Positions 1 to 64,000 of a stretch of DNA of 64,000 nt are shown in pieces. The translations under genes and the position numbers were made by a program. Below the pieces are notes generated by a model. The model saw only the letters and a program-made list of their open reading frames with translations, had not been told where the DNA came from and did not search any database. Location: assembly GCA_022842945.1 (NCBI GenBank), contig JALHOO010000002.1, positions 25,030 to 89,029 on the forward strand, read 5' to 3'. The DNA is from Minisyncoccota bacterium. GTDB taxonomy: Bacteria; Patescibacteriota; Minisyncoccia; Phycocordibacterales; Phycocordibacteraceae. How positions within the stretch are numbered: the first letter of the stretch is position 1; each line of letters starts with the position of its first letter.

Positions 1-337
1 TTCCTGTTGACGCACGGGTGTAGGTTAGGGTTGCGAGCGCCGCATTAAGCGCAGACACTGCACCACTCAGGCTTACTGACCCTGAACCGTTTCCACTCAT
101 CGTTACCCCATCAACACTAGAGAGACTCATCGTACCGGATGTAGTACGCAGCTTAACTGGGGTTGTAGACGCTGCTGGTCCCACAATCTGAAAACCACTA
201 ATAGAAGTAGCAACGTTTGGCGTTGTGGTGGCGTTGCTGCCCGCCGTAAGCGAGAGCGCAGCATGGACAGAATCGCCGAAAGAGAATGCGGCAACGCAGA
301 CCATGAATGTAAATGTGAGACCCCGGACCAACTTCAT
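1..337 (-). CDS. Secreted surface/adhesin-like protein, N-terminal part (runs off the window edge)
   Basis: Own translation from ATG 337: MKLVRGLTFTFMVCVAAFSFGDSVHA (signal peptide), then a Ser/Thr/Gly-rich beta region with SLSGAVSALNAALATLTY, typical of cadherin-like adhesin repeats. TGcTATACT lies 6 nt before the ATG. Confidence 0.75.
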   Translation of the reverse strand, partial: MKLVRGLTFTFMVCVAAFSFGDSVHAALSLTAGSNATTTPNVATSISGFQIVGPAASTTPVKLRTTSGTMSLSSVDGVTMSGNGSGSVSLSGAVSALNAALATLTYTRASTG

Positions 338-405
338 ACGTGAAGTATAGCAATGCCGTGAGCATTCGACATAGGGCACTTTGGGATAGAATCTTCTGCC
401 GAATA

Positions 406-435
406 GTGAAAGCCCGGCATAAACCGGGCTTTCAC
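406..435 (-). terminator. Intrinsic terminator of the sulfur operon
   Basis: GTGAAAGCCCGG-cataaa-CCGGGCTTTCAC inverted repeat. Confidence 0.7.
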
Positions 436-528
436 GTACGTGTTGCTCTGGTAGGACAGGATTGGCACCAGGTTAGAGAATGGATTGGCCTGTTTTAGTG
501 CACTGACGTAACCAAGTTACGCGCAAGT

Positions 529-1437
529 CTACATTTTGCTCTTTGAAAAGACGCTATTGACCGGAATCTTGAGAAACTCCGCTCCGGTTTCCTGGTCCTT
601 AGGGATGTGTCCCGCTCGCATATTTACCTGAAGTGACGGGATGATGAGGCGAGGCATACCGAGTGTCTCATCGCGCTTCTTTCGAAGACTAGCGAAAGCT
701 TGTAAAGTTGTGTCTTTATTCAAGTGTACATTTGTACGCTTCTGCTCCCCAACAGTTGTCTCAAACAAGTAGTCTGTACGTCCTTCCGGTAGGTAGTCGT
801 GGCACATGAACATGCGCATAGATTCCGGTAGCGTGAACAACTTTTGTGCTGACGCGTGCATATCCTCTGCGCTCCCGCCCGGGAAATCAACCCGAGCAGT
901 GCCGTAGTCAGGCATGAAGAGAGTATCTCCTGCAAACACCGCATCCCCCACCACATACGTAATGTCTGCGGGTGTGTGACCCGGTGTCGCAATAACCAGG
1001 ACTGGAATATCGCCGATTGAAAACTCGTCCCCGTCCTTAAAGAGTCGGTCAAACTGACTACCGTCTCTCTCAAACTCTGTACCCTCGTTGAATACTTTGC
1101 CGAATGTTTCCTGCACATCGAGAATCTTCTCACTTATTGCAATCTTTCCCCCGAGCCGTTCTTGTATATACGGCGCAGCAGACAAATGGTCCGCATGTAC
1201 ATGTGTCTCAAGGATCCATTCAACATGATATGCGTTCTCTTCAATATGCTTTATTAACTGGTCTGCACTCTTACACGAGATAGTGGCGCTCTCTGGTTCG
1301 TAGTCGAGAACACTATCAATAACTGCGCACCTCTTTGATGCATCGTCCGCAACTACGTAGCTAATAGTGTTCGTTGCAGGGTCGAAGAACCCCTTAACGG
1401 AGGGGTGGTAGTTAAGCAGTGCTTCATAGTTAGACAT
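529..1437 (-). CDS. blh: Persulfide (sulfur) dioxygenase, Blh/SdoA-type MBL-fold protein
   Basis: ETHVHADH metal motif, IDSVLDY, GDTLFMPDYGTARVDFPGG, CHDY, PSLQVNMRAG. Alternative start at 1449. Confidence 0.88.
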   Translation of the reverse strand: MSNYEALLNYHPSVKGFFDPATNTISYVVADDASKRCAVIDSVLDYEPESATISCKSADQLIKHIEENAYHVEWILETHVHADHLSAAPYIQERLGGKIAISEKILDVQETFGKVFNEGTEFERDGSQFDRLFKDGDEFSIGDIPVLVIATPGHTPADITYVVGDAVFAGDTLFMPDYGTARVDFPGGSAEDMHASAQKLFTLPESMRMFMCHDYLPEGRTDYLFETTVGEQKRTNVHLNKDTTLQAFASLRKKRDETLGMPRLIIPSLQVNMRAGHIPKDQETGAEFLKIPVNSVFSKSKM

Positions 1438-1449
1438 GGCTCTATGCAA

Positions 1450-1974
1450 TTACGCTCTATTCCATGGCATCTTAGCCAATAGCATGGTCATTCCGCACCA
1501 GCCAGTAAGTCCAGCTACAAGGAGTCCAACGCCCGCGACACCTGAAAGCACAAACCACAGAGGCGACACCATGAGTCCAAGAATATGTGCGATGACGATG
1601 AGTACACCGGCTGCAATAAACGTCTGCCGCATGAGCGATAGGCGCAACGAGATCTTGGCCGTGCCATACCCGGCTTCTTCCCAGGACAAGATTCCTCCTT
1701 CCACATTTACTAGCTCAGCCTTTATCCCAAGCGCAACTAGCTTCTCCATCGCCGCAACACCTCTACGACCGGAACGGCAATGCACGTAAATAGTTTTCTT
1801 GTCTTTAAACTCCTGCACATGGCGCTCGATATCATCAAGCGGAACGGAACGGACGCCACTGATGTGCTTTTCTTTATATTCAGCAGGCGTACAAACATTG
1901 ATGAAATCAACCGAGGAGTTACTCTTCTCTGCCTCTATTACTTCCTTGAACGACGAAACGGATATGTGCTTCAT
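1450..1974 (-). CDS. Rhodanese-domain sulfurtransferase with C-terminal DUF2892 membrane domain (YgaP-like)
   Basis: HCRSGRR active-site loop, NVEGGILSW, two TM helices ending GWCGM..LLAKMPWN. Confidence 0.88.
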   Translation of the reverse strand: MKHISVSSFKEVIEAEKSNSSVDFINVCTPAEYKEKHISGVRSVPLDDIERHVQEFKDKKTIYVHCRSGRRGVAAMEKLVALGIKAELVNVEGGILSWEEAGYGTAKISLRLSLMRQTFIAAGVLIVIAHILGLMVSPLWFVLSGVAGVGLLVAGLTGWCGMTMLLAKMPWNRA

Positions 1975-2234
1975 TTTTGTTTGATTAGAACGAGTACCCT
2001 TCGCGCAAGGTCTGTATACTCTGGAGAAACGTTTTTATAATACACATGCCGGCCGCTTTCCCGCGTCTGCACGATGCCAGCATCCCGAAGCACCGCAAGA
2101 TGCTGAGACAACGCACTCTGGCTCAACGCACATTTTCGTAAGAGCTCACTTACCGTTACTTCCTTTGCAAGGCAAGCAATAAGCTGTACACGCTGAGAGT
2201 TGCCGAGCGCCCTGCATAGATCCTTGAGTTCCAT
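1971..2234 (-). CDS. ArsR/SmtB-family repressor (BigR/SqrR/HlyU-like)
   Basis: ALGNSQRVQLIACL...LSQSALSQHLAVLRDAGIVQTRESGRHVYY winged HTH; 4-nt overlap with the rhodanese gene. Confidence 0.9.
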   Translation of the reverse strand: MELKDLCRALGNSQRVQLIACLAKEVTVSELLRKCALSQSALSQHLAVLRDAGIVQTRESGRHVYYKNVSPEYTDLARRVLVLIKQK

Positions 2235-2237
2235 ACC

Positions 2238-2269
2238 ATTATATTAGTATTTACTAATATAATATGCAA
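2238..2269 (-). promoter_or_regulatory. Sigma70 promoter overlapped by a 12-2-12 palindromic ArsR operator
   Basis: ATTATATTAGTA-TT-TACTAATATAAT (2238-2263) is a perfect palindrome; TTGCAT-17-TAATAT lies 6 nt before the ATG. Confidence 0.8.
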
Positions 2270-2353
2270 GCTTATCCCCGCTTGGTTCGTGCCCTACCAA
2301 CAGACCACTGATTTACCTACAAATCGTAACCAACCTAGTCTCGGCAGCAGTTT

Positions 2354-3085
2354 TCAGAGAACTCTACCTTCTTCTTCCCTTGAGCCCTCACCTCCTGCAG
2401 GACCAGTCTCTCTTGGCGAAGAGATTATAGTGTCGAACTCATCTTGTGTTATATATCGTGGCTTGTACACACTGCCGCGAGACTCAATCTGGGCAACAAA
2501 GGCTCTCAGGTGATTACGCGAGCCCTTTAAAAGATTTTGGTATACGAGTTTTATATCGTCATTGTCAGACTGAGCCAAGCGTTCTTGCAGATCTTTAATA
2601 TCGAGATCTTCGATGAGAGCACCAACCATAAGCGCATCCATTTCAGACCTTTGTCCTTTCGTAACAAGATCCGTATAGAGCTCTGCTAAATCTGAGTTAG
2701 CAAACTTCCCAGCAGTGTCGTCTAGAACAGGATCTGTAATGTTGTACTTAACAAGCACTGTTCTTACAGCCTCAGTATGGCTCTGTTCACTCTGTGAGAT
2801 GTTTTTAAAAATAGGAAATCCCCACTTTTCGTAAAGCATGGTGTACACATCGCGTGCAAGCTTCTCCTCCTCACGCATGAACAATAGACCCTCCTTCTCA
2901 TTTTCAGAAACACCTTGCACAGGCAGAGATGTAATCTGTGGACGTAAAGACAAGAAATCAGACGAGTCTGGCGTGTCGGAAACAAGTTCGCTTGTACCTC
3001 CTCGCAGCAGACTACCAACTACAACAGCACTCGTAAGACCTAGAGCGACTACTGCGACTGCAATGCCAACTGTTGTTTTTTTCAT
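2354..3085 (-). CDS. DUF2202 ferritin-like domain protein, membrane-anchored
   Basis: MREEEKLARDVY, SEQSH, GALIEDLDI, GSRNHLRAF; N-terminal TM. Confidence 0.85.
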   Translation of the reverse strand: MKKTTVGIAVAVVALGLTSAVVVGSLLRGGTSELVSDTPDSSDFLSLRPQITSLPVQGVSENEKEGLLFMREEEKLARDVYTMLYEKWGFPIFKNISQSEQSHTEAVRTVLVKYNITDPVLDDTAGKFANSDLAELYTDLVTKGQRSEMDALMVGALIEDLDIKDLQERLAQSDNDDIKLVYQNLLKGSRNHLRAFVAQIESRGSVYKPRYITQDEFDTIISSPRETGPAGGEGSREEEGRVL

Positions 3086-3134
3086 ACTCTGCAGTATACC
3101 GGAGCAAAAAGTTACAAATTGATAATCCGCTAAT

Positions 3135-3164
3135 GGGAAACGGCGCCCTAAAGCGCCGTTTCCC
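3135..3164 (-). terminator. Hairpin downstream of tRNA-fMet
   Basis: GGGAAACGGCGC-cctaaa-GCGCCGTTTCCC. Confidence 0.7.
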
Positions 3165-3172
3165 TAAATTTG

Positions 3173-3492
3173 TTGCGGGGGCCGGAATCGAACCGGCGTC
3201 TGGAGGTTCTTTTACACTTACTGTTTCCAGCAAGAATGGACTATCCCATGATCCTGAACCAGGACCCTCCCATTATAGTCTCTGAACCTTTCCCGAATTA
3301 CTTCGAGACTTGGCTGCTGATTGCCGAATCTCCCTGTTTTTCGCGCATTCACGCTCATCCTTTCGGATCACGTTGTAGCACAAGGAGCTCTAACGGTATT
3401 CCAGCAATTTAGAGAGTTTTTCCACTACCCGTTACCGGATAGGGTCACGTTGTTCACATGAGCCTCCCGAGGTACCTCTCCTCTACCCCGCT
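3173..3492 (-). tRNA. Initiator tRNA-fMet(CAU), split by an intron (exons 3458-3492 and 3173-3208)
   Basis: Spliced sequence AGCGGGGTAGAGGAGAGGTACCTCGGGAGGCTCAT|AACCTCCAGACGCCGGTTCGATTCCGGCCCCCGCAA folds as a cloverleaf. 1:72 mismatch, G2-C71, C3-G70 and A11-U24 are initiator hallmarks. CCA is not encoded. Confidence 0.92.
3209..3457 (-). ncRNA. Group I self-splicing intron (IC-like, 249 nt, no ORF) at tRNA position 36/37
   Basis: P AAATTGCTGGAA, Q AATCAGCAG, R GTTCAGAGACTATA, S GGGATAGTCC; 5' exon ends in U paired with the guide (UCAU/GUGA); terminal G; GNRA-capped P2 and P9. Confidence 0.93.
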
Positions 3493-3531
3493 ATGCATTT
3501 CTTCACACAAGCGCACGAGCGCTATGTCCAT

Positions 3532-3559
3532 AGAATACGCCACATCGCGTCTTTTGCAA
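3532..3559 (-). promoter_or_regulatory. Promoter of tRNA-fMet
   Basis: TTGCAA-16-TATTCT about 40 nt upstream of the mature 5' end. Confidence 0.55.
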
Positions 3560-3571
3560 GTCCTCTAGAAT

Positions 3572-4165
3572 CTAAATCTCCCCATGCTCCCGCATAACAA
3601 CTTCGTACATCGCAATAGTGCGGTGCGCCATATGTTCTGAAAGCTGGAACGCCTGTCCGCTATGCGCTATCTCGTTGCGCACTTTATGTGCGTCCCACGC
3701 ATGCTGGAGCGAACGGAACCTGCTGGGATCAACTGCCTTCAGTTTCTCCCCTACTGAGTTTCCTGGATAGCCCAACTGGCTCAACAAGTCGTCGAGCATG
3801 ATGTCGGCCTCGATAATAGCCTGGCGCCAATCACTCTCATGCGGACGCTCAACCAACTCTCGAATGTGTTCCCAGCGAGAATGGTCACGCTCCGTCTCTG
3901 CATGACTTGCGTGAATAGTTGCGTATAGCGGCTCCTCTTCCTTGCGTACCTGATGGAACCTAATGGTTGCGTGTATGAAAATAGCGAGCAGCGCTATAGA
4001 AGCGATAACTGCAAGGCCGGTAACCATAAGCCAAACACTTGAGGCAAGCTGAAGAAAGTTCGCCTGCAAAGAAAACCCTCCGGGGTTCGTGAGGAGCTCG
4101 TAGAGAAGCCTAAAGAAATACTCGACGTTTAGAAAGTGAACGGTTGGTTCTGACGTAGTACCCAT
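3572..4165 (-). CDS. Conserved hypothetical membrane protein (CPR-type)
   Basis: One TM plus a helical domain WRQAIIEADIMLDDLL..GYPGNSVGEKLK..AWDAHKVRNEIAH; TATAAT 7 nt before the ATG. Confidence 0.8.
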   Translation of the reverse strand: MGTTSEPTVHFLNVEYFFRLLYELLTNPGGFSLQANFLQLASSVWLMVTGLAVIASIALLAIFIHATIRFHQVRKEEEPLYATIHASHAETERDHSRWEHIRELVERPHESDWRQAIIEADIMLDDLLSQLGYPGNSVGEKLKAVDPSRFRSLQHAWDAHKVRNEIAHSGQAFQLSEHMAHRTIAMYEVVMREHGEI

Positions 4166-4173
4166 CCCTCTGA

Positions 4174-5607
4174 TTATAGCGTCTCTCCCGTCACTTCTGC
4201 GCCCATAGTGAACAATAGGTCGTCAGCACCGTGCGCAGACGTGAAATGTATACCAACCGGAAGAGAAACGCCGTCTCTCTCAACCATTCCCATAGGTACC
4301 GAGATTGCGGGCATGCCGGTGAGGTTTGCGGTAACCGTAAACACGTCTTCAAGATACATAGAAACAGGGTCGCTCTTCTCGCCAAACCTGAATGCCGGAG
4401 ACGGTGTCGTTGGAAACGCAATCACGTCACAGGACCCAAACGCTGCATCATACTCAGCACGAAGTACATCACGCGCCTTATCTGCCTTGCGGTAGTACGC
4501 ATCAATATAGCCAGACGAAAGCACGAAGGTGCCCAAAAGAATACGGCGAATGGTCTCAGACCCGAAGCCTGAAGACTTGCTCTGTACATAGTCCTCAAGG
4601 AGAGACTCTCCGCGCTCTGCTAGCCCATACCGAATACCGTCATAGCGGGCAAGGTTCGCCGAGGCTTCGGCCGGCATAATCACGTAGTACGCAGATAGCG
4701 CATAGCCACTTGTTGGGAGAGATACATCAACGAGAGTGTGGCCCTTTTCGGTAAGAGCGGCAAGAGTGCGCTCAAAGCTCTCTAGCACATCCGCATCCAA
4801 GCCCTCAACGAGAAGATGCCTCGGCACCCCGATGCGAAGAGACTTCCCAACCTCTTTCACAGGATACGTATCGTCTGTAAGCGTAGTGGCATCAAGCGGA
4901 TCATGGCCCTTCATTACGTCATACAGGATCTTTGCGTCCGCAACAGACTTCGCGAGTGGACCAGCCTGATCTAGAGACGACCCAAGCGCAATAAGACCGC
5001 TTCGTGAAATGCGCCCGTAGGTAGGCTTCATACCTACGAGTCCAGTGTGTGCTGCTGGCTGGCGAATGGATCCTCCTGTATCTGTACCAAGAGCCGCGAG
5101 CGCCGTGTGCGCGGAAGCGGCCGCACTTGAACCTCCGGAAGAACCTCCCGGAACACGCGTGACATCTACAGGGTTCTTTGTCGGGCCGTATGCCGAGTGC
5201 TCGGTTGACGAACCCATAGCGAACTCGTCCATGTTGGTGCGTCCTACAAACAGCACTCCCGCTTCTTTCAGTTTCTTCGTAACCGTAGAGTCGTACGTTG
5301 CGGTGTAGTTCGCAAGCATCTTGCTGGCCGCGCTCGCCACATGTCCTTCTATAAGAATGTTGTCCTTCATCGCAAGCGGAATACCGCACAAGAGAGACGC
5401 ATTCTCCCCTTCCGCATCAATGCGTGCCTGAGCTCGCGCAATAGCATCAGCATCTGCAGGAAAGAGCTCAAGGTAAGCGTTCAGCTCAGGGTTTCGCCGT
5501 GCAGCTTCAGCACTACACGCGTCCCACAACTCCTGTACAGAAAAAGTCTTCGACCGCAGTCCTTTTGCGGCCTCAACAATAGTGAGCTCGTTGAGTGGTT
5601 TAGTCAT
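4174..5607 (-). CDS. gatA: Asp/Glu-tRNA amidotransferase subunit A
   Basis: Amidase signature KDN, GGSSGGS, GTDTGGSIRQPA, NLARYDGIRYG; start placed at MTKPL, overlapping gatC. Confidence 0.96.
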   Translation of the reverse strand: MTKPLNELTIVEAAKGLRSKTFSVQELWDACSAEAARRNPELNAYLELFPADADAIARAQARIDAEGENASLLCGIPLAMKDNILIEGHVASAASKMLANYTATYDSTVTKKLKEAGVLFVGRTNMDEFAMGSSTEHSAYGPTKNPVDVTRVPGGSSGGSSAAASAHTALAALGTDTGGSIRQPAAHTGLVGMKPTYGRISRSGLIALGSSLDQAGPLAKSVADAKILYDVMKGHDPLDATTLTDDTYPVKEVGKSLRIGVPRHLLVEGLDADVLESFERTLAALTEKGHTLVDVSLPTSGYALSAYYVIMPAEASANLARYDGIRYGLAERGESLLEDYVQSKSSGFGSETIRRILLGTFVLSSGYIDAYYRKADKARDVLRAEYDAAFGSCDVIAFPTTPSPAFRFGEKSDPVSMYLEDVFTVTANLTGMPAISVPMGMVERDGVSLPVGIHFTSAHGADDLLFTMGAEVTGETL

Positions 5608-5902
5608 GGCTGATGATCTGCTTAACGGACAGCGAGTCTCCGCTCTTCTCTGGGAACTGCGCAACAATCTTCTCGGTCCAGGTACCCGATGCATACGGCT
5701 CCGTGTCTTCCCGCAATACATTACGCACTTCGCTCTGTACGCGTCCTGATTCAGGAAGCGTTAGCTCGTCGAGCTTGCCCACATACGCAAGAATGCTATC
5801 AAATTCAGTCGCAAAGCGTGCCAGGTCCGCTTCAGGGACCGTAACGCGAGCAAGACTCGCTAGGCGAGCAACATCTTCCGCTGAGGCTTTTGCAGTACTC
5901 AT
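5600..5902 (-). CDS. gatC: Asp/Glu-tRNA amidotransferase subunit C
   Basis: EDVARLASLARV..ILAYVGKLDEL..NVLRED; directly upstream of gatA. Confidence 0.92.
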   Translation of the reverse strand: MSTAKASAEDVARLASLARVTVPEADLARFATEFDSILAYVGKLDELTLPESGRVQSEVRNVLREDTEPYASGTWTEKIVAQFPEKSGDSLSVKQIISHD

Positions 5903-5914
5903 ACAGGCAATCTA

Positions 5915-7954
<2,040 letters not shown>

Positions 7955-7985
7955 CTACCCTATCGAACCCCTTGCCGCCCACTCC

Positions 7986-8447
7986 CTAATAGAAGACTTT
8001 GAGACCTCGCTCAACACGTCGGGGATCTGAAGAGGAGCACGAATTAAAACCGTTTGCGTAGATGTTTGTGACACCCGTCTGGTTCTTAAAGACCTGAACG
8101 GTGCCCTGTGTCCCTCCGGTTGCACACGGGATACTAAATTCAGACGTACGGACACCTCCAGACTGCGAGGTAGTAAATCCCGTAACAGGGGCACCAGCGC
8201 AGCGCACCTCGCCTGCCGCATTTCCCTGGTAGTCATAGCGAAACACGTTCATCTTCTGATCCCAGTAGAGCGCACATTCCATAGCAGAGTCTGCCGCATA
8301 GAACGCATACTGCGACTGCCGAGCTGTTGAGGAGAGGGTTACCTGCTTTAGCGCAATATCCAAAAGCGCGAGACCCACAGACAAAAGTACCGAGGTTAAA
8401 ATCATGGCAACAAGGAGCGTAAAGCCTCTGTGTGGAGTATGCATCAT
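7986..8447 (-). CDS. Minor pilin, PilX-like
   Basis: RG|FTLLVAM prepilin site without Glu5; AFYAADSAMECAL. Confidence 0.85.
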   Translation of the reverse strand: MMHTPHRGFTLLVAMILTSVLLSVGLALLDIALKQVTLSSTARQSQYAFYAADSAMECALYWDQKMNVFRYDYQGNAAGEVRCAGAPVTGFTTSQSGGVRTSEFSIPCATGGTQGTVQVFKNQTGVTNIYANGFNSCSSSDPRRVERGLKVFY

Positions 8448-8989
8448 AGCCAGTTGTAGAGACGCTCAGTAATAGTCACACTTCGTGCCTGCCCACGAGA
8501 CGTCCAGCTAACAACAACCGTGAGCATAATCTCAGTACTGGTACTTCCAAGTACCGGTGTGACACGAATGGTGCGTGTGTAGGGTGTCGCTGTTCCGCTA
8601 CCTGCCTGATTGTAGAGATTCCCTGAGCTTAGATAGAGCGGTGGATACGGAGTTGAGGTAACCCTACTAACCGTAAGCTGGGTTGGATCAACCACGCACG
8701 GAGCGGTGACACAGTTTGTAGAGCCTCCCGTGCCATCTACCCCAAACAACCATGAACGACCAGATTGTGTATTCATGAGTACATAGAGGTAGTTGCCGTC
8801 GCGAATACTGCGCACATACTCAACCCCCTCTTGCGCGAGCGAAGACGCGACAAGCTGCTCGCGTGCACTTCTGGACGCATTCAACGACTGCTGTACTGAG
8901 TACAGAGGACCAACCATTGCCGTTACCACCACCGTAACCGCAACGAGGGTCTCTATAAGCGTAAAGCCTTTGTGAGTGCGGTTGATCAT
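8444..8989 (-). CDS. Minor pilin, PilV-like
   Basis: KG|FTLIETLVA; LAQEGVEYVRSIRD. Confidence 0.85.
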   Translation of the reverse strand: MINRTHKGFTLIETLVAVTVVVTAMVGPLYSVQQSLNASRSAREQLVASSLAQEGVEYVRSIRDGNYLYVLMNTQSGRSWLFGVDGTGGSTNCVTAPCVVDPTQLTVSRVTSTPYPPLYLSSGNLYNQAGSGTATPYTRTIRVTPVLGSTSTEIMLTVVVSWTSRGQARSVTITERLYNWL

Positions 8990-9594
8990 AGCTCTATGGC
9001 GCGCTGAGTGGCGCCTGTTTGTATCGAAAAGCTTGAGCTCTCACCTGCATCCGTAACCATAGTACCTGCCACAACAATAGTAACGCTTGGCTGAACAGTG
9101 TCGTTAGTAAGTGGATTACTGTCAGCATCAACACCGCGCACATAGAACCTAAGAGTAGTGATGTCTATTCTTGGATCGGTAAGCGGCACCGCGGTATCTT
9201 CTGTGCAGCTGAGTCCCGTACACTGCCCAATACTTCCATCGTTCTTCAGTATGTACGTGACACGATACTGCGAATCAGCGTCACCATCGCGGCACGTTAT
9301 ACCGTCAGGACAAAAGGATATGGAAGTCCCTCCGCCCACACAGTTCGGAGAACTTGCGTTTCCATTGCAGGCATACTCTCCTCCTGTGCGTATGGCACGT
9401 GCCATGCTCTCAAGAGCAAAGGATAGCGAGGAGGCGAGTTGGCCGTTCGCACGTGCCTGACGGTCAAGACTGATGAGCGTTACGTACGCACCCAGCACCA
9501 CAAGCATAACCATGCTGAATATGCCGAGCGATACAATGAGCTCGAGTAGGGTATATCCTCGTTTTACATTAGTGCGGTTCATTTTGTTGGACAT
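8986..9594 (-). CDS. Minor pilin, PilW-like
   Basis: RG|YTLLELIVSLGIF; LESMARAIRTG. Confidence 0.85.
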   Translation of the reverse strand: MSNKMNRTNVKRGYTLLELIVSLGIFSMVMLVVLGAYVTLISLDRQARANGQLASSLSFALESMARAIRTGGEYACNGNASSPNCVGGGTSISFCPDGITCRDGDADSQYRVTYILKNDGSIGQCTGLSCTEDTAVPLTDPRIDITTLRFYVRGVDADSNPLTNDTVQPSVTIVVAGTMVTDAGESSSFSIQTGATQRAIEL

Positions 9595-10307
9595 CCTGAT
9601 TCTCCCTCGGACAGTACGGACACCTGCCCTACCTTAGAGACCAGTACACACCGCTCTTCAACACCTCCTGGCGTTGAGACGCGGATAACGGCATTGGTAA
9701 GCACAACAACCGATCCGTTGGTGCGCGTACCGAGTATAACGGACTGCGTATTGGGTCGAAGATACGTTATGTCTATAGCCGAGAGGTAGTTTCCATTACA
9801 GCGTTCAACCCCAGCAGTGTCGTTCCCACAGAACCCACTTACTTTATAGTTGTTGTTCAGTGTATAGGTACGTACAATCTCTGACCCTTGCGTCTGCCTG
9901 CAGTCTCCTGGACGCGCCTCAGGCCCCGTACCCACCGTATGTCCAGGACACACGGATACGTTCTGTATGTTCCCTGTTCTTGTGGGATGCACATCTGCAA
10001 AGAGCACGTAGCTTCCTGCTGGAGCTGCGGCGAAGCGCACTCCGTATCCAGCATTCGTGGTTCCGTCAGTAAAGGCTCGACTTGAAATTCCTAGCGCCTG
10101 CGCTTCACGTATGGAGAACGCGACCGTGTACGCCGTGTCCGTAAGGATAAGACTGCGGTTAAACGAGGACTGCCCCACCAGAGTGATGACGGTAATGATA
10201 ACGATGATGGCGAGCACCACCATCATCTCTACGAGCGTAAACCCTCGAGAACCTTGTCGCACGAGGCGATTAAAGGTTTTTAGAATGTAAGCAGTAAGGG
10301 ATTCCAT
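9579..10307 (-). CDS. Minor pilin, FimT/FimU (GspH)-like
   Basis: RG|FTLVEMMVVLAII; IREAQALG; start uncertain. Confidence 0.82.
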   Translation of the reverse strand: MESLTAYILKTFNRLVRQGSRGFTLVEMMVVLAIIVIITVITLVGQSSFNRSLILTDTAYTVAFSIREAQALGISSRAFTDGTTNAGYGVRFAAAPAGSYVLFADVHPTRTGNIQNVSVCPGHTVGTGPEARPGDCRQTQGSEIVRTYTLNNNYKVSGFCGNDTAGVERCNGNYLSAIDITYLRPNTQSVILGTRTNGSVVVLTNAVIRVSTPGGVEERCVLVSKVGQVSVLSEGESGCPTK

Positions 10308-11035
10308 TGCGTAACGTAGGCGAGCAGATAGCCGGCCGCGAGAAAAGGCACGAACGGTACTTCAATACCTATTCTATGGCCTTTGGGCGCTCGCACCAAT
10401 ATACCAATGCCAACAACTGCACCTATCCAAAATGAGAACAAGAGTCCTGGAATCGCGAGCGTGCTGCCAACCAGTGTAGCGAGTGCAAACGCAACCGGCG
10501 CGTCCCCGAGCCCCATGGCACGCCCTCCAGAAAACGCATAGAGCAGAAAGAATCCAAGACCTATGAACCCTGCGATCATGAGTGTCGCACCGAGCAGTTG
10601 CACTGCACTTGAGGATAGAAGAGCGTAGAGCACTGCAAAGAGAATGAGAAGCAATGAACTTGCAGGTGGCACGATGGTATGACGCAGATCGTAGAGGACA
10701 ATGAACGTGAGCGTAGTAAGTGCAAGTAGAAATGGTATGAGAGCAAGAGTGAACCCTATCTTTACATAGGCAATCGCAAACAACGTACCGAGCACTGCTT
10801 CGCTTATGGTGTAGGACACGGGCACCTTTGCCTTACAGGTGCGACACCTCCCCCTTGATCCTATCCATGAGAACACCGGCACCAGGTCCAGCGCTGTTAG
10901 TTCCCTGCTACACGAGTTGCATTGAGATCTCCCTTTAATCCAAGACTGCCCCGTATACAAGCGCTCGGCAATAACTGCCATGAAGCTGGCGAGAATGGCA
11001 CCGAGAACAAAGAACGGTATGACGAAAAGATCCAT
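10280..11035 (-). CDS. pilD: Prepilin peptidase (A24)
   Basis: RSQCNSC and GRCRTC Zn motifs, YDLRH, AMGLGDA, PFVPFL. Confidence 0.93.
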   Translation of the reverse strand: MDLFVIPFFVLGAILASFMAVIAERLYTGQSWIKGRSQCNSCSRELTALDLVPVFSWIGSRGRCRTCKAKVPVSYTISEAVLGTLFAIAYVKIGFTLALIPFLLALTTLTFIVLYDLRHTIVPPASSLLLILFAVLYALLSSSAVQLLGATLMIAGFIGLGFFLLYAFSGGRAMGLGDAPVAFALATLVGSTLAIPGLLFSFWIGAVVGIGILVRAPKGHRIGIEVPFVPFLAAGYLLAYVTQWNPLLLTF

Positions 11036-11070
11036 AATGCTTCTAGTATAACGTCCTTAATAGACATATA

Positions 11071-11103
11071 CGCAAAAAGCTCCGACGTGCGGAGCTTTTT
11101 GCG
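11071..11103 (-). terminator. Intrinsic terminator after the major pilin gene
   Basis: CGCAAAAAGCTCCG-acgtg-CGGAGCTTTTTGCG. Confidence 0.8.
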
Positions 11104-11117
11104 CTTGTGTGTGCGAA

Positions 11118-11564
11118 CTAGTTCTGTGAAGTACACGTTCCACAGGCCCCTGCGCTCTGTGCGCCAGCCGTACCACACTTCTTGCCGGTTGAGTCAACGC
11201 ACCAGAAGGCTGTTGCCATACCTGAAGGGCGTGTTGAAGAAACAGCGTACGCGCCAGCTGCGCCAGTGCACGATACACCCGTTCCAGTACCGTTTGCATT
11301 CTCTGCAGAAGCAATAGCCTGTACAACAGACGCATCTGAACATACCGTTGCGTAGCTTGGAGACGCTGCACCGTCGTAGACGATCTCTGCCTGTGTTGCG
11401 ATAGAGGCAAGGTTCGACTTGATGGAAGCGTCGTTCCCTCGACTACGCGCCGTATTGAGGGATGCGAGTACGACGGAGGAGAGGATACCGATGATGGCAA
11501 TAACGACGAGGAGCTCGATGAGCGTAAAGCCGCGATCTGCCTTCTTAATGTGTCCGAGTGTCAT
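11118..11564 (-). CDS. pilA: Major type IV pilin
   Basis: RG|FTLIELLVVIAIIGILSSVVLASLNTAR; Cys-rich C-terminus (FWCVDSTG); own terminator; alternative start at 11591. Confidence 0.88.
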   Translation of the reverse strand: MTLGHIKKADRGFTLIELLVVIAIIGILSSVVLASLNTARSRGNDASIKSNLASIATQAEIVYDGAASPSYATVCSDASVVQAIASAENANGTGTGVSCTGAAGAYAVSSTRPSGMATAFWCVDSTGKKCGTAGAQSAGACGTCTSQN

Positions 11565-11668
11565 AGAGTCTATAAATGAATTAATGCGCATAATGGGTAA
11601 CTATCCGCTTCTCCACATTGTACGCCACCCTTCTCCCTGTCTCGGTGTCCATGGGGATAACGGGTGGT

Positions 11669-12877
11669 TTACGAAATCGAGCCGGCAAGGTTATAGATTG
11701 GAATAAGCACAGACGCAAGCAGGGTTCCCACACCAAGACCAAGGAGCACAATCATCATAGGCTCGATAAGGTCCACAAGGGTATCAACGGCCGTAGTAAC
11801 CTCGCGCTGGTAGAACTTGGCAAGGGTTGTAAGGATGTTCCCAAGCTCTCCGGTCTCCTCACCCACTCGCACCATTGCGGTCATAATGCCGGGAATTTCT
11901 GCATGCTGAGCTAAAGCATCAGAAATAGACGAACCTCCCTTCACCGCCTCCCCCACCTCAAGCAGAATAGTCTCGTAGGTAGCGCTCCCTACAACTGCAC
12001 CTGTTATCTCAACCGCCTCAACAACCGGCACACCCGACACAAGCATCGTTGCAAAGTTGTCCGCAATGCGCGAAAGGTAGAGCTTCTGATATAGATCGCC
12101 CACATAGGGCACCTCAAGCTTAAGCTTGTCGAAGAAGAGTTTTCCTGCCTCTGTCTGCAGAGAGCGATACACAAAGAATGCGCCAACGCCCATAGCAATG
12201 AGAAGAAGGAATCCGTAGTTAACTAAGAAATCAGATGCGGTAATAACTACCTGCGTATAGACCGGTATTGCCTGTCCTGAGTCCTTGAGGATGGAGGCGA
12301 TACGCGGGATAACCATCGTGAGCATGAGACCCATAACCACGAAGAACACACCGATAACGAACGCCGGGTAGATAAGCGCATTCTGCGCCTTCGACATAAC
12401 CTCGTACGTGCGATCGAGGTAATCAGCAAGATATCCAAAGGTCTCTGAAAGACGTCCCGACTCCTCGCCGGATCGCACCATGTTTACATAGAAGCTTGAG
12501 AATACTTTAGGGTGCCTTGAAAGCGCTTTTGAAATAGGACTTCCTCCCTGCAGATCGTCTGCAACCTGCGTCATAACCTCTGCAAGCGTCTTGTTATCAA
12601 CTTCGCTCGCAAGGAGACGGAAGATGCGAAGCGCTGATACTTGGGCCTCGAACAAAGTCGCTATCTGCCGAGAGAGGATAACCACTTCTTTATTCGACAC
12701 ATGCTTAAGGAAACTCAGCTCAACATTGAGAAGCGACTTCTTCTCAATAGGCTCAATGGAAGAAACGATAAGACCACGGCGCTGGAGCGTAGAGACTGCA
12801 ACATCTACCGACAGGGCTTCAACGGTACCTGCCCGTTCATGTCCATCCTTGTCGAGTGCGTGATAGGAAAAAAGCAT
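11669..12877 (-). CDS. pilC: Type IV pilus platform protein
   Basis: T2SSF repeats, SGEESGRL, YPAF, GEETGEL, LIEP. Confidence 0.95.
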   Translation of the reverse strand: MLFSYHALDKDGHERAGTVEALSVDVAVSTLQRRGLIVSSIEPIEKKSLLNVELSFLKHVSNKEVVILSRQIATLFEAQVSALRIFRLLASEVDNKTLAEVMTQVADDLQGGSPISKALSRHPKVFSSFYVNMVRSGEESGRLSETFGYLADYLDRTYEVMSKAQNALIYPAFVIGVFFVVMGLMLTMVIPRIASILKDSGQAIPVYTQVVITASDFLVNYGFLLLIAMGVGAFFVYRSLQTEAGKLFFDKLKLEVPYVGDLYQKLYLSRIADNFATMLVSGVPVVEAVEITGAVVGSATYETILLEVGEAVKGGSSISDALAQHAEIPGIMTAMVRVGEETGELGNILTTLAKFYQREVTTAVDTLVDLIEPMMIVLLGLGVGTLLASVLIPIYNLAGSIS

Positions 12878-12883
12878 AGGGCG

Positions 12884-13951
12884 TTATAGATACCGCTCGA
12901 AGGTCTTTGGATCGTTCGCACGCTCATACGCGTGCTCGATAGTAACTTCGCCTCGGCGAACAAGCTCCGCGAGAGAGCGGTCCATATCAATCATGCCCTC
13001 CTGGGAACTCGTCTGAATAACCGTTGTTATCTCGTGTGTACGTCCTTCACGAATAAGGTTTGAGACCGCACTGTTGTTTATGAGAAGCTCATACGCAGGC
13101 AACTGGCCTCCTGAGATGCGCGGAATAAGACGCTGGCTGAAGATACCCGCAAGAGACCCTGCAAGCTGCACACGTACCTGGTCCTGCTGGTTTGGCGGGA
13201 ACATGTCGATAATACGATCAATAGTCTGCGCGGCATTGTTGGTGTGAAGTGTAGAAAGCACCAAGTGTCCGGTCTCCGCTGCCGTAACCGCGCTTGAGAT
13301 AGTCTCCTGGTTACGCATCTCCCCCACCATGATTACGTTCACGTCCTCACGGAATGCTGAGTTAAGTGCTGAATGGAAGTCAGGCGTATCAATGTGCACT
13401 TCACGCTGATGAATAAGAGACTTCTTCTGCTCGAAGATGTACTCAACCGGATCCTCGATCGTCACAATATGCTCCGCACGCGTCTCATTAATGCGATCAA
13501 TGATGGTCGCAAGTGTCGTGGACTTTCCCTGCCCCACCGGACCCACAACCAAGAAGAATCCCTGGGACCTCTGACTGAACACTTCGAGGATGGGTGGAAG
13601 GTTCAAGCTCTCAAAGGAACGGATCTGATGCGGAATGAGACGCATGGCGATAGTAACCGCTCCCTGCACCATGTATCCGTTGATACGAAAGCGTGCCTTG
13701 GAAGTATGTGCGTATGAAAAGTCTATAGACTGCTCAGCAGCAAAACGCTCGAATCTACTGGCTGGCGCAATGCTCTTAAGGTACCCAAGAGTGACCTCTG
13801 GAGTGAGTACCGGATGCTGAAGAAGCGGTACGAGTGAACCGGAGATGCGCACAATTGGATTATTCCCTGCTGAAAGATGCAGGTCAGAGCCGCCTTCAGA
13901 CACTACGGTATCAAGCAGTGCTTTAAGTGTTGCATCTATCTGTTCATTCAT
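12884..13951 (-). CDS. pilT: Pilus retraction ATPase
   Basis: SDLHLSAG, GPVGQGKSTT, TIEDPVE, GEMR, AAETGHLVLSTLHT. Confidence 0.95.
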   Translation of the reverse strand: MNEQIDATLKALLDTVVSEGGSDLHLSAGNNPIVRISGSLVPLLQHPVLTPEVTLGYLKSIAPASRFERFAAEQSIDFSYAHTSKARFRINGYMVQGAVTIAMRLIPHQIRSFESLNLPPILEVFSQRSQGFFLVVGPVGQGKSTTLATIIDRINETRAEHIVTIEDPVEYIFEQKKSLIHQREVHIDTPDFHSALNSAFREDVNVIMVGEMRNQETISSAVTAAETGHLVLSTLHTNNAAQTIDRIIDMFPPNQQDQVRVQLAGSLAGIFSQRLIPRISGGQLPAYELLINNSAVSNLIREGRTHEITTVIQTSSQEGMIDMDRSLAELVRRGEVTIEHAYERANDPKTFERYL

Positions 13952-13953
13952 GC

Positions 13954-14337
13954 TTAAGCCTCAATTATCTTTATGGTCTCTGCAAATACTTCGGACGGGA
14001 TAGCGGAAGCCTTGATGATGTAGCCGTGAGCGCCCAGTGCCTTCGCCTGTGCAATATCTGACTCCTGTCCCTGGTTTGAGAGAACAATCTTTTTCATCGC
14101 TCCTCCAAGATTCTCTTTCTTAATCGCTTCGAGAATTTCAAACCCGGTCATTTCGGGCATAACAATGTCTACAAGAAGCGCGTCCGGTGCAGAGTGCTCA
14201 CGGAGTGCTACGAGGAGATCGACGCCACCTGCAAATGCCGTTACCTCGTGCCCTGCCGCCTTGAACTTAACGGCATACATGTCCAACAGGAATCGGTCGT
14301 CATCAACAAGGTAGAGGCGGTAGGGTGCAGTAGGCAT
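13954..14337 (-). CDS. Single-domain response regulator (CheY-like)
   Basis: LVDDD, DIVMPEMTG phosphoacceptor, VLSN, YIIK. Confidence 0.9.
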   Translation of the reverse strand: MPTAPYRLYLVDDDRFLLDMYAVKFKAAGHEVTAFAGGVDLLVALREHSAPDALLVDIVMPEMTGFEILEAIKKENLGGAMKKIVLSNQGQESDIAQAKALGAHGYIIKASAIPSEVFAETIKIIEA

Positions 14338-14344
14338 ACGTGAT

Positions 14345-16099
14345 CTATTTAGGTGCAGTCTCCCCTTCTTCGTCGAGAATGGTCTGGCCACCCAGCGCAT
14401 TCACCTCTTCGAAAGGAATCTGTCCTGCTAACGCTTTAATGATAGCATCCTCGCGCATGGTAAACATGCCCTTGGCGCGAGCGGCCGCATACACCGATTC
14501 CTCTGTAGGAGTGGTGAGCACTACGTGTTCTAGTTCCTTATCCATACGTAGGAACTCAAAGACTGCGAGGCGTCCACGGGTTCCGTTCGGACAGTCAGGG
14601 GTAGCCTGGGCGCTGTAGAACGTATCAAATGCCGGGAGGTTTTGACGATACTCCTCAGGAAGGTCGTTGAACTCACGCGTGAGAAGACCCTTCATACTCT
14701 CTGAAAGAGGCATGGGCTTCCCCGCCCCCGGACAGAGCTTGCGGACCAGTCGCTGACTAATAGCCGCAATGAGGGTTGGTGCAATGAGGTAGGGGTCGAC
14801 ACCCATATCAACCAAGCGAGGAATAACACCCGCGGCGGTGTTGGTGTGGATGGTTGAGAACACGAGGTGCCCGGTAAGCGCAGCCTGGATAGCAAGCTGT
14901 GCGGTCTCTTTGTCGCGAATCTCTCCCACCATAATAATGTCCGGGTCCTGGCGAAGAATAGAGCGGAGGCCCGATGCGAAGGTGTAGCCAATCTCCGGAC
15001 GCACCTGTGATTGCGACACGCCAGCAATCTCATACTCAACCGGATCCTCAACCGACACTACGTTTGCAGATTCCCGATCAAGCTCGGTAAGCATCGAAAA
15101 GAGCGTGGTCGACTTTCCAGAACCTGTAGGTCCCGCAATGAGAATAATGCCGTACGGCTTCTTGATAATCTCTCGCACCTGCGCAAGGTCCGTAGCAGAC
15201 AGACCGATGGTCTCAAGGGTTGCGACTGACTTTGCGCTATCAAGAATACGCATCACCACCTTCTCCCCTCCTTGGGTTGGGAACGTCGATACACGGAAAT
15301 CAATACGGCGCCCCTCAACCGTTGCTGAGAAGCGTCCGTCCTGTGGTTTTCGTTTCTCATCAAGGCGCATCTGCGAAAGAATCTTGATACGCGCCACAAC
15401 CGCAGGGTGCACCTTTGCCGGAAGCTCAAGAGACGTATGGAGCTCTCCATCCATGCGGAAGCGCACGCGTGTTTTCTCAGGCGTTGGCTCTACATGAATA
15501 TCTGAAGCCCCGCCTTCTACCGCGTAGCGTAGTATGGTTGCCACAATCTTTGTAACCGGCGCATCCGCCTTGATGTTGGTCTCCTGCACACCTTCGGCTG
15601 GAGCCGCTTCCTTACCCTCATCAAGATCTACCGGCGCGCCCTCGATTTCAGAGAGTGCCTCACCCACTTCTCCGGAGAGATTCTCGTATTCCTTAAGTAC
15701 ACGATCAAAGTCTGTCTGCGAGATTATGAAAAGCTTGTACGGCATACTCACCCGGCTCGATATGAACTGGAGTGCGTCGAGTGCCTCAATGTTGTCCGGG
15801 TCAAGAATACCTACGGACAGCGCACCGTCTGTTGCCTCTATAGGTACGAAGCCGTAATGCCGCGCGGACTCTTCTGGAATAAAGGAGAGGGTGTGCGTGT
15901 CTGAGAGCTCGGACGGCAGCTTACGATACGGAATCTGGTACTTCTGCGACACCGCCTCGTACGCAGTATCAAGTGCAATCTTGCGCTTCTCGAGCGCCAT
16001 ATCAACCGTTACCCCCTTTGAACGTACCTCTTCCTCAACGCTTGCAGCGTCTTCAGGTGTGAGGATTCCTTTTTCTGTTAGAAGAGCAACGAGATTCAT
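14345..16099 (-). CDS. pilB: Pilus assembly ATPase
   Basis: ASDIHVEP, PQDGRF, GPTGSGKSTT, LRQDPD, AALTGHLVFSTIHTN. Confidence 0.95.
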   Translation of the reverse strand: MNLVALLTEKGILTPEDAASVEEEVRSKGVTVDMALEKRKIALDTAYEAVSQKYQIPYRKLPSELSDTHTLSFIPEESARHYGFVPIEATDGALSVGILDPDNIEALDALQFISSRVSMPYKLFIISQTDFDRVLKEYENLSGEVGEALSEIEGAPVDLDEGKEAAPAEGVQETNIKADAPVTKIVATILRYAVEGGASDIHVEPTPEKTRVRFRMDGELHTSLELPAKVHPAVVARIKILSQMRLDEKRKPQDGRFSATVEGRRIDFRVSTFPTQGGEKVVMRILDSAKSVATLETIGLSATDLAQVREIIKKPYGIILIAGPTGSGKSTTLFSMLTELDRESANVVSVEDPVEYEIAGVSQSQVRPEIGYTFASGLRSILRQDPDIIMVGEIRDKETAQLAIQAALTGHLVFSTIHTNTAAGVIPRLVDMGVDPYLIAPTLIAAISQRLVRKLCPGAGKPMPLSESMKGLLTREFNDLPEEYRQNLPAFDTFYSAQATPDCPNGTRGRLAVFEFLRMDKELEHVVLTTPTEESVYAAARAKGMFTMREDAIIKALAGQIPFEEVNALGGQTILDEEGETAPK

Positions 16100-16222
16100 C
16101 TAATGGGAGCCGAAGTTCAAGACCTCGAGATTATAAAACGGTCGATAATATACTGCCCTGCGACCCTGACTTCCCTAAGTGTACTACGTGCACGAACACT
16201 ACACGCAGTGCATGCGGGGAAA

Positions 16223-16528
16223 TCACTCTGCAGCCACACCGGGAAGTGGCGAAAACGGATCCGTACGTCCTTCTACTTCCGGCTGGATAACGGTCTTGAT
16301 GTCTACCAATGCCTCAAAGCGAGGATCGCGGAGTACCGTTACATCGAATGAGATCGAACCAAGCTGTGCGGCAAGCGTGAGGAAGGTAGCTTGTGCCGCG
16401 CTTGAGGCACCCACACTAGTGGTAATAGTGTCTTCAGCATTCGGACGCATCCAAAGGAAGTACGCAATAACACCGAGCACCACAATAGCGGCCGCAATAG
16501 TTATGGAAGTGTTCTTTGAAAGTGCCAT
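16223..16528 (-). CDS. Small membrane-anchored pilus protein (PilP position)
   Basis: N-terminal TM, C-terminal GRTDPF motif; follows pilO. Confidence 0.65.
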   Translation of the reverse strand: MALSKNTSITIAAAIVVLGVIAYFLWMRPNAEDTITTSVGASSAAQATFLTLAAQLGSISFDVTVLRDPRFEALVDIKTVIQPEVEGRTDPFSPLPGVAAE

Positions 16529-16532
16529 AGAG

Positions 16533-17117
16533 TTATTTGAGCCAGTAAAGACGGAACGTAATGTCGTAGGTGTAAATACCGGTCTGAGAGTCAGTAACGG
16601 AAATCTCTACCACGTCGATATGACGAAGACTGTTCTCAACACCCAGAAGGAATGTCTGGAACGCCGCATAACTACCGGTTGCTGCTACAGAAAGGTCGAG
16701 AGACTCGGTGGGTTCTCCAGCACTCAGCGCAAGCGCACCACTACCCCCTCCTCCAAGTGGCGCCGTGCCCTGGGTGCTAGAGGCCTCAGTGTTGCTTTCA
16801 ATACTAAACTCGGACAGCTGTACTCCTGAGCGCGCCGCAAGCGAGTTCAGGTCAACAATGAGTCTAACGTTGTCTACGTTATCTGGAAGAAACGACTCGA
16901 GACGTATGATCTGTTCGTCCGTAATAGCAGCGCGATCACGTGTAAGCTGAATCTCTTTCTCCTTGAAGTCTGTGGCGGCCGCAAGCGCCGTATCAAGGTC
17001 TCGTATCTCTGTCGTGAGATCAACAATAGAACCGCTATACGTAGGCTGCACATACCCAATAAAGAGGCCGGCAGCGCCGATAATCATGAGGAGCGGGATG
17101 ATGCGAGTGAATATCAT
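16533..17117 (-). CDS. pilO: Pilus alignment protein PilO
   Basis: TM, coiled coil, FLP..LAARSGVQL, GSYAAFQTFL..LRHIDV. Confidence 0.85.
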   Translation of the reverse strand: MIFTRIIPLLMIIGAAGLFIGYVQPTYSGSIVDLTTEIRDLDTALAAATDFKEKEIQLTRDRAAITDEQIIRLESFLPDNVDNVRLIVDLNSLAARSGVQLSEFSIESNTEASSTQGTAPLGGGGSGALALSAGEPTESLDLSVAATGSYAAFQTFLLGVENSLRHIDVVEISVTDSQTGIYTYDITFRLYWLK

Positions 17118-17836
17118 GGTTGTGGAGTGCTAGTGGCACGCGTACTTGAGGCAGTGGTTGTGCCGGGTGTCGTTGCTGGCTGCAGATTTGGAGCCACGGG
17201 CTCGTTCACAACAGGAGGGGGTACTGTACCTGAAGACGGCTCAGAAATACCAGGGAACGCTTCTGCTGAGGTAATGAGTCTCGGGTCCAGAGTTGCCGTC
17301 ACCGAGAATCCAACGGTGCCATTTGTGTTTACTGAAATGTCAGAAAAGATTGCACTCTTGATGCGCTTCTCACTTGCTATAGCGGTGGTCTGCGCCGCAA
17401 GCGCATTAAAGCTACGGGCAACACCCTCCATAGTCACTTCTGCGGAACGGTCTTCGTTTACCGAAAGCGAAAGCGTATTGAAACGAACGGTCTGCAAAGT
17501 CTTTGCTTCAAGGACCGTAAAGAACTTTGTAAGCTCGATGTGATCGTTCAGCATTCGCTCCACCTCAACTAGGCGGTTCTTAAGTCGAATGAAACCTTCC
17601 ACCACATCAAGGTTAACTGATCGCTGTGCCTGAAGGAGTTCTGCAGACTTCGCATCGCGTGCACTCTTCAGGTAGAGTTCGTACCCAAAGACTCCAGCCG
17701 CAACAAGTGCACTAATACCCGCAACGGCAATAGCAATCAAAAGAAGCACGCTACGTCCGCTCTTTTGAGAACGTGCGTGCGTTGATACCGGTTGTTTTGG
17801 TACGAACGAGGTTGGAATGGTCGGAGGTAATGCCAC
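17114..17836 (-). CDS. pilN: Pilus alignment protein PilN
   Basis: PTSFVPK N-terminus, TM, coiled coil, MEGVARS; lies between pilM and pilO. Confidence 0.8.
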   Translation of the reverse strand: MALPPTIPTSFVPKQPVSTHARSQKSGRSVLLLIAIAVAGISALVAAGVFGYELYLKSARDAKSAELLQAQRSVNLDVVEGFIRLKNRLVEVERMLNDHIELTKFFTVLEAKTLQTVRFNTLSLSVNEDRSAEVTMEGVARSFNALAAQTTAIASEKRIKSAIFSDISVNTNGTVGFSVTATLDPRLITSAEAFPGISEPSSGTVPPPVVNEPVAPNLQPATTPGTTTASSTRATSTPQP

Positions 17837-17904
17837 AGTGGTGTTAAGTATACGGGAGAATGTGCGCTATAGAGGCTTCTTATGCACAGAGACCATGAAG
17901 ATGC

Positions 17905-18993
17905 CTACTCCTCTTCTTCAAGCTTGCGCAGTGCAAGACCTACCGCAACCGCGAACTCTGGACCAATAGCCTGCAGTACCGGACGCATGAACTCAGGAGC
18001 CTGTGTCTTGCTGAAAGGATCGGCGACACGCACATCTACAGAGAAGAATCCCTTTGCGTACGCCTCGAGCTCTTTGGTTACGCCCCCTCCCCCCGTAAGA
18101 ACCAAGCAGGAGACTTTCGCATTCTTCGCCATTTCATACTGCGTAAGCGCACGCTTCGCCTCTTCAAAGATGCGCGAGAACACGAGCTCAATAGAACGAT
18201 GGTCGTAGGTCCCTGCTTCCTGCGTAAAGCCATGCGCTTTCTTAAGGGTCTCAGCATCTCCCACCGTAATACCTTGTGAGGTGGCGATGGTGCGTGTCAC
18301 GTCCTGCCCGCCACTTGGAATGTTGTGCGAGAACGCAACCACGCCGTGCTCAACCACATACACCTTCGTAGCACTTGCACCAATATCAAGGACAAGCACT
18401 GGCTTAACCGGCTCATCAACTACAGAACGAATGGTGCTGAATATCTCAATCTCATAGAAGGTTGCCGAAAGCTCGGACCCTCGTACCACACCCTCAAGCA
18501 AAGAGAGCTCGTCGTTATGCACGGCCACAAGCAGCACCTGCACCTTAGGAGGAGGTGCTGCTCCTTCAGGAATAGCTTCCGGAAGAATAAACCAGTCGAG
18601 CTGCACCTCCGTTACGGGTACGGGAATATACTTTCTCGCCTCGAGCTCAATTACCGTCTTTTGCTCCTCCGGACTATCTCTCCGAGGAAGCTCAACGAGT
18701 GTAAGTAGAGTACGAGAGAACGGGATAGAAATCCCCGCGTCTTTCGTAGTTACATTAGCTTCACGTAGGAGGTCGTTGAGTGTCTCTGCAATCTTTGCCG
18801 CAGGAAGATTGGTTGCCTGTCCCACCTCAACGCCCGCGTACGGACCCAGGGCGAGCTCGCCATAGGTCTCAAGCACCGCAGTGCCTCCCTGGCGACGCAG
18901 CTGCACCACTTTCAAAGACGAGGAGCCTATGTCCACGCCGATTACGCTCTTCGACTTCTTTGTGTCACCGAAAAGTTTTGTGAGGAACCCCAT
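17905..18993 (-). CDS. pilM: Pilus assembly protein PilM
   Basis: IGVDIGSSSLKVVQL, LDIGAS, LTGGG, FAVAVGLALR. Confidence 0.95.
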   Translation of the reverse strand: MGFLTKLFGDTKKSKSVIGVDIGSSSLKVVQLRRQGGTAVLETYGELALGPYAGVEVGQATNLPAAKIAETLNDLLREANVTTKDAGISIPFSRTLLTLVELPRRDSPEEQKTVIELEARKYIPVPVTEVQLDWFILPEAIPEGAAPPPKVQVLLVAVHNDELSLLEGVVRGSELSATFYEIEIFSTIRSVVDEPVKPVLVLDIGASATKVYVVEHGVVAFSHNIPSGGQDVTRTIATSQGITVGDAETLKKAHGFTQEAGTYDHRSIELVFSRIFEEAKRALTQYEMAKNAKVSCLVLTGGGGVTKELEAYAKGFFSVDVRVADPFSKTQAPEFMRPVLQAIGPEFAVAVGLALRKLEEEE

Positions 18994-18999
18994 AACGGG

Positions 19000-19009
19000 A
19001 TTGTATCAT
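19000..19009. promoter_or_regulatory. Overlapping bidirectional -10 elements for pilM and comF
   Basis: Minus-strand TGaTACAAT is 6 nt before the pilM ATG; plus-strand TATCAT is 6 nt before the comF ATG; only 22 bp separate the ATGs. Confidence 0.65.
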
Positions 19010-19015
19010 GCAGGC

Positions 19016-19642
19016 ATGAAGCTCCTCCGTGCATTGTTTACGCTATTGTTCCCAGAGCGCCCCTCGGAAACTATCGTTGCGGATCTCACCCCTGAATCCC
19101 TAGGCACCCTCGCAGAACCTACGCAAGGAGAAAGGAACATCGTCTCCCTTCTCCCCTATCGCGCACCTCTCGTGAGAGCGTGCATACGCGAAGCTAAGTT
19201 CCATGCAAACCCAAAGGCATGGACGCTCCTAGGGAGCATACTTGCGGACTATGTACGGGAACTAGAGTCTGATTGGAATACGTTCGAAGACCACCAGATT
19301 ATTCTTGTTCCTATACCTCTTTCTAGAAGGCGTATGAAAGATCGAGGATATAACCAGGTGGAGCGGATTGCAGAGAGTGCTCGCACCTCATACGCACACC
19401 TTCGCATTAAGAATACTCTTCTGGTGCGCGTGCGAGATACCCTTCCCCAGACCGGCCTTAGGGGTCATGCAAGGAGACACAATCTTAAGGGTGCTTTTGA
19501 GGTGCACGGTGCACTCAACTCTACACATACCTATATAGTGTTAGACGACGTAACCACCACCGGCACAACCCTCGCCACTGCCTGTAGGACCCTTGTTTCA
19601 TCTGGCGCCATCCGTGTTTTAGGCCTTTCATTGGCGCATTAG
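19016..19642 (+). CDS. comF: ComF-family competence protein (PRTase fold)
   Basis: LVPIPLS..RGYNQ, QTGL..R.NLKGAF, LDDVTTTGTTL. Confidence 0.9.
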   Translation: MKLLRALFTLLFPERPSETIVADLTPESLGTLAEPTQGERNIVSLLPYRAPLVRACIREAKFHANPKAWTLLGSILADYVRELESDWNTFEDHQIILVPIPLSRRRMKDRGYNQVERIAESARTSYAHLRIKNTLLVRVRDTLPQTGLRGHARRHNLKGAFEVHGALNSTHTYIVLDDVTTTGTTLATACRTLVSSGAIRVLGLSLAH

Positions 19643-19668
19643 GCCGGAAGTGTTATTTTTGGAATACT

Positions 19669-19758
19669 GGAGACGTGGCTGAGTGGTCGAAAGTACCTCA
19701 CTGCTAACGAGGCGAGCTGTAAAAGGCTCCGAGGGTTCGAATCCCTCCGTCTCCGCCA
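19669..19758 (+). tRNA. tRNA-Ser(GCU)
   Basis: GGAGACG acceptor stem, anticodon loop CT-GCT-AA, long variable arm, GGTTCGAATCC, encoded CCA. Confidence 0.95.
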
Positions 19759-19822
19759 AACACTATTTCTCACCACGGTTCTCTATGCGCCGGACGGAGT
19801 AATAGCTGGTATACACACAAGA

Positions 19823-20686
19823 ATGCACAAGAATCTCAAGATAGCTCTTTTAAGCATACTCGTTATCTTTGCGGGTATAGGTCTCCTGTTTACAGGCGTG
19901 TTTGTGGCCATGCAGTTCGGGCTTTTGAACGTGCGCGGTTCCATACTCGAGCGCAACAGTTTCTTTACGGAAACTACTTCAGCTGAAGCGGGTGTTGCTT
20001 CCGCGTCCTGCGTGGATCAAGGCAGCACAACCTGTACCTGGAGCGAGACACCAGAATGGCTCGTTGTTGCTGGAGGCCTTGAGAAGGATGCGCAGGTTAT
20101 CGCACGCGTCGCACAGGAGACCGGCGTTGATGCGCGTCTTATAGCAGCGGTAGTAGTGCCGGAGCAGATTCGTTTCTTTACCGCAGAGCGCGAGGTCTTT
20201 AAGCGATACTTTGAACCGCTCAAGATTCTTGGATCTCTTTCCAAGTTCTCTCTTGGTGTGTCAGGTATCAAGCAGGACACCGCACGTCTAGTTGAGATCT
20301 ATGCAAACGACCCCGCTTCCCCGTTCTACCCAGGACCCGGAGCGAGCGAACTGCTCGCATACTCTCCCGATGTCCGTGACCAGGACGCGGAGCTCTTCCT
20401 TCGCCTTACCAATGAGAAGGATCACTACTACTCCTATCTCTATACTGCGCTTTATCTCAAAGAGGTTATGGCGCAATGGGAGCGCGCAGGGTTTCCGTTA
20501 GATACGGAAACTGATACAGATGTACTTGTGACGCTCTTTAATATTGGATTTACTAACTCCGTTCCTAAAGAGAACCCAGGTCCGGGCGGCGCAAGTATCA
20601 CTGTCGGCGACACGTCCTATCTATTCGGTACCCTTGGTGCTGCGTTCTACCACTCAGACGAACTCGTATCAGTATTTGCACGCTAA
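19823..20686 (+). CDS. Membrane-anchored lysozyme-like/transglycosylase-fold protein
   Basis: TM; AQETGVDARLIAAVVVPE (SLT motif I Glu), SLGVSGIK..TA, LFNIG (AYNxG-like). Confidence 0.6.
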   Translation: MHKNLKIALLSILVIFAGIGLLFTGVFVAMQFGLLNVRGSILERNSFFTETTSAEAGVASASCVDQGSTTCTWSETPEWLVVAGGLEKDAQVIARVAQETGVDARLIAAVVVPEQIRFFTAEREVFKRYFEPLKILGSLSKFSLGVSGIKQDTARLVEIYANDPASPFYPGPGASELLAYSPDVRDQDAELFLRLTNEKDHYYSYLYTALYLKEVMAQWERAGFPLDTETDTDVLVTLFNIGFTNSVPKENPGPGGASITVGDTSYLFGTLGAAFYHSDELVSVFAR

Positions 20687-20729
20687 CCTTCACACACCTC
20701 TCATGCGTGGGTTTGTATAGTGCACGCAT

Positions 20730-20909
20730 ATGCACACACCGAGCATAGAATCCATTTTCATCCGCAAGCAGGAAGAGCGCTCCTACCCCATAGCAAAGCA
20801 CCTCTACGAGATGCCCTTTGTAGGCTCTCTTGCACGTGCATGGGTACATGCAACGCGCTCCACAGGACCCCAGACACTGTGGGCTACCCTTCCACCTCTT
20901 TCTGCCTAA
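20730..20909 (+). CDS. Small hypothetical protein (59 aa, not in the ORF track)
   Basis: MHTPSIESIFIRKQEERSYPIAKHLYEMPFVGSLARAWVHATRSTGPQTLWATLPPLSA; TATAGT 8 nt before the ATG; fills the gap. Confidence 0.5.
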   Translation: MHTPSIESIFIRKQEERSYPIAKHLYEMPFVGSLARAWVHATRSTGPQTLWATLPPLSA

Positions 20910-20961
20910 CGTAGGCGGTGTAGAATGGACGCACTCAGGTCCGTGATACACACCACAAAAC

Positions 20962-21405
20962 ATGGCACAGCATAACGCGCGATGTGCGGGCGGCATTGTC
21001 CTTGGAGACAGCGGTACCGTGGTACTCGTACAAAGAACCGGCGGAGATGGCGCATGGCTCTTTCCTAAAGGGCATATAGACGAAGGCGAGGATGACGAAG
21101 CGGCTGCACGCCGTGAGATAGAAGAAGAGACGGGCCTTACGAACCTAGAACTCATCGATGACCTTGGCACGTACACGAGACACGGCATACACAAAGACGG
21201 CACCCCGAACCTTGAGAACGTTAAAGAGATTCATATGTTCCTCTTTGCTGCAGAGCCGCATTCTAGTCTCAATCCTTCTCACGAAATAGAAGAAGCACAA
21301 TGGGTATCGCTCTCTCGCCTTATCCACGAGATTGGGAACGCGAAAGACAAAGCATGGTTTACCACCGTCTTTGAGCGTGTGCGTCACGCCATTCAACGAG
21401 ACTAG
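20962..21405 (+). CDS. NUDIX hydrolase (Ap4A hydrolase-like)
   Basis: WLFPKGHIDEGEDDEAAARREIEEETGL Nudix box. Confidence 0.92.
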   Translation: MAQHNARCAGGIVLGDSGTVVLVQRTGGDGAWLFPKGHIDEGEDDEAAARREIEEETGLTNLELIDDLGTYTRHGIHKDGTPNLENVKEIHMFLFAAEPHSSLNPSHEIEEAQWVSLSRLIHEIGNAKDKAWFTTVFERVRHAIQRD

Positions 21406-22559
21406 CGAATAGCGCGCGCAATCGCAGGCACTACCCGCGCATCAAGCACATCAGGGATTATCTTGGTTGCCGTAGGGATGGGCACAAGCGCCGCAAGCGC
21501 GTGTGCCGCACGGAGCTTTGATGCTTCGGTTATCTCTGTAACCTGCTTATCAAGCGCTCCGCGGAATACACCTGGAAACACCAGTGCGTTGTTAATCTGA
21601 TTCGGGAAATCAGATCGTCCCGTTGCAATAACCATAGCCCCACCCTTCTTCGCTTGCTCGGGCATAATCTCAGGCACAGGGTTTGAAAGCGCAAAGACAA
21701 TAGCGCGTGGAGCCATACACGTAATATCTTCAGCGGTAAGTAGATTTGGACCCGAGACACCAATAAAGGCGTCGCTTCCGTGAAGTGCGTCTCGCATGCT
21801 TCCTGAAACCTGGCGAGGATTCGTGAGACTCGCTATCTCTTGTTTGCTCGCATTCAAGTCCTTGCGCCCCTTGTGTATAGCTCCTCCGCGATCAATAAGT
21901 ATGAGGTCATCTATGCCTGATGCTTTAAGGAGCTTCGCGATGGCGACACCCGCAGCTCCTGCGCCACTAATAACAACGTTCAGCTTCTTGAATGGTTTCT
22001 TCACCACCTTCGCGGCATTCATGAGCCCAGCCAGCACCACCATAGCGGTACCATGCTGGTCGTCATGCATAACGGGAATATCGAGTGCCTCGATAAGCCG
22101 CCGCTCGATTTCAAAACACTCCGGAGCTTTAATGTCCTCGAGGTTAATACCTCCCCACCCCGGTGCAATAGCAATAATGGTACGCACTATTTCGTCAGGG
22201 TCCTGTGTGTTTAGAACAATAGGCCACGCGTCTATACCTGCAAACTCTCGAAAGATAAGTGCTTTCCCTTCCATAACAGGAAGCGCGCCATAGGGGCCAA
22301 TGTTCCCAAGTCCAAGCACGGCCGAGCCGTCGCTAATAACCGCAACACTATTCTTCTTAACGGAAAACTTCCGTGCGTCCTCAGGATACTTCGCAAGATG
22401 GAGAGACGCGGTCCCGACGCCAGGAGTGTAATAGAGCGCGAGCGCTTCCTTCTTCTTTAGGGGGACTCTTCCCTTGGTTTCAATACGAGCGCCCGTCTTC
22501 TTAAATGCCGATAACACCTGGGCAGGCGTAGGCGGGAGAGATTTCTTGCGTAGAGACAT
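21402..22559 (-). CDS. NAD(P)-dependent malic enzyme
   Basis: YYTPGV, VLGLGNIG, PVMEGK, INLEDI, HDDQHGTA, GAGAAG, NQINNAL. Confidence 0.95.
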   Translation of the reverse strand: MSLRKKSLPPTPAQVLSAFKKTGARIETKGRVPLKKKEALALYYTPGVGTASLHLAKYPEDARKFSVKKNSVAVISDGSAVLGLGNIGPYGALPVMEGKALIFREFAGIDAWPIVLNTQDPDEIVRTIIAIAPGWGGINLEDIKAPECFEIERRLIEALDIPVMHDDQHGTAMVVLAGLMNAAKVVKKPFKKLNVVISGAGAAGVAIAKLLKASGIDDLILIDRGGAIHKGRKDLNASKQEIASLTNPRQVSGSMRDALHGSDAFIGVSGPNLLTAEDITCMAPRAIVFALSNPVPEIMPEQAKKGGAMVIATGRSDFPNQINNALVFPGVFRGALDKQVTEITEASKLRAAHALAALVPIPTATKIIPDVLDARVVPAIARAIR

Positions 22560-22598
22560 GTAGATACTAGTGAACGATTGCTCGCAGAGTATCGCAGT

Positions 22599-24152
22599 CT
22601 AGCTCGCGGTTGTCGAACACGTCTTTAGAAGTGCTGCGCGCGTTGCCGGTCCCACAATGCCGTACGCCGTGGAACTCGGTGAGACAATCTTTTCCTGTAC
22701 TTGGAACCGCTTCACGGCTGCAAGCGTAGCGGGTCCAAAATACCCCGTTACCTTCCCTTCTGGAAACATCGTAGGATTCTTTGCAAGGAGCGTCTGCAGT
22801 CGCGTAACCTCTCCCTTGGTTGAGGCGTCGTCTGCACTAGGTATCAGCTCACTCGTGAACGCAGCGCAGACAGTACCGGGGGTTGGTGTCGGGGCTTGCA
22901 GTACTGGCGCCTGAAGTACTTCTGCAAGAACCGGAGTTGAGAGACCAAACGCAGTATTAAGGGCTTGCCGTGTTGAAGGCCCAAGGAGTCCCGTTTGCTC
23001 AATACCCTTCTGTGCCTGGAATGCCTTGAGTGCAAGTGTGGTGCACTCGTTTAGAATGCCCGATACCGGACACTCAGCCAAAGAGGCCTCGGTTCCTGGA
23101 TACAAGCCGAGACTTCGAAGAGATGCCTGGAGCGCGTAGATTGCGCGAGGGTTTGCAGCGGTTGTAGTCGCGAGCACGTCACTTCCAAACTGGAACGGAA
23201 GCGCACGTGAGGCGTACGGTGCGCGTTCGGTTGAGCCAAAGAAGTCCTTCACGCCGAGTGCGGTTTGATACGCAAAGTCCATAAAGACTTCGTTGCGTGC
23301 ACCGTCTCCCGTTATGCGCGGCTCATAGATATATCCGTACTCAATAAGGAGGCTCGGTGGCTTGGCGGTGTTGTACGCACCAATGGCGATGAGCTCTCGG
23401 GACTCGAGAATACCTGTTACCTCCTGTCCAAACGTAGAGGTTGCTGTGGTGGTATTGAGCCGGTCGAATATAGGCTCTGCAATAGCTCGGGAAGTCTTTC
23501 CGTTTCCGTACAAACGCTCAGGGATGTAAATAGAGGCTCCTGAGTGTATGCCACGAACGTTCTCTTCGTGTCCCGTCTCGTCATTCAAATGGAGATGGAG
23601 GACAAGATCCACATCGTTCTCGTTGGACCATTTGTTTATGCCATACAGACGAAGTGCCACATCGCTTCTGGCAGCGTTGTGTGCTGCATGTGCATACGTC
23701 TCTTCGAGTCGTCCACGTTTCTCGAGTTTCTTCATAGCCTCCTTCTGCTTCTCGACAAAGCGCTCAATCTTTTTTCCCTGCCTGTCAAAGTAGTACTCAA
23801 AATCATCGTTCCATCCCTGGGTTCCGCGCGCGACAAATACTTCAAAGTTTGGGTCAGTTCTAAGCTCCTGTGCCAGCTGCTCGGCAATAGCAACCACGAA
23901 CTCACGCTCGTAATACCCCATGAACTCGGTGCCTCCATAGTTGTGCTCATGCCCCGGCATGATGAGAATACGGACCTTCTCTCCACCCGCACTCGCTTCA
24001 GCATATGCCTCACTCAAATCATCAACACTCATCGCCTCTTCAAAGGAGACCGTACGTTTCTTTGAAGCTGCCTCAAGATGCGGGGCGCCACTTATGAACA
24101 CAACCGCAAGAATCAGGGTGAAAGAGAGGGAGGTTGGAAAGAATGTACGCAT
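22599..24152 (-). CDS. Secreted N-acetylmuramoyl-L-alanine amidase (Amidase_3) with two peptidoglycan-binding domains
   Basis: Signal peptide; MPGH..E, LHLHLN, LLIEYGY; ALKAFQ..G.LGPSTR and TGYFGPATLAAVKRFQ..GIVGPATR. Confidence 0.85.
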   Translation of the reverse strand: MRTFFPTSLSFTLILAVVFISGAPHLEAASKKRTVSFEEAMSVDDLSEAYAEASAGGEKVRILIMPGHEHNYGGTEFMGYYEREFVVAIAEQLAQELRTDPNFEVFVARGTQGWNDDFEYYFDRQGKKIERFVEKQKEAMKKLEKRGRLEETYAHAAHNAARSDVALRLYGINKWSNENDVDLVLHLHLNDETGHEENVRGIHSGASIYIPERLYGNGKTSRAIAEPIFDRLNTTTATSTFGQEVTGILESRELIAIGAYNTAKPPSLLIEYGYIYEPRITGDGARNEVFMDFAYQTALGVKDFFGSTERAPYASRALPFQFGSDVLATTTAANPRAIYALQASLRSLGLYPGTEASLAECPVSGILNECTTLALKAFQAQKGIEQTGLLGPSTRQALNTAFGLSTPVLAEVLQAPVLQAPTPTPGTVCAAFTSELIPSADDASTKGEVTRLQTLLAKNPTMFPEGKVTGYFGPATLAAVKRFQVQEKIVSPSSTAYGIVGPATRAALLKTCSTTAS

Positions 24153-24225
24153 ATGTATGTACCCTAGCATGAGGACTATATCCCCATACTGGCGTACTAC
24201 CTATGACGTAGGCGTGAAGCCTGTC

Positions 24226-24597
24226 TTACTTCTTTGCGTGCACAAATACCTTGGCCGTACAGGTCGAGGTCGCGCCACTCTTTGACGTAAACGTCATCGG
24301 GAACTCATGCTTGCCGAGAACTGCTATAGAAATACGCTGCCTGCCCTTTGTTGCCCACTCTTTATCTCCTTTCACCATTCCCGTAACAGTCTCTGCATTT
24401 CGACTCTTCCACACAATATCAACCGATCCTCCTGAACGGATGACACGCTTGGTTGCACGCACCTCACAGGTTGGCGGGAGCGGAACCATAGTTATGTTCG
24501 CGACACGCAGTTCAAGGTCTGCGGCACGTGCGGGCATCGGTACGAACGCACCAAGGAGAACAGGAATAACAAGGAATGCGGCAAGTCGGTAGGTCAT
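24226..24597 (-). CDS. Hypothetical secreted Ig-like beta protein
   Basis: Signal peptide (ARA|AD); PTC..A..I.SG.SV.I.WKS.NA. Confidence 0.65.
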   Translation of the reverse strand: MTYRLAAFLVIPVLLGAFVPMPARAADLELRVANITMVPLPPTCEVRATKRVIRSGGSVDIVWKSRNAETVTGMVKGDKEWATKGRQRISIAVLGKHEFPMTFTSKSGATSTCTAKVFVHAKK

Positions 24598-24669
24598 ACC
24601 TCTATGAGAACATGGTCGAGGAGATTGCACCAGATGTCCCCTTTGATACAGGGACGTATACTGAGAGAC

Positions 24670-26850
24670 ATGAAGCCTACGGACGTGGTATCACAGCACT
24701 TCACCCGATTGAAGCCCGACCAGAAGAAAGCACTCGAGAAACTGGGTATTCGCACCATTCTCGACCTTCTCTACCACTTCCCTGCGCGATACGAAGCAGG
24801 AGGTCCCACCGGCACCATAGGAAGTGCCACGGCCGGGAGCGAGGTAACGCTGTACGGCACCATACGTAAGCCTGAGGCGAAGAAGGCATGGAAGTCGAAG
24901 CGTCCTATGGGAGAAGCGTGGCTTGAGGACGCGTCAGGACGCATGAAACTGCGGTGGTTCTCTCAGCCCTATATTGCAAAGTCTCTAACCGACGGCATGG
25001 TGGTGAAAGCAAGCGGAAAGATTGCTGGAACAGGAGACAAAATATATCTCGCAAACCCTGAGATAGATCGTTCAGTCGTGAACCCAGAAGACATACACGA
25101 CAGCCTCTTCTCGGCCGTGGACGAGCTTGGCACCACAATTCTCGAGGACACGCTCTACGCCATATACCCCGAATCTAAGGGTGTCTCGTCACTCTGGTTC
25201 CTGCACGCACTGAAGCGTGTGTTTGAAGCCGGCGTACACGAACACCTTGTAGACCCTTTACCTAAAGACATGCTCGAGCGGTACAACCTCCCCACCCTCG
25301 GCACCGCACTCATATGGATGCATGCGCCAAGAAAGCTTCCGGACGCTCAATCTGCAAAGAAGCGTTTCGCCTTCCAAGAAGTGCTCGCTATTCAGCTCAC
25401 CACACAGCGTCGCCGACTTGAAGCAACGAAAGAACGTGCGCTGCCGGTACACGCAGACCGCACATCGCTTCAAGCATTCATGGACTCCTTTCCGTTTCCA
25501 CCAACCGAGGCCCAAGCCCGCTCTATTGAGAGCATCGTAGCGGACTTCGAGAAGCCACATCCTATGAGAAGACTTCTTGAAGGAGACGTGGGTAGCGGAA
25601 AGACGGCGGTAGCGGCAGCAACGGCGTACATGGTTGCGACATCGCGTCCTCCGGGAAGAGTGGCGGGTACCCTCCAGGTTGCGTACATGTGCCCTACCGA
25701 GATTCTTGCGAAGCAACACTTCTCAACCTTCGTCTCGTACTTCAAGGAACACCCCATTCCCATTGGCCTCATAACGGGCAACGAATGCAGGAAGTTCCCC
25801 TCTAAAGTTTCGTACGAGGAGTCTGCGAAGGTGTCTCGTGCGCAGTTTGCGAAGTGGGTAGCCAATGGCGAGATTCCTATTGTTATAGGTACGCACGCGC
25901 TCGTATACAAGTCGCTGAAGTTTCAGAACCTCGCATACGCCATTATCGACGAGCAGCACCGCTTCGGGAAAGCGCACCGCCAAAAGCTCACGAAGAAGGA
26001 TGGTTCTCTGTCTCCGCACCTTCTTTCTATGACAGCGACACCTATTCCCCGCACGCTCGCCCTCTCTATATATGGAGACCTTGATTTATCTCTGCTCGAT
26101 CAGATGCCTCTTGGAAGAAAGCCCATTATTTCTGAAGTGCTCGGCCCCGAGAAGCGAGAAAAGGCCTATGAGCGCGTACGCTCGGAACTCGCACTCGGAC
26201 ACCAGGCGTATGTTATCTGTCCCCGCATAGACGAGCCGGACCCGCAGAAGGAGTTCGCAGTGCAAGCGAAGTCTGTTAAGGCTGAGGCAGAGAGACTCAA
26301 ATTGAACGTGTTCCCGGACGCTGAGATAGACATCCTACACAGCAAAATGACGCCGAAGGATAAGGAAGCGGTTATGAAACGATTCGAGAACGGCGAGGTA
26401 CAGATTCTCGTAGCGACGTCCGTTGTTGAGGTTGGTGTGAACGTGCCCAACGCTACTGTTATCCTCATTGAAGGCGCAGAGCGCTTTGGTCTCGCCCAGC
26501 TACATCAGTTACGCGGACGCGTTATTCGCTCAAGCAACCAAGCGTACTGCTTCGCACTTCCAAACTCCTACGGACCCGCCACCAAAGAACGGTTGAAAGC
26601 ACTCATAACCGCGAAGAACGGCTTTGAGCTCGCTGAGTACGATCTCGCGCTTCGAGGAGCCGGAGAGCTCTATGGCGCACGCCAGTGGGGCGTGTCGGAC
26701 ATGGCTATGGAGGCACTCAAGAACATCAAGATGGTTGAGGCAGCGAGAACTGAAGCACAGGACCTTATTAAGAAAGACCCGGAATTGAAGAAGCACCCCC
26801 TTCTTGCAGAGCTCGCCAAGGAAGCAGACGAAGAGGTGCATCCTGAATAA
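24670..26850 (+). CDS. recG: ATP-dependent DNA helicase RecG
   Basis: GDVGSGKT, DEQHRFG, MTATPIPRT, AERFGLAQLHQLRGRV; TATACT 7 nt before the ATG. Confidence 0.96.
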   Translation: MKPTDVVSQHFTRLKPDQKKALEKLGIRTILDLLYHFPARYEAGGPTGTIGSATAGSEVTLYGTIRKPEAKKAWKSKRPMGEAWLEDASGRMKLRWFSQPYIAKSLTDGMVVKASGKIAGTGDKIYLANPEIDRSVVNPEDIHDSLFSAVDELGTTILEDTLYAIYPESKGVSSLWFLHALKRVFEAGVHEHLVDPLPKDMLERYNLPTLGTALIWMHAPRKLPDAQSAKKRFAFQEVLAIQLTTQRRRLEATKERALPVHADRTSLQAFMDSFPFPPTEAQARSIESIVADFEKPHPMRRLLEGDVGSGKTAVAAATAYMVATSRPPGRVAGTLQVAYMCPTEILAKQHFSTFVSYFKEHPIPIGLITGNECRKFPSKVSYEESAKVSRAQFAKWVANGEIPIVIGTHALVYKSLKFQNLAYAIIDEQHRFGKAHRQKLTKKDGSLSPHLLSMTATPIPRTLALSIYGDLDLSLLDQMPLGRKPIISEVLGPEKREKAYERVRSELALGHQAYVICPRIDEPDPQKEFAVQAKSVKAEAERLKLNVFPDAEIDILHSKMTPKDKEAVMKRFENGEVQILVATSVVEVGVNVPNATVILIEGAERFGLAQLHQLRGRVIRSSNQAYCFALPNSYGPATKERLKALITAKNGFELAEYDLALRGAGELYGARQWGVSDMAMEALKNIKMVEAARTEAQDLIKKDPELKKHPLLAELAKEADEEVHPE

Positions 26851-26897
26851 AACTGCTGACACGTGCGCCAATAAACCAGATACGCTACAGTATGTGG

Positions 26898-26974
26898 GCA
26901 CCCTTAGCTCAGTTGGTTAGAGCACCTAGCTTATACCTAGGCGGTCCTTGGTTCGAGTCCAAGAGGGTGCACCA
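26898..26974 (+). tRNA. tRNA-Ile(UAU)
   Basis: GCACCCT/AGGGTGC acceptor stem, anticodon arm CCTAG-CT TAT AC-CTAGG, GGTTCGAGTCC, A73, encoded CCA. Confidence 0.9.
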
Positions 26975-27037
26975 GACGTGCGCGGAGAACGAGATTTTGA
27001 TATGGTGCATTTTAGAACGCCTGAAAGGAGGTCAGCT

Positions 27038-27319
27038 ATGCTGATGAACGCGTTGCTCATTTTCGTCATATGGGGACCATGGGCCATCTGGGATTGGCGT
27101 CGGTGTGGAATATTTCCCTACCTCACCTGCATCTATATAGCGGCAATGGCATTCGGGGTTTGGAGCGCACTGAACGGTACTCCGGGCTTCGGCATCCCGT
27201 TTGCAGGAGGCGCCTACGGCCTCTATGCCGTCACTGGTGGCTTCTTCTGGTTCAGACACCAGGGAAACCCTGCCATCTCTCACATCACCCTCGACGAGGT
27301 GCTGGGCAAGTCCCACTGA
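27038..27319 (+). CDS. Small hypothetical membrane protein (93 aa)
   Basis: Three hydrophobic segments; SD AAAGGAGGT; TGaTATGGT promoter; downstream hairpin. Confidence 0.7.
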   Translation: MLMNALLIFVIWGPWAIWDWRRCGIFPYLTCIYIAAMAFGVWSALNGTPGFGIPFAGGAYGLYAVTGGFFWFRHQGNPAISHITLDEVLGKSH

Positions 27320-27325
27320 ACGAAG

Positions 27326-27353
27326 AACGGCGACTCCTCTCGGAGTCGCCGTT
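27326..27353. terminator. Terminator between the small ORF and ftsH
   Basis: AACGGCGACTCC-tctc-GGAGTCGCCGTT. Confidence 0.75.
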
Positions 27354-27368
27354 TTCCTTTTGCGTGCC

Positions 27369-29300
27369 CTAGATCGACACGTCTTCCTCTTCCTTCTTCT
27401 TTGGTGTAATGCCGTTTGCAATAAGGATAGTTTCAAACTCCTCACGCTCAAGCGTCTCCACCTCAGTAAGACGGTCTGCAATCGCGTCCAGTGCCTTGCG
27501 GTTCTCTTCGAGCACCTGGCGTGCGCGAGTCTTGCCTTCGTCTATGATGCGGGCAACTTCTGCATCAATCTTTGCCGCTATATCCTGCGAGTATGTAGCG
27601 TCGCCATATGCACGGTCTCCCGCGTACGCAACAGGCCCGAGTACGTCACTCATGCCGTAACGAGACACCATGTCGCGCGCGAGGGCTGCGATAACCGCAA
27701 GATCGTTTGAGGGGCCCGTTGTAAGGTCGCCGTAAATCATCTCCTCTGCTACGTATCCGCCAAGCGTAGTAGCGATGTCGTCGAGGAAGGTCTTCCGGGA
27801 GTGCATGCGCTTGTCGTCAAACGGAAGCTTGAGGGTGTAGCCTGCAGCGCGTCCGCGACTGATAATCGAGATCTTGTGAATCGGGTCTGAGTGCTCAAGT
27901 ACGGAGCCCACGAGTGCGTGTCCTGCCTCGTGATACGCGGTAAGGCGCTTCTCCTTCTTTCCAAGCAGATGGCTCTTTCGTTCCGGACCGAGCATAACCT
28001 TCTCAATAGAGCGCACGAGATCGTACTGCGTAATCTCCTTGCGGTTCTCGCGGGCAGCCAAGATTGCTCCCTCGTTCATGAGCGAATAGAGCTCGGCTCC
28101 AGAGAAGCCTGGAGTGCGCTCCGCGATAACCTCAAGGTTAACGTCAGGACCAAACGGCTTCTTGCGTGCGTGCACCGTAAGAATCTCAAGACGATCTTTT
28201 CGGTCTGGGAGGTCGATAGTTACACGACGGTCGAAGCGTCCTGGGCGAAGAAGTGCCGGGTCAAGGACGTCAGGACGGTTGGTTGCCGCCATAACGATAA
28301 CCTTCTCAGTCGGATCAAATCCGTCCATCTCAACGAGGATCTGGTTAAGCGTCTGCTCGCGTTCGTCGTTCCCTCCTCCCACACCCGTACCACGCACGCG
28401 CCCAACGGCATCAATCTCGTCGATGAAGATGATGGACGGCGATGTCTTCTTCGCAAGAAGGAAGAGATCGCGTACACGTGACGCTCCCACACCCACAAAC
28501 ATCTCAACGAACTCAGAGCCTGAGATGGAGAAGAATGGTACGCCCGCTTCTCCCGCAACGGCGCGCGCAAGAAGAGTCTTTCCCGTTCCTGGTGCACCCA
28601 TAAGAAGGATTCCCTTTGGAATACGTGCACCGATATCAAGAAACTTCTTCGGGTTCTTCAAGAAGTCCACAATCTCAAGAAGCTCTTCCTTGGCTTCCTT
28701 GGCACCAGCAACGTCAGAGAAGAGTACACGCTGGGAGGTGTCCGCAGGATCAATCATGCGGGCCTTGGACTGGCCGAATGAGAATGCCTGCATGCCGGAC
28801 CCGCGCACCTGGCGCGTAAGGAACCAGAAGAGTACGCCCAGGAAGAGTATCGGGAGAAGAATAGGTGCAAGGCTCAAGAACCAATACTTGAATCCAGACT
28901 CGCTCTCAACCGTTACGTTAACGGCAGTGAGCTGTTCAGGGGTAACACCATATGCAGCGAGCGTCTCTGGAAGCGATGCCTCTGGATCTTTCATTGCCTC
29001 GCGCTCGGTGCCGTCCGCGTACGCGAGCACGAGACCGTTGCCCTCGATATGGATAGACGAGATAACTCCTGCCCTCACGTCAGCAGCAACCTGGGAAAGA
29101 GACACAGGCTCTTCCTTGTCTCCTTGGTTGGTTATAAGCGAGTAGCCACTCGTGAGGATAATAAGGATAAGGACAGTTGAGATGAGATTCGCCATGAATC
29201 CGCCACCTCCCGGGAGAAAGCCTCCCTTCCCTACCTGCTTCTTGTCTGTCTTCTTTGGGCCGGACTTCTCTGACCCGGCTGGTTTCTTTTTTGGTGCCAT
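27369..29300 (-). CDS. ftsH: ATP-dependent zinc metalloprotease FtsH
   Basis: Two TMs, [35 protein letters not shown]. Confidence 0.97.
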
Positions 29301-29383
29301 AATCTCTCGATTATACGTCAGAGCAAGACGAAGTGCGACGGTAGAGGCGTTTTAGGTAAAAGCCTGGTACCCTTTATATATCC

Positions 29384-29830
29384 ATGACGACACTTATAGA
29401 GAACAAAAAAGCACGCCTTAGGTTTGAGGTGCTTGAGACCTTCCAAGCAGGTCTTGAGCTCCACGGATACGAGGTTAAATCTATCCGCGCGAAGCTCGGC
29501 AGTTTTGAAGGTTCCCGCGTTATTGTGCGCGGCGGCGAAGCCTTTATTGTTGGCATGACGATACCTCCCTTCCAGATTGCGAACGCACCGAAGACCTATG
29601 ATCCGGAGCGTCCGCGCAGACTGCTTCTGAAGCGCTCCGAGATAGTCGAACTCCTCGAAGCAGAAGCGAAGAAAGGATTGACACTAGTACCATTAGAGAT
29701 GTATAATGCGGGGAGATACCTGAAGGTGCGAGTAGCTATTGTCCGCGGAAAAGGCAAAGCGGATAAGCGCGAAGATATGAAGCGCTTAGAAGCCAAGAAA
29801 GAAGCGGATAGAGCCATGCGCCAGAAATAG
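29384..29830 (+). CDS. smpB: SsrA-binding protein
   Basis: NKKA, AGLELHGYEVKSIR, YDPERPRRLLL, GKGKADKRE. Confidence 0.95.
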   Translation: MTTLIENKKARLRFEVLETFQAGLELHGYEVKSIRAKLGSFEGSRVIVRGGEAFIVGMTIPPFQIANAPKTYDPERPRRLLLKRSEIVELLEAEAKKGLTLVPLEMYNAGRYLKVRVAIVRGKGKADKREDMKRLEAKKEADRAMRQK

Positions 29831-29839
29831 TCGATCGGT

Positions 29840-29875
29840 CCCGTTCTCTATTCCTCTTGAGGAATAGAGAACGGG
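29840..29875. repeat. 17-bp perfect inverted repeat overlapping the tmRNA 5' end
   Basis: CCCGTTCTCTATTCCTC-tt-GAGGAATAGAGAACGGG. Confidence 0.85.
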
Positions 29876-30280
29876 GGTGACCGGCTTTGACGGTCCAGTA
29901 CTTTGAGAGACGTGCGACGCGGTGGAAGGATACTGACCACCTAAAAACGTATTCAACCAAACTTGCCAAGAACACTCTTGCAAGCGTAAAGTCGCCTTAC
30001 TTCGGTAAGTCCGATTTTGCGTTCGCTTACGCGTAAAAGCTTCGCGCTTTCGCCTAAGCGACGTTCATACCTCTAGGGTCTCGTAGCTAGGAGTATGGGC
30101 GGAATTCTCTACGAGATCGGTGCCCGCATGCCCAGGCGATGTACTTAAACAACGGGCGTAGGCAGGAACGTTTTCGCTAGCGTTCATACGCTTCTGCTGA
30201 AATCTAAACGTTAGCTACGCGTCGTAGACTCGCTCTTAAAGCTGGATTCGGACGGGAGTTCAACTCTCCCCACCTCCACC
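29873..30280 (+). ncRNA. ssrA: tmRNA
   Basis: 5' GGGGGTGA..TTTGAC; 3' GGGAGTTCAACTCTCCCCACCTCCA with G3-U pair; tag ORF 29965-30036 AKNTLASVKSPYFGKSDFAFAYA*; follows smpB. Confidence 0.93.
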
Positions 30281-30310
30281 GATATAGAACTATGTAGAAA
30301 TACATGGAAC

Positions 30311-30342
30311 AGTAGAAAACCGCCCTGAGGCGGTTTTCTACT
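30311..30342. terminator. Bidirectional terminator
   Basis: AGTAGAAAACCGCC-ctga-GGCGGTTTTCTACT. Confidence 0.8.
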
Positions 30343-30358
30343 CGATACACAGTACTGA

Positions 30359-31018
30359 TTAGCTCTTACTCATTCTTGAGGCTCGCAAAGTCTCCATTCT
30401 AGCAACGAGTTTCTTTTCGTTGAAAGCACGCAAGCCATCGACTTGCATGAAGAACGGTGTGTCGAAAACACCGTCGTGGAGATACGTGAGTGGGTTATCT
30501 TCTGACATCGTATCCCCTAGGATAGTTTTGTAGCGCTCTAGAGAAGAAGAATCCAGGTTGAAGCAAAGATGTTTCGAATCAAAGTGTACGCCCATAACTT
30601 CAACTGGCTGTGTAATTTTTTTCAACTCTATCGAACTAACTCCAGACCAAGGAAGGAATATCAAACGATCCTTTACATAAGAAGTGGGGCGGAAATAGAA
30701 GCCTGATTCAAACGCCACGAACGCTGGATATGTTCTACGTGCTGATCTTAAGGCAGACTTGCAGGAAAATACTCCGGCTACAACAAAAAGTACCCCTAAA
30801 AGACCGAGGAACAAAAGGACGGGCGAGAACGTGTCTGTTGTAAGAATTAGGTAAAGAAGAAATCCACCTATTCCAAGCATAAGGACTCCAAAAATTGCCT
30901 TGGGCAATGCAGAGTACCGCAAGACATACAATGCTTCTTTGGTACTAAAGTCTGCGTGTGTTCCGTACAAGACCGGCAACTGCTCATTCCGTAAGTGTGG
31001 AGGGATTGTGGTTTCCAT
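30359..31018 (-). CDS. Hypothetical membrane protein (2 TM plus PH-like cytoplasmic domain)
   Basis: Two TMs, then ESGFY..FLPWSGVSSI; visibly AT-richer than its neighbours; TGaTATGAT 6 nt before the ATG. Confidence 0.7.
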   Translation of the reverse strand: METTIPPHLRNEQLPVLYGTHADFSTKEALYVLRYSALPKAIFGVLMLGIGGFLLYLILTTDTFSPVLLFLGLLGVLFVVAGVFSCKSALRSARRTYPAFVAFESGFYFRPTSYVKDRLIFLPWSGVSSIELKKITQPVEVMGVHFDSKHLCFNLDSSSLERYKTILGDTMSEDNPLTYLHDGVFDTPFFMQVDGLRAFNEKKLVARMETLRASRMSKS

Positions 31019-31131
31019 AATGAAATCATATCACTTTTGACTGTCCCATGAATCTACTACCCGAAGGAGAAGTGAGGAGCTCGTTTGTATCAAAGAGGTT
31101 CTAACTCGGGTAAGTCACTTCCACCTAATTT

Positions 31132-31157
31132 CAAAAGGACCCGAAAGGGTCCTTTTG
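31132..31157 (-). terminator. Intrinsic terminator
   Basis: CAAAAGGACCC-gaaa-GGGTCCTTTTG. Confidence 0.8.
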
Positions 31158-31178
31158 TGTTGGTGAGATGTCTAACAC

Positions 31179-31622
31179 CTATCTACATGTCGACTGGCTT
31201 CCTCCACGAAGGTACACTCCCCACCCACAGGGCGATCCTGAGCCTTTCCCACACCACCCTGCAACCGTTTCCGTGTACGCAAGCGTGATCTGTCCCGATG
31301 CGTCACTGCAGTATCGATATTCAGTGTCTGAAGGACTCCTTGGACTCTGCGGATCCCTCGGAAGCGCACTTATGTAGGTTGGGACAAGTGCTGTGAGATT
31401 GGTTGCAACAAACGAAGTGGTATACGCCGGGTATGCATTGTTTGCATTGTGGTAGAGCTCAAGCGCAAGCTGCAGTTGATTCATGTCAGCTATTCGCTTT
31501 GTATCACGTGCCTTGATGCGTGCTGTGTTGAGTGACGCGAGCACAACGGAAGAGAGAACGCCGATAATGGCAATAACCACCAAGAGCTCTATGAGAGTGA
31601 ATCCTCGAGTGTTACGGAACAT
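31179..31622 (-). CDS. Orphan type IV pilin / GspG-like pilin
   Basis: RG|FTLIELLVVIAIIGVLSSVVLASLNTARIKARDTKRIADMNQLQLALELY..YP..LVPTYISALPRDP. Confidence 0.88.
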   Translation of the reverse strand: MFRNTRGFTLIELLVVIAIIGVLSSVVLASLNTARIKARDTKRIADMNQLQLALELYHNANNAYPAYTTSFVATNLTALVPTYISALPRDPQSPRSPSDTEYRYCSDASGQITLAYTETVAGWCGKGSGSPCGWGVYLRGGSQSTCR

Positions 31623-31869
31623 ACACTTGTGTTGATGGCGGAACCGGGGGTAACTCAACCGGTTCGTCACTGCCGCCGAATGACGCCCACACAACACCAA
31701 TGGCTACGAGCACGGCGATGCCTATTATCCACACAAGAACTATCTCTGCCTCCTTGGTAGTCTTTGCGAGACCCGCCTTCTTTACGTAGGTAATGAATGC
31801 ACTGTCACCCGCAACATTCCCCGGTGTTGTGCCGTAGCTTTTTTCTTCTTCGAACAGTACGTTTCCCAT
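31612..31869 (-). CDS. Small single-TM hypothetical protein
   Basis: KKAGLAKTTKEAEIVL plus TM; TATACT 7 nt before the ATG; overlaps the pilin start. Confidence 0.7.
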   Translation of the reverse strand: MGNVLFEEEKSYGTTPGNVAGDSAFITYVKKAGLAKTTKEAEIVLVWIIGIAVLVAIGVVWASFGGSDEPVELPPVPPSTQVYVP

Positions 31870-32024
31870 GGAATTAAGTATACCAGCCTCTGAAGTACGG
31901 ACGAGGCATGAATACCGCGCGCCCACGAGGTGTCGCCACGATAGAACGGCTCGAATATGTGGATCGAGTAGCGTAGGTTAGTCATAGACGGTGGAACTTA
32001 CGAAATAGTTTCCTAAGGCTGGCA

Positions 32025-32058
32025 CAAGCAAAAGGCCCTTTTCGGGGCCTTTTGCTTG
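32025..32058 (-). terminator. Intrinsic terminator
   Basis: CAAGCAAAAGGCCC..GGGCCTTTTGCTTG. Confidence 0.75.
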
Positions 32059-32064
32059 TTATGT

Positions 32065-32316
32065 CTACGCCCTGCGTACCATCTTCACGATCGCAAGGAG
32101 CACTACGGCTCCAAGAATCGCAACGAGGAAACTGTAGAGGTTGAATCCCTCGACTCCCTGAGCCCCAAGCATGTTCATAATCCAGCCGCCGAGTACCGCA
32201 CCAACGATACCAACAACGATATCAAGGAGAAGTCCCTGCTGACCGTTGGTTTTCATAATCATAGAGGCAATCCATCCTGCGAGAGCACCGAATACAATCC
32301 AAATGAGAAATTCCAT
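32065..32316 (-). CDS. GlsB/YeaQ/YmgE-family (transglycosylase-associated) membrane protein
   Basis: WIVFGALAGWIAS..DIVVGIVGAVLGG..AILGAVVLL. Confidence 0.92.
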   Translation of the reverse strand: MEFLIWIVFGALAGWIASMIMKTNGQQGLLLDIVVGIVGAVLGGWIMNMLGAQGVEGFNLYSFLVAILGAVVLLAIVKMVRRA

Positions 32317-32525
32317 ACGTGTTTGTTTAGTTAGTTAGATAGGCAGGCCATTTCCTACTGAGAATGTGCGCTATACACAACAGTTGCCATGTATCTAGTT
32401 GTTTACGGGTACCCAGCTAACTATACGCACGCAGCATGAAGTGTTCATTAACAGACCTTCTTCATGAAAGCCTTAGATACTCCTGTGTATGGTTCTCGGT
32501 ACTAGTAACTAACGAACCTGACACT

Positions 32526-32972
32526 ATGAGTAGAGCAACGACACTGTGGGTGCTATTAGGAATAGTAGTACTCGCCATCTTGGCCCTCATGGCCTTTGGT
32601 GCAAACCGTACTGCCGTTGAAGACATGGACAACAATCCGCCAGGCACCATGACGGCAACCGATAACTCTGCTATGGAGCGTGGTGCGGTCCGTACACAAG
32701 CAGCTATTGAGCTCTCTGCTCTTAAGGCACGTGCGCAGGCTGGCGAGACATATGATGCGCTTGCTGCAGACTTCGCAGATATCCGTGCACGTCTAGCCGC
32801 CTCATATGAGAACACAGAGAGTGCTGCAGCTGAGGAATGGGCACGACTTGCTGCAGACTTTGACGCTCTTGAAGCGGATGCGCGCGCAGGCACGAGCACC
32901 TTCCTCGATTCCCTCTCAAGCCTCCTCAGCCGATTCTCAGCTGACGTACGTGTTGAGACAACGAACGAATAG
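32526..32972 (+). CDS. Hypothetical membrane-anchored helical protein
   Basis: N-terminal TM, Ala-rich amphipathic helices; convergent with the next gene. Confidence 0.65.
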   Translation: MSRATTLWVLLGIVVLAILALMAFGANRTAVEDMDNNPPGTMTATDNSAMERGAVRTQAAIELSALKARAQAGETYDALAADFADIRARLAASYENTESAAAEEWARLAADFDALEADARAGTSTFLDSLSSLLSRFSADVRVETTNE

Positions 32973-33935
32973 CTAGTCTCCCGCGAAGTGCGCGACAGCA
33001 ACCAGTTGCGCAACAACGAACAGAACGTAGAACCCAAGAAGCACAATGCCCTCTCCTCTGGAGACGCGGCATTTTGTGCGTGCAAAGAAGTACAAGCAGA
33101 CAAGGCCCGTACTCATAAGAATGGCTGTGGCGATAAACTGTGCAGGCTCAATAAAGAAGGTACCGCCCCAGAGCGCGAGACCTGCAAAGATAAGCGTGTT
33201 CATGGCCGCAGAGCCGAGATAGTTTCCAAAGGCTACCTCCGTCTGCTTCTTAGCGATACTGCGAAGCGCGATAACTAGTTCAGGTAGGTTCGTACCAACC
33301 GAAAGAAGGATAAGTCCTATAAGGGACGGCGGCACACTCAATGCATCCGCAAAGTATGACGCCTGCTCAACGAGAAAGCGGGCGGCAAGGAATATTGCAG
33401 CTCCTGCAACAAGAATGCGCCACACATCCGCACGAGGTTTCTCTTCCTCTTCGGGGCGTTTCTCAATAGCGAATGTGGTCTTTGCACGATCGCGGTAGAG
33501 CGAGTACACCACCGTCCCGTACGCAAGAAGCGCGAGACCGCCCTCAGTCTTCGTTACATCTCCATCAAGTACCAAAAGCACCGGCAGGAGCGTTAAGAGA
33601 AGCATGAACAACAGGTTCTTGTCTGAAAGCGCTCCCTTAAGCGCCACACCCCTTCCAGCAACCGCAAGTAGCGGAACAATAAAGAGAAGGAGTACGAAGG
33701 ATGCACCAATAAGGTTTCCAACAGAGACTCCCGGAACGTTTGTCAGTCCCGAGTTTATGGCAACCGATATCTCGCCAATGGAGGTGAGGAGTCCGAGCAC
33801 AAAGAAGGCGGTGATGAATCCCGTCTTCTGATACCGGCGTGCAAGGCGCACAACCGCATCAACCAGCACCCCTGCAAAGAACCAAACGATAGCAATCGAC
33901 AGTATAAATATAACGATGTGGACGAAGGCATTCAT
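32973..33935 (-). CDS. Sodium/calcium exchanger family antiporter (YrbG-like)
   Basis: Alpha repeats LTSIGE..GNLIGAS and GTNLPE..GNYLGSAAMN. Confidence 0.9.
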   Translation of the reverse strand: MNAFVHIVIFILSIAIVWFFAGVLVDAVVRLARRYQKTGFITAFFVLGLLTSIGEISVAINSGLTNVPGVSVGNLIGASFVLLLFIVPLLAVAGRGVALKGALSDKNLLFMLLLTLLPVLLVLDGDVTKTEGGLALLAYGTVVYSLYRDRAKTTFAIEKRPEEEEKPRADVWRILVAGAAIFLAARFLVEQASYFADALSVPPSLIGLILLSVGTNLPELVIALRSIAKKQTEVAFGNYLGSAAMNTLIFAGLALWGGTFFIEPAQFIATAILMSTGLVCLYFFARTKCRVSRGEGIVLLGFYVLFVVAQLVAVAHFAGD

Positions 33936-33951
33936 GGTTGTATTCTAGCGC

Positions 33952-34500
33952 CTACCCAGTAAGCAACACCTTAAACGCAAGCAGGATAATAATAGCGGCG
34001 CCAACCAGCTCTACCCGGTTCCCAAGAAGGTGCTTCCCCTTCTTGCCTATATAGACTCCAAGAAGCGCCATAAGGAACGTAACCACACCAATGGTGGTAA
34101 GCGCGAGAAGAAGATCTATATCTATGAAGTTGAAGGTAACGCCAACAACAAAAGCATCGATGCTCGTAGCGAACGCAAGAAAGAGAAGAGTCTTGGTGTG
34201 CGCAATATCCTTCTCATGCTCCGTGTCCTCCTTCTCAAAGGCCTCAAGCACCATCTTCCCGCCAACCAGCATAAGGAGCACAAACCCAATAATGTGGCCG
34301 TAGGCTAGAAGAGGCTCCCGGAACCCAGTACCGAGCAAAAAGCCCGCGAACGGCATAAGCACCTGGAACCCTCCAAAGAACCCCGCAATCTTTAGCGTAC
34401 GCATCCACCCCACCCGAGCAAGCACCCCTGCCCCAACCGCCACTATGGCAGCATCGAGCGCGACACTGATGGCCACAAGGAGAATCTCGGGGAACGACAT
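33952..34500 (-). CDS. mntP: Manganese efflux pump MntP family
   Basis: SVALDA, FGGFQVLMP, ATSIDAFVVG. Confidence 0.88.
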   Translation of the reverse strand: MSFPEILLVAISVALDAAIVAVGAGVLARVGWMRTLKIAGFFGGFQVLMPFAGFLLGTGFREPLLAYGHIIGFVLLMLVGGKMVLEAFEKEDTEHEKDIAHTKTLLFLAFATSIDAFVVGVTFNFIDIDLLLALTTIGVVTFLMALLGVYIGKKGKHLLGNRVELVGAAIIILLAFKVLLTG

Positions 34501-34582
34501 TACCGTGCCAGCATACCATTTAGACCCTCCGCTACCTTGTTTATGGCCTATTTACGTGCTAGAATGCAGATACGCACGAGAC

Positions 34583-35164
34583 ATTTTGAGTACCAACACT
34601 GATCGAATCCGCATAAACCGCGAAATCCGGGCACCCAAGCTTCGGGTTATAGGCGCTGAGGGAGAAAACCTCGGCGTTCTCGACACGGACGATGCCCTCG
34701 GAAGGGCGCAAACACTAGGTCTAGACCTCATTGAGATCTCGCCGAACGCTGCCCCTCCCGTTGCGAAAATCATGGATTATGGTAAATTCGAGTACGAGCG
34801 GAGCAAGAAAGAAAGTGCGGCACGATCGAAGGTAAAGGTCTCAGAAACCAAGGAAGTCCAAATCAAAGTAGGGACCGGAGACAATGACATGCGCCTCAAG
34901 GCCAAGAAGGCAGCCGAATGGCTCGCCGACGGGCACCGAGTGCGCATGGAGCTGTTTTTGAAGGGTCGCTACAAGGGTATGGACGAAGCCTTCCTGAAGA
35001 CCCGCCTCGAAAAGTTCATGCTCATGATCCCGTACGCCTACAAGATAGCTGAGCCCGTGACCCGCGCACCGAAAGGATTCGCCGCGATAATCGAGCGAGA
35101 CGCTAAGGCAGCCGTTCCAACGAAGAAGCCCGAGAGTCCTGAAACAGAAACAACCCCAGCATGA
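34583..35164 (+). CDS. infC: Translation initiation factor IF-3 (probable ATT or TTG start)
   Basis: RINREIR..LDLIEISPNAAPPVAKIMDYGKFEY; no in-frame ATG near the N-terminus; ATT 34583, TTG 34586. Confidence 0.93.
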   Translation: MLSTNTDRIRINREIRAPKLRVIGAEGENLGVLDTDDALGRAQTLGLDLIEISPNAAPPVAKIMDYGKFEYERSKKESAARSKVKVSETKEVQIKVGTGDNDMRLKAKKAAEWLADGHRVRMELFLKGRYKGMDEAFLKTRLEKFMLMIPYAYKIAEPVTRAPKGFAAIIERDAKAAVPTKKPESPETETTPA

Positions 35165-35352
35165 AAACAAACAAGTCATACACCAAGCGCATAAAAGTGA
35201 CCCGTAACGGGACGCTTATTGCTCGCAAGCCGGGTCAGGACCACTTCAACGCAAAGGAGCGTGGCCGCACCAAGGGCGTAAAGCGTCGCTCGAACCTCCT
35301 TACGGTTCCAAAGCGCATCGTCCGCCAGTTCCTCAGCAAGACAACCGCATAA
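35161..35352 (+). CDS. rpmI: 50S ribosomal protein bL35
   Basis: MKTNKSYTKRIKVT; lies between infC and rplT. Confidence 0.93.
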   Translation: MKTNKSYTKRIKVTRNGTLIARKPGQDHFNAKERGRTKGVKRRSNLLTVPKRIVRQFLSKTTA

Positions 35353-35372
35353 TTTCAGTAATTACTTAACGT

Positions 35373-35723
35373 ATGGCACGAGTAAAAGGAGGAGTCGCAT
35401 CGGCAAAGCGCCGCCGAAACATATTGGTACGCGCCAAGGGCTATCGCCATGGCCGTTCTACGAAGGTGCGTCTCGCGAAGGAGTCCCTCGTACACGCAGG
35501 CAAGAACGCCTTCAACCACCGCCGCGACAAGAAGACGGACTTCCGCCAGCTTTGGATCGTACGCTTGAACGCTGCTATCCGCGACCTCGGCTACAAGTCA
35601 TACAGCACCTTCATTGCTGCTAAGGCAAAGGCTGGTATTGAGCTCGACCGCAAGGTGCTCGCAACCCTCGCTGCACAGGAGCCAGAAGTGTTCGCACGCG
35701 TTGCCGCAAAGATTCAGGGCTAA
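35373..35723 (+). CDS. rplT: 50S ribosomal protein bL20
   Basis: MARVKGG, FRQLWIVRLNAA, LDRKVLA. Confidence 0.96.
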   Translation: MARVKGGVASAKRRRNILVRAKGYRHGRSTKVRLAKESLVHAGKNAFNHRRDKKTDFRQLWIVRLNAAIRDLGYKSYSTFIAAKAKAGIELDRKVLATLAAQEPEVFARVAAKIQG

Positions 35724-35739
35724 TACCCTCCCCTATTTC

Positions 35740-35779
35740 GCAAAGCAAAAGCCCCGCACATGCGGGGCTTTTGCTTTGC
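35740..35779. terminator. Bidirectional terminator
   Basis: GCAAAGCAAAAGCCCCGCA-ca-TGCGGGGCTTTTGCTTTGC. Confidence 0.85.
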
Positions 35780-35815
35780 ATTGCACTGCCCGTGAGTATG
35801 AATGCGTTCTCTGTA

Positions 35816-36229
35816 CTAGATAAGCAAGATGGCGCCGAGCGCTATGAGGAGTGCACCAAGCAGGGCCTTCCAGGTGAACTGAGTACCGAGGAATAGTATC
35901 GAGAACACCAGTACGAATAGGACACTAGTGCGATCAATCGCGGACACACTCGGCGCGGGACCGAGCTTCAAAGCAGCGAACATACAGAGCCAGGAGAGTG
36001 CTCCGGCGATACCCGAGAGTGCGATAAAGAGAAGTGCTTTATTCGGCGGAAGGTTCCCTAAATCAAACTTCCCCACCGATAGTGCGACAACAATTAAGAA
36101 TGCCGCCATGATAATGGCACGCAGTGTCGTAGCGAACGTTGTATCCACGTCCTGCAAGCCAATCTTTGCAAAGATAGTTACCAGACCAGCAAAGGCAGCG
36201 CCAGCGAGCGCGAAGAGTATCCAGGGCAT
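35816..36229 (-). CDS. EamA/DMT-family membrane transporter (single domain)
   Basis: FAKIGL..DTTFATTLR, LSGIAGALSWL, IDRTSV. Confidence 0.88.
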   Translation of the reverse strand: MPWILFALAGAAFAGLVTIFAKIGLQDVDTTFATTLRAIIMAAFLIVVALSVGKFDLGNLPPNKALLFIALSGIAGALSWLCMFAALKLGPAPSVSAIDRTSVLFVLVFSILFLGTQFTWKALLGALLIALGAILLI

Positions 36230-36258
36230 AGGTGAGGAGATGATGGTTGTTCTAAAAA

Positions 36259-37647
36259 CTATGATAGCTTCGTAGCTCCCTCCTTCGTTATCTCCCATAC
36301 CTCATCCTTGCTCGGTACGATTGCCTTGGCACCAAGGAAATCATGGATCCTCTGTGCAAGGAATCTCTGTGCAGACGGTTCGCCGATAGAAACAAAGATA
36401 GCTTTAGCGCGCGGAAGCGTCCCTTCTGCGAACTTGAGGAGTCCTTCCCTGTCCGCATGCGCAGACCAGCTTGTAAGGCTCTCAACCGTTGCCTTGACCT
36501 TAACTTCCCTGCCGTCGAGCTTAACCTTCGGAGAGCCGTCCTGCAGAAGTCTTCCGGGGCTCCCTGGAGCCTGGTATCCAACAATGAAGAGGGTTGTCTT
36601 AGGGTCTGGAAGATACTTCGCTTCCCATTTGCCGATGCGTCCCCCATGACTCATGCCTGCTCCTGCAATAATGAGTTTTGGATTGGGCTCTCCGGCAATA
36701 GTCTCCGAATCTTCTCGCGAAGGCGTCATGGTGAGGAACGGGAACCTAAAGATACTTCCCTCCTTCCGGGTCTCTGCCTTCGCCTCGTCATTAAAATACT
36801 CTCCCGCATGCTTCTCATAGATATCCGTCACACCAATAGCAAGCGGTGAGTCGAGGAACACCGGGAACTTCGGAATCTCCCCTGCCTCCATGAGGTTCGA
36901 GATCTCGTAGAGCATGAGCTGGGTGCGCTCCATGGAGAACGCGGGCATGAGAATCGTTCCGCCACGAGCAAGCGCTCTTTTTAGCGCATCGCGTAGCTGG
37001 GGAACCCTTTGGTCCACATGCTCATGCAAGCGATCTCCATAAACCGCCTCCATGATTACGGCATCCGCATCAGGCACCATCTCCGTCTCGCGTAGGTACG
37101 GATTCGGAGAATTCCCAAGATCTCCCGTAAAGGCAACGGTGGTGCCGTCTGCGTCCTTGATGCGTACACTTGCGGCACCAAGGATGTGTCCCGTATCGCG
37201 AAGATAAATAGAGAGTCCTGGAGCAACGGTACGTTCTTCGTGGTACGGAATAGTCTCTACGAGCTCTAATAGACGCTCAACGTCAGCCTCCTGGTACAGA
37301 GGGTCCCTGCCATAGCGCTTCGCTTCTTGCGCGAGCAGGCTCACGCTATCTGAGAGCATAAGCGCCATAAGGTCGCGCGTCGCTTCCGTCATGTACACCT
37401 TACCCCCAAAGCCTTCGCGCACGAGCTTTGGGGCACGACCTATATGGTCGAGGTGCGCATGCGTAATAACAAGGGCGTCTATAGAACTCGCATCGAACGG
37501 GAACGGCGCATACATGCACTCCACACAAAAGTCCCTTCCCTGCTCAAGCCCGGCATCAACAAGGAGAATCCCCTCAGACCCCTCTACAAGGAAATTCGAG
37601 CCCGTAACGGAGCCTGCACCCCCATGGAACGTTATGCGGAATGCCAT
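36259..37647 (-). CDS. MBL-fold beta-CASP ribonuclease
   Basis: GGAGSVTGS, THAHLDHIG, GHILG, TGDLG, GMSHGGRI, WSAHAD. Confidence 0.92.
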   Translation of the reverse strand: MAFRITFHGGAGSVTGSNFLVEGSEGILLVDAGLEQGRDFCVECMYAPFPFDASSIDALVITHAHLDHIGRAPKLVREGFGGKVYMTEATRDLMALMLSDSVSLLAQEAKRYGRDPLYQEADVERLLELVETIPYHEERTVAPGLSIYLRDTGHILGAASVRIKDADGTTVAFTGDLGNSPNPYLRETEMVPDADAVIMEAVYGDRLHEHVDQRVPQLRDALKRALARGGTILMPAFSMERTQLMLYEISNLMEAGEIPKFPVFLDSPLAIGVTDIYEKHAGEYFNDEAKAETRKEGSIFRFPFLTMTPSREDSETIAGEPNPKLIIAGAGMSHGGRIGKWEAKYLPDPKTTLFIVGYQAPGSPGRLLQDGSPKVKLDGREVKVKATVESLTSWSAHADREGLLKFAEGTLPRAKAIFVSIGEPSAQRFLAQRIHDFLGAKAIVPSKDEVWEITKEGATKLS

Positions 37648-37991
37648 ATGGTAAAGCGAGCTAGGACGTACGCACTGCTCATGCCAAGCGCATCCATGAG
37701 TAAATCAAGCGAGGTATCGAAGACAAAGTTCAATTCCCTCTGTGCGTTAATAGAGAGTTCAAACAACTCCCATCCAACCGCAATAGCGAGCATGCCTCCA
37801 AGGAACACCAGGGCACGCTTCTTCTTAAGAAGCGCGATGCCAAACACCCCAACCGTAAGACCGCCAACAAAATGCATCAAGGTATCGAACCAAGGGTAAT
37901 ACCAGTACCACAGATTCGCCAGCGCATTGTGCTGGAGGTAGGTGAGGAGCGAAGCTAAGACAAGAGCGGCAAGGAGCCAGTACAAACGCAT
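37632..37991 (-). CDS. Hypothetical membrane protein (DUF2238/VanZ-like)
   Basis: WFDTLMHFVGG, WELFE, DTSLDL. Confidence 0.75.
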   Translation of the reverse strand: MRLYWLLAALVLASLLTYLQHNALANLWYWYYPWFDTLMHFVGGLTVGVFGIALLKKKRALVFLGGMLAIAVGWELFELSINAQRELNFVFDTSLDLLMDALGMSSAYVLARFTIWHSA

Positions 37992-38008
37992 AGTCCCTAA
38001 ACTGTAGC

Positions 38009-38218
38009 ATGGCCTCTAAAGAGAAATCCCCTAGCGTAGTGCTAGAGGATTTCTATAGAACCGCCCCTGTGTGGCAACTTTTTGAAGCCACGTGGGTGCC
38101 CGCATCGCGCGACGTCGAGCGTCCGAAGACGCGTACCGGAAACGCGGGATATAAGGCTCCCGAGATTGATTCAAGTTGCGTTTTAGGAGCGGCTCCACAA
38201 GAAGTATATCGCTCCTAG
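38009..38218 (+). CDS. Small hypothetical protein (69 aa)
   Basis: Fills the gap; TAAACT 5 nt before the ATG; terminator immediately after. Confidence 0.5.
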   Translation: MASKEKSPSVVLEDFYRTAPVWQLFEATWVPASRDVERPKTRTGNAGYKAPEIDSSCVLGAAPQEVYRS

Positions 38219-38231
38219 AATGGAGAGGCAA

Positions 38232-38264
38232 AAACAAAGGCCCGAGAGTCTCGGGCCTTTGTTT
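38232..38264. terminator. Bidirectional terminator
   Basis: AAACAAAGGCCCGAG..CTCGGGCCTTTGTTT. Confidence 0.8.
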
Positions 38265-38277
38265 AAGCAAGAATGGA

Positions 38278-38886
38278 TTATTCCATTATCCCGTCGAGGT
38301 TCACGTCGTAGAGAATCTGGTCATCTACAAGGCGGTAGGAGATGAGTTCTTCCGGAGTGAACCAGAGGTTGATTTCAGCCTCAGCGTTCTCAGGTGTATC
38401 TGAGCAGTGGATGAGGTTGCGCACCGCACGGTCATCAACCGCAGCAATGTTGTACGAGTCGATGGTGTAATCGCCACGGATCGTACCCACGTCAGACGTT
38501 GCTGGCTCAGTACCACCCACAAGCTTTGTAACAACCGCCACCGCTGAGTTTCCTTCCCACGCCATCATAACAACCGGACCGCTCGTCATGAATTTCTCAA
38601 GCGCGCGAATAATGTCCTTTCCGTACTCGATAGGCTCCTTCTCAGCAGAAAGACCCGCTGCCGCACGGTCCTCGGCAATCTTGGTACCCTTCTTTATGAA
38701 CCACGCATCATCCTTACTGTAGTGCTTCCAGATGCGGTCGCTATCAAGAACGGTAAGCTTCATACCTACAAGCTTGAGTCCTGTACGTTCAAAGCGCTTA
38801 ATAATCTCTCCGATGAGGGAGCGCTGTACGCCATCAGGCTTCACAATAACGAAGGTGCGCTCGAGCTTTGGGTGTGGAATTGGCAT
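38278..38886 (-). CDS. ndk: Nucleoside diphosphate kinase
   Basis: ERTFVIVKPDGVQR, GTIRGD, NLIHCSD. Confidence 0.95.
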   Translation of the reverse strand: MPIPHPKLERTFVIVKPDGVQRSLIGEIIKRFERTGLKLVGMKLTVLDSDRIWKHYSKDDAWFIKKGTKIAEDRAAAGLSAEKEPIEYGKDIIRALEKFMTSGPVVMMAWEGNSAVAVVTKLVGGTEPATSDVGTIRGDYTIDSYNIAAVDDRAVRNLIHCSDTPENAEAEINLWFTPEELISYRLVDDQILYDVNLDGIME

Positions 38887-38962
38887 AAGAATAATTGAAA
38901 GTGCGCCTCTGGCGCTTGATATACGGGCACTATACTACAGCGACAAAAGCCTGTCAGCTTGG

Positions 38963-39265
38963 CTATTTCTCTCCCTTGAGAATTACCCTGCTCTCAAACC
39001 CTCCGCGTTCTTCGCGCTTAGCAAGGCGTACTGCCTCAACATCTGCGTACTCAGGCAGCAGTTTAAGAGCTGCAATAACCTCAAGCACATCACCTAGTTC
39101 TTCAACAGACGTTACTTCGGAAAACTCTCCTGCTTCCTCAACGAGCTTCTTAACAAGCTCGATCTTATACTCGTCAGGGTCAGCGATACGTTTTTCGTAC
39201 GCAACACCTTTTGCGTCCAGCAGCTCAGGAATCCCGTCCCGAACCAGCTTCTCGTAATGAGTCAT
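38963..39265 (-). CDS. MazG-like / PRA-PH nucleoside triphosphate pyrophosphohydrolase
   Basis: KLVRDGIP, KLVEEAGEF, EELGDVLEV, KREERGGF; TGgTACGAT 6 nt before the ATG. Confidence 0.85.
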   Translation of the reverse strand: MTHYEKLVRDGIPELLDAKGVAYEKRIADPDEYKIELVKKLVEEAGEFSEVTSVEELGDVLEVIAALKLLPEYADVEAVRLAKREERGGFESRVILKGEK

Positions 39266-39269
39266 GAGT

Positions 39270-40055
39270 CTATCGTACCACCTCGCTCGGACGCCTCGTA
39301 ACAACAATAGTCTCCTTGTCCTCAATAAGGATAGTGTGCTCTGAATGCGAGGAGATGGATCCGTCACGGGTGCGGTAGGTATGTCCGTCCGGAGAGAGGA
39401 TAATAGAACCCTTCCCTGCGTTCGCAATAGGCTCTAGTGCAAGCACCATGCCAGCCACAATTTCCTCGCCGGTACCTGCGTGCCCGAAGTTGGAGATGTA
39501 TGGCTCCTCATGCACTTTGCGTCCAACCGCGTGTCCCCCAAGCACCTTAACTATAGAAAAGCCGGTACCTTTAAAGGCGCGCTCTATGGCGTTTGAAATG
39601 TCGCCCGTGCGAGCACCTGGACGCGCAGCTTTCATGCCTTCTTCGAGTGCAAATTCCGTAGCAGCTATAAGTGCCTGGGCTTGCTTGCTTATCTTTCCAA
39701 CCGGCACCGTAACGGCAGAGTCTGTATAGAGGCCCTTATGGATAATGCCGAAGTCGAGCGATACGATATCTCCTTCCTTTAGAGTTCGAGGGTTCTCGTT
39801 GGGTATCCCATGCACAACCTCCTCGTTAACCGATACACAGAGTGCCGCCGGAAACGGACGACGTGCACCTTCAGGCGTATAGCCCTTAAACGCCGGGAGG
39901 TCTCCCCCTTCGAGGATGAGGCGGAGTGCCTCGTTCTCCAGATCGTTCGTAGACACGCCGGGAGCAACCATGCCCTCGAGCTTCTCGAGAATAACGCCCA
40001 GGCGTCTGCCTGACTCTATGATGCCTTCGCGCTCTTCTGGGGTGCGTACAATCAT
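39270..40055 (-). CDS. map: Methionine aminopeptidase
   Basis: CVSVNEEVVHGIP, DSA, GHAVG..HEEP, LEP, HSEHT. Confidence 0.96.
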   Translation of the reverse strand: MIVRTPEEREGIIESGRRLGVILEKLEGMVAPGVSTNDLENEALRLILEGGDLPAFKGYTPEGARRPFPAALCVSVNEEVVHGIPNENPRTLKEGDIVSLDFGIIHKGLYTDSAVTVPVGKISKQAQALIAATEFALEEGMKAARPGARTGDISNAIERAFKGTGFSIVKVLGGHAVGRKVHEEPYISNFGHAGTGEEIVAGMVLALEPIANAGKGSIILSPDGHTYRTRDGSISSHSEHTILIEDKETIVVTRRPSEVVR

Positions 40056-40057
40056 AA

Positions 40058-40636
40058 TTATGAAAGGATGCTAGCAATTGCCGCCTCAACCTCCTCTGGC
40101 GTCTTGGAGCCGTCGATAACACGCAGAGCGCCCTTTTCCTCAAGATAGGAAAGCACGGGCTGCGTGTGCTCGTCATAGACCCTAAGGCGTGCCTGTATCT
40201 GCTCAACGGTTCCGCTATCCGGACGGTGCTCAATCTCCGCACGAGAAAGCATGCGCTTGGTTACCTCTTCGTCTGAGACCGCGAGGTCTATAGCGACATA
40301 CGGACGCCCAAGCCAGCTCATCACGCTATCAAACACCTCTGCCTGTGCACGAGAGCGGGGGTATCCGTCAAACACGACACCTCTCTCAGGAGAGAGGGAA
40401 AGCATCTCATGCTCAAAGAGATAGCTTGCGAACCAGTCAGGAAGCAGACGTCCTGCATCAAACTCGGTGCGCACGCGCTCCGCGAGCTCTCCCTCGCCTT
40501 CGCGAAGATTCTTGAACAGTTCTCCGGTTGAGAAATGCGTCCACCCGTACTTCTCTGAGAGAAGCTTTGCTTGGGTTCCCTTTCCAGAACCGGGGCGTCC
40601 TGTTAGGAGGACACTGCGAATAGCGGGTTGTTCCAT
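40058..40636 (-). CDS. adk: Adenylate kinase (short LID)
   Basis: GRPGSGKGTQA, HFSTGE, FDGYPR. Confidence 0.93.
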   Translation of the reverse strand: MEQPAIRSVLLTGRPGSGKGTQAKLLSEKYGWTHFSTGELFKNLREGEGELAERVRTEFDAGRLLPDWFASYLFEHEMLSLSPERGVVFDGYPRSRAQAEVFDSVMSWLGRPYVAIDLAVSDEEVTKRMLSRAEIEHRPDSGTVEQIQARLRVYDEHTQPVLSYLEEKGALRVIDGSKTPEEVEAAIASILS

Positions 40637-40668
40637 GTATGAATCGTATCAGGTAATAAAACGTCGTC

Positions 40669-41241
40669 CTACTCTCCAATCTTTCGCACAACGGCAATGA
40701 ACTCCTGTATCGCTTCGTCGAGCTTGCCGTCATGATTCTCTACAACATAATCAGCCTCGGCCATAAAGCTCGCCTCATCCAGATAGCGCTGGTGTCGCTT
40801 CTCAAGATCTTCGGCGCTCATGTGTCCACGTGCAAGGATGCGCGGTACCAAATTCTCCCAGGAACCCGCATCGACATAGACAACCGCATACTCCTCTCTT
40901 GGGAGTTTCTCACGGATGAGGCGCACGCCCTGCACCTCTATGTCTGAAAGGATGAGGTTTCCCTTGCTGAGTGCTGTTTCAATTTCAGAACGTAGCGTGC
41001 CGTAGCAATTACCTCCGTACTCAGCCCACTCCAGAAACTCGTCCGCCTCAACGCGCCGCATAAACTCCTCGCGAGTGATGTAGTGGTAGTTCACCCCATC
41101 CACCTCTCCCTCACGCATGGGACGCGTTGTCGCTGAAACGGCAAACGCGAGACCCGGGACGGCCTCGCGTGCGGCGTTTATGAGCGTGTTCTTTCCGCTG
41201 CCCGTAGGACCAACAACGAGGATGTAGGTGCCTCGCTTCAT
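40669..41241 (-). CDS. gmk: Guanylate kinase
   Basis: GPTGSGK, SATTRPMREGEVDGVNYHY, FLEWAEY..YGT. Confidence 0.95.
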   Translation of the reverse strand: MKRGTYILVVGPTGSGKNTLINAAREAVPGLAFAVSATTRPMREGEVDGVNYHYITREEFMRRVEADEFLEWAEYGGNCYGTLRSEIETALSKGNLILSDIEVQGVRLIREKLPREEYAVVYVDAGSWENLVPRILARGHMSAEDLEKRHQRYLDEASFMAEADYVVENHDGKLDEAIQEFIAVVRKIGE

Positions 41242-41245
41242 CGGT

Positions 41246-42514
41246 CTAATACTCGCGAAGAGATGCCTGCGCGTCAATCTTGCGAATGAGGTCGAGCACC
41301 ACGTTAACCACGATGAGGAGTGCGGTTCCTCCAATGAGGACGGCGGTGATACCCGTGAGGCCCTGGATGATGAACGGGATAACCGCCACAAGTCCGAGGA
41401 AGAGTGCGCCCGGGAGCGTTACGCGCGTAACTACGCTTCCAATGAAGTTCTCGGTCTCGCGTCCTGGACGAACACCTGGAACAAAGGCTCCGGACTTCTG
41501 GAGATTGTCTGCAACGCGCTTTGGCTCAAACGTAATCGAGGTGTAGAAGTACGTGAACATAACCACGAGCACGAAGTAGAAGGCGCCGTATGCAAACGGA
41601 TTCGCTGAGAATGCCGTATACCCCGCAAGAAGTCCTGCAGACCCCGCAACCCCAACCGCTGCGAGTCCCGTAAGGACCATCTGCGGAAGGAGAAGAAGGG
41701 AGAGAGCGAAGATAATCGGCATAACACCCGCCTGAAGAAGACGAATCGGAAGGTAGGTAGGTGCAACTCCTCCCCCGCCACGTGTGGCACGTGCGTAATG
41801 AATCGGGATAGAGCGCTCAGCCTCAGACACGAGCACAACTGCGAAGATAACGGCGAGGCCAATAGCAACGAAGCCTAGGTATGCCGGAATGTTTGCGGCG
41901 GTAGCCGTAAAGAGAAGCTGGGAAAGACCGGCAGGAAGTGCTGCTACGATACCTGCAAAGATAATGAGAGAGACACCGTTGCCAATACCGAACTCCGTGA
42001 TAAGCTCGCCAATCCACATAAGGAGCATAGAGCCCGCTGCAATGAGGAAGACGTTAACCGCGAAATCGAATGGGGTGATGGTACGAACAATACCCTGGCT
42101 CTCAAGGAGCGAGAGGAACGCCACACCCTGAAGTACCGCGAGCGGGATAGTAAGCGCTCGAGCGATAGACGTGAACTTGGTGCGTCCAGCCTCCCCTTCC
42201 TCGCTGTACATAGCCTTAACCTTAGGCACAAGCACGGTAGCGAGCTGCATGATAATAGAGGCCGTGATGTACGGACCCACACCGAGCATAACTATGGAAA
42301 GGTTCGAGAGACCGCCTCCCGAGAAGATATTCAAGAGTCCGAGGAACTGGTTGTTCGTGAAGAACTGCTCGAGTGCAATACGATCAACGCCTGGAATCGG
42401 AACAGCTGCGAGGAAGCGGAATACAACAAAGGCACCCAGGATGAAGAGTATCCGGTTTCGTATAACCCGATCCGAGAAGATTGTCTTTACCTTGTGAATC
42501 GCCTTGCCGAACAT
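41246..42514 (-). CDS. secY: Preprotein translocase SecY
   Basis: LGVGPYITASIIMQL, GIGNGVSLII, PGVRPG, GGTALLIVV. Confidence 0.97.
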   Translation of the reverse strand: MFGKAIHKVKTIFSDRVIRNRILFILGAFVVFRFLAAVPIPGVDRIALEQFFTNNQFLGLLNIFSGGGLSNLSIVMLGVGPYITASIIMQLATVLVPKVKAMYSEEGEAGRTKFTSIARALTIPLAVLQGVAFLSLLESQGIVRTITPFDFAVNVFLIAAGSMLLMWIGELITEFGIGNGVSLIIFAGIVAALPAGLSQLLFTATAANIPAYLGFVAIGLAVIFAVVLVSEAERSIPIHYARATRGGGGVAPTYLPIRLLQAGVMPIIFALSLLLLPQMVLTGLAAVGVAGSAGLLAGYTAFSANPFAYGAFYFVLVVMFTYFYTSITFEPKRVADNLQKSGAFVPGVRPGRETENFIGSVVTRVTLPGALFLGLVAVIPFIIQGLTGITAVLIGGTALLIVVNVVLDLIRKIDAQASLREY

Positions 42515-42517
42515 AGG

Positions 42518-42970
42518 CTAGACGATTATCGAACCTCCTGCCTTTTCAATGGCCGCCTTTGCGACATCCGAAGCAGTGCAGTTCGAGATCTTAAGGGCCT
42601 TAGTAAGGGAGCCGGTTCCGAGGATCTTTACGTAGGAAAGCTTTCCTCCGCGAGCGCGGACGAGTCCCTTCACGTAGAGAGTCTCTGGTGTTACGGTCTC
42701 CCCTGCCTCAAACGCAGCCTCAAGGGTTGCGAGGTTCACTGGCTCGTACTCGTGGCGCTTAGCGCGAACAGTACGCGCACGGTTCTTTCCGTGTCCGCGA
42801 AGCTTCGGGAGCTTCTTAAGGATGTCACGCATCTCAGGACGCTTCTTGTGTCCTGCACGTGCGTTCTGTCCCTTGGTACCACGGCCCGAGGTCTTACCAC
42901 GCTTGCCGCCACGACCAACACGAGGTGTTGTGATGCGAGGGGTCTTTGGAGCGAGAGTGTTGGACTGCAT
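42518..42970 (-). CDS. rplO: 50S ribosomal protein uL15
   Basis: RVGRGG..GKTSGRGTKGQ, KLPKLRG, VKILG. Confidence 0.95.
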   Translation of the reverse strand: MQSNTLAPKTPRITTPRVGRGGKRGKTSGRGTKGQNARAGHKKRPEMRDILKKLPKLRGHGKNRARTVRAKRHEYEPVNLATLEAAFEAGETVTPETLYVKGLVRARGGKLSYVKILGTGSLTKALKISNCTASDVAKAAIEKAGGSIIV

Positions 42971-42981
42971 ATATATAAAGG

Positions 42982-43608
42982 TTAGCGGGAACCAGCGGCA
43001 GCGAGTGCTGCAACCGTTGCGCGAGCGATAGTGAGCTTGTTCTTGGTGCGCGTAAGGATCTTCGCGATCACGTTGGTGACGCCAGCGTGCTCAAGCACGG
43101 TGCGCATAGCGCTTCCGGCAACCACACCGCGACCCGGGCTAGGGATGATAGTAACAATAGACGATGAGTTCTTGATGGACACGTCGTGCGCGATAGATCC
43201 CTCAGGCGTGCGCTTCACGGTGATGAGGTGCTTCTTTGCGTCACGTACCGCCTTATCGATAGCGAGTGCGGTGTCCGCTCCCTTTCCAAGACCTACACCA
43301 ACGCGTCCCTTCTTGTCGCCGATAACAACAGTAACCGAGAAGGAGAAGCGACGTCCTCCCGCCATAACGCGGGCTACGCGGCGAACCTCAAGGGTAGCCT
43401 GCTCGAACTCAGAGCGCTCGCGTGGAGCACGTGGGCGGCCACGACCTCCGTCACGTCCACCTGGACGTCCTCCGCGACCAGCAGGACCGCGAGAGTTCCT
43501 GTAGTCAGGGCGCGCTGGAGCAGCTTCCGTTGCCGGAGCCTCAACAACAGCCTCTGTTGGAGCAACAGGAGCGTCGGTATTGGTTTCGAGGGTAGTAGTG
43601 TCAGTCAT
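42982..43608 (-). CDS. rpsE: 30S ribosomal protein uS5
   Basis: RRVARVMAGGRRFSF, GRVGVGLGK. Confidence 0.96.
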   Translation of the reverse strand: MTDTTTLETNTDAPVAPTEAVVEAPATEAAPARPDYRNSRGPAGRGGRPGGRDGGRGRPRAPRERSEFEQATLEVRRVARVMAGGRRFSFSVTVVIGDKKGRVGVGLGKGADTALAIDKAVRDAKKHLITVKRTPEGSIAHDVSIKNSSSIVTIIPSPGRGVVAGSAMRTVLEHAGVTNVIAKILTRTKNKLTIARATVAALAAAGSR

Positions 43609-43611
43609 GTA

Positions 43612-43956
43612 TTAGAAAGTGAGGCCGTTCTCGCGAGCGGTGTCAGCAACTGCCTTGATCTGGCCGCCGTACTCAAAGCCGCCGCGATCAAAGACAACAG
43701 TGGTAACACCTGCCTTCTTGCCCGCCTCTGCGATTGCCTTGCCTACGCCAACTGCCTGAACCGTAAGAGAACCAGGAGTCTTGCTTCCGTGCGCGGCTGC
43801 AACGGTCTTCTGTGCCTCGTCGTCGATGAGCTGAGCTGAGATGAACTTGTTCGATTTGTAGACTGCAAGGCGAGGACGCTCTGCAGTGCCAGAGATCTTT
43901 GCGCGGACACGGTTGTGGCGTCGGTCGCGGAGTTCTTTTTTGTTGAGTGTAGCCAT
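43612..43956 (-). CDS. rplR: 50S ribosomal protein uL18
   Basis: GTAERPRLAVYKSN, VVFDRGG. Confidence 0.96.
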   Translation of the reverse strand: MATLNKKELRDRRHNRVRAKISGTAERPRLAVYKSNKFISAQLIDDEAQKTVAAAHGSKTPGSLTVQAVGVGKAIAEAGKKAGVTTVVFDRGGFEYGGQIKAVADTARENGLTF

Positions 43957-43965
43957 ACGTAAATA

Positions 43966-44499
43966 TTACACAGCCTTCTTACCCTGCTTGCGGCGAATAA
44001 CCTCGTTATCGTACGCGATACCCTTTCCAAGGTATGGCTCCGGTGGCTTGATTGCACGAACCTCAGCTGCGAACTGTCCAACCTTCTGCTTGTCAGCACC
44101 TTCAATAGTGATGGTGAGCTTCTCAACTTTAGCCTCAAGTCCCTCAGGAACCGTAAGCGTAACCTGGTGTGAGAAGCCGACGTTGAAAACGAGGTCACGT
44201 CCCTTAAGCTCTGCCTTGTATCCCACACCCTTCATGATGAGGACCTTCTTGAACGGTGTCTCAACGCCAGACATCATTGCGCGAGCGTGTGCGGCGAAGG
44301 TTCCGGTGAGGGCGCGGGCAAGCTTAGAAGAGTTTGCCGGAGCAATCTGGATACCCTCTGACGTCACGTCCATGGTGATTGCAGAGTGGATAGGCATTGC
44401 GAGTGTTGCAACGGGTCCCTTTACAGAAAACACGCCTCCGTCTGTAGAGACAGTTACCTTTGAAGGGATAGCGATAGGCTTTTTAGCAAGACGGGACAT
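43966..44499 (-). CDS. rplF: 50S ribosomal protein uL6
   Basis: GVGYKA, PPEPYLGKGI. Confidence 0.96.
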   Translation of the reverse strand: MSRLAKKPIAIPSKVTVSTDGGVFSVKGPVATLAMPIHSAITMDVTSEGIQIAPANSSKLARALTGTFAAHARAMMSGVETPFKKVLIMKGVGYKAELKGRDLVFNVGFSHQVTLTVPEGLEAKVEKLTITIEGADKQKVGQFAAEVRAIKPPEPYLGKGIAYDNEVIRRKQGKKAV

Positions 44500-44511
44500 A
44501 TACGTAAATGA

Positions 44512-44901
44512 TTACCAGATCTCAAAGAGATTCTCTCCTCCTACACGAACCTTGCGAGCTTCAGCGTCAGTGAGCACACCCTTCGGTGTTGAGATAAGGC
44601 GGCTACCCATGCCGTTCTTAACGCTGTGTGCCTCCGCAGACGGAGTGTAGAGACGACGTCCAGGCTTTGATACACGCTTTACGCCGTGGATCTTGTGGTT
44701 GCCGCGCTCGTCGTAGGCAAGAGATACCTCGAACTCGTACGGGCCCTTCCCCTTCGAAACCTCCTTCACGTAGCCTAGAGACTTAAGCTTGTACGCGATT
44801 TCCTCTACGTGCTTCGAAAAAGGCACAGACACCGTCTGCTTGTTGATTGCGCCTGCATTCTTGAGGCGGATGATGAAATCTCCTACGCGGTCAGATACCA
44901 T
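44512..44901 (-). CDS. rpsH: 30S ribosomal protein uS8
   Basis: IIRLKNA, RVSKPGRRLY, ISTPKGV, VGGE. Confidence 0.96.
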   Translation of the reverse strand: MVSDRVGDFIIRLKNAGAINKQTVSVPFSKHVEEIAYKLKSLGYVKEVSKGKGPYEFEVSLAYDERGNHKIHGVKRVSKPGRRLYTPSAEAHSVKNGMGSRLISTPKGVLTDAEARKVRVGGENLFEIW

Positions 44902-44908
44902 ACGAAAA

Positions 44909-45178
44909 TTACCAGGAAGCTTTTTTAACACCCGGAACCTTACCCTCGCGGGCTAGTTCACGGAACACAATGCGAGAGAGGCCGAATGGGCGCATGTAGC
45001 CGCGTCCGCGACCAGATACCGCGCAGCGGTTCTTCACACGGGTAGGGCTTGAGTTCTTTGGGAGCTTCTGAAGGCCTTCCCAATCGCCAGCAGCTTTAAG
45101 AGCCGCACGCTTTTCAGCGAAACGAGCAACGAGCTTAATGCGCTTTTCGTTGCGGGCGAGTTGGGATGCTTTAGCCAT
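44909..45178 (-). CDS. rpsN: 30S ribosomal protein uS14, 89-aa zinc-independent (C-) form
   Basis: [29 protein letters not shown]; only one Cys. Confidence 0.96.
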
Positions 45179-45210
45179 AAGAAAAAATAGCTCCGGGGAG
45201 CCGTAAAGAC

Positions 45211-45239
45211 AATCTATCAGCTAGGAAGTAGGCTGTCAA
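45211..45239 (-). promoter_or_regulatory. Sigma70 promoter for the rpsN...map segment
   Basis: TTGACA-17-TAGATT with extended TG. Confidence 0.8.
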
Positions 45240-45316
45240 ATTGACGAGGGCGGTTCTATGAAGCGTCGCTTAAATCTCTCCAGACCTAGTACCAGCCCTC
45301 TATATTTTATACAGCG

Positions 45317-45346
45317 ATCGGCCAGAAACCTTGGTTTCTGGCCGAT
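45317..45346. repeat. 14-bp perfect inverted repeat (terminator-like, no U-tract)
   Basis: ATCGGCCAGAAACC-tt-GGTTTCTGGCCGAT. Confidence 0.8.
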
Positions 45347-45352
45347 TAATGC

Positions 45353-45715
45353 TCAAATCTTCGCGAAGACGGTGTCGACGGGCAAAACCCACACGAAACC
45401 CTTGGCTCCCTTCCCGTTCTCTTGGTGGTGATTGTCGAGGAAAGTCCTCACACCCTGACGGATCTTTTCGACGCGATCTGGCAGATTTTCCATACGATCT
45501 GGGAATGCGTGGAGAACGATGTAGATTTCGAACTCCTTCCCATTCAGGGTTCGATCATGCGGCGGGTAGTGTTTGGCAGTTGAGACGATGATGTCTTTAT
45601 CCCTGACACCAAGAGCTGGCGCGATGATTCCAGGTAAGGCCGCGATGAGATCGTCCCTGAACCAGCCGACCCTGTTGGAACTGTCGTGTTCAGAACGAAA
45701 GATGACCAATGGCAT
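45353..45715 (-). CDS. Hypothetical protein, possibly tautomerase/MIF superfamily
   Basis: Met-Pro N-terminus, beta-alpha-beta pattern twice; SD AAAAGGAGG; own TATGAT promoter. Confidence 0.6.
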   Translation of the reverse strand: MPLVIFRSEHDSSNRVGWFRDDLIAALPGIIAPALGVRDKDIIVSTAKHYPPHDRTLNGKEFEIYIVLHAFPDRMENLPDRVEKIRQGVRTFLDNHHQENGKGAKGFVWVLPVDTVFAKI

Positions 45716-45766
45716 TTCTGCCTCCTTTTCTAATCCGTTCTGACCCTATCATAAGCGTATGTAATA

Positions 45767-45799
45767 AGAAAACAGCCCGCGCTCTGCGGGCTGTTTTCT
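45767..45799 (-). terminator. Terminator after rplE
   Basis: AGAAAACAGCCCGC-gctct-GCGGGCTGTTTTCT. Confidence 0.8.
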
Positions 45800-45812
45800 C
45801 TCCTAAACCTGA

Positions 45813-46349
45813 TTATTCAGCGTCCTTCTTGAACGGAATCCCGAGGTGGCGGAAGAATGCATCTGCCTCCTCCTTGGTCTTCGCGGTGGTAACAAGCGTA
45901 ATAGCGAGTCCGAACACGTCCTTAAGGTCCTCGTCTGCGGTCTCAGGGAAGATAGTGTGGTCCTTGATGCCGATAGTGAGGTTACCCATCTCGTCGATAG
46001 CGGTGGCGTTAAGGCCGCGGAAGTCACGAGTACGAGGAAGGGTGATGTGGATGAGCTTCTCGAGGAACTCGTTCATACGAGCGCCGCGAAGCGTAACCTG
46101 GTATCCCACGATGTCGCCTTCGCGCATCTTGAACTGTGCGATGGACTGCTTTGCCGCGCGAGGAGATGCCTTCTGACCCGTGATGCGAGCAAGACGAGTC
46201 TCGACGAAGGCCTTCTTTGCCTTGTCTGCCTTTCCAACGCCGGAAGATACGGTGATCTTCATGAGGCGAGGAGACGCGTTAACGTTGGTGTAGCCGAACG
46301 CTCCCTTAAGGGTCTCAAATGCGCTAGCCTGCTTTTCTTTAGTGATCAT
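45813..46349 (-). CDS. rplE: 50S ribosomal protein uL5
   Basis: ITGQK, FKMREG, LPRTRDFRGL, IFPE. Confidence 0.96.
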   Translation of the reverse strand: MITKEKQASAFETLKGAFGYTNVNASPRLMKITVSSGVGKADKAKKAFVETRLARITGQKASPRAAKQSIAQFKMREGDIVGYQVTLRGARMNEFLEKLIHITLPRTRDFRGLNATAIDEMGNLTIGIKDHTIFPETADEDLKDVFGLAITLVTTAKTKEEADAFFRHLGIPFKKDAE

Positions 46350-46360
46350 ATACAAAGAGG

Positions 46361-46705
46361 TTATGCGAGGGTGGTGCCACTCTTAACCGTAACGCGGACA
46401 TTCTTGCCGTCCTTGTTCGTCTCGCGCTTTACACGAGTTCCCCTCTTGTCCTTAGGGTCCTGGAGCATGACGTTTGAGATAGCGATAGCCGCTGGCTTCT
46501 CAACGATGCGTCCGGTCTGACCACGAAGTCCGCGGTTGTGGCGCTTCACGAGAGCGATGCCTTCAACGACGATCTTCGCGTCTTCGCGGAGGATCTTCTC
46601 AACGACACCGGTCTTGCCCTTGTCCTTGCCTGAGATAACGACAACAGTGTCGCCCTTCTTGAGCTTGAACTTAGCGGTCTGCTTTCCTTGGGTTGCCTTG
46701 GACAT
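46361..46705 (-). CDS. rplX: 50S ribosomal protein uL24
   Basis: KKGDTVVVISGKDKGKTG KOW motif, ISNV. Confidence 0.96.
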   Translation of the reverse strand: MSKATQGKQTAKFKLKKGDTVVVISGKDKGKTGVVEKILREDAKIVVEGIALVKRHNRGLRGQTGRIVEKPAAIAISNVMLQDPKDKRGTRVKRETNKDGKNVRVTVKSGTTLA

Positions 46706-46734
46706 ATGCGAAAGGGTTAATAATTAAATAGAGG

Positions 46735-47112
46735 TTATACGACTTCAGGTGCGATAGACGCAATGTTCTGCCATCCGCGCTCAACAAGGTCGCGAGGAAC
46801 GGGTCCGAATACACGGTTACCCTTTGGTCCCATCTCCTTACCCTGCTTCTCGATGAGAACAACTGCGTTGTCATCAAAACGTACGTAGATACCTGACGCG
46901 CGGCGGAATGCCTTACGCTGGCGAACCACAACGGCCTTGAAGATATCCTTCTTCTTAACGGCCTTGCGGGGCTCCGCAGACTGGATGGATACGATAACCA
47001 CGTCCCCAATCTCTGCATAGCGGCGCTTTGATCCTCCGAGCACCTTGAACACACGGGCGATCCTTCCGCCTGAGTTGTCTGTGACCGTTACGATTGACTG
47101 GGGCTGTACCAT
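46735..47112 (-). CDS. rplN: 50S ribosomal protein uL14
   Basis: DNSG, RFDDNAVV, RVFGPV, APEV. Confidence 0.97.
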   Translation of the reverse strand: MVQPQSIVTVTDNSGGRIARVFKVLGGSKRRYAEIGDVVIVSIQSAEPRKAVKKKDIFKAVVVRQRKAFRRASGIYVRFDDNAVVLIEKQGKEMGPKGNRVFGPVPRDLVERGWQNIASIAPEVV

Positions 47113-47122
47113 AAATAAGAGA

Positions 47123-47371
47123 TTACTTTACGAGCGTGAATGACTTACGCTTCGACATCGGCGCGCATCCAACAATCGTTACCTGGTCCCCCACCTTAGC
47201 AGTGTTGCCCTCGTCGTGTACGAGGAACTTCTTGGTGCGGGTCTGGTACTTCTTGTACTTTGGGTGCTTCACGTACCGAGAGACGGCAACGGTGATTGTG
47301 TCCGTCATGGCCGTCTTAACGACGGTTCCCTTGAAGGACTGGGGCTTAGTTGTTGGTGTAGGTGTTTCCAT
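47123..47371 (-). CDS. rpsQ: 30S ribosomal protein uS17
   Basis: HPKYKK, VHDEGN, GDQV, PMSKRK. Confidence 0.96.
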   Translation of the reverse strand: METPTPTTKPQSFKGTVVKTAMTDTITVAVSRYVKHPKYKKYQTRTKKFLVHDEGNTAKVGDQVTIVGCAPMSKRKSFTLVK

Positions 47372-47376
47372 AATAC

Positions 47377-47580
47377 TTATGCGGTTGGGGCGTTCTTGCG
47401 TGCGGTCTGTTCGGTAAGAATGCGAGCGATGTCCTTGCGGGCCTTTCCAGCTAGGCTTGCGTCCTTAACGCGTCCTCCCGCTGCAGAGAAACGTAGGGTG
47501 CGAAGCTCTTCGCGCTTCTCTCCGAGCATCTTTACGAGGTCCTCGCTCTTTGCGTCCTTGAATGAAGTTTTCTTAGCCAT
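47377..47580 (-). CDS. rpmC: 50S ribosomal protein uL29
   Basis: EELRTLRF, RKDIARILT; operon position. Confidence 0.93.
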   Translation of the reverse strand: MAKKTSFKDAKSEDLVKMLGEKREELRTLRFSAAGGRVKDASLAGKARKDIARILTEQTARKNAPTA

Positions 47581-47583
47581 ACA

Positions 47584-48003
47584 TTAACGGGTTATGACCG
47601 TAGTCTTAAGCGGAAGCTTCGATCCTGCGCGGCGCATAGCGTCGCGAGCCTTCGCATCATCAATACCATCGAGCTCGAAGAGGATGCGTCCTGGACGAAC
47701 CTCGAACACAAAGTGCTTCGGATCTCCCTTACCCTTACCCATGCCCACCTCAGCTGGCTTGTTCGTGATAGGACGATCCGGGAAGATGCGGATCCAGAGC
47801 TTACCTCCCTTTCCCGTTGCGCGGGAGAGTACCTTACGAGCGGCCTCAATCTGGTTTGAGGTTACGCGAGACGGCGTAGTAGCACGAAGGCCGTACGAAC
47901 CGAACGACACGGTGATACCGCGAGTATCAGGACGTGCAAGACGCTCCGGGGACTTACGTCCGGTCTGCCACTTGCGGTGCTTAACTTTCTTAGGGAATAG
48001 CAT
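47584..48003 (-). CDS. rplP: 50S ribosomal protein uL16
   Basis: QIEAAR, WIRIFPD, MGKGKG. Confidence 0.97.
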   Translation of the reverse strand: MLFPKKVKHRKWQTGRKSPERLARPDTRGITVSFGSYGLRATTPSRVTSNQIEAARKVLSRATGKGGKLWIRIFPDRPITNKPAEVGMGKGKGDPKHFVFEVRPGRILFELDGIDDAKARDAMRRAGSKLPLKTTVITR

Positions 48004-48014
48004 AGTACTAAATG

Positions 48015-48734
48015 TTAGCGGCGAGGACCGTTAGACGACGTAGACGGGCGCTCAGACGCTGGACGAGTTCCGCTCTCAGCGTTGAAGGTCTCGCCGAGGT
48101 AGATCCAAACCTTGATACCAAGGAGACCGTACGGAAGAAGAGCCTCTACGTGTGCGTAATCAATGTTTGCACGGAAAGTCTGAAGCGGGATACGGCCACG
48201 CTTGATCTGCTCAGTGCGGCTCATGTCAGCACCGCCAAGACGTCCAGAAAGGACGATGCGAACACCCACAACCTCGCGAACTGACATAACCTTCTCAACG
48301 GTCTGCTTAAGGACACGGCGGAACGGCATGCGCTTCTCGAGTCCCTCAGCAACCATGTACCCAACAACAGAGGCCGAAGTCTCAGGCTGGCGGATCTCCA
48401 TGATGTCGAGCTTAACGGCGCGCTTGGCACCTGTTGCCTTCGAGTTAATGAGGGTGGTTATCTCGTTGCGGAGTTTGGTTGCGTTCTCTCCAGAGCGACC
48501 GATAACAATACCGGGACGTGCCGTGTGGAGGATAACGCGCACCTCGCCCTGTGAGCGCTCAATCTCAAGGTCTGCGATGTGCATGCTCTTTGCACGCTTC
48601 TTGAAGTAGCCACGGATGGCCGCGTCCACCGCGATGTTCTCGCGGTACGACTTCTTGTCGCCAGCAAACCAGCGACTCTTCCAGTCACGGATGATGCCAA
48701 GGCGATGTGCGTACGGATGGACGGTGTGAGTCAT
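48015..48734 (-). CDS. rpsC: 30S ribosomal protein uS3
   Basis: RPGIVIG, GRLGGADMSRTE, PLQTFRANIDY. Confidence 0.97.
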   Translation of the reverse strand: MTHTVHPYAHRLGIIRDWKSRWFAGDKKSYRENIAVDAAIRGYFKKRAKSMHIADLEIERSQGEVRVILHTARPGIVIGRSGENATKLRNEITTLINSKATGAKRAVKLDIMEIRQPETSASVVGYMVAEGLEKRMPFRRVLKQTVEKVMSVREVVGVRIVLSGRLGGADMSRTEQIKRGRIPLQTFRANIDYAHVEALLPYGLLGIKVWIYLGETFNAESGTRPASERPSTSSNGPRR

Positions 48735-48739
48735 GGTAA

Positions 48740-49132
48740 TTACTTAGTGTCAGATGAAAGACGTACGAAAACCTGTGAACGGCGGCGGCGAATAGGTGCT
48801 GAACGACCCATAGCACGTGGCATAGCGCGCACAATCATGCCTGCTGAGTCTACGCGGATCTCAGCAACCTTAAGAGTAGCCATGTCCTCGCCGCGAGCCT
48901 TTGCCGTAGCTGCCGCTGACTCAATGAGCTTCTTGATAGGAAGAGCTGCGCGCTTTGGGAGGAATGAGAGTGCTGCAACGGCCTCGGACACCTTCTTGCC
49001 CTTGATCATCTCCGTAACGAGACGCACCTTGCGGGGCGACTGGTTGTACGTGTCGATAGACGCGCGGATAGCCTTCTTTGCTTCCTCCTTGCGAAGTGCA
49101 GCTGGCTGCTTGTGTGTTCCGGTAGAGGCCAT
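48740..49132 (-). CDS. rplV: 50S ribosomal protein uL22
   Basis: QSPRKVRLV, PRAMGR. Confidence 0.96.
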   Translation of the reverse strand: MASTGTHKQPAALRKEEAKKAIRASIDTYNQSPRKVRLVTEMIKGKKVSEAVAALSFLPKRAALPIKKLIESAAATAKARGEDMATLKVAEIRVDSAGMIVRAMPRAMGRSAPIRRRRSQVFVRLSSDTK

Positions 49133-49134
49133 GA

Positions 49135-49482
49135 TTATTTCTTCTTAGGTGCTGCAGGGGCAGCCTTAGCAGCCTTAGCCGCTGCAATCTCAGCCTGCTG
49201 CTTCTTCTGCTCAAGCTGCTTCTGCATCTTTCCTCCGTGACGGATGAACTTCTTCGTTGGGGAGAACTCTCCAAGGCGGTGACCTACCATTTCCTCAGTA
49301 ACGAGGACGTCTACGTGTGTCTTCCCGTTATGGACACCGAATGTGAATCCGATGAACTCAGGGGAGATCTGGCTGTTGCGTGCCCACGTCTTAATAGCCG
49401 GCGTAGAAGACGGCTTCTTATCCTGAACCTTCTTCAGGAGATTTACATCAACGTATGGGCCTTTTTTAAGGGAGCGGGACAT
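49135..49482 (-). CDS. rpsS: 30S ribosomal protein uS19
   Basis: [23 protein letters not shown]. Confidence 0.97.
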
Positions 49483-49520
49483 AGATAGACAATGGAAAGC
49501 CCGCCAGGCGGGATAGATAG

Positions 49521-49549
49521 AATCTATAGGAAACGAGGGGAAGTGTCAA
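49521..49549 (-). promoter_or_regulatory. Sigma70 promoter for the rpsS...rplE segment
   Basis: TTGACA-17-TAGATT. Confidence 0.8.
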
Positions 49550-49607
49550 ATTAAGGGCTCGCGTGCTAGGGTTCTGCCAGACGTTCAACACAAACCAGGA
49601 GGCTCCC

Positions 49608-50042
49608 GTGGAACGTGCAGTAGTTGCCGTATGGTTCAACCACAGTACTCCCGGGAGATTTCCGGGTGAAAGGGGCGTATACAACACCTATGTCCTTAGG
49701 ATCGAAGATCCTGCAGGTGAACTTCAAAACCTGACAGAGAAATACCTGAAATCTTGGGACCGGTTACATGAAAGACCCGAAAGCTGGTGGCGCAGGGTCA
49801 GATGCAAGGGTCTGAAGCAGAAGGCGCTGAAGCGTGCTCTTGCCTGTCTCAAGGCGAGACCACGGCCGAATGTCACTGTCAGCGTTTCTAGCAGCGATGA
49901 ACACGTTCCTTCTTCCCCTTGGCCCTACATTGGCAAGCTTCGGGAAATGATTCTTTTTGGAGGAACGTCTCAATTCTGGATCCTAAAGGATCAGCAACTC
50001 AAGGACTTCAGAGAGGCCGTTAAGGCCGACAAACAGGACTGA
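49608..50042 (+). CDS. Orphan hypothetical protein (144 aa)
   Basis: SD CAGGAGG before GTG; TGcTAGGGT promoter; hairpin after the stop. Confidence 0.65.
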   Translation: MERAVVAVWFNHSTPGRFPGERGVYNTYVLRIEDPAGELQNLTEKYLKSWDRLHERPESWWRRVRCKGLKQKALKRALACLKARPRPNVTVSVSSSDEHVPSSPWPYIGKLREMILFGGTSQFWILKDQQLKDFREAVKADKQD

Positions 50043-50051
50043 AAGAGTTCA

Positions 50052-50083
50052 GGGGCTCCGCAACCGCGGAGCCCTTTCTTTTT
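50052..50083 (+). terminator. Intrinsic terminator
   Basis: GGGCTCCGC-aacc-GCGGAGCCC followed by TTTCTTTTT. Confidence 0.8.
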
Positions 50084-50101
50084 GCGCGCTATACTATTCC
50101 C

Positions 50102-50920
50102 ATGATTGACCTCACCACCCCGAACGCTCGCCGCATGGAGATCCTGGGCGTTGTTATCCTCGTTAGCATCGTTCTCATCTTTACCCTCTGGTACATGGCC
50201 ACACACGAGGCTCCACGGCCCTACACAGGCGCCCCTGAGGTTGCTACAACGACGCCTGAGGCACTTCCCCCGCAAATAGTTGAGGAACACGGCCAGTACT
50301 ACGATATAGAGGCCTCGTACCCAGGAGAAACCCTCATTAAAGCCTCTGCAGGCGCTGAGGCTGACATTGAAGCTGTAGCACTCATGGAGGACTTCGTAGA
50401 GGACACTATCAAGGATTTCAAGACCCAAGGACGTTTCGATACCCTCACCCCTGAGGACATCCAAATAATGGGTCTCTCAGACACCCGCAAGGAGAGCATC
50501 CAGATAACGTACGAAGAGAAAGAAGGACCCAAGACGGTGTCGTACGTATATACCCTCTTCGTTGATACCCTTGGCGCGCACCCCAACGCCTTCTACCGCA
50601 CCTTCACCTTCGATCGCACAACCGGCGAAGAGCTCAAGATAGAAGATCTCTTCATTCCCCGTGCCGCGTACCTTACGCGCCTTTCCGCTATCGCTGAGTT
50701 CGAGCTCTCAAAGTCCCTCGGAGATTTCGTTGATGTAGACTATATCCAACAAGGCACTGCTCCTGAGTCTCAGAACTTCCAGAGCTACAGTATCGAAGGC
50801 AACAACCTCGTACTTATATTCCCACCGTACCAGGTGGCACCCTATGCAGCAGGCACGCAGACAGTGTCCATTCCGCTCTCGCAGCTATCAGAGATTCTGA
50901 AGCCTGAGTACCAGCCATAG
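50102..50920 (+). CDS. DUF4163/DUF3298 (RsiV/PdaC-like) membrane-anchored protein
   Basis: TM; GAHPN, TFD..G.EL..EDLF, FPPYQVAPYAAG; TATACT 6 nt before the ATG. Confidence 0.88.
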   Translation: MIDLTTPNARRMEILGVVILVSIVLIFTLWYMATHEAPRPYTGAPEVATTTPEALPPQIVEEHGQYYDIEASYPGETLIKASAGAEADIEAVALMEDFVEDTIKDFKTQGRFDTLTPEDIQIMGLSDTRKESIQITYEEKEGPKTVSYVYTLFVDTLGAHPNAFYRTFTFDRTTGEELKIEDLFIPRAAYLTRLSAIAEFELSKSLGDFVDVDYIQQGTAPESQNFQSYSIEGNNLVLIFPPYQVAPYAAGTQTVSIPLSQLSEILKPEYQP

Positions 50921-50923
50921 AAC

Positions 50924-50945
50924 AGAGGTCTTTTCGAAGACCTCT
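50924..50945. terminator. Terminator between convergent genes
   Basis: AGAGGTCTT-ttcg-AAGACCTCT. Confidence 0.7.
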
Positions 50946-50948
50946 TTC

Positions 50949-51242
50949 TTACGCCTTCTCTTCAAGCTCTGCTATGCGCCGTTCATGACCGAGCACCGTA
51001 ACCGAGTCCGTATCAATCGCGGCAAGCGCTGAAGTAAGATCGTCCTGTACGTCAGCAATGGAAGCTTTAATCTTCTCTGTATTGCGTTCAAGGGTGCTCA
51101 GGCGAACCTCCACAGAATCGACCCGCTGGTTAACCGTTAAGACCGCATCTTTCACACCGTCTATCTTCTGATTGGTTAGCGCCAGCACCTCAAGCACATC
51201 GTGAAGCGTTGGTTCGAGCTCTGAAGAAGCATCCTTAGACAT
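50949..51242 (-). CDS. Small coiled-coil hypothetical protein
   Basis: Continuous heptads ending HERRIAELE; TATTAT 6 nt before the ATG. Confidence 0.75.
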   Translation of the reverse strand: MSKDASSELEPTLHDVLEVLALTNQKIDGVKDAVLTVNQRVDSVEVRLSTLERNTEKIKASIADVQDDLTSALAAIDTDSVTVLGHERRIAELEEKA

Positions 51243-51274
51243 GGACTAATAATACACCCATCCGGAGGACAAGA

Positions 51275-51302
51275 AGAAAACCCCGCTTTCGCGGGGCTTT
51301 CT
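51275..51302 (-). terminator. Terminator after rplB
   Basis: CCCCGC-tttc-GCGGGG with a U-tract on the minus strand. Confidence 0.75.
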
Positions 51303-51309
51303 CTTGTCT

Positions 51310-52155
51310 TTAGCGCTTCTTTCCAACCTTTCGGCGAGAAACAATAAACTTGTTGGAGTACTTCTTCGGTGTACGGGTCTTCTGTCCCTTTCCGGTTGGC
51401 TTACCCCACATGCTCTTCGCACGACGGAGACCACGTCCCTGCTTACCCTCACCACCTCCATGAGGATGGTCTACCGGGTTCATAGCCGTACCACGAACAG
51501 TTGGGCGGATACCCTTCCATCGGCTCTTTCCAGCCTTTCCGTAGTTCTGGAGGCGCTGCTCCTCGTTACCTACAGCACCAATAGATGCCCATGCAGACTC
51601 GATAACCTTACGGATCTCAGATGATGGCATCTTGATCTGTGCGTATCCAGCGTCATGCGCCACAATCTCAGCGTAGTTTCCAGCAGAGCGTGCAATGCGT
51701 GCACCTGCTCCTGGACGAAGCTCAACGTTGTAGATGAAGGTTCCAGAAGGAATCTTTCCAAGAGGAAGACGGTTACCAGTCTTAATTGGTGCCTTCTCAG
51801 AGACGATGAATGTGTCCCCTACCTTCATGTCCTTAGGAACCGTTACGTAGCGACGCTCTCCGTCTGCGAACACCACGAGTGCGATGAACGCGGTGCGGTA
51901 TGGGTCGTACTCGATAGTCTCAACACGTGCTGGGATGTCGTGCTTGTTGTACTTAAAGTCGACATCACGAAGACGCTTCTTGTGACCTCCACCCTGATGA
52001 CGCGTAGTGATACGTCCCGCATTGTTGCGACCTGCCTGGTTCTTCTTTGAAGAAAGAAGCGCCTTGTGCGGCTTAACGCCCGGAGTCAGTACGCCACGGT
52101 ACGTGACGACGGTCATGCTGCGACGAGATGCGGATGTTGGCTTGAATGACTTCAT
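51310..52155 (-). CDS. rplB: 50S ribosomal protein uL2
   Basis: GRNNAGRIT, IEYDP, RPTVRG.AMNPVDHPHGGGEG. Confidence 0.98.
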   Translation of the reverse strand: MKSFKPTSASRRSMTVVTYRGVLTPGVKPHKALLSSKKNQAGRNNAGRITTRHQGGGHKKRLRDVDFKYNKHDIPARVETIEYDPYRTAFIALVVFADGERRYVTVPKDMKVGDTFIVSEKAPIKTGNRLPLGKIPSGTFIYNVELRPGAGARIARSAGNYAEIVAHDAGYAQIKMPSSEIRKVIESAWASIGAVGNEEQRLQNYGKAGKSRWKGIRPTVRGTAMNPVDHPHGGGEGKQGRGLRRAKSMWGKPTGKGQKTRTPKKYSNKFIVSRRKVGKKR

Positions 52156-52165
52156 ACTAATCAGG

Positions 52166-52543
52166 TTATGCGAAGGTGATGGTATCACCTGCCTTTAGGT
52201 ACACGTATGCCTTGTGGCGACGTGCGCGAGTTCCTACACCGCGGCGAGTGCGGAGCGCCACCTTCTTTGCCGGAAGGTTAACCATACGGACCTTCATAGG
52301 TGTCACCTTGTACGCGTTGATGATCGCGTTCGCCACATCAATCTTGGTTGCTGAAGGAGATACCTCGAAGACGTATACGCCGTTCTCAGAAGAGATAAGT
52401 GCCTTCTCAGAGAACCATGGGCGCTTCAAGACGTTCGCAAGACGCGCGTCGTCAGCTGGAAGAATCCCGCGACCCCAGTTACGGGTCTCAGACTTAGCCT
52501 TCTTGGCCTTAGTTGTCTTCTTGTCGTTAGAGAAAAGTGCCAT
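52166..52543 (-). CDS. rplW: 50S ribosomal protein uL23
   Basis: SEKA, YVFEV..ATK, KAYVYL. Confidence 0.94.
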   Translation of the reverse strand: MALFSNDKKTTKAKKAKSETRNWGRGILPADDARLANVLKRPWFSEKALISSENGVYVFEVSPSATKIDVANAIINAYKVTPMKVRMVNLPAKKVALRTRRGVGTRARRHKAYVYLKAGDTITFA

Positions 52544-52553
52544 ACAAGTAGTG

Positions 52554-53321
52554 TTATGCCTTCTTTGTTAGGCGGCTAGAGAGGATCGGAAGCGCCTCAG
52601 CAGGATTCTCGATAACAAGGAACTTCTTGTTTACGAGATCAACTGGGTTCAAGTTGCGCACCTCCTCAAGCGTAAGGCTTCCGATGTTGCGGAAGGACTT
52701 CTCGCTCGTTGAGTCCTTCTTTGCGAAGGCAAAGACAGCTGCGTTCTTGCGCTTGGTTGCGAGCTCAGACACGTTAGCGCCCTTTGCAACAGCAACGAGC
52801 ATCGCCTTAGCGTCTGCAGTCTTTGGCGTTGCGAATGCGAAGGAATCTACAAAGAGAACCTGTCCGTCACGATGCTTGCGCGAGAGCACCACAGCGAGCG
52901 CTGCAGCACGCATCTTGCGGTTGATCTTAACGGAGTAGTCCTTCTCAGCGCGTGGACCATGAGTCACACCTCCACCCTTCCAAATAGGAGAGCGGGTCGA
53001 TCCGTGACGAGCGCGTCCCGTTCCCTTCTGCTTCCACGGCTTCTTGCCTCCTCCGGATACTTCTCCACGGAACTTGGTGTGTGCCGTTGTTGGGCGAGCG
53101 TTTGCCTGCATACCAACCACCACCTGGTGTACGAGGTCTGAGTTCCACGCGACGTTGAAGAGCTCTGCAGGAAGCGTTACCGATCCAGCGTTCTCTCCCT
53201 TGGCGTTCCAAATAGTTGCCTCTAGAGACACTTCCTTCTTAGCGCTCTTAGGCACGATTACAGCCGCCTCCTTCTTTACAGGAGCCTTCTTTGCGACAGT
53301 GTTCTTTGCAGGGGTAGCCAT
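52554..53321 (-). CDS. rplD: 50S ribosomal protein uL4
   Basis: GGGKKPWKQKGTGRARHGS.RSP. Confidence 0.97.
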   Translation of the reverse strand: MATPAKNTVAKKAPVKKEAAVIVPKSAKKEVSLEATIWNAKGENAGSVTLPAELFNVAWNSDLVHQVVVGMQANARPTTAHTKFRGEVSGGGKKPWKQKGTGRARHGSTRSPIWKGGGVTHGPRAEKDYSVKINRKMRAAALAVVLSRKHRDGQVLFVDSFAFATPKTADAKAMLVAVAKGANVSELATKRKNAAVFAFAKKDSTSEKSFRNIGSLTLEEVRNLNPVDLVNKKFLVIENPAEALPILSSRLTKKA

Positions 53322-53332
53322 AGTACTAAAAA

Positions 53333-53947
53333 TTACATCGAACGAATCTCGACGAGTGCACCAGGAGCTCCTGGAATAGCACCCGAGATGATCATCTCGC
53401 CGGTAGCAGCGTTTACCTTAAGCACCTTAAGGTTCTGTACGGTTACGCGGTCTGAACCCATGCGGCCGGCCATCTTCATGCCCTTAGCCACGCGACCTCC
53501 AGCGCGACCTCCACCACCAATCGAACCCGCCTCACGCTCAGAGTGCTTCTGACCGTGCGAGCGGCGGCCTCCATGGAACCCATGGCGCTTCACCACTCCT
53601 GCGAAGCCCTTACCCTTAGAGGTTGAGGCAACTACAACCACGTCGCCCTCTGCGAAGATGTCCGCAGAAATCTCAGCACCAACCGTAAGGTCAGTTGAGT
53701 CAACGCGGAACTCCTTCATGGCCTTGTATGCCTTGCCCTTGGTGTGGCCGAGCTGAGCCTTATTTACGCGAGCTTCCTTCTGATCCTGGAACGCGACCTG
53801 TACGGCCGAGTACTTATCAGCCCCGTCCGCTGTCTTTACCTGGGTAACGACAACCGGTCCCGCGTTAACCACGGTACCGGCGAACACCTCACCCTTGTCA
53901 TTGAAGACCTGGGTCATGCGTCCTTTGCGGGCGAGAATGAATTTCAT
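53333..53947 (-). CDS. rplC: 50S ribosomal protein uL3
   Basis: MTQVF, SKGKGFAGVVKRHGF, MAGRMG. Confidence 0.97.
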   Translation of the reverse strand: MKFILARKGRMTQVFNDKGEVFAGTVVNAGPVVVTQVKTADGADKYSAVQVAFQDQKEARVNKAQLGHTKGKAYKAMKEFRVDSTDLTVGAEISADIFAEGDVVVVASTSKGKGFAGVVKRHGFHGGRRSHGQKHSEREAGSIGGGGRAGGRVAKGMKMAGRMGSDRVTVQNLKVLKVNAATGEMIISGAIPGAPGALVEIRSM

Positions 53948-54074
53948 AGACAAAAGAAAATCGCGCTTCAACAGCGCGTCGGCCCACAAAGGGGCTTTCG
54001 GCTGGAGGTCCGGGGTCCGAAGACGCCGTACATAGCAACTCAGGGACTATACCTGATTCTATTCCGGGATGCAA
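53948..54074 (-). promoter_or_regulatory. rplC promoter and structured ~90-nt leader
   Basis: TTGCAT-17-TATAGT (54046-54074); GC hairpins such as CGCGCT-gttga-AGCGCG followed by a U-rich stretch before the ATG; no SD. Confidence 0.65.
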
Positions 54075-54126
54075 ATCCTGTGCTAAAGTGCCCTCACCAT
54101 AGCTTCGTATGGAAGGGAGATCTTTT

Positions 54127-54279
54127 ATGAGTGTCCAGGAAACTCAACACCAAGCCGAAACAACGGAAAGCCCTGAGCCGCCCGGATTCAACGAAACCGG
54201 ACCGGCGAGCTACTACGCTCCGGAAGGATTCGGCGACCCTGCCGAGCATTCCTCCGGGTATGCAGACGGCCGCATCTAG
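54127..54279 (+). CDS. Small acidic orphan protein (50 aa, not in the ORF track)
   Basis: MSVQETQHQAETTESPEPPGFNETGPASYYAPEGFGDPAEHSSGYADGRI; SD-like AAGGGAG, TGcTAAAGT promoter, terminator at 54286. Confidence 0.55.
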   Translation: MSVQETQHQAETTESPEPPGFNETGPASYYAPEGFGDPAEHSSGYADGRI

Positions 54280-54285
54280 GAAGCC

Positions 54286-54316
54286 GGGCCCGGCGCAAAT
54301 GCGTGCCGGGCCCTTT
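54286..54316 (+). terminator. Terminator after the small ORF
   Basis: GGGCCCGGCGC..GTGCCGGGCCC followed by TTT. Confidence 0.7.
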
Positions 54317-54349
54317 CGATACAGAAAAGCGCCCCGCAAGGCGGGACGC

Positions 54350-54625
54350 TCATTTCTTCCTCCGCTTCCGATCTGCGGGAGCATCATCAGGAGCGGTCGT
54401 GAATCTTCCTCCGACCTTTTCTCCGGCGATAACAATCCCCTTCTCGTAGCGATATCTCCTCGCCTTCTTGTTCCAGAGCTTGTCCTTGAGCGGAGCCAGC
54501 CTGGTGACTCCCGTTTCCGGAGGTCGTGCGTCATGCATAGCCTTCAGGACTACTCCGACTGCGGCATTGCGTCTGTAGACGCGGAGAGTGCTCTCAAGAG
54601 GCTTGGTCTTAATCCCGTCGACCAT
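54350..54625 (-). CDS. Small basic orphan protein (91 aa)
   Basis: Lys/Arg-rich; GAAAGG upstream; TATGCT promoter; hairpin at 54324-54350 after the stop. Confidence 0.55.
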   Translation of the reverse strand: MVDGIKTKPLESTLRVYRRNAAVGVVLKAMHDARPPETGVTRLAPLKDKLWNKKARRYRYEKGIVIAGEKVGGRFTTAPDDAPADRKRRKK

Positions 54626-54679
54626 GATTCGAACCTTTCAAACAACGAACAGAAGAAGAGCATACACCCGTATACACAA

Positions 54680-54711
54680 AAGCAAAACCGCCCTCTCGGG
54701 CGGTTTTGCTT
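54680..54711 (-). terminator. Terminator after rpsJ
   Basis: AAGCAAAACCGCCC-tctc-GGGCGGTTTTGCTT. Confidence 0.85.
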
Positions 54712-54723
54712 CTCCCTTTCGGG

Positions 54724-55080
54724 TTAGACCATCTTCACATCAATCGTCACGCCTGAAGGCAGGGTGAGGTTCGTGAGAGCCTCGATAACCTTAGGGTTTG
54801 GACTGAGGATGTCGATCAAACGCTTGTGGATGCGCATTTCGAACTGCTCACGTGCGTCCTTGTGGACGAAGGTTGAGCGGTTCACGGTCCAGCGCTTGAT
54901 TTCGGTTGGAAGAGGCACAGGTCCTACGGTCTTCGCATCAAAGCGAGACGCGGTGTCCATGATCTGCTTCACCGAGAGGTCCAGGATCTTGTGCTCGTAG
55001 GCACGAACGCGGATCCGGAGCTTCGGCTCGCTTGGTGCCTCGGCAACCTTCTTGACGGTCTTCTTCGCGGTTGTAGCCAT
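54724..55080 (-). CDS. rpsJ: 30S ribosomal protein uS10 (NusE)
   Basis: GPVPLPT, KDAREQFEMRIHKRLIDI. Confidence 0.97.
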   Translation of the reverse strand: MATTAKKTVKKVAEAPSEPKLRIRVRAYEHKILDLSVKQIMDTASRFDAKTVGPVPLPTEIKRWTVNRSTFVHKDAREQFEMRIHKRLIDILSPNPKVIEALTNLTLPSGVTIDVKMV

Positions 55081-55102
55081 ACGAGTAAGAAGTTAAAGCG
55101 GA

Positions 55103-56308
55103 TTAGGCGACGATCTTTGTGACCACACCAGCACCCACCGTCTTGCCACCCTCGCGAACCGAGAAGCGGAAGTTGTCCTCAAGCGCGATTGGCGCTGTGA
55201 GCTTTACCTTGAAGGTAACGGTGTCGCCTGGCATAACCATCTCCTTTCCTTCTGGAAGCGTAACCTCGCCCGTAACGTCCGTTGTACGAACGTAGAACTG
55301 TGGCTTGTAACCAGAGAAGAATGGGGTGTGGCGGCCTCCCTCGTCCTTGGAGAGGATGTACACCTCAGCCTCGAACTCAGTGTGTGGCTTTACGGAGCCG
55401 AGCTTCGCAAGCACCTGTCCGCGATGGACGTCCTCCTTCTTCGTACCGCGAAGAAGGATACCAGCGTTGTCGCCAGCCTGTCCCTCCTGGAGCTGCTTGT
55501 TGAACATCTCGATACCGGTGACGGTTGTCTTGACCGTGTCCTTAAGACCAACGATCTCGATTTCCTCGCCCACCTTGATAACACCGCGCTCGATGCGTCC
55601 GGTGATAACGGTACCGCGTCCTTCAATCGAGAAGATGTCCTCGATAGGCATGAGGAACGGCTTGTCGAGCTCGCGCTCAGGCTGTGGGAAGTACGTGTCC
55701 ATAGTGTCCACGAGCTCCTTAACCTTAAGTGCCCACTCGTCGTTCGCGTCAGTTGCGTTAAGCGCGCGAAGTCCAGAACCGCGAATGATCGGGGTAGCTG
55801 CACCGTCGTAGCCCTGCTTGGTAAGAAGCTCGCGCATCTCTTCCTCAACGAGGTCGAGCATGTCTACGTCCTCCACCATGTCCGTCTTGTTGAGGAACAC
55901 GATGAGACGTGGAACACCCACCTGCTTTGCAAGGAGAATGTGCTCACGAGTCTGTGGCATCGCACCGTCTGTTGCCGCAACCACGAGTACTGCGCCGTCC
56001 ATCTGGGCAGCTCCCGTAATCATGTTCTTGATGTAGTCGGCGTGGCCTGGAGCGTCGATGTGCGCGTAGTGGCGGTTCGGGCTCTCGTACTCAGAGTGGT
56101 GAAGGGCGATGGTAATACCACGAGCCTTCTCCTCAGGAGCGTTGTCGATGTTGTCGACGTTCTCCGCGCGGGCCTTGTAGCCTGCAGCGGTGTTGAGGTT
56201 GAGCACATTGAGAATACCGGCGGTGAGCGTGGTCTTTCCGTGGTCCACGTGACCGATGGTACCCACGTTCATGTGCGGCTTGCTTCGGTCGAATGCTTCT
56301 GCTGCCAT
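55103..56308 (-). CDS. tuf: Elongation factor Tu
   Basis: [40 protein letters not shown]. Confidence 0.99.
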
Positions 56309-56509
56309 ACGATTGGTAGGTTATTGGTAGCTAAAAATAAATTTTTGCCGCCGCGCCTGCCTGTTTGAAGACAGGCGACCAAGGCGAAGGTCGGACTAAC
56401 CCGCGCAACGCCTTTCAGCCATCCCGACCTCCGTAAGGAGAGGAACATTGAAAAGAGCGCCGTATTTCGCGTTACTTCTTAAACTACCGGAGCTGGGGCC
56501 CTCGGTCAA
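56309..56509 (-). promoter_or_regulatory. tuf-rpsJ promoter and ~165-nt structured leader
   Basis: TTGACC-17-TAGTTT (56481-56509); GAGGTCGG/CCGACCTT and GCCTGT/ACAGGC stems; boxA-like GCTCTTTTCAA. Confidence 0.65.
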
Positions 56510-56609
56510 GCGCAAAAGATAGAGGCGACCCTAAGGCCGCCTCCTTTTCCTCCCCCAGAGCCGCTTCAAGGGAGAGCCCACCAGGTCCCTGTTCTCATAG
56601 AGGAGAGCA

Positions 56610-56876
56610 CTAACGACCAGTATGGCCACCACGGTGCGTAGGGGCCATGTGGCGAGTGTCGAACCGAGTGACACGGATTTGCCCGTATTCTGAGCGTTCT
56701 TGGTCATATTCCCCTCCCAGGGTTACCCGTTCATGATAGTCAAAACCGTTCGGATACAAAGACATGAGCCCTGCATCCACGGCGCCGTACCAGGATTCTT
56801 CAGTAGCTACCGCAGGCAGCATATCCAAAGACAGCATAGTGCTCCCAAGAAGGAGATTCTTTCTGGATGTTCTCAT
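56610..56876 (-). CDS. Small orphan protein resembling the N-terminus of an OmpA-type outer-membrane protein (possible remnant)
   Basis: Signal-like LLLGSTMLS..PAVA, then EESWYGAVDAGLM; hairpin at 56522-56543 downstream. Confidence 0.45.
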   Translation of the reverse strand: MRTSRKNLLLGSTMLSLDMLPAVATEESWYGAVDAGLMSLYPNGFDYHERVTLGGEYDQERSEYGQIRVTRFDTRHMAPTHRGGHTGR

Positions 56877-56944
56877 TACAATGCCCTTCGTGTGCGTCTA
56901 CTTGCACGATACGTGACTAACAAAAAACAGCAAACCAGTAGGAG

Positions 56945-57583
56945 CTACTGGAACTTAAAGGACGAAACGATGCGATCGTATACCGCTTCCTGGCCCATGG
57001 CGACGGCAATAGTGTAGACCTGCATATCATGCAGGAATACGCTTGCGCGGGTCTCATTCTCCGCACCTGCCGGATAGTTAGCGACGCGAATCTGTGTCGC
57101 CTTCTCCCCTCCTATCGTGCGGGAAGATTCAGTGATGCGACCTGCTCGATACTCAGTACGAAGCGCATCGAGTGTCTTATCAAGGCTCACATTCACATTC
57201 TCCTTCTCGAAGACTACGGTTGCCAAACAGTCCCCCGTTGAATCCTTAAGCTTCATGCAGATGGTTGTCTGTGGGTCTACAGACGTTGCTGAGGCAATCC
57301 AGTTGTCTGGATACGAGAAGCTAAAGCCGAACTCTGAGTTCTCATAAGTCTGATATGTCTGCGACGCAGGTACTTCCTCTCCAGGAGCGGCCGGGGCTCC
57401 AGGCTCAACTGGCTGGGGACGAATAACCGCGTCAGACGCGCTCTGAGACGCATCACGAAGCGCCGGTACTGAGTCGAGGTACCCATGGTCTGGTGTGCGA
57501 CTCCACCAGTACAAATACGCATATGCGCCCAGGGCAACTACCACGAGCACAGCGAGCATTATCTTCGTTCTTTTGGTGATCAT
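56945..57583 (-). CDS. Membrane-anchored PsbP-like surface protein
   Basis: TM; YQTYENSEFGFSFSYPDNW ... YDRIVSSFKF. Confidence 0.78.
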   Translation of the reverse strand: MITKRTKIMLAVLVVVALGAYAYLYWWSRTPDHGYLDSVPALRDASQSASDAVIRPQPVEPGAPAAPGEEVPASQTYQTYENSEFGFSFSYPDNWIASATSVDPQTTICMKLKDSTGDCLATVVFEKENVNVSLDKTLDALRTEYRAGRITESSRTIGGEKATQIRVANYPAGAENETRASVFLHDMQVYTIAVAMGQEAVYDRIVSSFKFQ

Positions 57584-57649
57584 ATATACGAACCGTAGCA
57601 CAAGAGCCGCCCCAGACGGGACGGCTCTGTGTACAGCACAGCGAATGAA

Positions 57650-59797
<2,148 letters not shown>

Positions 59798-59841
59798 TTT
59801 GTAAGAGATATAAAGTAAAAAGCCGCCTGGGCGTTACCTAC

Positions 59842-59870
59842 AAGATACGTTTTAGAGACCCAAAAGGCAA
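59842..59870 (-). promoter_or_regulatory. fusA promoter
   Basis: TTGCCT-17-TATCTT. Confidence 0.6.
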
Positions 59871-59872
59871 GA

Positions 59873-59900
59873 AAAGGGGTCGCGAGCATGCGACCCCTTT
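59873..59900 (-). terminator. Terminator after the KGG gene
   Basis: AAAGGGGTCGC-gagcat-GCGACCCCTTT. Confidence 0.8.
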
Positions 59901-59917
59901 CACATAGTTCCCGAGAC

Positions 59918-60178
59918 CTACTTCATCGGATGGATGCCGAAGTCGTCCTGGGGCCGAACTGGCTCCGCAGCCGGCTTCTTCCTCCTGGACCCGTGGCTGT
60001 TTTCGCCGCCCTTCCTGCCGGCCTTAGCCGCAAGGGCTCGATCCTGGCTGAACGACCGCTTGTCGCCTGGAACCGATGCGCCGCCCTTGCGAGCGAGCTC
60101 GCGCTGGCGCTCAGGGTCCATCGACGCGAACCCGCGCCGGCTTGTTCCAGGAATCTTCTCTTCAGGCGCGTTGGCCAT
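59918..60178 (-). CDS. KGG-repeat general stress protein (GsiB/YciG-like)
   Basis: RGFASMDPERQRELARKGG..RSFSQDRALAAKAGRKGG; SD GAGGAG; TATACT promoter. Confidence 0.92.
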   Translation of the reverse strand: MANAPEEKIPGTSRRGFASMDPERQRELARKGGASVPGDKRSFSQDRALAAKAGRKGGENSHGSRRKKPAAEPVRPQDDFGIHPMK

Positions 60179-60272
60179 GACCTTCTCCTCCTCTATCCAG
60201 CTTGAGTGCTGGTCTGTGGCCGAGTATACGCCTCAAAGATTAGAGGTAAAGAATAGGGTGCGTCTCTTATGT

Positions 60273-60806
60273 CTACACTTTCTCAAAGTGCTGATAATCC
60301 TTGTAGTTCTCCCTATCACCCAACCATGTCCACCCTCGCTCCTTGAAGAGGGTGACGTTATCGCTATCCGCAAAGAGCGTACCGGGTACTGAAGAATCAT
60401 GTACAGCATGTGGCGGATAAGTATTCCCATTCCGTGCGTGATACGGGTTCTGCAGTGGATTTATATCTATTGCTCTGCCTAACGAATGGTTAGATAGGAC
60501 ATCAGAGTCAACAATGCACCGGTAGTTAAAGGCGGAGGTGTTGTTGTGAGCCATAGAAGCTTCGTCATCCCAGTTATACGCTGCCACGGGAACCATCTTA
60601 TGTATCGGGAACTTCCGTATATAGAGCTCCTCGAACAAAAGACCTACTTCTTTAGCAAGATTGGTATGGATAACGAGCTGTCCCATGCACTTCTCTCCGT
60701 CAAAAGAAACATAGGGCACATCAATAAGCGCGAGCATACCGCGTATCTCAGACGGGATACTGAGTCCGCTAAGCGCTTCATCAAGGGAGGAGAATACCGT
60801 TTCCAT
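60273..60806 (-). CDS. M15-family metallopeptidase (Peptidase_M15_4)
   Basis: NNTSAFNYR, SNHSLGRAIDINPLQNPY, GWTWLG..DYQHFE. Confidence 0.9.
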   Translation of the reverse strand: METVFSSLDEALSGLSIPSEIRGMLALIDVPYVSFDGEKCMGQLVIHTNLAKEVGLLFEELYIRKFPIHKMVPVAAYNWDDEASMAHNNTSAFNYRCIVDSDVLSNHSLGRAIDINPLQNPYHARNGNTYPPHAVHDSSVPGTLFADSDNVTLFKERGWTWLGDRENYKDYQHFEKV

Positions 60807-60865
60807 ATAGATGCTCAATAGATCGAGATAACTATACAGACAAGAAACCAATTTCCTATAAAAAG

Positions 60866-60900
60866 TTTGGACCCGGTCGCTCATGGCGATCGGGTCCAAA
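60866..60900 (-). terminator. Hairpin after the NlpC/P60 gene
   Basis: TTTGGACCCGGTCGC-tcatg-GCGATCGGGTCCAAA. Confidence 0.75.
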
Positions 60901-60901
60901 G

Positions 60902-61738
60902 TCATGTAGGGCGATAGTCGTGCAATCGTCGTACGATGGTTATCTGGCCGTTTCCGTTTCTCTGCTGGTCGAAGATAACCTGCGCCAACGGCTGAACGAT
61001 AGCCCTGCCGTAAGGTTCAGCGACGGTAACGTTGAAGCAGTTCTTACTGTCCACCATAACCACCACGTGGCGTCCTTTGAGTTCCGTCCAGAACAGCAGG
61101 TCGCCTCGGCGAAGGTCCGAGTAGTCAACGGCAACCGTTACCGGTTTCCCCAACATCTTCGACTGCGGCATGGAATCGCGCGGACACGGGATACCTGCGG
61201 CGATACAGGCAGATTGAACAGCTGAAGAACAGTCGAACAGACTGCTTCTCCATCCCCAGCCGTACTCGACGCCCTGTTCTGCATCTCCAAGCTTTAGAAG
61301 TTCAGATACGAAGTCAGGAGCCTTGTATCCGATCGGCACGAGCCGGCGCGCAAACACCCACCCCAAACCATGTACTTCGCACATGGGTCCTTCAGGGGTT
61401 TTAACCGTCCGAACTACCGTTACAAGAGAGTTGAGGTAGAGCGTACCGGTGATGCGCTTCTTGAAGTCCGATTGATTGTAGATCCCCGCGGTACGTTCAC
61501 TGACTCGATGTGTCGCGGCTTCTGACAGGCCTTGTATAACATCGCTCGTCTTCATGTACCCGCTGTACTCATCGAGATCCGTAACGACCTGTAGCCAATC
61601 TTGACTGGTCTTCACGATGGCAAGGGACTCTCCGAAGAGCGCCTGCGTCTCAAGCGCCGAATCGATTGAAGGGTCGCGGTAGATGCCAGTGAAGCTGACA
61701 CCGACCCGACCTCTTATCTGTGTAGGTGTCTTGAACAT
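60902..61738 (-). CDS. SH3 plus NlpC/P60 cysteine peptidase (YkfC/dipeptidyl-peptidase VI-like)
   Basis: ETQALFGE, YGWG..DCSS, PRDS..Q, GDLLFW..HV; no signal peptide. Confidence 0.88.
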   Translation of the reverse strand: MFKTPTQIRGRVGVSFTGIYRDPSIDSALETQALFGESLAIVKTSQDWLQVVTDLDEYSGYMKTSDVIQGLSEAATHRVSERTAGIYNQSDFKKRITGTLYLNSLVTVVRTVKTPEGPMCEVHGLGWVFARRLVPIGYKAPDFVSELLKLGDAEQGVEYGWGWRSSLFDCSSAVQSACIAAGIPCPRDSMPQSKMLGKPVTVAVDYSDLRRGDLLFWTELKGRHVVVMVDSKNCFNVTVAEPYGRAIVQPLAQVIFDQQRNGNGQITIVRRLHDYRPT

Positions 61739-61816
61739 GGCGTGTTCCTTCTTTGTGACCACAATACGACATTACGTCGTTCCGCTATTGAGCCTACACC
61801 TCTACCTAAAAGAAGA

Positions 61817-61838
61817 AAAGCCCGCATCTGCGGGCTTT
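61817..61838 (-). terminator. Terminator after rpsG
   Basis: AAAGCCCGCA-tc-TGCGGGCTTT. Confidence 0.8.
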
Positions 61839-61855
61839 CTCTCTACAAAACGTGC

Positions 61856-62320
61856 TTACCAAGCGAAGTGTGCGAAGGCCTTGTTCGCGTCTGCCATGCG
61901 GTGCATGTCGTCCTTCTTCTTGATAGCCGAACCTTCGTTCTTTGCGGCCATGAGGATCTCGGATGCGAGACGCTCTGCCATTGGCTTGCCCTTCTGAGCG
62001 CGCGCAGCATTGATGAGCCAGCGGTACGCGAGTGCGATGCGGCGCTGCTGCGGAACCTCGCGAGGAACCTGGTAGTTAGCACCTCCCACACGGCGAGAGC
62101 GGACCTCCATGAGTGGAGCCACGTTGCGGATAGCAGTCTCGAAGGTCTCGAGCGGGTCGAGTTCCTGTGCCTTGATCAAATCAAGTGCGCCGTATACGAG
62201 CTTGCGGGCGGTGTCCTTCTTTCCGTCCCACATAACAGTGTTAATGAAACGAGAGATAGCCTCCGAGTTGTATACGAGGTCAGGGCGGCGAGGGTACTTG
62301 TTCTTTAGGGGATGTCGCAT
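61856..62320 (-). CDS. rpsG: 30S ribosomal protein uS7
   Basis: DGKK..A, EVRSRRVGGANYQVP, HRMADANKAFAHF. Confidence 0.98.
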   Translation of the reverse strand: MRHPLKNKYPRRPDLVYNSEAISRFINTVMWDGKKDTARKLVYGALDLIKAQELDPLETFETAIRNVAPLMEVRSRRVGGANYQVPREVPQQRRIALAYRWLINAARAQKGKPMAERLASEILMAAKNEGSAIKKKDDMHRMADANKAFAHFAW

Positions 62321-62337
62321 GGTATCTGTACGTAAAA

Positions 62338-62748
62338 CTACGCCTTAGGCTTCTTAGCACCGTACTTCGAGCGTCCACGGCGGCGCTTATCAAGGCCAGC
62401 GGTGTCGAGGCGTCCACGAACGATGGTGTACTGCACACCGATGTCCTTCACGCGTCCACCACGGAGCATAACCACGGAGTGCTCCTGGAGGTTGTGTCCC
62501 TCTCCTGGGATGTAGGCGGTTACCTCCATCTGGTTGGTGAGCTTCACACGAGCGATCTTACGAATAGCCGAGTTCGGCTTGCGGGGAGTCTTAGTTGTTA
62601 CTTTCACACACACGCCACGCTTGAACGGCGCCGGGTAGAACGTAGGGCGGTTCTTAAGCGTGTTGAACCCACGTCCAAGAGCCACGACCTTGGTCTTGCG
62701 ACTGGTGGTCTTGCGGGCCTTCTTTGTGAGCTGGTTGATAGTCGACAT
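62338..62748 (-). CDS. rpsL: 30S ribosomal protein uS12
   Basis: [32 protein letters not shown]. Confidence 0.98.
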
Positions 62749-62761
62749 GTGTGAAGTAAAA

Positions 62762-62812
62762 ACTCCCCGGGGGAGTCAAAAGCACTATATAAGAGAGCCC
62801 TTATAAATGCAA
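62762..62812 (-). promoter_or_regulatory. rpsL promoter with leader mini-hairpin
   Basis: TTGCAT-17-TATAGT; ACTCCC-ccg-GGGAGT followed by TTTT. Confidence 0.75.
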
Positions 62813-62887
62813 ACCAGCAGGCAGACTTTATCGTTCTCCTTCCTTTTCTAGAGGTTTTTCCTATCCTTTGGTGCGTATGGTACGAGC

Positions 62888-64000
62888 ATGCCAAAAACCA
62901 TAGCCTTTCTTTTGTCTTTTACGCTCGCAGGCCTGCTTCCAGTCCCCCTACAGGCCGATTTCGTCCCTGAAGCGCCTATATACGCCACATTTGAGAATCA
63001 GCAGAACCTGCTCCTATATATAGGTACAGATGCAGGACCGCTCGCCACCTCAAGCATTGCCAGCAGGACCCCATTACATCTTTCCTACACGCTCGAATAC
63101 GGACCTAATCTGTTCACGCATCCAGATTACACAGAGACAATGAAAGAAGCGTATTTTCTCGCCATGCTCGAGGACTACGAAACCTACCTTGAGATCTGGA
63201 GCGGCGAACCTTTTACGTCTAGCGCGTCTGTTCTACAGACTATTCCTCTCCCCTCCACTCCCTCAGGTTCTACTACCCTAGACCCACTTAGTCCCGGAAC
63301 ATACTTCCTTGTGCTGTACCAGACAAATAACCTAAGGAATAAGACGCTGTACTGCGAACGAAATGACATATCTCCTGAGGGATGCGCCGAGGAGGATCGT
63401 TTCCCTGAATATCCTCTTTCTGAGACACGGGCATACTTTGCACGCTCCCTAGACTCTGAGGAGCCGTTCTCAAACGCGTTCCCCAGCACCTACGCAGGCA
63501 CCCGACTTACCGTACCGGCGCCCCAAGGGGCTTCTAATGTTCTTTTTCTACCAGGCATCAAGGGGAGCCGACTATACGACAGCGAGGGAAAGAAAGTATG
63601 GGAGCCCTTTGGCAATCACGATATCGAGTCGCTCATGCTTTCGCCGCTTGGAAAGAGTGTTTCTGACGGCATACATACAACTCCTAATGGCATTATCGAC
63701 ACCGTTGCGCTATTCACGGACATCTACGGGTCCTTTAGTCGAGTAATGGACGAATTGGTTACGGACGACATTATCTCCGCCTGGCGCGCGCTTCCCTATG
63801 ACTGGCGCCTTTCTCTTCCGGATATCGTACAGGGAGGCACCTATGTAGACGAACGTCTTTCCTATATAGGTGCGTCTACTCTGCCGGCAATACGCACAAA
63901 TCTCGAGGAGCTCGCTCGCTCCTCAAAAAGCGGAAAGGTCACTATCGTCGCACACAGCAATGGCGGACTCGTTGCGAAGGAACTCATGCGCACACTCGGA
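62888..64000 (+). CDS. Secreted LCAT/PGAP1-like alpha/beta-hydrolase (lipase/acyltransferase), partial
   Basis: Own translation: signal peptide MPKTIAFLLSFTLAGLLPVPLQA, VLFLPGIKGS, PYDWR, IVAHSNGGLV; open to the window end. Confidence 0.85.
   Translation, partial: MPKTIAFLLSFTLAGLLPVPLQADFVPEAPIYATFENQQNLLLYIGTDAGPLATSSIASRTPLHLSYTLEYGPNLFTHPDYTETMKEAYFLAMLEDYETYLEIWSGEPFTSSASVLQTIPLPSTPSGSTTLDPLSPGTYFLVLYQTNNLRNKTLYCERNDISPEGCAEEDRFPEYPLSETRAYFARSLDSEEPFSNAFPSTYAGTRLTVPAPQGASNVLFLPGIKGSRLYDSEGKKVWEPFGNHDIESLMLSPLGKSVSDGIHTTPNGIIDTVALFTDIYGSFSRVMDELVTDDIISAWRALPYDWRLSLPDIVQGGTYVDERLSYIGASTLPAIRTNLEELARSSKSGKVTIVAHSNGGLVAKELMRTLG

Follow-up and report, generated by a model that had tools for sequence, protein, structure and literature searches.

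The initiator tRNA gene in the window (the whole stretch of DNA analysed, 64,000 nucleotides) is interrupted between positions 36 and 37 by a 249-nt group I intron with an intact core, comprising P3-P4-P6-P7-P8 and the G-C site of P7; the intron is predicted to splice itself out. From the sequences of the same locus in relatives, the reading that we favour, with reasonable confidence, is that the intron persists as a selfish ribozyme spread by the product of an adjacent free-standing HNH gene through collaborative homing, the nuclease being missing here. In keeping with the first-pass annotation of the window, which judged the class to be probably not new, a 36/37 intron in tRNA-fMet is probably a further member of a class already catalogued. 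What appears distinctive in this case is the surrounding system, in which two ORF-less introns, each accompanied by a partner gene, are rivals for a single essential loop.

The split initiator tRNA gene

Coordinates of the exons, the intron with its helices and the flanking features are given in Table 1. The joined exons form a 71-nt cloverleaf with the anticodon CAU. Nine splice registers were compared, and only 36/37, the site already proposed in the first-pass annotation, leaves the CAU loop intact and gives a U at -1 together with a G at the 3' end of the intron; the other eight were discarded, as none combines these three features. The initiator identity proposed along with the site also stands: the split tRNA has an A1xA72 mismatch, an A11-U24 pair and the stem pairs A29-U41, G30-C40 and G31-C39 (au/GC/GC). 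A purine 11-pyrimidine 24 pair, a feature of bacterial initiator tRNAs, is thus found here together with the 1:72 mismatch and the au/GC/GC variant. The mismatch at 1:72 is described as an initiator feature in PMC5389676, which gives au/GC/GC as a natural variant of the three G-C pairs 29-31/39-41. The second CAU tRNA of the genome is of the elongator type (U11-A24, G1-C72), and an fmt gene was found in the genome at the family cut-off. An Ile2 or elongator identity for the split tRNA was rejected on its initiator-type features and on the presence of the separate elongator CAU tRNA. Isoleucine is served by a tRNA-Ile(UAU) at 26898-26974 of the window (ARAGORN); as this tRNA is present and neither tilS nor an Ile-type CAU tRNA was found in the genome, AUA is probably read without lysidine. 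The CCA end of the tRNA-fMet is not encoded, and a gene of the nucleotidyltransferase family is present in the genome.

Table 1. The split tRNA-fMet gene, its intron and the flanking features (positions in the window)
Feature	Position	Strand	Remarks
Hairpin, 12 bp, just 3' of the tRNA	3135..3164		Terminator-like on the + strand; weak, shuffles give 0.5 such sites
tRNA-fMet 3' exon, positions 37-73	3173..3208	-	A72, discriminator A73, CCA unencoded
Group I intron, 249 nt, without ORF, at 36/37	3209..3457	-	Terminal G = 3209
P9 with GAAA loop, P9.0 before the terminal G	3210..3236	-	
P7 and P8	3238..3282	-	Guanosine-site G-C pair of P7, 3280 with 3239; P8, 3266-3250
P3, P4, P6/P6a	3267..3416	-	P3, 3416-3411 with 3272-3267; P4, 3406-3402 with 3319-3315; P6/P6a, 3314-3286
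P5 with unbranched P5a/b extension	3324..3396	-	A-rich bulge 3341-3337, GAAA loop; arm in 47/69 members
P2 with GUAA tetraloop	3422..3444	-	7/9 pairs change on both sides; GNRA loop in 69/69
P1, exon U33-U36 and two intron bases against the ACGUGA guide	3445..3461	-	U36.G wobble, 3458 with 3448
tRNA-fMet 5' exon, positions 1-36	3458..3492	-	35 nt; A1, A11, U36 at the end; most congeners identical
Spacer to the upstream gene, 79 nt	3493..3571		Weak promoter-like pair 3559-3532; site of the HNH cassette in relatives, empty here

The genome comprises 694 kb in four contigs, is not closed, and is 99.5% complete. No second initiator tRNA gene turned up in the four contigs with ARAGORN, blastn, nhmmer or the tRNA model of Rfam, which agrees with the supposition of the first-pass annotation that the split gene might be the only one. 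Because none was found, translation initiation would depend on splicing, barring a copy in an assembly gap. The unclosed assembly would leave room for such a copy and hence for a dead insertion in a pseudogene, the true initiator gene lying in the gap; we give this reading almost no credence, since the locus is orthologous to that of the relatives, the exons equal those of intron-less relatives and the catalytic pairs are all intact. ARAGORN missed the split gene in the default mode and recovered it with the intron option, so the prediction that standard scanners would miss it holds for default settings only.

The promoter-like pair of the spacer is common to the window and its nearest intron-less relative; a promoter scan of the spacer called no promoter. 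A read run (X1, probably DNA) contains the intron of a relative in unspliced form and no splice joint, and is neutral on splicing.

Several other features of the window and the genome were recorded. A type IV pilin and assembly cluster was recognized from ORF translations upstream of ligA-gatC-gatA (window 7986-12877, minus strand), and a tmRNA that ARAGORN missed was found at window 29873-30281 (Rfam, 107 bits). A tRNA with a CCA anticodon and a long variable arm (G000:C2:120606-120695, minus strand) is additional to the normal Trp tRNA. A 95-nt tRNA whose acceptor stem has eight pairs precedes a mismatched second tRNA-Arg(UCU) (G000:C1:218252-218446, plus strand). An unrelated HNH protein with repeated Cys pairs is encoded just upstream of tRNA-Ser(UGA) (G000:C2:167230-167352, minus strand).

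Structure and class of the intron

The insert matches the group I covariance model of Rfam (RF00028) at 3448-3217 with 67.4 bits (cut-off 50, E 6e-15), and P2-P9, P9.0 and the GNRA loops L2, L5b and L9 were all identified. No ORF of at least 60 aa is contained within it. The first-pass annotation had read the insert as an ORF-less group I ribozyme with a U-G pair at the 5' splice site, a terminal G and GNRA loops, and each of these elements is present. A hand-drawn structure of 73 pairs was compared with 69 of 77 distinct parsed homologues, eight longer or mis-parsed ones being excluded. Pairing was kept in 94.3% of the cells, against 78.4% in column shuffles (0/500) and about 40% in slid controls, and 46 of the 73 pairs change on both sides. 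The six pairs of P7 are invariant in 69/69, while four of the five P8 pairs co-vary. The U.G wobble of P1 occurs at the 5' splice site of all 69 homologues, and in four of them the tRNA has C33 and the guide has a G where the others have A, a compensation across the exon-intron border. L2 and L9 are GNRA loops in 69/69, as is L5b in all 47 members that have the P5 arm. The conservation of the terminal G is not independent evidence, because the homologue search demanded it. Folding of the pre-tRNA gave z = -4.8; no clear P10 was found for the intron.

Class IA introns are characterized by a P7.1/P7.2 insertion between P7 and P3. In all 69 homologues P7 runs into P3 through three bases, and because of this direct joining the intron does not belong to class IA. 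Subgroup IC1 has a branched P5abc with an A-rich bulge, a GAAA loop and P5c, whereas subgroup IC3 has no P5 extension and core words of its own. The intron differs from IC3 in having a P5 extension and shows little similarity to the IC3-like 33/34 introns described below. As for IC1, the bulge and the GNRA loop are present, the arm is unbranched, and it is missing in 22/69 members; the core words presumably resemble those of IC1 rather than IC3. The P5abc-like arm of the first-pass annotation can accordingly be kept as far as the A-rich bulge and the GAAA tip are concerned, but not as a branched arm, no P5c having been found in it. The family offers compact ribozymes with and without the P5 arm at one site.

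A second group I intron of the genome lies in the 23S rRNA gene (L002, G000:C4:1633-1859, 59 bits); kinship between the two was rejected, as they share only a 22-nt core match. The DNA that follows the 23S rRNA intron resembles, by eye, an ORF of the LAGLIDADG type. One member of the tRNA intron family, 640 nt long (L103:406-849, minus strand), holds an opposite-strand LAGLIDADG ORF (Pfam, at cut-off) within the P6 loop.

Distribution and states of the locus

One pattern applied to 185,579 species genomes (GTDB) gave 97 matches. Of these, 79 are 36/37 introns in initiator-type tRNAs (76 complete, 3 truncated), 10 belong to another intron lineage and lie in CAU tRNAs of the elongator type, and 8 are chance matches or intact tRNAs. 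The 79 carriers are labelled as Patescibacteria-group (71), gammaproteobacterial (1) or without taxon name (7). Within the genus, 168 of 201 genomes were matched and 34 carry the 36/37 intron, so that in about one genome in six the initiator gene escapes tRNA scans run at default settings.

The locus was read in the window and in 100 fetched loci, which were chosen, not random. These 101 loci fall into 29 with the 36/37 intron, 53 without an intron, 17 with an unrelated intron at 33/34 and 2 that are cut. The upstream gene order is kept across the fetched loci and the exons are near-identical across the genus; 39 of the 53 intron-less tRNAs are identical to the spliced tRNA of the window. The presence of the 36/37 intron is patchy yet heritable. 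On the host tree (98 loci, three having been dropped for want of gatA) its state requires 26 changes, compared with 25.8 for shuffled labels, and sister species at a host distance of 0.07 differ in it. Distances between introns correlate with those between their hosts (Mantel rho 0.37, 0/2000), with nearest neighbours agreeing in only 11/29, and ten carriers that group together on the host tree also form a clade of introns (support 0.89). Both introns together were seen in none of the 29 fully read 36/37 carriers. The chance of finding no double carrier is naively ~1e-6, and 0.005 in the sole clade where both introns are common, in either case with kin that are not independent. A narrow pattern for a double-intron gene gave nine matches over metagenome contigs, none of them a tRNA. 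A loose pattern for the 5' junction, run on 401 genomes of the order, was overwhelmed by chance matches, as was its reversed control, and was set aside.

These states bear on the proposal of the first-pass annotation that self-splicing gates growth on host attachment. Such a gate, in which GTP/Mg-dependent splicing would yield initiator tRNA only while a host provides nutrients, would draw on the need of group I splicing for guanosine and a divalent metal (PMC3984707), and with a sole initiator gene found, a splicing failure would block initiation. More than half of the loci read have no intron at all, near-identical hosts differ in state, the presence shows no phylogenetic signal, and a different intron can occupy another site of the same gene; no sensor-like element was seen, and in relatives the intron co-occurs with a nuclease cassette and not with a regulatory feature. 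The gating proposal is therefore unsupported, and we regard it as very improbable.

The ten elongator-type records (L042, L049, L055, L062, L070, L088, L096, L099, L120 and L125) come mostly from Bacteroidota. Eight of them have a truncated 5' tRNA half ~165 nt upstream of the split gene, and the DNA between the tRNA copies is near-identical across distant genomes, like an integrated element. Phage CAU tRNAs with 36/37 introns of another lineage were found in L157:945-1576 and in L156 and L158:1269-1573; the tRNA of L157 is initiator-like, and its intron holds an HNH ORF (Pfam HNH_3, E 1e-19).

The HNH gene beside the intron in relatives

In 16 of 30 carriers the spacer that separates the tRNA from the gene upstream holds a divergent, intact ORF of 117-131 aa, and one more has a broken copy. 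The same spacer contains it in none of the 53 intron-less loci and none of the 17 loci with the 33/34 intron. Its product matches PHROGs phage HNH families (E about 1e-22), with Pfam HNH scores mostly under the cut-off, and the Cys, Asp and His residues are invariant; the structural model has a pLDDT of 50, and no relative with a solved structure was found by sequence search. The close subfamily occurs in 20 of the 201 congeneric genomes, namely 19 known carriers and one genome where the contig ends at the 5' end of the tRNA. It adjoins the 36/37 intron in 19 of the 34 congeneric carriers and is wanting in 15. Among 26 independent pairs, 14-15 differ in the same direction, HNH with intron, and none in the opposite one.

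No member of the subfamily was found in the genome of the window, whose spacer lacks the cassette. The closest intron-bearing relatives on the tree do carry the HNH gene. Since the subfamily is absent here, any role of HNH in this genome is historical at best. A supposed cassette remnant in the leader of the window was rejected, its best score being 26 with cassette leaders and 25 with intron-less ones, which is not significant.

Sister HNH genes stand behind fMet genes split at 33/34 in three genomes from other families of the order, and the HNH family is also encoded within two tRNA-Asn 35/36 introns, in the first loop, with a -10-like box of its own. The 35/36 introns in tRNA-Asn(GUU), these two among them, were recorded in L336, L337, L339, L341, L342 and L343, which come from congeners and one other family. 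A sister subfamily of HNH genes occurs in tandem just before intron-less tRNA-Arg(UCU) genes (L288-L295, L315-L332), often overlapping their 5' end, and the leaders of these genes contain the reverse complement of the loop of the adjoining tRNA. Other genes were seen in the same pre-tRNA spacer: a PemK/MazF-type toxin in L191:5450-5854 and an NYN-domain gene in L262:372-896.

A copy of the splice junction in the HNH leaders

In 17 of the 19 HNH leaders a -10-like box precedes the ATG by six or seven bases, and a conserved word lies ~30 nt ahead of the ATG. Leaders were available for all but 4 of the 23 HNH loci. When all 126 nine-mers of the spliced tRNA were scored against the 19 leaders, the best was TCAT|AACCT, which spans the junction (mean 7.95/9, exact in 9/19), and none of 1500 random nine-mers reached its score. 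Shuffling each leader separately, with 17 nt as the target, gave a weak result (mean 10.7 vs 9.3). Distant HNH members have the 33-38 hexamer of their own neighbour tRNA in 18 of 25 leaders (permutation mean 9.3, 0/5000); the 25 are the scorable ones of 38 loci, 16 of them belong to one Arg(UCU) subfamily, and the leaders compared are homologous to one another. Among the minor groups the loop hexamer was found for Gln(CUG) in 1/2, Arg(UCG) in 1/1 and Pro in 0/1; three fMet loci, mis-parsed in this test, were inspected by eye instead. The tRNA-Arg(UCU) genes that distant HNH members adjoin are intron-less and have the loop hexamer intact, which a simple model in which the intron gives immunity leaves unexplained.

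The leader copies and the restriction of the HNH gene to intron-bearing loci have to be weighed against a neutral origin, in which the genus inherited an ancestral intron vertically and lost it repeatedly and exactly to intron-less alleles, the HNH gene being a mere passenger. The correlation of intron and host distances and the ten-carrier clade shared by both trees speak for such a relic, as does the extension of the intron family over several Patescibacteria lineages; co-divergence with the host also fits old vertical descent and loss, and the carriers that want the HNH gene include the window. Descent from a single ancestor, however, cannot yield two different introns that alternate among sister species and never coincide, and a passenger would not be expected to keep its Cys, Asp and His residues invariant, to have the junction copied in its leader or to be found only with an intron. 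We consider a relic unlikely, though well ahead of the gate discussed above.

The 33/34 intron and its partner

The 33/34 introns have no BLAST similarity to the 36/37 introns beyond short core words. In this genus they too have a partner: 12 of the 201 genomes encode a helix-turn-helix protein of 231 aa, in all 12 beside a 33/34 intron. Searches of Pfam, PHROGs and PDB sequences, profile searches and Foldseek returned only helix-turn-helix matches or nothing for this protein. Its model has a pLDDT of 74, falling under 50 over residues 80-112, and gave no Foldseek match at E 0.001; a stretch resembling the LAGLIDADG motif was noticed by eye only. No copy of the anticodon loop was found in the leaders of the partner, the best matches being T-arm words. 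A T-arm-like word is shared by the leaders of the 33/34-side members. Distant homologues of the partner occur at four places in contigs C2 and C3 of the genome (G000) and beside 36/37 introns of other lineages (L033, L037, L043, L050, L057, L058, L089 and others).

Proposed mechanism

By analogy with the group I family, free guanosine would attack after U36; the terminal G would then occupy the P7 site, and joining of the exons would restore the anticodon loop. The comparison of loci suggests the further steps. The HNH protein may read positions 33-38 and their flanks in the DNA of an uninterrupted loop and cut intron-less alleles; repair would then copy the intron across, alone or together with the nuclease gene. 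An intron at 36/37 or 33/34 would break the HNH site and render the allele immune, which would also keep the two introns apart. The junction copy in the HNH promoter may let the protein repress itself. The nuclease gene would later be lost or left behind, as in the window. Spread driven by HNH is suggested by the co-occurrence of the intron with HNH in relatives, the junction copy in the leader, the patchy sites and the lack of a double-intron locus.

The linkage and the mutual exclusion could also be produced by homologous recombination, if tRNA alleles moved together with their flanks as a block and without nuclease drive; near-identical exons and a conserved upstream gene order offer ready homology for this. 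Such shuffling of whole alleles leaves unexplained why the partner belongs to a nuclease family and has the junction copy in its leader, and why related HNH genes copy other tRNA loops and sit in tRNA introns. We find it improbable, more so than neutral descent, and retain collaborative homing with the HNH protein as the preferred reading.

A broader claim, for which we see about even chances, is that Patescibacteria have a chromosomal form of collaborative homing on tRNA genes. The ORF-less introns would be driven by free-standing nucleases next to them, which would read the DNA of the anticodon loop and throttle themselves via a copy of the loop in their promoters; two unrelated pairs (36/37 with HNH, 33/34 with the helix-turn-helix protein) would compete at a single initiator gene and shut one another out, the HNH family would be both free-standing and intron-encoded, and the window would represent a nuclease-less survivor. 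The comparison bears on the old question of how bacterial tRNA introns without a nuclease are spread and maintained. The gene for mobility appears to lie next to the tRNA and outside the intron, where surveys of introns alone would not look, and the copy in the promoter offers a putative prediction of the HNH target.

Comparison with known systems

Bacterial group I introns in tRNA anticodon loops are catalogued by Williams 2020 (bioRxiv 10.1101/2020.01.27.920355). The main text names Leu.3, Arg.5, fMet.2 and Ile2.5, of which fMet.2 and Ile2.5 are the classical types, tabulates 17 new types and notes that metagenomic phyla without names are rich in such introns. The present intron shares with those the insertion in the anticodon loop, the U at -1 and the terminal G, site 5 of the catalogue being 36/37. 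Its geometry fits a class fMet.5Ug, a name that the main text does not use. Partner nucleases are not mentioned in that main text. A literature search, outside which most subscription journals lay, yielded neither a text with the name fMet.5Ug nor one that places free-standing nucleases next to tRNA introns of Patescibacteria.

The intron of the Azoarcus pre-tRNA-Ile(CAU) (Ile2.5Ug, IC3), as described in PMC13168695, has the same site, the same anticodon letters, a short P1 in the loop and the elements P2-P9 and P9.0. It differs in its host tRNA (Ile there, initiator here), in its length (205 versus 249 nt) and in the P5a/b extension, which is found here.

The cyanobacterial tRNA-fMet introns (fMet.2Ug, 33/34) share the host tRNA, and a 33/34 intron was also found among the fetched loci, as stated above; the 36/37 intron differs from them in site and lineage, and its partner in relatives is a free-standing HNH gene, whereas theirs is intron-encoded. 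I-Ssp6803I is the nuclease linked with the cyanobacterial tRNA-fMet intron. In Patescibacteria, Nakagawa et al. are said to have described, in 2025, group I introns at 35/36 of tRNA-Asn and tRNA-Asp. These are alike in phylum and in being group I introns of the anticodon loop, and differ in the tRNA, in the site and in an extension after P7, of which the 36/37 fMet family has none.

I-TevI of phage T4 is described as repressing itself via a target-like copy (15/20) in its promoter region (PMC2988022). Here, too, a target-like sequence overlaps the promoter region of the nuclease gene itself. The present protein differs in being HNH and not GIY-YIG, in being free-standing and in having a copy of 9-13 nt and not 15/20, and its binding is predicted. 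Collaborative homing, in which a free-standing endonuclease acts together with an ORF-less intron, is described in two phages (PMC3984707, PMC2988022). The likeness lies in the ORF-less intron, the adjacent free-standing nuclease gene in relatives and the target that both apparently share; the differences are the location in a chromosomal tRNA gene of a cellular organism, the two rival pairs of intron and partner, the missing nuclease in the window and cleavage that is here a prediction. If true, this reading would take collaborative homing and operator-like copies of a target beyond the phages in which they were described, to a chromosomal locus where two introns are rivals.

Follow-up and report, generated by a model that had tools for sequence, protein, structure and literature searches.

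Two described systems come close to the arrangement considered here. In Bacteroidia, most genes lack a Shine–Dalgarno (SD) sequence, rpsU is SD-led and the intact anti-SD of the ribosome is occluded, the tail being held in a pocket of bS21, bS18 and bS6. Phage morons stand alone, each with a promoter, an SD and a terminator of its own, and among them are host-type regulators and stress proteins that are to be expressed in the host cell. For the lineage itself, the accessible text of Tsurumaki et al. 2022 (PMC9297842) describes a subgroup of Parcubacteria without the 16S anti-SD motif; an overlap of such loss with the absence of uL1 is reported. The accessible part of another paper (PMC12455944) treats gene transfer into Patescibacteria and does not cover SD-led genes. 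Our search of the literature, which mostly left subscription journals uncovered, brought up no work describing SD-led gene classes in Patescibacteria or their translation by the host.

The window, meaning the whole stretch of 64,000 nucleotides that was analysed, belongs to a 694-kb genome of Patescibacteria (Paceibacterota), here G000. The earlier note had set its SD-less ribosomal genes in a Bacteroidia frame, which does not apply; the anti-SD has been lost and there is none to expose. CCUCC, for which that note wished the 16S 3′ tail to be read, is absent from the tail of the single 16S rRNA of G000 and from those of its relatives wherever the tail could be read (23/23); a search of the tail and the 120 nt around it at these 23 loci found none. 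In G518, one CCUCC occurs about 20 nt past the tail position, inside a hairpin. The shorter UCC is retained throughout the genus (13/13 tails) and is gone even from the tails of G037, G200 and G518. Each of the 15 tails that keep UCC is predicted to form a small, weak hairpin in which UCC is paired (−1.7 to −3.9 kcal/mol); the other eight tails do not fold so. A covarying hairpin, suspected by eye, was rejected, the fold covering the tail only in those 15.

Native genes start without an SD. None of the 27 core starts in the window (ribosomal-protein genes, tuf, fusA, secY, adk, map) has an in-register GGAG or GAGG, in agreement with the earlier note on the ribosomal-protein, tuf and fusA starts. 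Genome-wide, core-like genes pair on average more weakly with the canonical tail than internal ATGs do. Among 741 genes called on the whole genome, 129 show a TAnnnT box peaking 12 nt upstream of the start, which is the leaderless type; rpsU, identified by a weak bS21 match, has such a start and no SD.

The genome also contains a second, SD-led class. Outside native-like genes, 84 SD-led ORFs were counted as against 28–41 in six shifted controls (96 against 48–59 with a looser mask); about 50 of them are real, and chance accounts for roughly every second entry in a list of this kind. The genes are short and monocistronic. A strong hairpin follows the stop in 57/68, compared with 361/713 other ORFs; a native-type extended −10 is present in 75 of 151 leaders from G000 and G116 (24% of shuffles), 30–60 nt upstream in 64 of these 75; and the distance from SD to start codon is fixed, as for an SD. 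The layout proposed earlier, namely −10, leader, SD, ORF and hairpin, is borne out. Four cassette regions are joined to their flanking core genes, with 0–1 differences, by contigs assembled from runs X2 and X3, so the cassettes are not misassemblies. For most SD-led ORFs (78 of the 100 that were scanned) no known family was matched, and they have no host link. Hydrophobic N-terminal stretches are not enriched (14/63 versus 127/475), and comparison of the leaders brought out no conspicuous common export motif, only weak 5-mer enrichments. Turnover is fast, only 5 of 68 SD-led ORFs having a match in G116. One read run, probably of DNA, represents a strain about 96% alike in which the 49608 and NlpC/M15 cassettes are lacking or replaced. 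Partial scans of relatives gave no excess in G021 (300 kb; 26 versus 17–27 in controls), G027 (140 kb; 4 versus 2–7) or G032 (120 kb; 4 versus 4–12) and a weak one in G035 (12 versus 4–8); for tails without UCC, the class is judged from the barrel genes and three small samples.

Table 1. Features of the window; SD energies were computed against the canonical tail
Feature	Position	Strand	Details
tRNA	26898..26974	+	directly 5′ of 27038 cassette
SD-led cassette behind tRNA	26995..27355	+	extended −10 at about 27001; hairpin 27324-27355
93-aa hydrophobic ORF	27038-27319	+	SD −13.1; no Pfam
str-S10-spc ribosomal gene cluster, SD-less backbone	42518..62748	-	
SD-led cassette between rplE and rpsN	45317..45760	-	hairpin 45346-45317
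120-aa ORF, invariant Pro after start	45715-45353	-	SD −11.8
SD-led cassette between rpsS and rplB, strand opposite to operon	49560..50076	+	hairpin 50051-50076
144-aa ORF, GTG start	49608-50042	+	SD −10.3
SD-led cassette	54078..54313	+	hairpin 54286-54313
50-aa acidic ORF	54127-54279	+	SD −9.5
Cassette between rpsJ and rplC	54327..54670	-	hairpin 54351-54327
91-aa basic ORF	54625-54350	-	weak SD here, −4.0
Two overlapping candidate ORFs, between fusA side and tuf	56521..56876	-	
58-aa ORF, better candidate	56707-56531	-	SD −10.7; terminator 56544-56521
Doubtful ORF	56876-56610	-	SD −5.0; no terminator at stop
SD-led KGG general-stress-protein cassette	59872..60230	-	−10 at 60228-60223; hairpin 59901-59872
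86-aa KGG ORF	60178-59918	-	Pfam KGG; SD −12.5
M15-family peptidase	60273..60806	-	Pfam; no SD here
SH3-NlpC/P60 peptidase cassette between rpsG and fusA	60866..61775	-	hairpin 60900-60866
278-aa NlpC/P60 ORF	61738-60902	-	Pfam; weak SD here, −6.2; no signal peptide seen

The four cassettes singled out as strong (27038, 45715, 49608 and 60178) deserve that rank (Table 1) and, like the supposedly weaker 54127, each have a TAnnnT box 33–50 nt upstream and a strong post-stop hairpin. Two other cases, 61738 and 54625, are weak here but SD-led in relatives, as described below. The 56876 ORF is doubtful: the overlapping 56707 ORF has the stronger SD and ends at a terminator. No homologue of 54127 or 56876 was found in the relatives' loci compared, a subset of the genus. 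The 27038 ORF has orthologues in 2/150 genus genomes, that of G021 with 50% identity and a nearly identical leader and SD, that of G116 with 30% identity and an SD; 45715 likewise has two in 150 (33–35% identity), both SD-led. The 45715 product, with a predicted beta-alpha-beta repeat, may be tautomerase-like, a lead suggested by the N-terminal Pro, the element order of the model and an Atlas match under 0.9 (CHMI in 13% of one cluster, score 0.81). An SD-led homologue of 49608 (33% identity) occupies the same junction in G116, through which the family reaches G065 and G144. All four orthologues of 54625 among 150 relatives are SD-led, and comparison with G021 gave dN 0.16 and dS 1.5. The NlpC/P60 gene has orthologues in 18/150 relatives (27–47% identity), adjoining rpsG in 17/18; of 17 with resolved starts, 13 are SD-led, 2 leaderless as in native genes and 2 neither. 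Restart promoters ahead of rplC, rpsS and rpsN divide the str-S10-spc cluster into units, and the cassettes are placed at unit borders; in 20 relatives these junctions are also occupied by SD-led ORFs, for the most part other ones. No phage genes were seen beside the cassettes, the flanks being ribosomal or other core genes syntenic with relatives.

The SD of these leaders fits a canonical 16S tail. In families defined by homology, pairing with that tail reached −5 kcal/mol or better in KGG-A (10/10), GcrA (19/19) and the barrel proteins (12/12), compared with 35/326 core genes and 389/1500 internal ATGs. KGG-A, which includes the window gene, differs in this from its native paralogue KGG-B (0/13). 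Only 7 of the same 41 leaders pair this well with their own tail, and the three nucleotides that precede the GG are purines in 35, 38 and 40 of the 41, matching the canonical UUU and not their own AAU. These sets exclude G139, a near copy of G126; six of 25 GcrA matches, of which two were weak, three were fragments and one had no start; and, among 15 barrel matches, the short and weak G047 as well as G125 and G146, for which no start could be settled (the candidate starts gave −4.1 and −1.9). SD energy helped to pick the start where several were possible; KGG-A offered a single candidate in 8/10 rows, and GcrA starts set by protein motif alone, which avoid this dependence, are SD-led in 15/15. 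The SD is also conserved, as the earlier note had suggested examining: orthologues retain it at 25–77% protein identity with silent sites near saturation, and dN is far below dS in the families tested, except for barrel pairs within the genus (dN near dS in 3/4). Selection acts on both the SD and the proteins.

Several of these proteins lack their partners in the symbiont. GcrA, found in 20/150 genus genomes (in G000 outside the window, on contig C3), requires the non-conserved region of sigma70, according to the accessible part of PMC5887438. This region is absent in G000 and in 20/20 GcrA-bearing relatives; a motif scan revealed no CcrM-like ORF, only two other methyltransferases, and GANTC occurs 2613 times against 2699 expected. 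The zinc-finger motif is retained in 18/18 copies, the contact motif is also conserved, and caulobacterial-type GcrA shows dN of 0.12–0.43 against dS of about 1 to saturated. A single origin of GcrA is rejected (p-AU 4e-5; quick trees, the AU test run without four long rows and one duplicate), and the gene was captured repeatedly from Caulobacterales; the copies of G000 and G144 fall among Brevundimonas, a tentative placement since it depends on long branches. Named homologues of the 60178 KGG protein are likewise mostly from Brevundimonas and other Caulobacteraceae, and KGG-A and caulobacterial GcrA occur together in 7/10 genomes (0.8 expected, kin not being independent). KGG homologues also occur in two Brevundimonas phages. 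The SD-led barrel (Pfam OMP_b-brl, signal peptide, C-terminal Phe) is modelled as all-beta with long strands, and its sequence matched no solved structure; no BamA/Omp85 was found in G000 or in 5/5 relatives tested. Two SD-led lipobox ORFs were found, and Lgt and LspA are absent from G000.

We lean towards the reading that the SD-led cassettes, or their transcripts, pass into a host cell of the Alphaproteobacteria whose ribosomes translate them, the alternative of mRNAs tuned for host ribosomes that the earlier note had raised as speculation and that the evidence favours. The SD-less genes would serve the symbiont's own anti-SD-less ribosome, while some 50 single-gene cassettes, transcribed from symbiont promoters, would supply a cargo entering the attached cell, here probably Brevundimonas-like. 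There, ribosomes with an anti-SD would translate it, a host-made signal-peptide barrel or lipoprotein would enter the host's export and assembly path, and host-made GcrA would be placed beside the host sigma70. The reader would thus be the host ribosome, the host a caulobacterial cell, the cargo mRNA rather than DNA, and the conduit possibly the relaxase-poor type IV secretion system. G000 has a VirB4 above cut-off (NF045971), a coupling-protein-like ATPase, TraD/VirD4-like matches lying far below cut-off, and ComEC. We know of no precedent for a type IV system passing mRNA into a diderm cell, and found none. It also speaks against this reading that some products can be made without an SD, since NlpC/P60, M15 and one other gene switch start class; M15 and this other gene differ in class between G000 and G021, M15 being SD-led in the latter. 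The missing SD excess in G021, G027 and G032, the many SD-led ORFs of no known family, the barrel pairs with dN near dS and the want of an export motif count against it as well. A wider proposition, which we regard as conceivable though somewhat short of an even chance, is that anti-SD-less Patescibacteria export mRNA effectors to bacterial hosts, the SD having become a clean address label after anti-SD loss. The cargo (a cell-cycle regulator, outer-membrane barrels, lipoproteins, stress proteins) would then reprogram the host, and its phylogeny would name it.

Alternatively, the symbiont ribosome may read the purine tract in another way, through a ribosomal protein such as bS1 or bS21, through what is left of UCC, or by means of an RNA or protein acting in trans. 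The symbiont would then make the products itself and secrete as protein effectors the ones that function in the host. This is unlikely in our estimation. In its favour, bS1-type and divergent bS21 genes are present, genus tails keep UCC, genes swap SD-led and leaderless starts, and two families without UCC gave no SD excess in the samples. Type IV protein secretion is moreover established, and the Patescibacteria system is mostly relaxase-less, as far as the accessible text of PMC12102498 goes. Where the tails differ, however, the motif fits the canonical and not the own tail. Barrel genes, present in 10/400 genomes of the order, all have purine-rich SD-type leaders, of which 9/10 pair at −5 kcal/mol or better; G037, G200 and G518, where UCC is lost, are among these genomes. 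Where UCC persists, it is predicted to be paired, if weakly. Highly expressed core genes avoid the motif, and a private reader gives no reason why KGG paralogues should be sorted by donor.

An improbable variant, which shares the host-ribosome step and is partly counted in the reading we favour, holds that the cargo is DNA, the cassettes being transcribed and translated in the host or serving it after recombination. Every cassette is complete with −10, SD and terminator, and the type IV system descends from conjugative ones according to the accessible part of PMC12102498; but the promoters carry the extended −10 typical of the symbiont itself, the cassettes are scattered within essential operons, and a single relaxase motif pattern, a weak test, matched nothing. 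Recent foreign capture, with the SD as a neutral leftover, was another suggestion of the earlier note, of which only the foreign origin stands, for GcrA and KGG. These are alphaproteobacterial, donor gcrA genes have SDs, and ComEC and pili would permit uptake in a genome of fast turnover. The SD, however, persists where dS is at least 1, and leaders have been rebuilt: symbiont gcrA leaders resemble donor leaders no better than shuffles do (8.5 versus 8.7; donor–donor 13.9), AAGG is used in 12/19 of them versus 8/39 donors, and third-position GC of gcrA is 0.53 in G000 against about 0.9 in Brevundimonas. For several families, besides, no close relatives turned up beyond the lineage. A leftover SD is contradicted for the seven families tested and very improbable overall, though it may hold for young ORFs. 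Equally remote is a CsrA-type repressor site or a conditionally hidden anti-SD as in Bacteroidia, the regulon envisaged earlier: leaders do contain GGA and one member is a stress protein, but both versions are already contradicted by the absence of a csrA gene and of CCUCC, by the SD-less rpsU and by a start-codon spacing that is that of an SD.

These results address open questions on how Patescibacteria exploit hosts, what the relaxase-poor type IV system carries and who the hosts are. The SD-led set of an anti-SD-less genome provides a list of candidate effectors from sequence only, and the predicted host, a member of the Caulobacteraceae and probably Brevundimonas, can guide co-culture. If mRNA cargo is indeed translated by the host, this would be gene expression from bacterium to bacterium, of which we found no description; if instead the symbiont ribosome reads an SD without an anti-SD, a new initiation mechanism would be at hand. 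Both outcomes are directly testable.

As in Bacteroidia, the SD is restricted to few genes, but there the anti-SD is intact and hidden and here it is lost, rpsU is SD-less and the SD-led genes are some 50 accessory cassettes. With phage morons the cassettes share their own promoter and terminator; morons, however, sit in phages or prophages, and the cassettes in a cellular chromosome, within ribosomal-protein operons. G000 and its 23 relatives agree with the anti-SD-less Parcubacteria of the same phylum in the absence of CCTCCT from the 16S tail, and the accessible text of that report (PMC9297842) gives the rRNA loss without mention of an SD-led class or its reader. The monoderm conjugative VirB4 near dnaA is common to G000 and to the Patescibacteria type IV system, whose substrate is left unassigned in the accessible part of PMC12102498, where RNA or SD-led cargo is not proposed. 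Finally, the symbiont GcrA copies have the zinc finger and contact motif of the Caulobacter GcrA–sigma70–CcrM module as given in the accessible part of PMC5887438, but stand beside a sigma70 without the non-conserved region and without a CcrM recognizable by motif.

Two classes of genes can be told apart in G000, the 694-kb genome within which the window lies (four contigs, 99.5% complete). This genome encodes type IV pilins, and its str-S10-spc cluster is split. The SD-led class is a real, selected feature. As the earlier note had claimed, native core genes lack an SD: none of the 27 core starts within the window has one in register, and of the 741 genes called by a self-trained gene caller, 129 native ones have a -10 box 12 nt upstream of the start, the leaderless pattern. 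Native genes pair more weakly with the canonical tail (the ordinary bacterial 16S tail with the anti-SD) than internal ATGs do. Outside native-like genes, an in-register SD precedes 84 ATG ORFs as compared with 28–41 in shifted controls, which implies that about 50 SD-led ORFs genome-wide are real. These ORFs are short (median 106 aa), and the cassette layout described at first for a few of them (own extended -10, leader, SD, terminal hairpin) recurs across the class: strong terminal hairpins are found at 57 of 68 SD-led ORFs versus 361 of 713 others, and the extended -10, the same as that of native genes, is placed 30–60 nt upstream. Five of the eight cases originally named are strong and two are weak here yet SD-led in relatives; the eighth, 56876, is probably in the wrong frame. 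The cassettes are joined to flanking core genes on contigs of two other runs, which belong to the study from which the genome may come. Of 131 SD candidates listed, about half of which would be chance hits or internal starts, 100 were scanned; 78 of these had no Pfam family.

The single 16S gene found in G000 reads CAUAUCC past helix 45, where the consensus is CACCUCC. None of the 21 relatives with a readable tail (40 searched, 23 with a 16S match) has CCUCC, which is likewise absent from the tails of two further relatives; according to PMC9297842, a CCUCC-type motif is lost in about half of Parcubacteria. The Bacteroidia frame adopted earlier gives way to a patescibacterial genome with a tail devoid of CCUCC, and rpsU, SD-led in Bacteroidia, has no SD in G000. 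In 16S tails with a remnant UCC, GGA comes 3–5 nt later in 15 of 15, and in tails with UUC(A), (U)GAA or similar comes next. This suggests that a small processing hairpin may form over the tail; UUC(A)-type tails do not fold by energy.

The motif fits the canonical tail. Among 41 leaders of KGG-A (the window's general-stress-protein subfamily), GcrA (a caulobacterial cell-cycle regulator) and the OMP_b-brl outer-membrane barrel, 41 pair at -5 kcal/mol or better with the canonical tail and seven with the organism's own. Just upstream of the GG core, three positions are purines in 35, 38 and 40 of the 41 leaders; pairing with the own tail would call for U at these sites, pairing with the canonical tail for A or G.

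The KGG family, present in 19 of 150 genus genomes, provides an internal control: KGG-A is SD-led in 10 of 10 cases and the other subfamily, KGG-B, in 0 of 13, both being co-resident in G064, G113 and G041. Named homologues of KGG-A are mostly from Brevundimonas and Caulobacteraceae, and the subfamily is also found in two Brevundimonas phages; it accompanies caulobacterial GcrA in 7 of 10 genomes versus 0.8 expected, these genomes being kin and not independent. GcrA, encoded on contig C3 outside the window and carried by 20 of 150 genus genomes, has its nearest named relatives in Caulobacteraceae (up to 78–82%). One common origin for the copies can be rejected (p-AU 4e-5); the G000 copy clusters with Brevundimonas on a long branch, its third-position GC being 0.53 versus about 0.9 in Brevundimonas. 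With starts set by the protein motif, 15 of 15 are SD-led (chance, 26%). The sigma70-binding zinc-finger motif of GcrA is retained in 18 of 18. According to PMC5887438, binding requires the non-conserved region of sigma70; that region is missing in G000 and in 20 of 20 GcrA carriers. Symbiont GcrA leaders show no likeness to donor leaders and have a different SD style; the SD was therefore either remade or maintained within the DNA of the symbiont.

The barrel, likewise on C3 outside the window and present in 14 of 150 genus genomes, retains the signal peptide as well as the terminal Phe; its predicted model consists of long beta strands, and only two close relatives appeared among 927 candidates. 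No Omp85 was found in G000 or five barrel carriers. Across the order, 10 of 400 genomes have barrel genes. The leaders of these genes are all of SD type, 9 of 10 reaching -5 kcal/mol or better, and their neighbours are mostly SD-less. Three of these genomes have a tail without UCC; in one, G518, CCUCC lies about 20 nt downstream, within a hairpin. Two SD-led ORFs of G000 carry a lipobox, and Lgt and LspA are absent from that genome. The genes flanking these SD-led ORFs are native and syntenic with the relative G116. A helix-turn-helix regulator of alphaproteobacterial appearance shares 67% identity with its counterpart in G116, which is SD-led, and is a candidate for another host-directed regulator.

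Selection on the SD implies that something reads it, and the organism's own 16S cannot be that reader; CsrA is absent from G000. Since the motif suits the ribosome of an ordinary bacterium and several products depend on diderm alphaproteobacterial machinery, host translation is the simplest joint account, and on balance we lean towards it. The symbiont would transcribe the cassettes from native-type promoters, and their products would be made on ribosomes of the host. Such promoters point to transcription in the symbiont and hence mRNA as cargo, a weaker inference than host translation; we advance delivery as mRNA only tentatively, the balance tipping slightly against it. A type IV system as carrier of the cargo is guesswork: near dnaA, G000 has a VirB4 cluster, and it also encodes a coupling-protein-like ATPase and ComEC. 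PMC12102498 describes the patescibacterial system as widespread, mostly without relaxase and not known to have a substrate. The main rival to host translation would place another SD reader inside the symbiont, with the proteins secreted afterwards. Class switches in NlpC/P60 and M15 agree with this rival, but neither the motif shape nor the sorting of paralogues does. An anti-SD exposed on demand, as suggested earlier, finds no CCUCC to expose in the G000 tail.

An SD left over from recent capture is contradicted, for the families tested, by SD retention in diverged orthologues. Where orthologues of the named cases exist, the SD stays, as it does for 27038 in the relatives G021 (50% identity and a nearly unaltered leader) and G116, for 45715 in 2 of 2, for 49608 in G116, for 54625 in 4 of 4 (dN 0.16, dS 1.5 versus G021) and for NlpC/P60 in 13 of 17 (27–47% identity, two leaderless). 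Corresponding operon junctions carry SD-led ORFs, mostly different ones, in 20 relatives, and G116 matches 5 of 68 SD-led ORFs versus 503 of 715 others. The SD excess recurs in G116 (93 versus 47–62 in controls, 691 kb) and weakly in G035; none was seen in G021 (300 kb), G027 or G032 (120–140 kb), which, like the two leaderless NlpC/P60 orthologues, counts the other way. SD-less accessory genes at these junctions are far stabler than SD-led ones. Among 20 loci of relatives, DUF3298 is present in 18 and a PsbP-like SD-less gene in 5. In run X5, a strain about 96% alike retains 45715 and most of KGG.

Elsewhere in the window, tuf is preceded by a conserved non-coding leader, about 170 nt long and structured, that has a -35/-10 promoter of its own. 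It is a candidate cis-regulatory RNA: blastn matches are 69–93% in 15 relatives, the consensus fold has two domains and double-sided changes in 4 of 32 pairs, and there was no Rfam match at gathering score. A group I intron match adjoins a tRNA-like 3' half, on which ARAGORN made no call. The anticodon UAU, unusual in bacteria, occurs in a tRNA called Ile; the 16S-linked tRNA of G000 has GAU.

Features in the window and at loci L001, L072, L082 and L084
Feature	Position	Strand	Remark
Cassette ORF	27038 (start)	+	
Cassette ORF	45715 (start)	-	
Cassette ORF	49608 (start)	+	
Cassette ORF	54127 (start)	+	
Cassette ORF	54625 (start)	-	
Doubtful ORF	56876 (start)	-	
KGG-A	60178-59918	-	
M15 peptidase	60273..60806	-	
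NlpC/P60	61738-60902	-	
Missing or replaced in X5 strain	49582-50077, 60231-61813		49608 and NlpC/M15 cassettes
DUF3298	50102-50920	+	
PsbP-like	56945-57559	-	
tuf leader	56309-56511	-	
Group I intron	3217-3448	-	RF00028; within 3170-3448
tRNA-Ile (UAU)	26898-26974	+	
16S tail with remnant UCC	L001:2945-2965		also in relatives
Helix-turn-helix regulator	L082:2087-2467	-	
SD-led ORF	L072:8334-8648	-	weak cold-shock-domain match
SD-led ORF	L084:4395-4769	+	second with Pro behind start codon; tautomerase-like look, no family match

No published description of an SD-led class or of host translation in Patescibacteria was found in the literature searched. What is new here is the paired KGG control together with the test of motif fit to the tail, the SD-led barrels in genomes whose tails lack UCC, the repeated capture of GcrA with its partners missing, and a predicted host.
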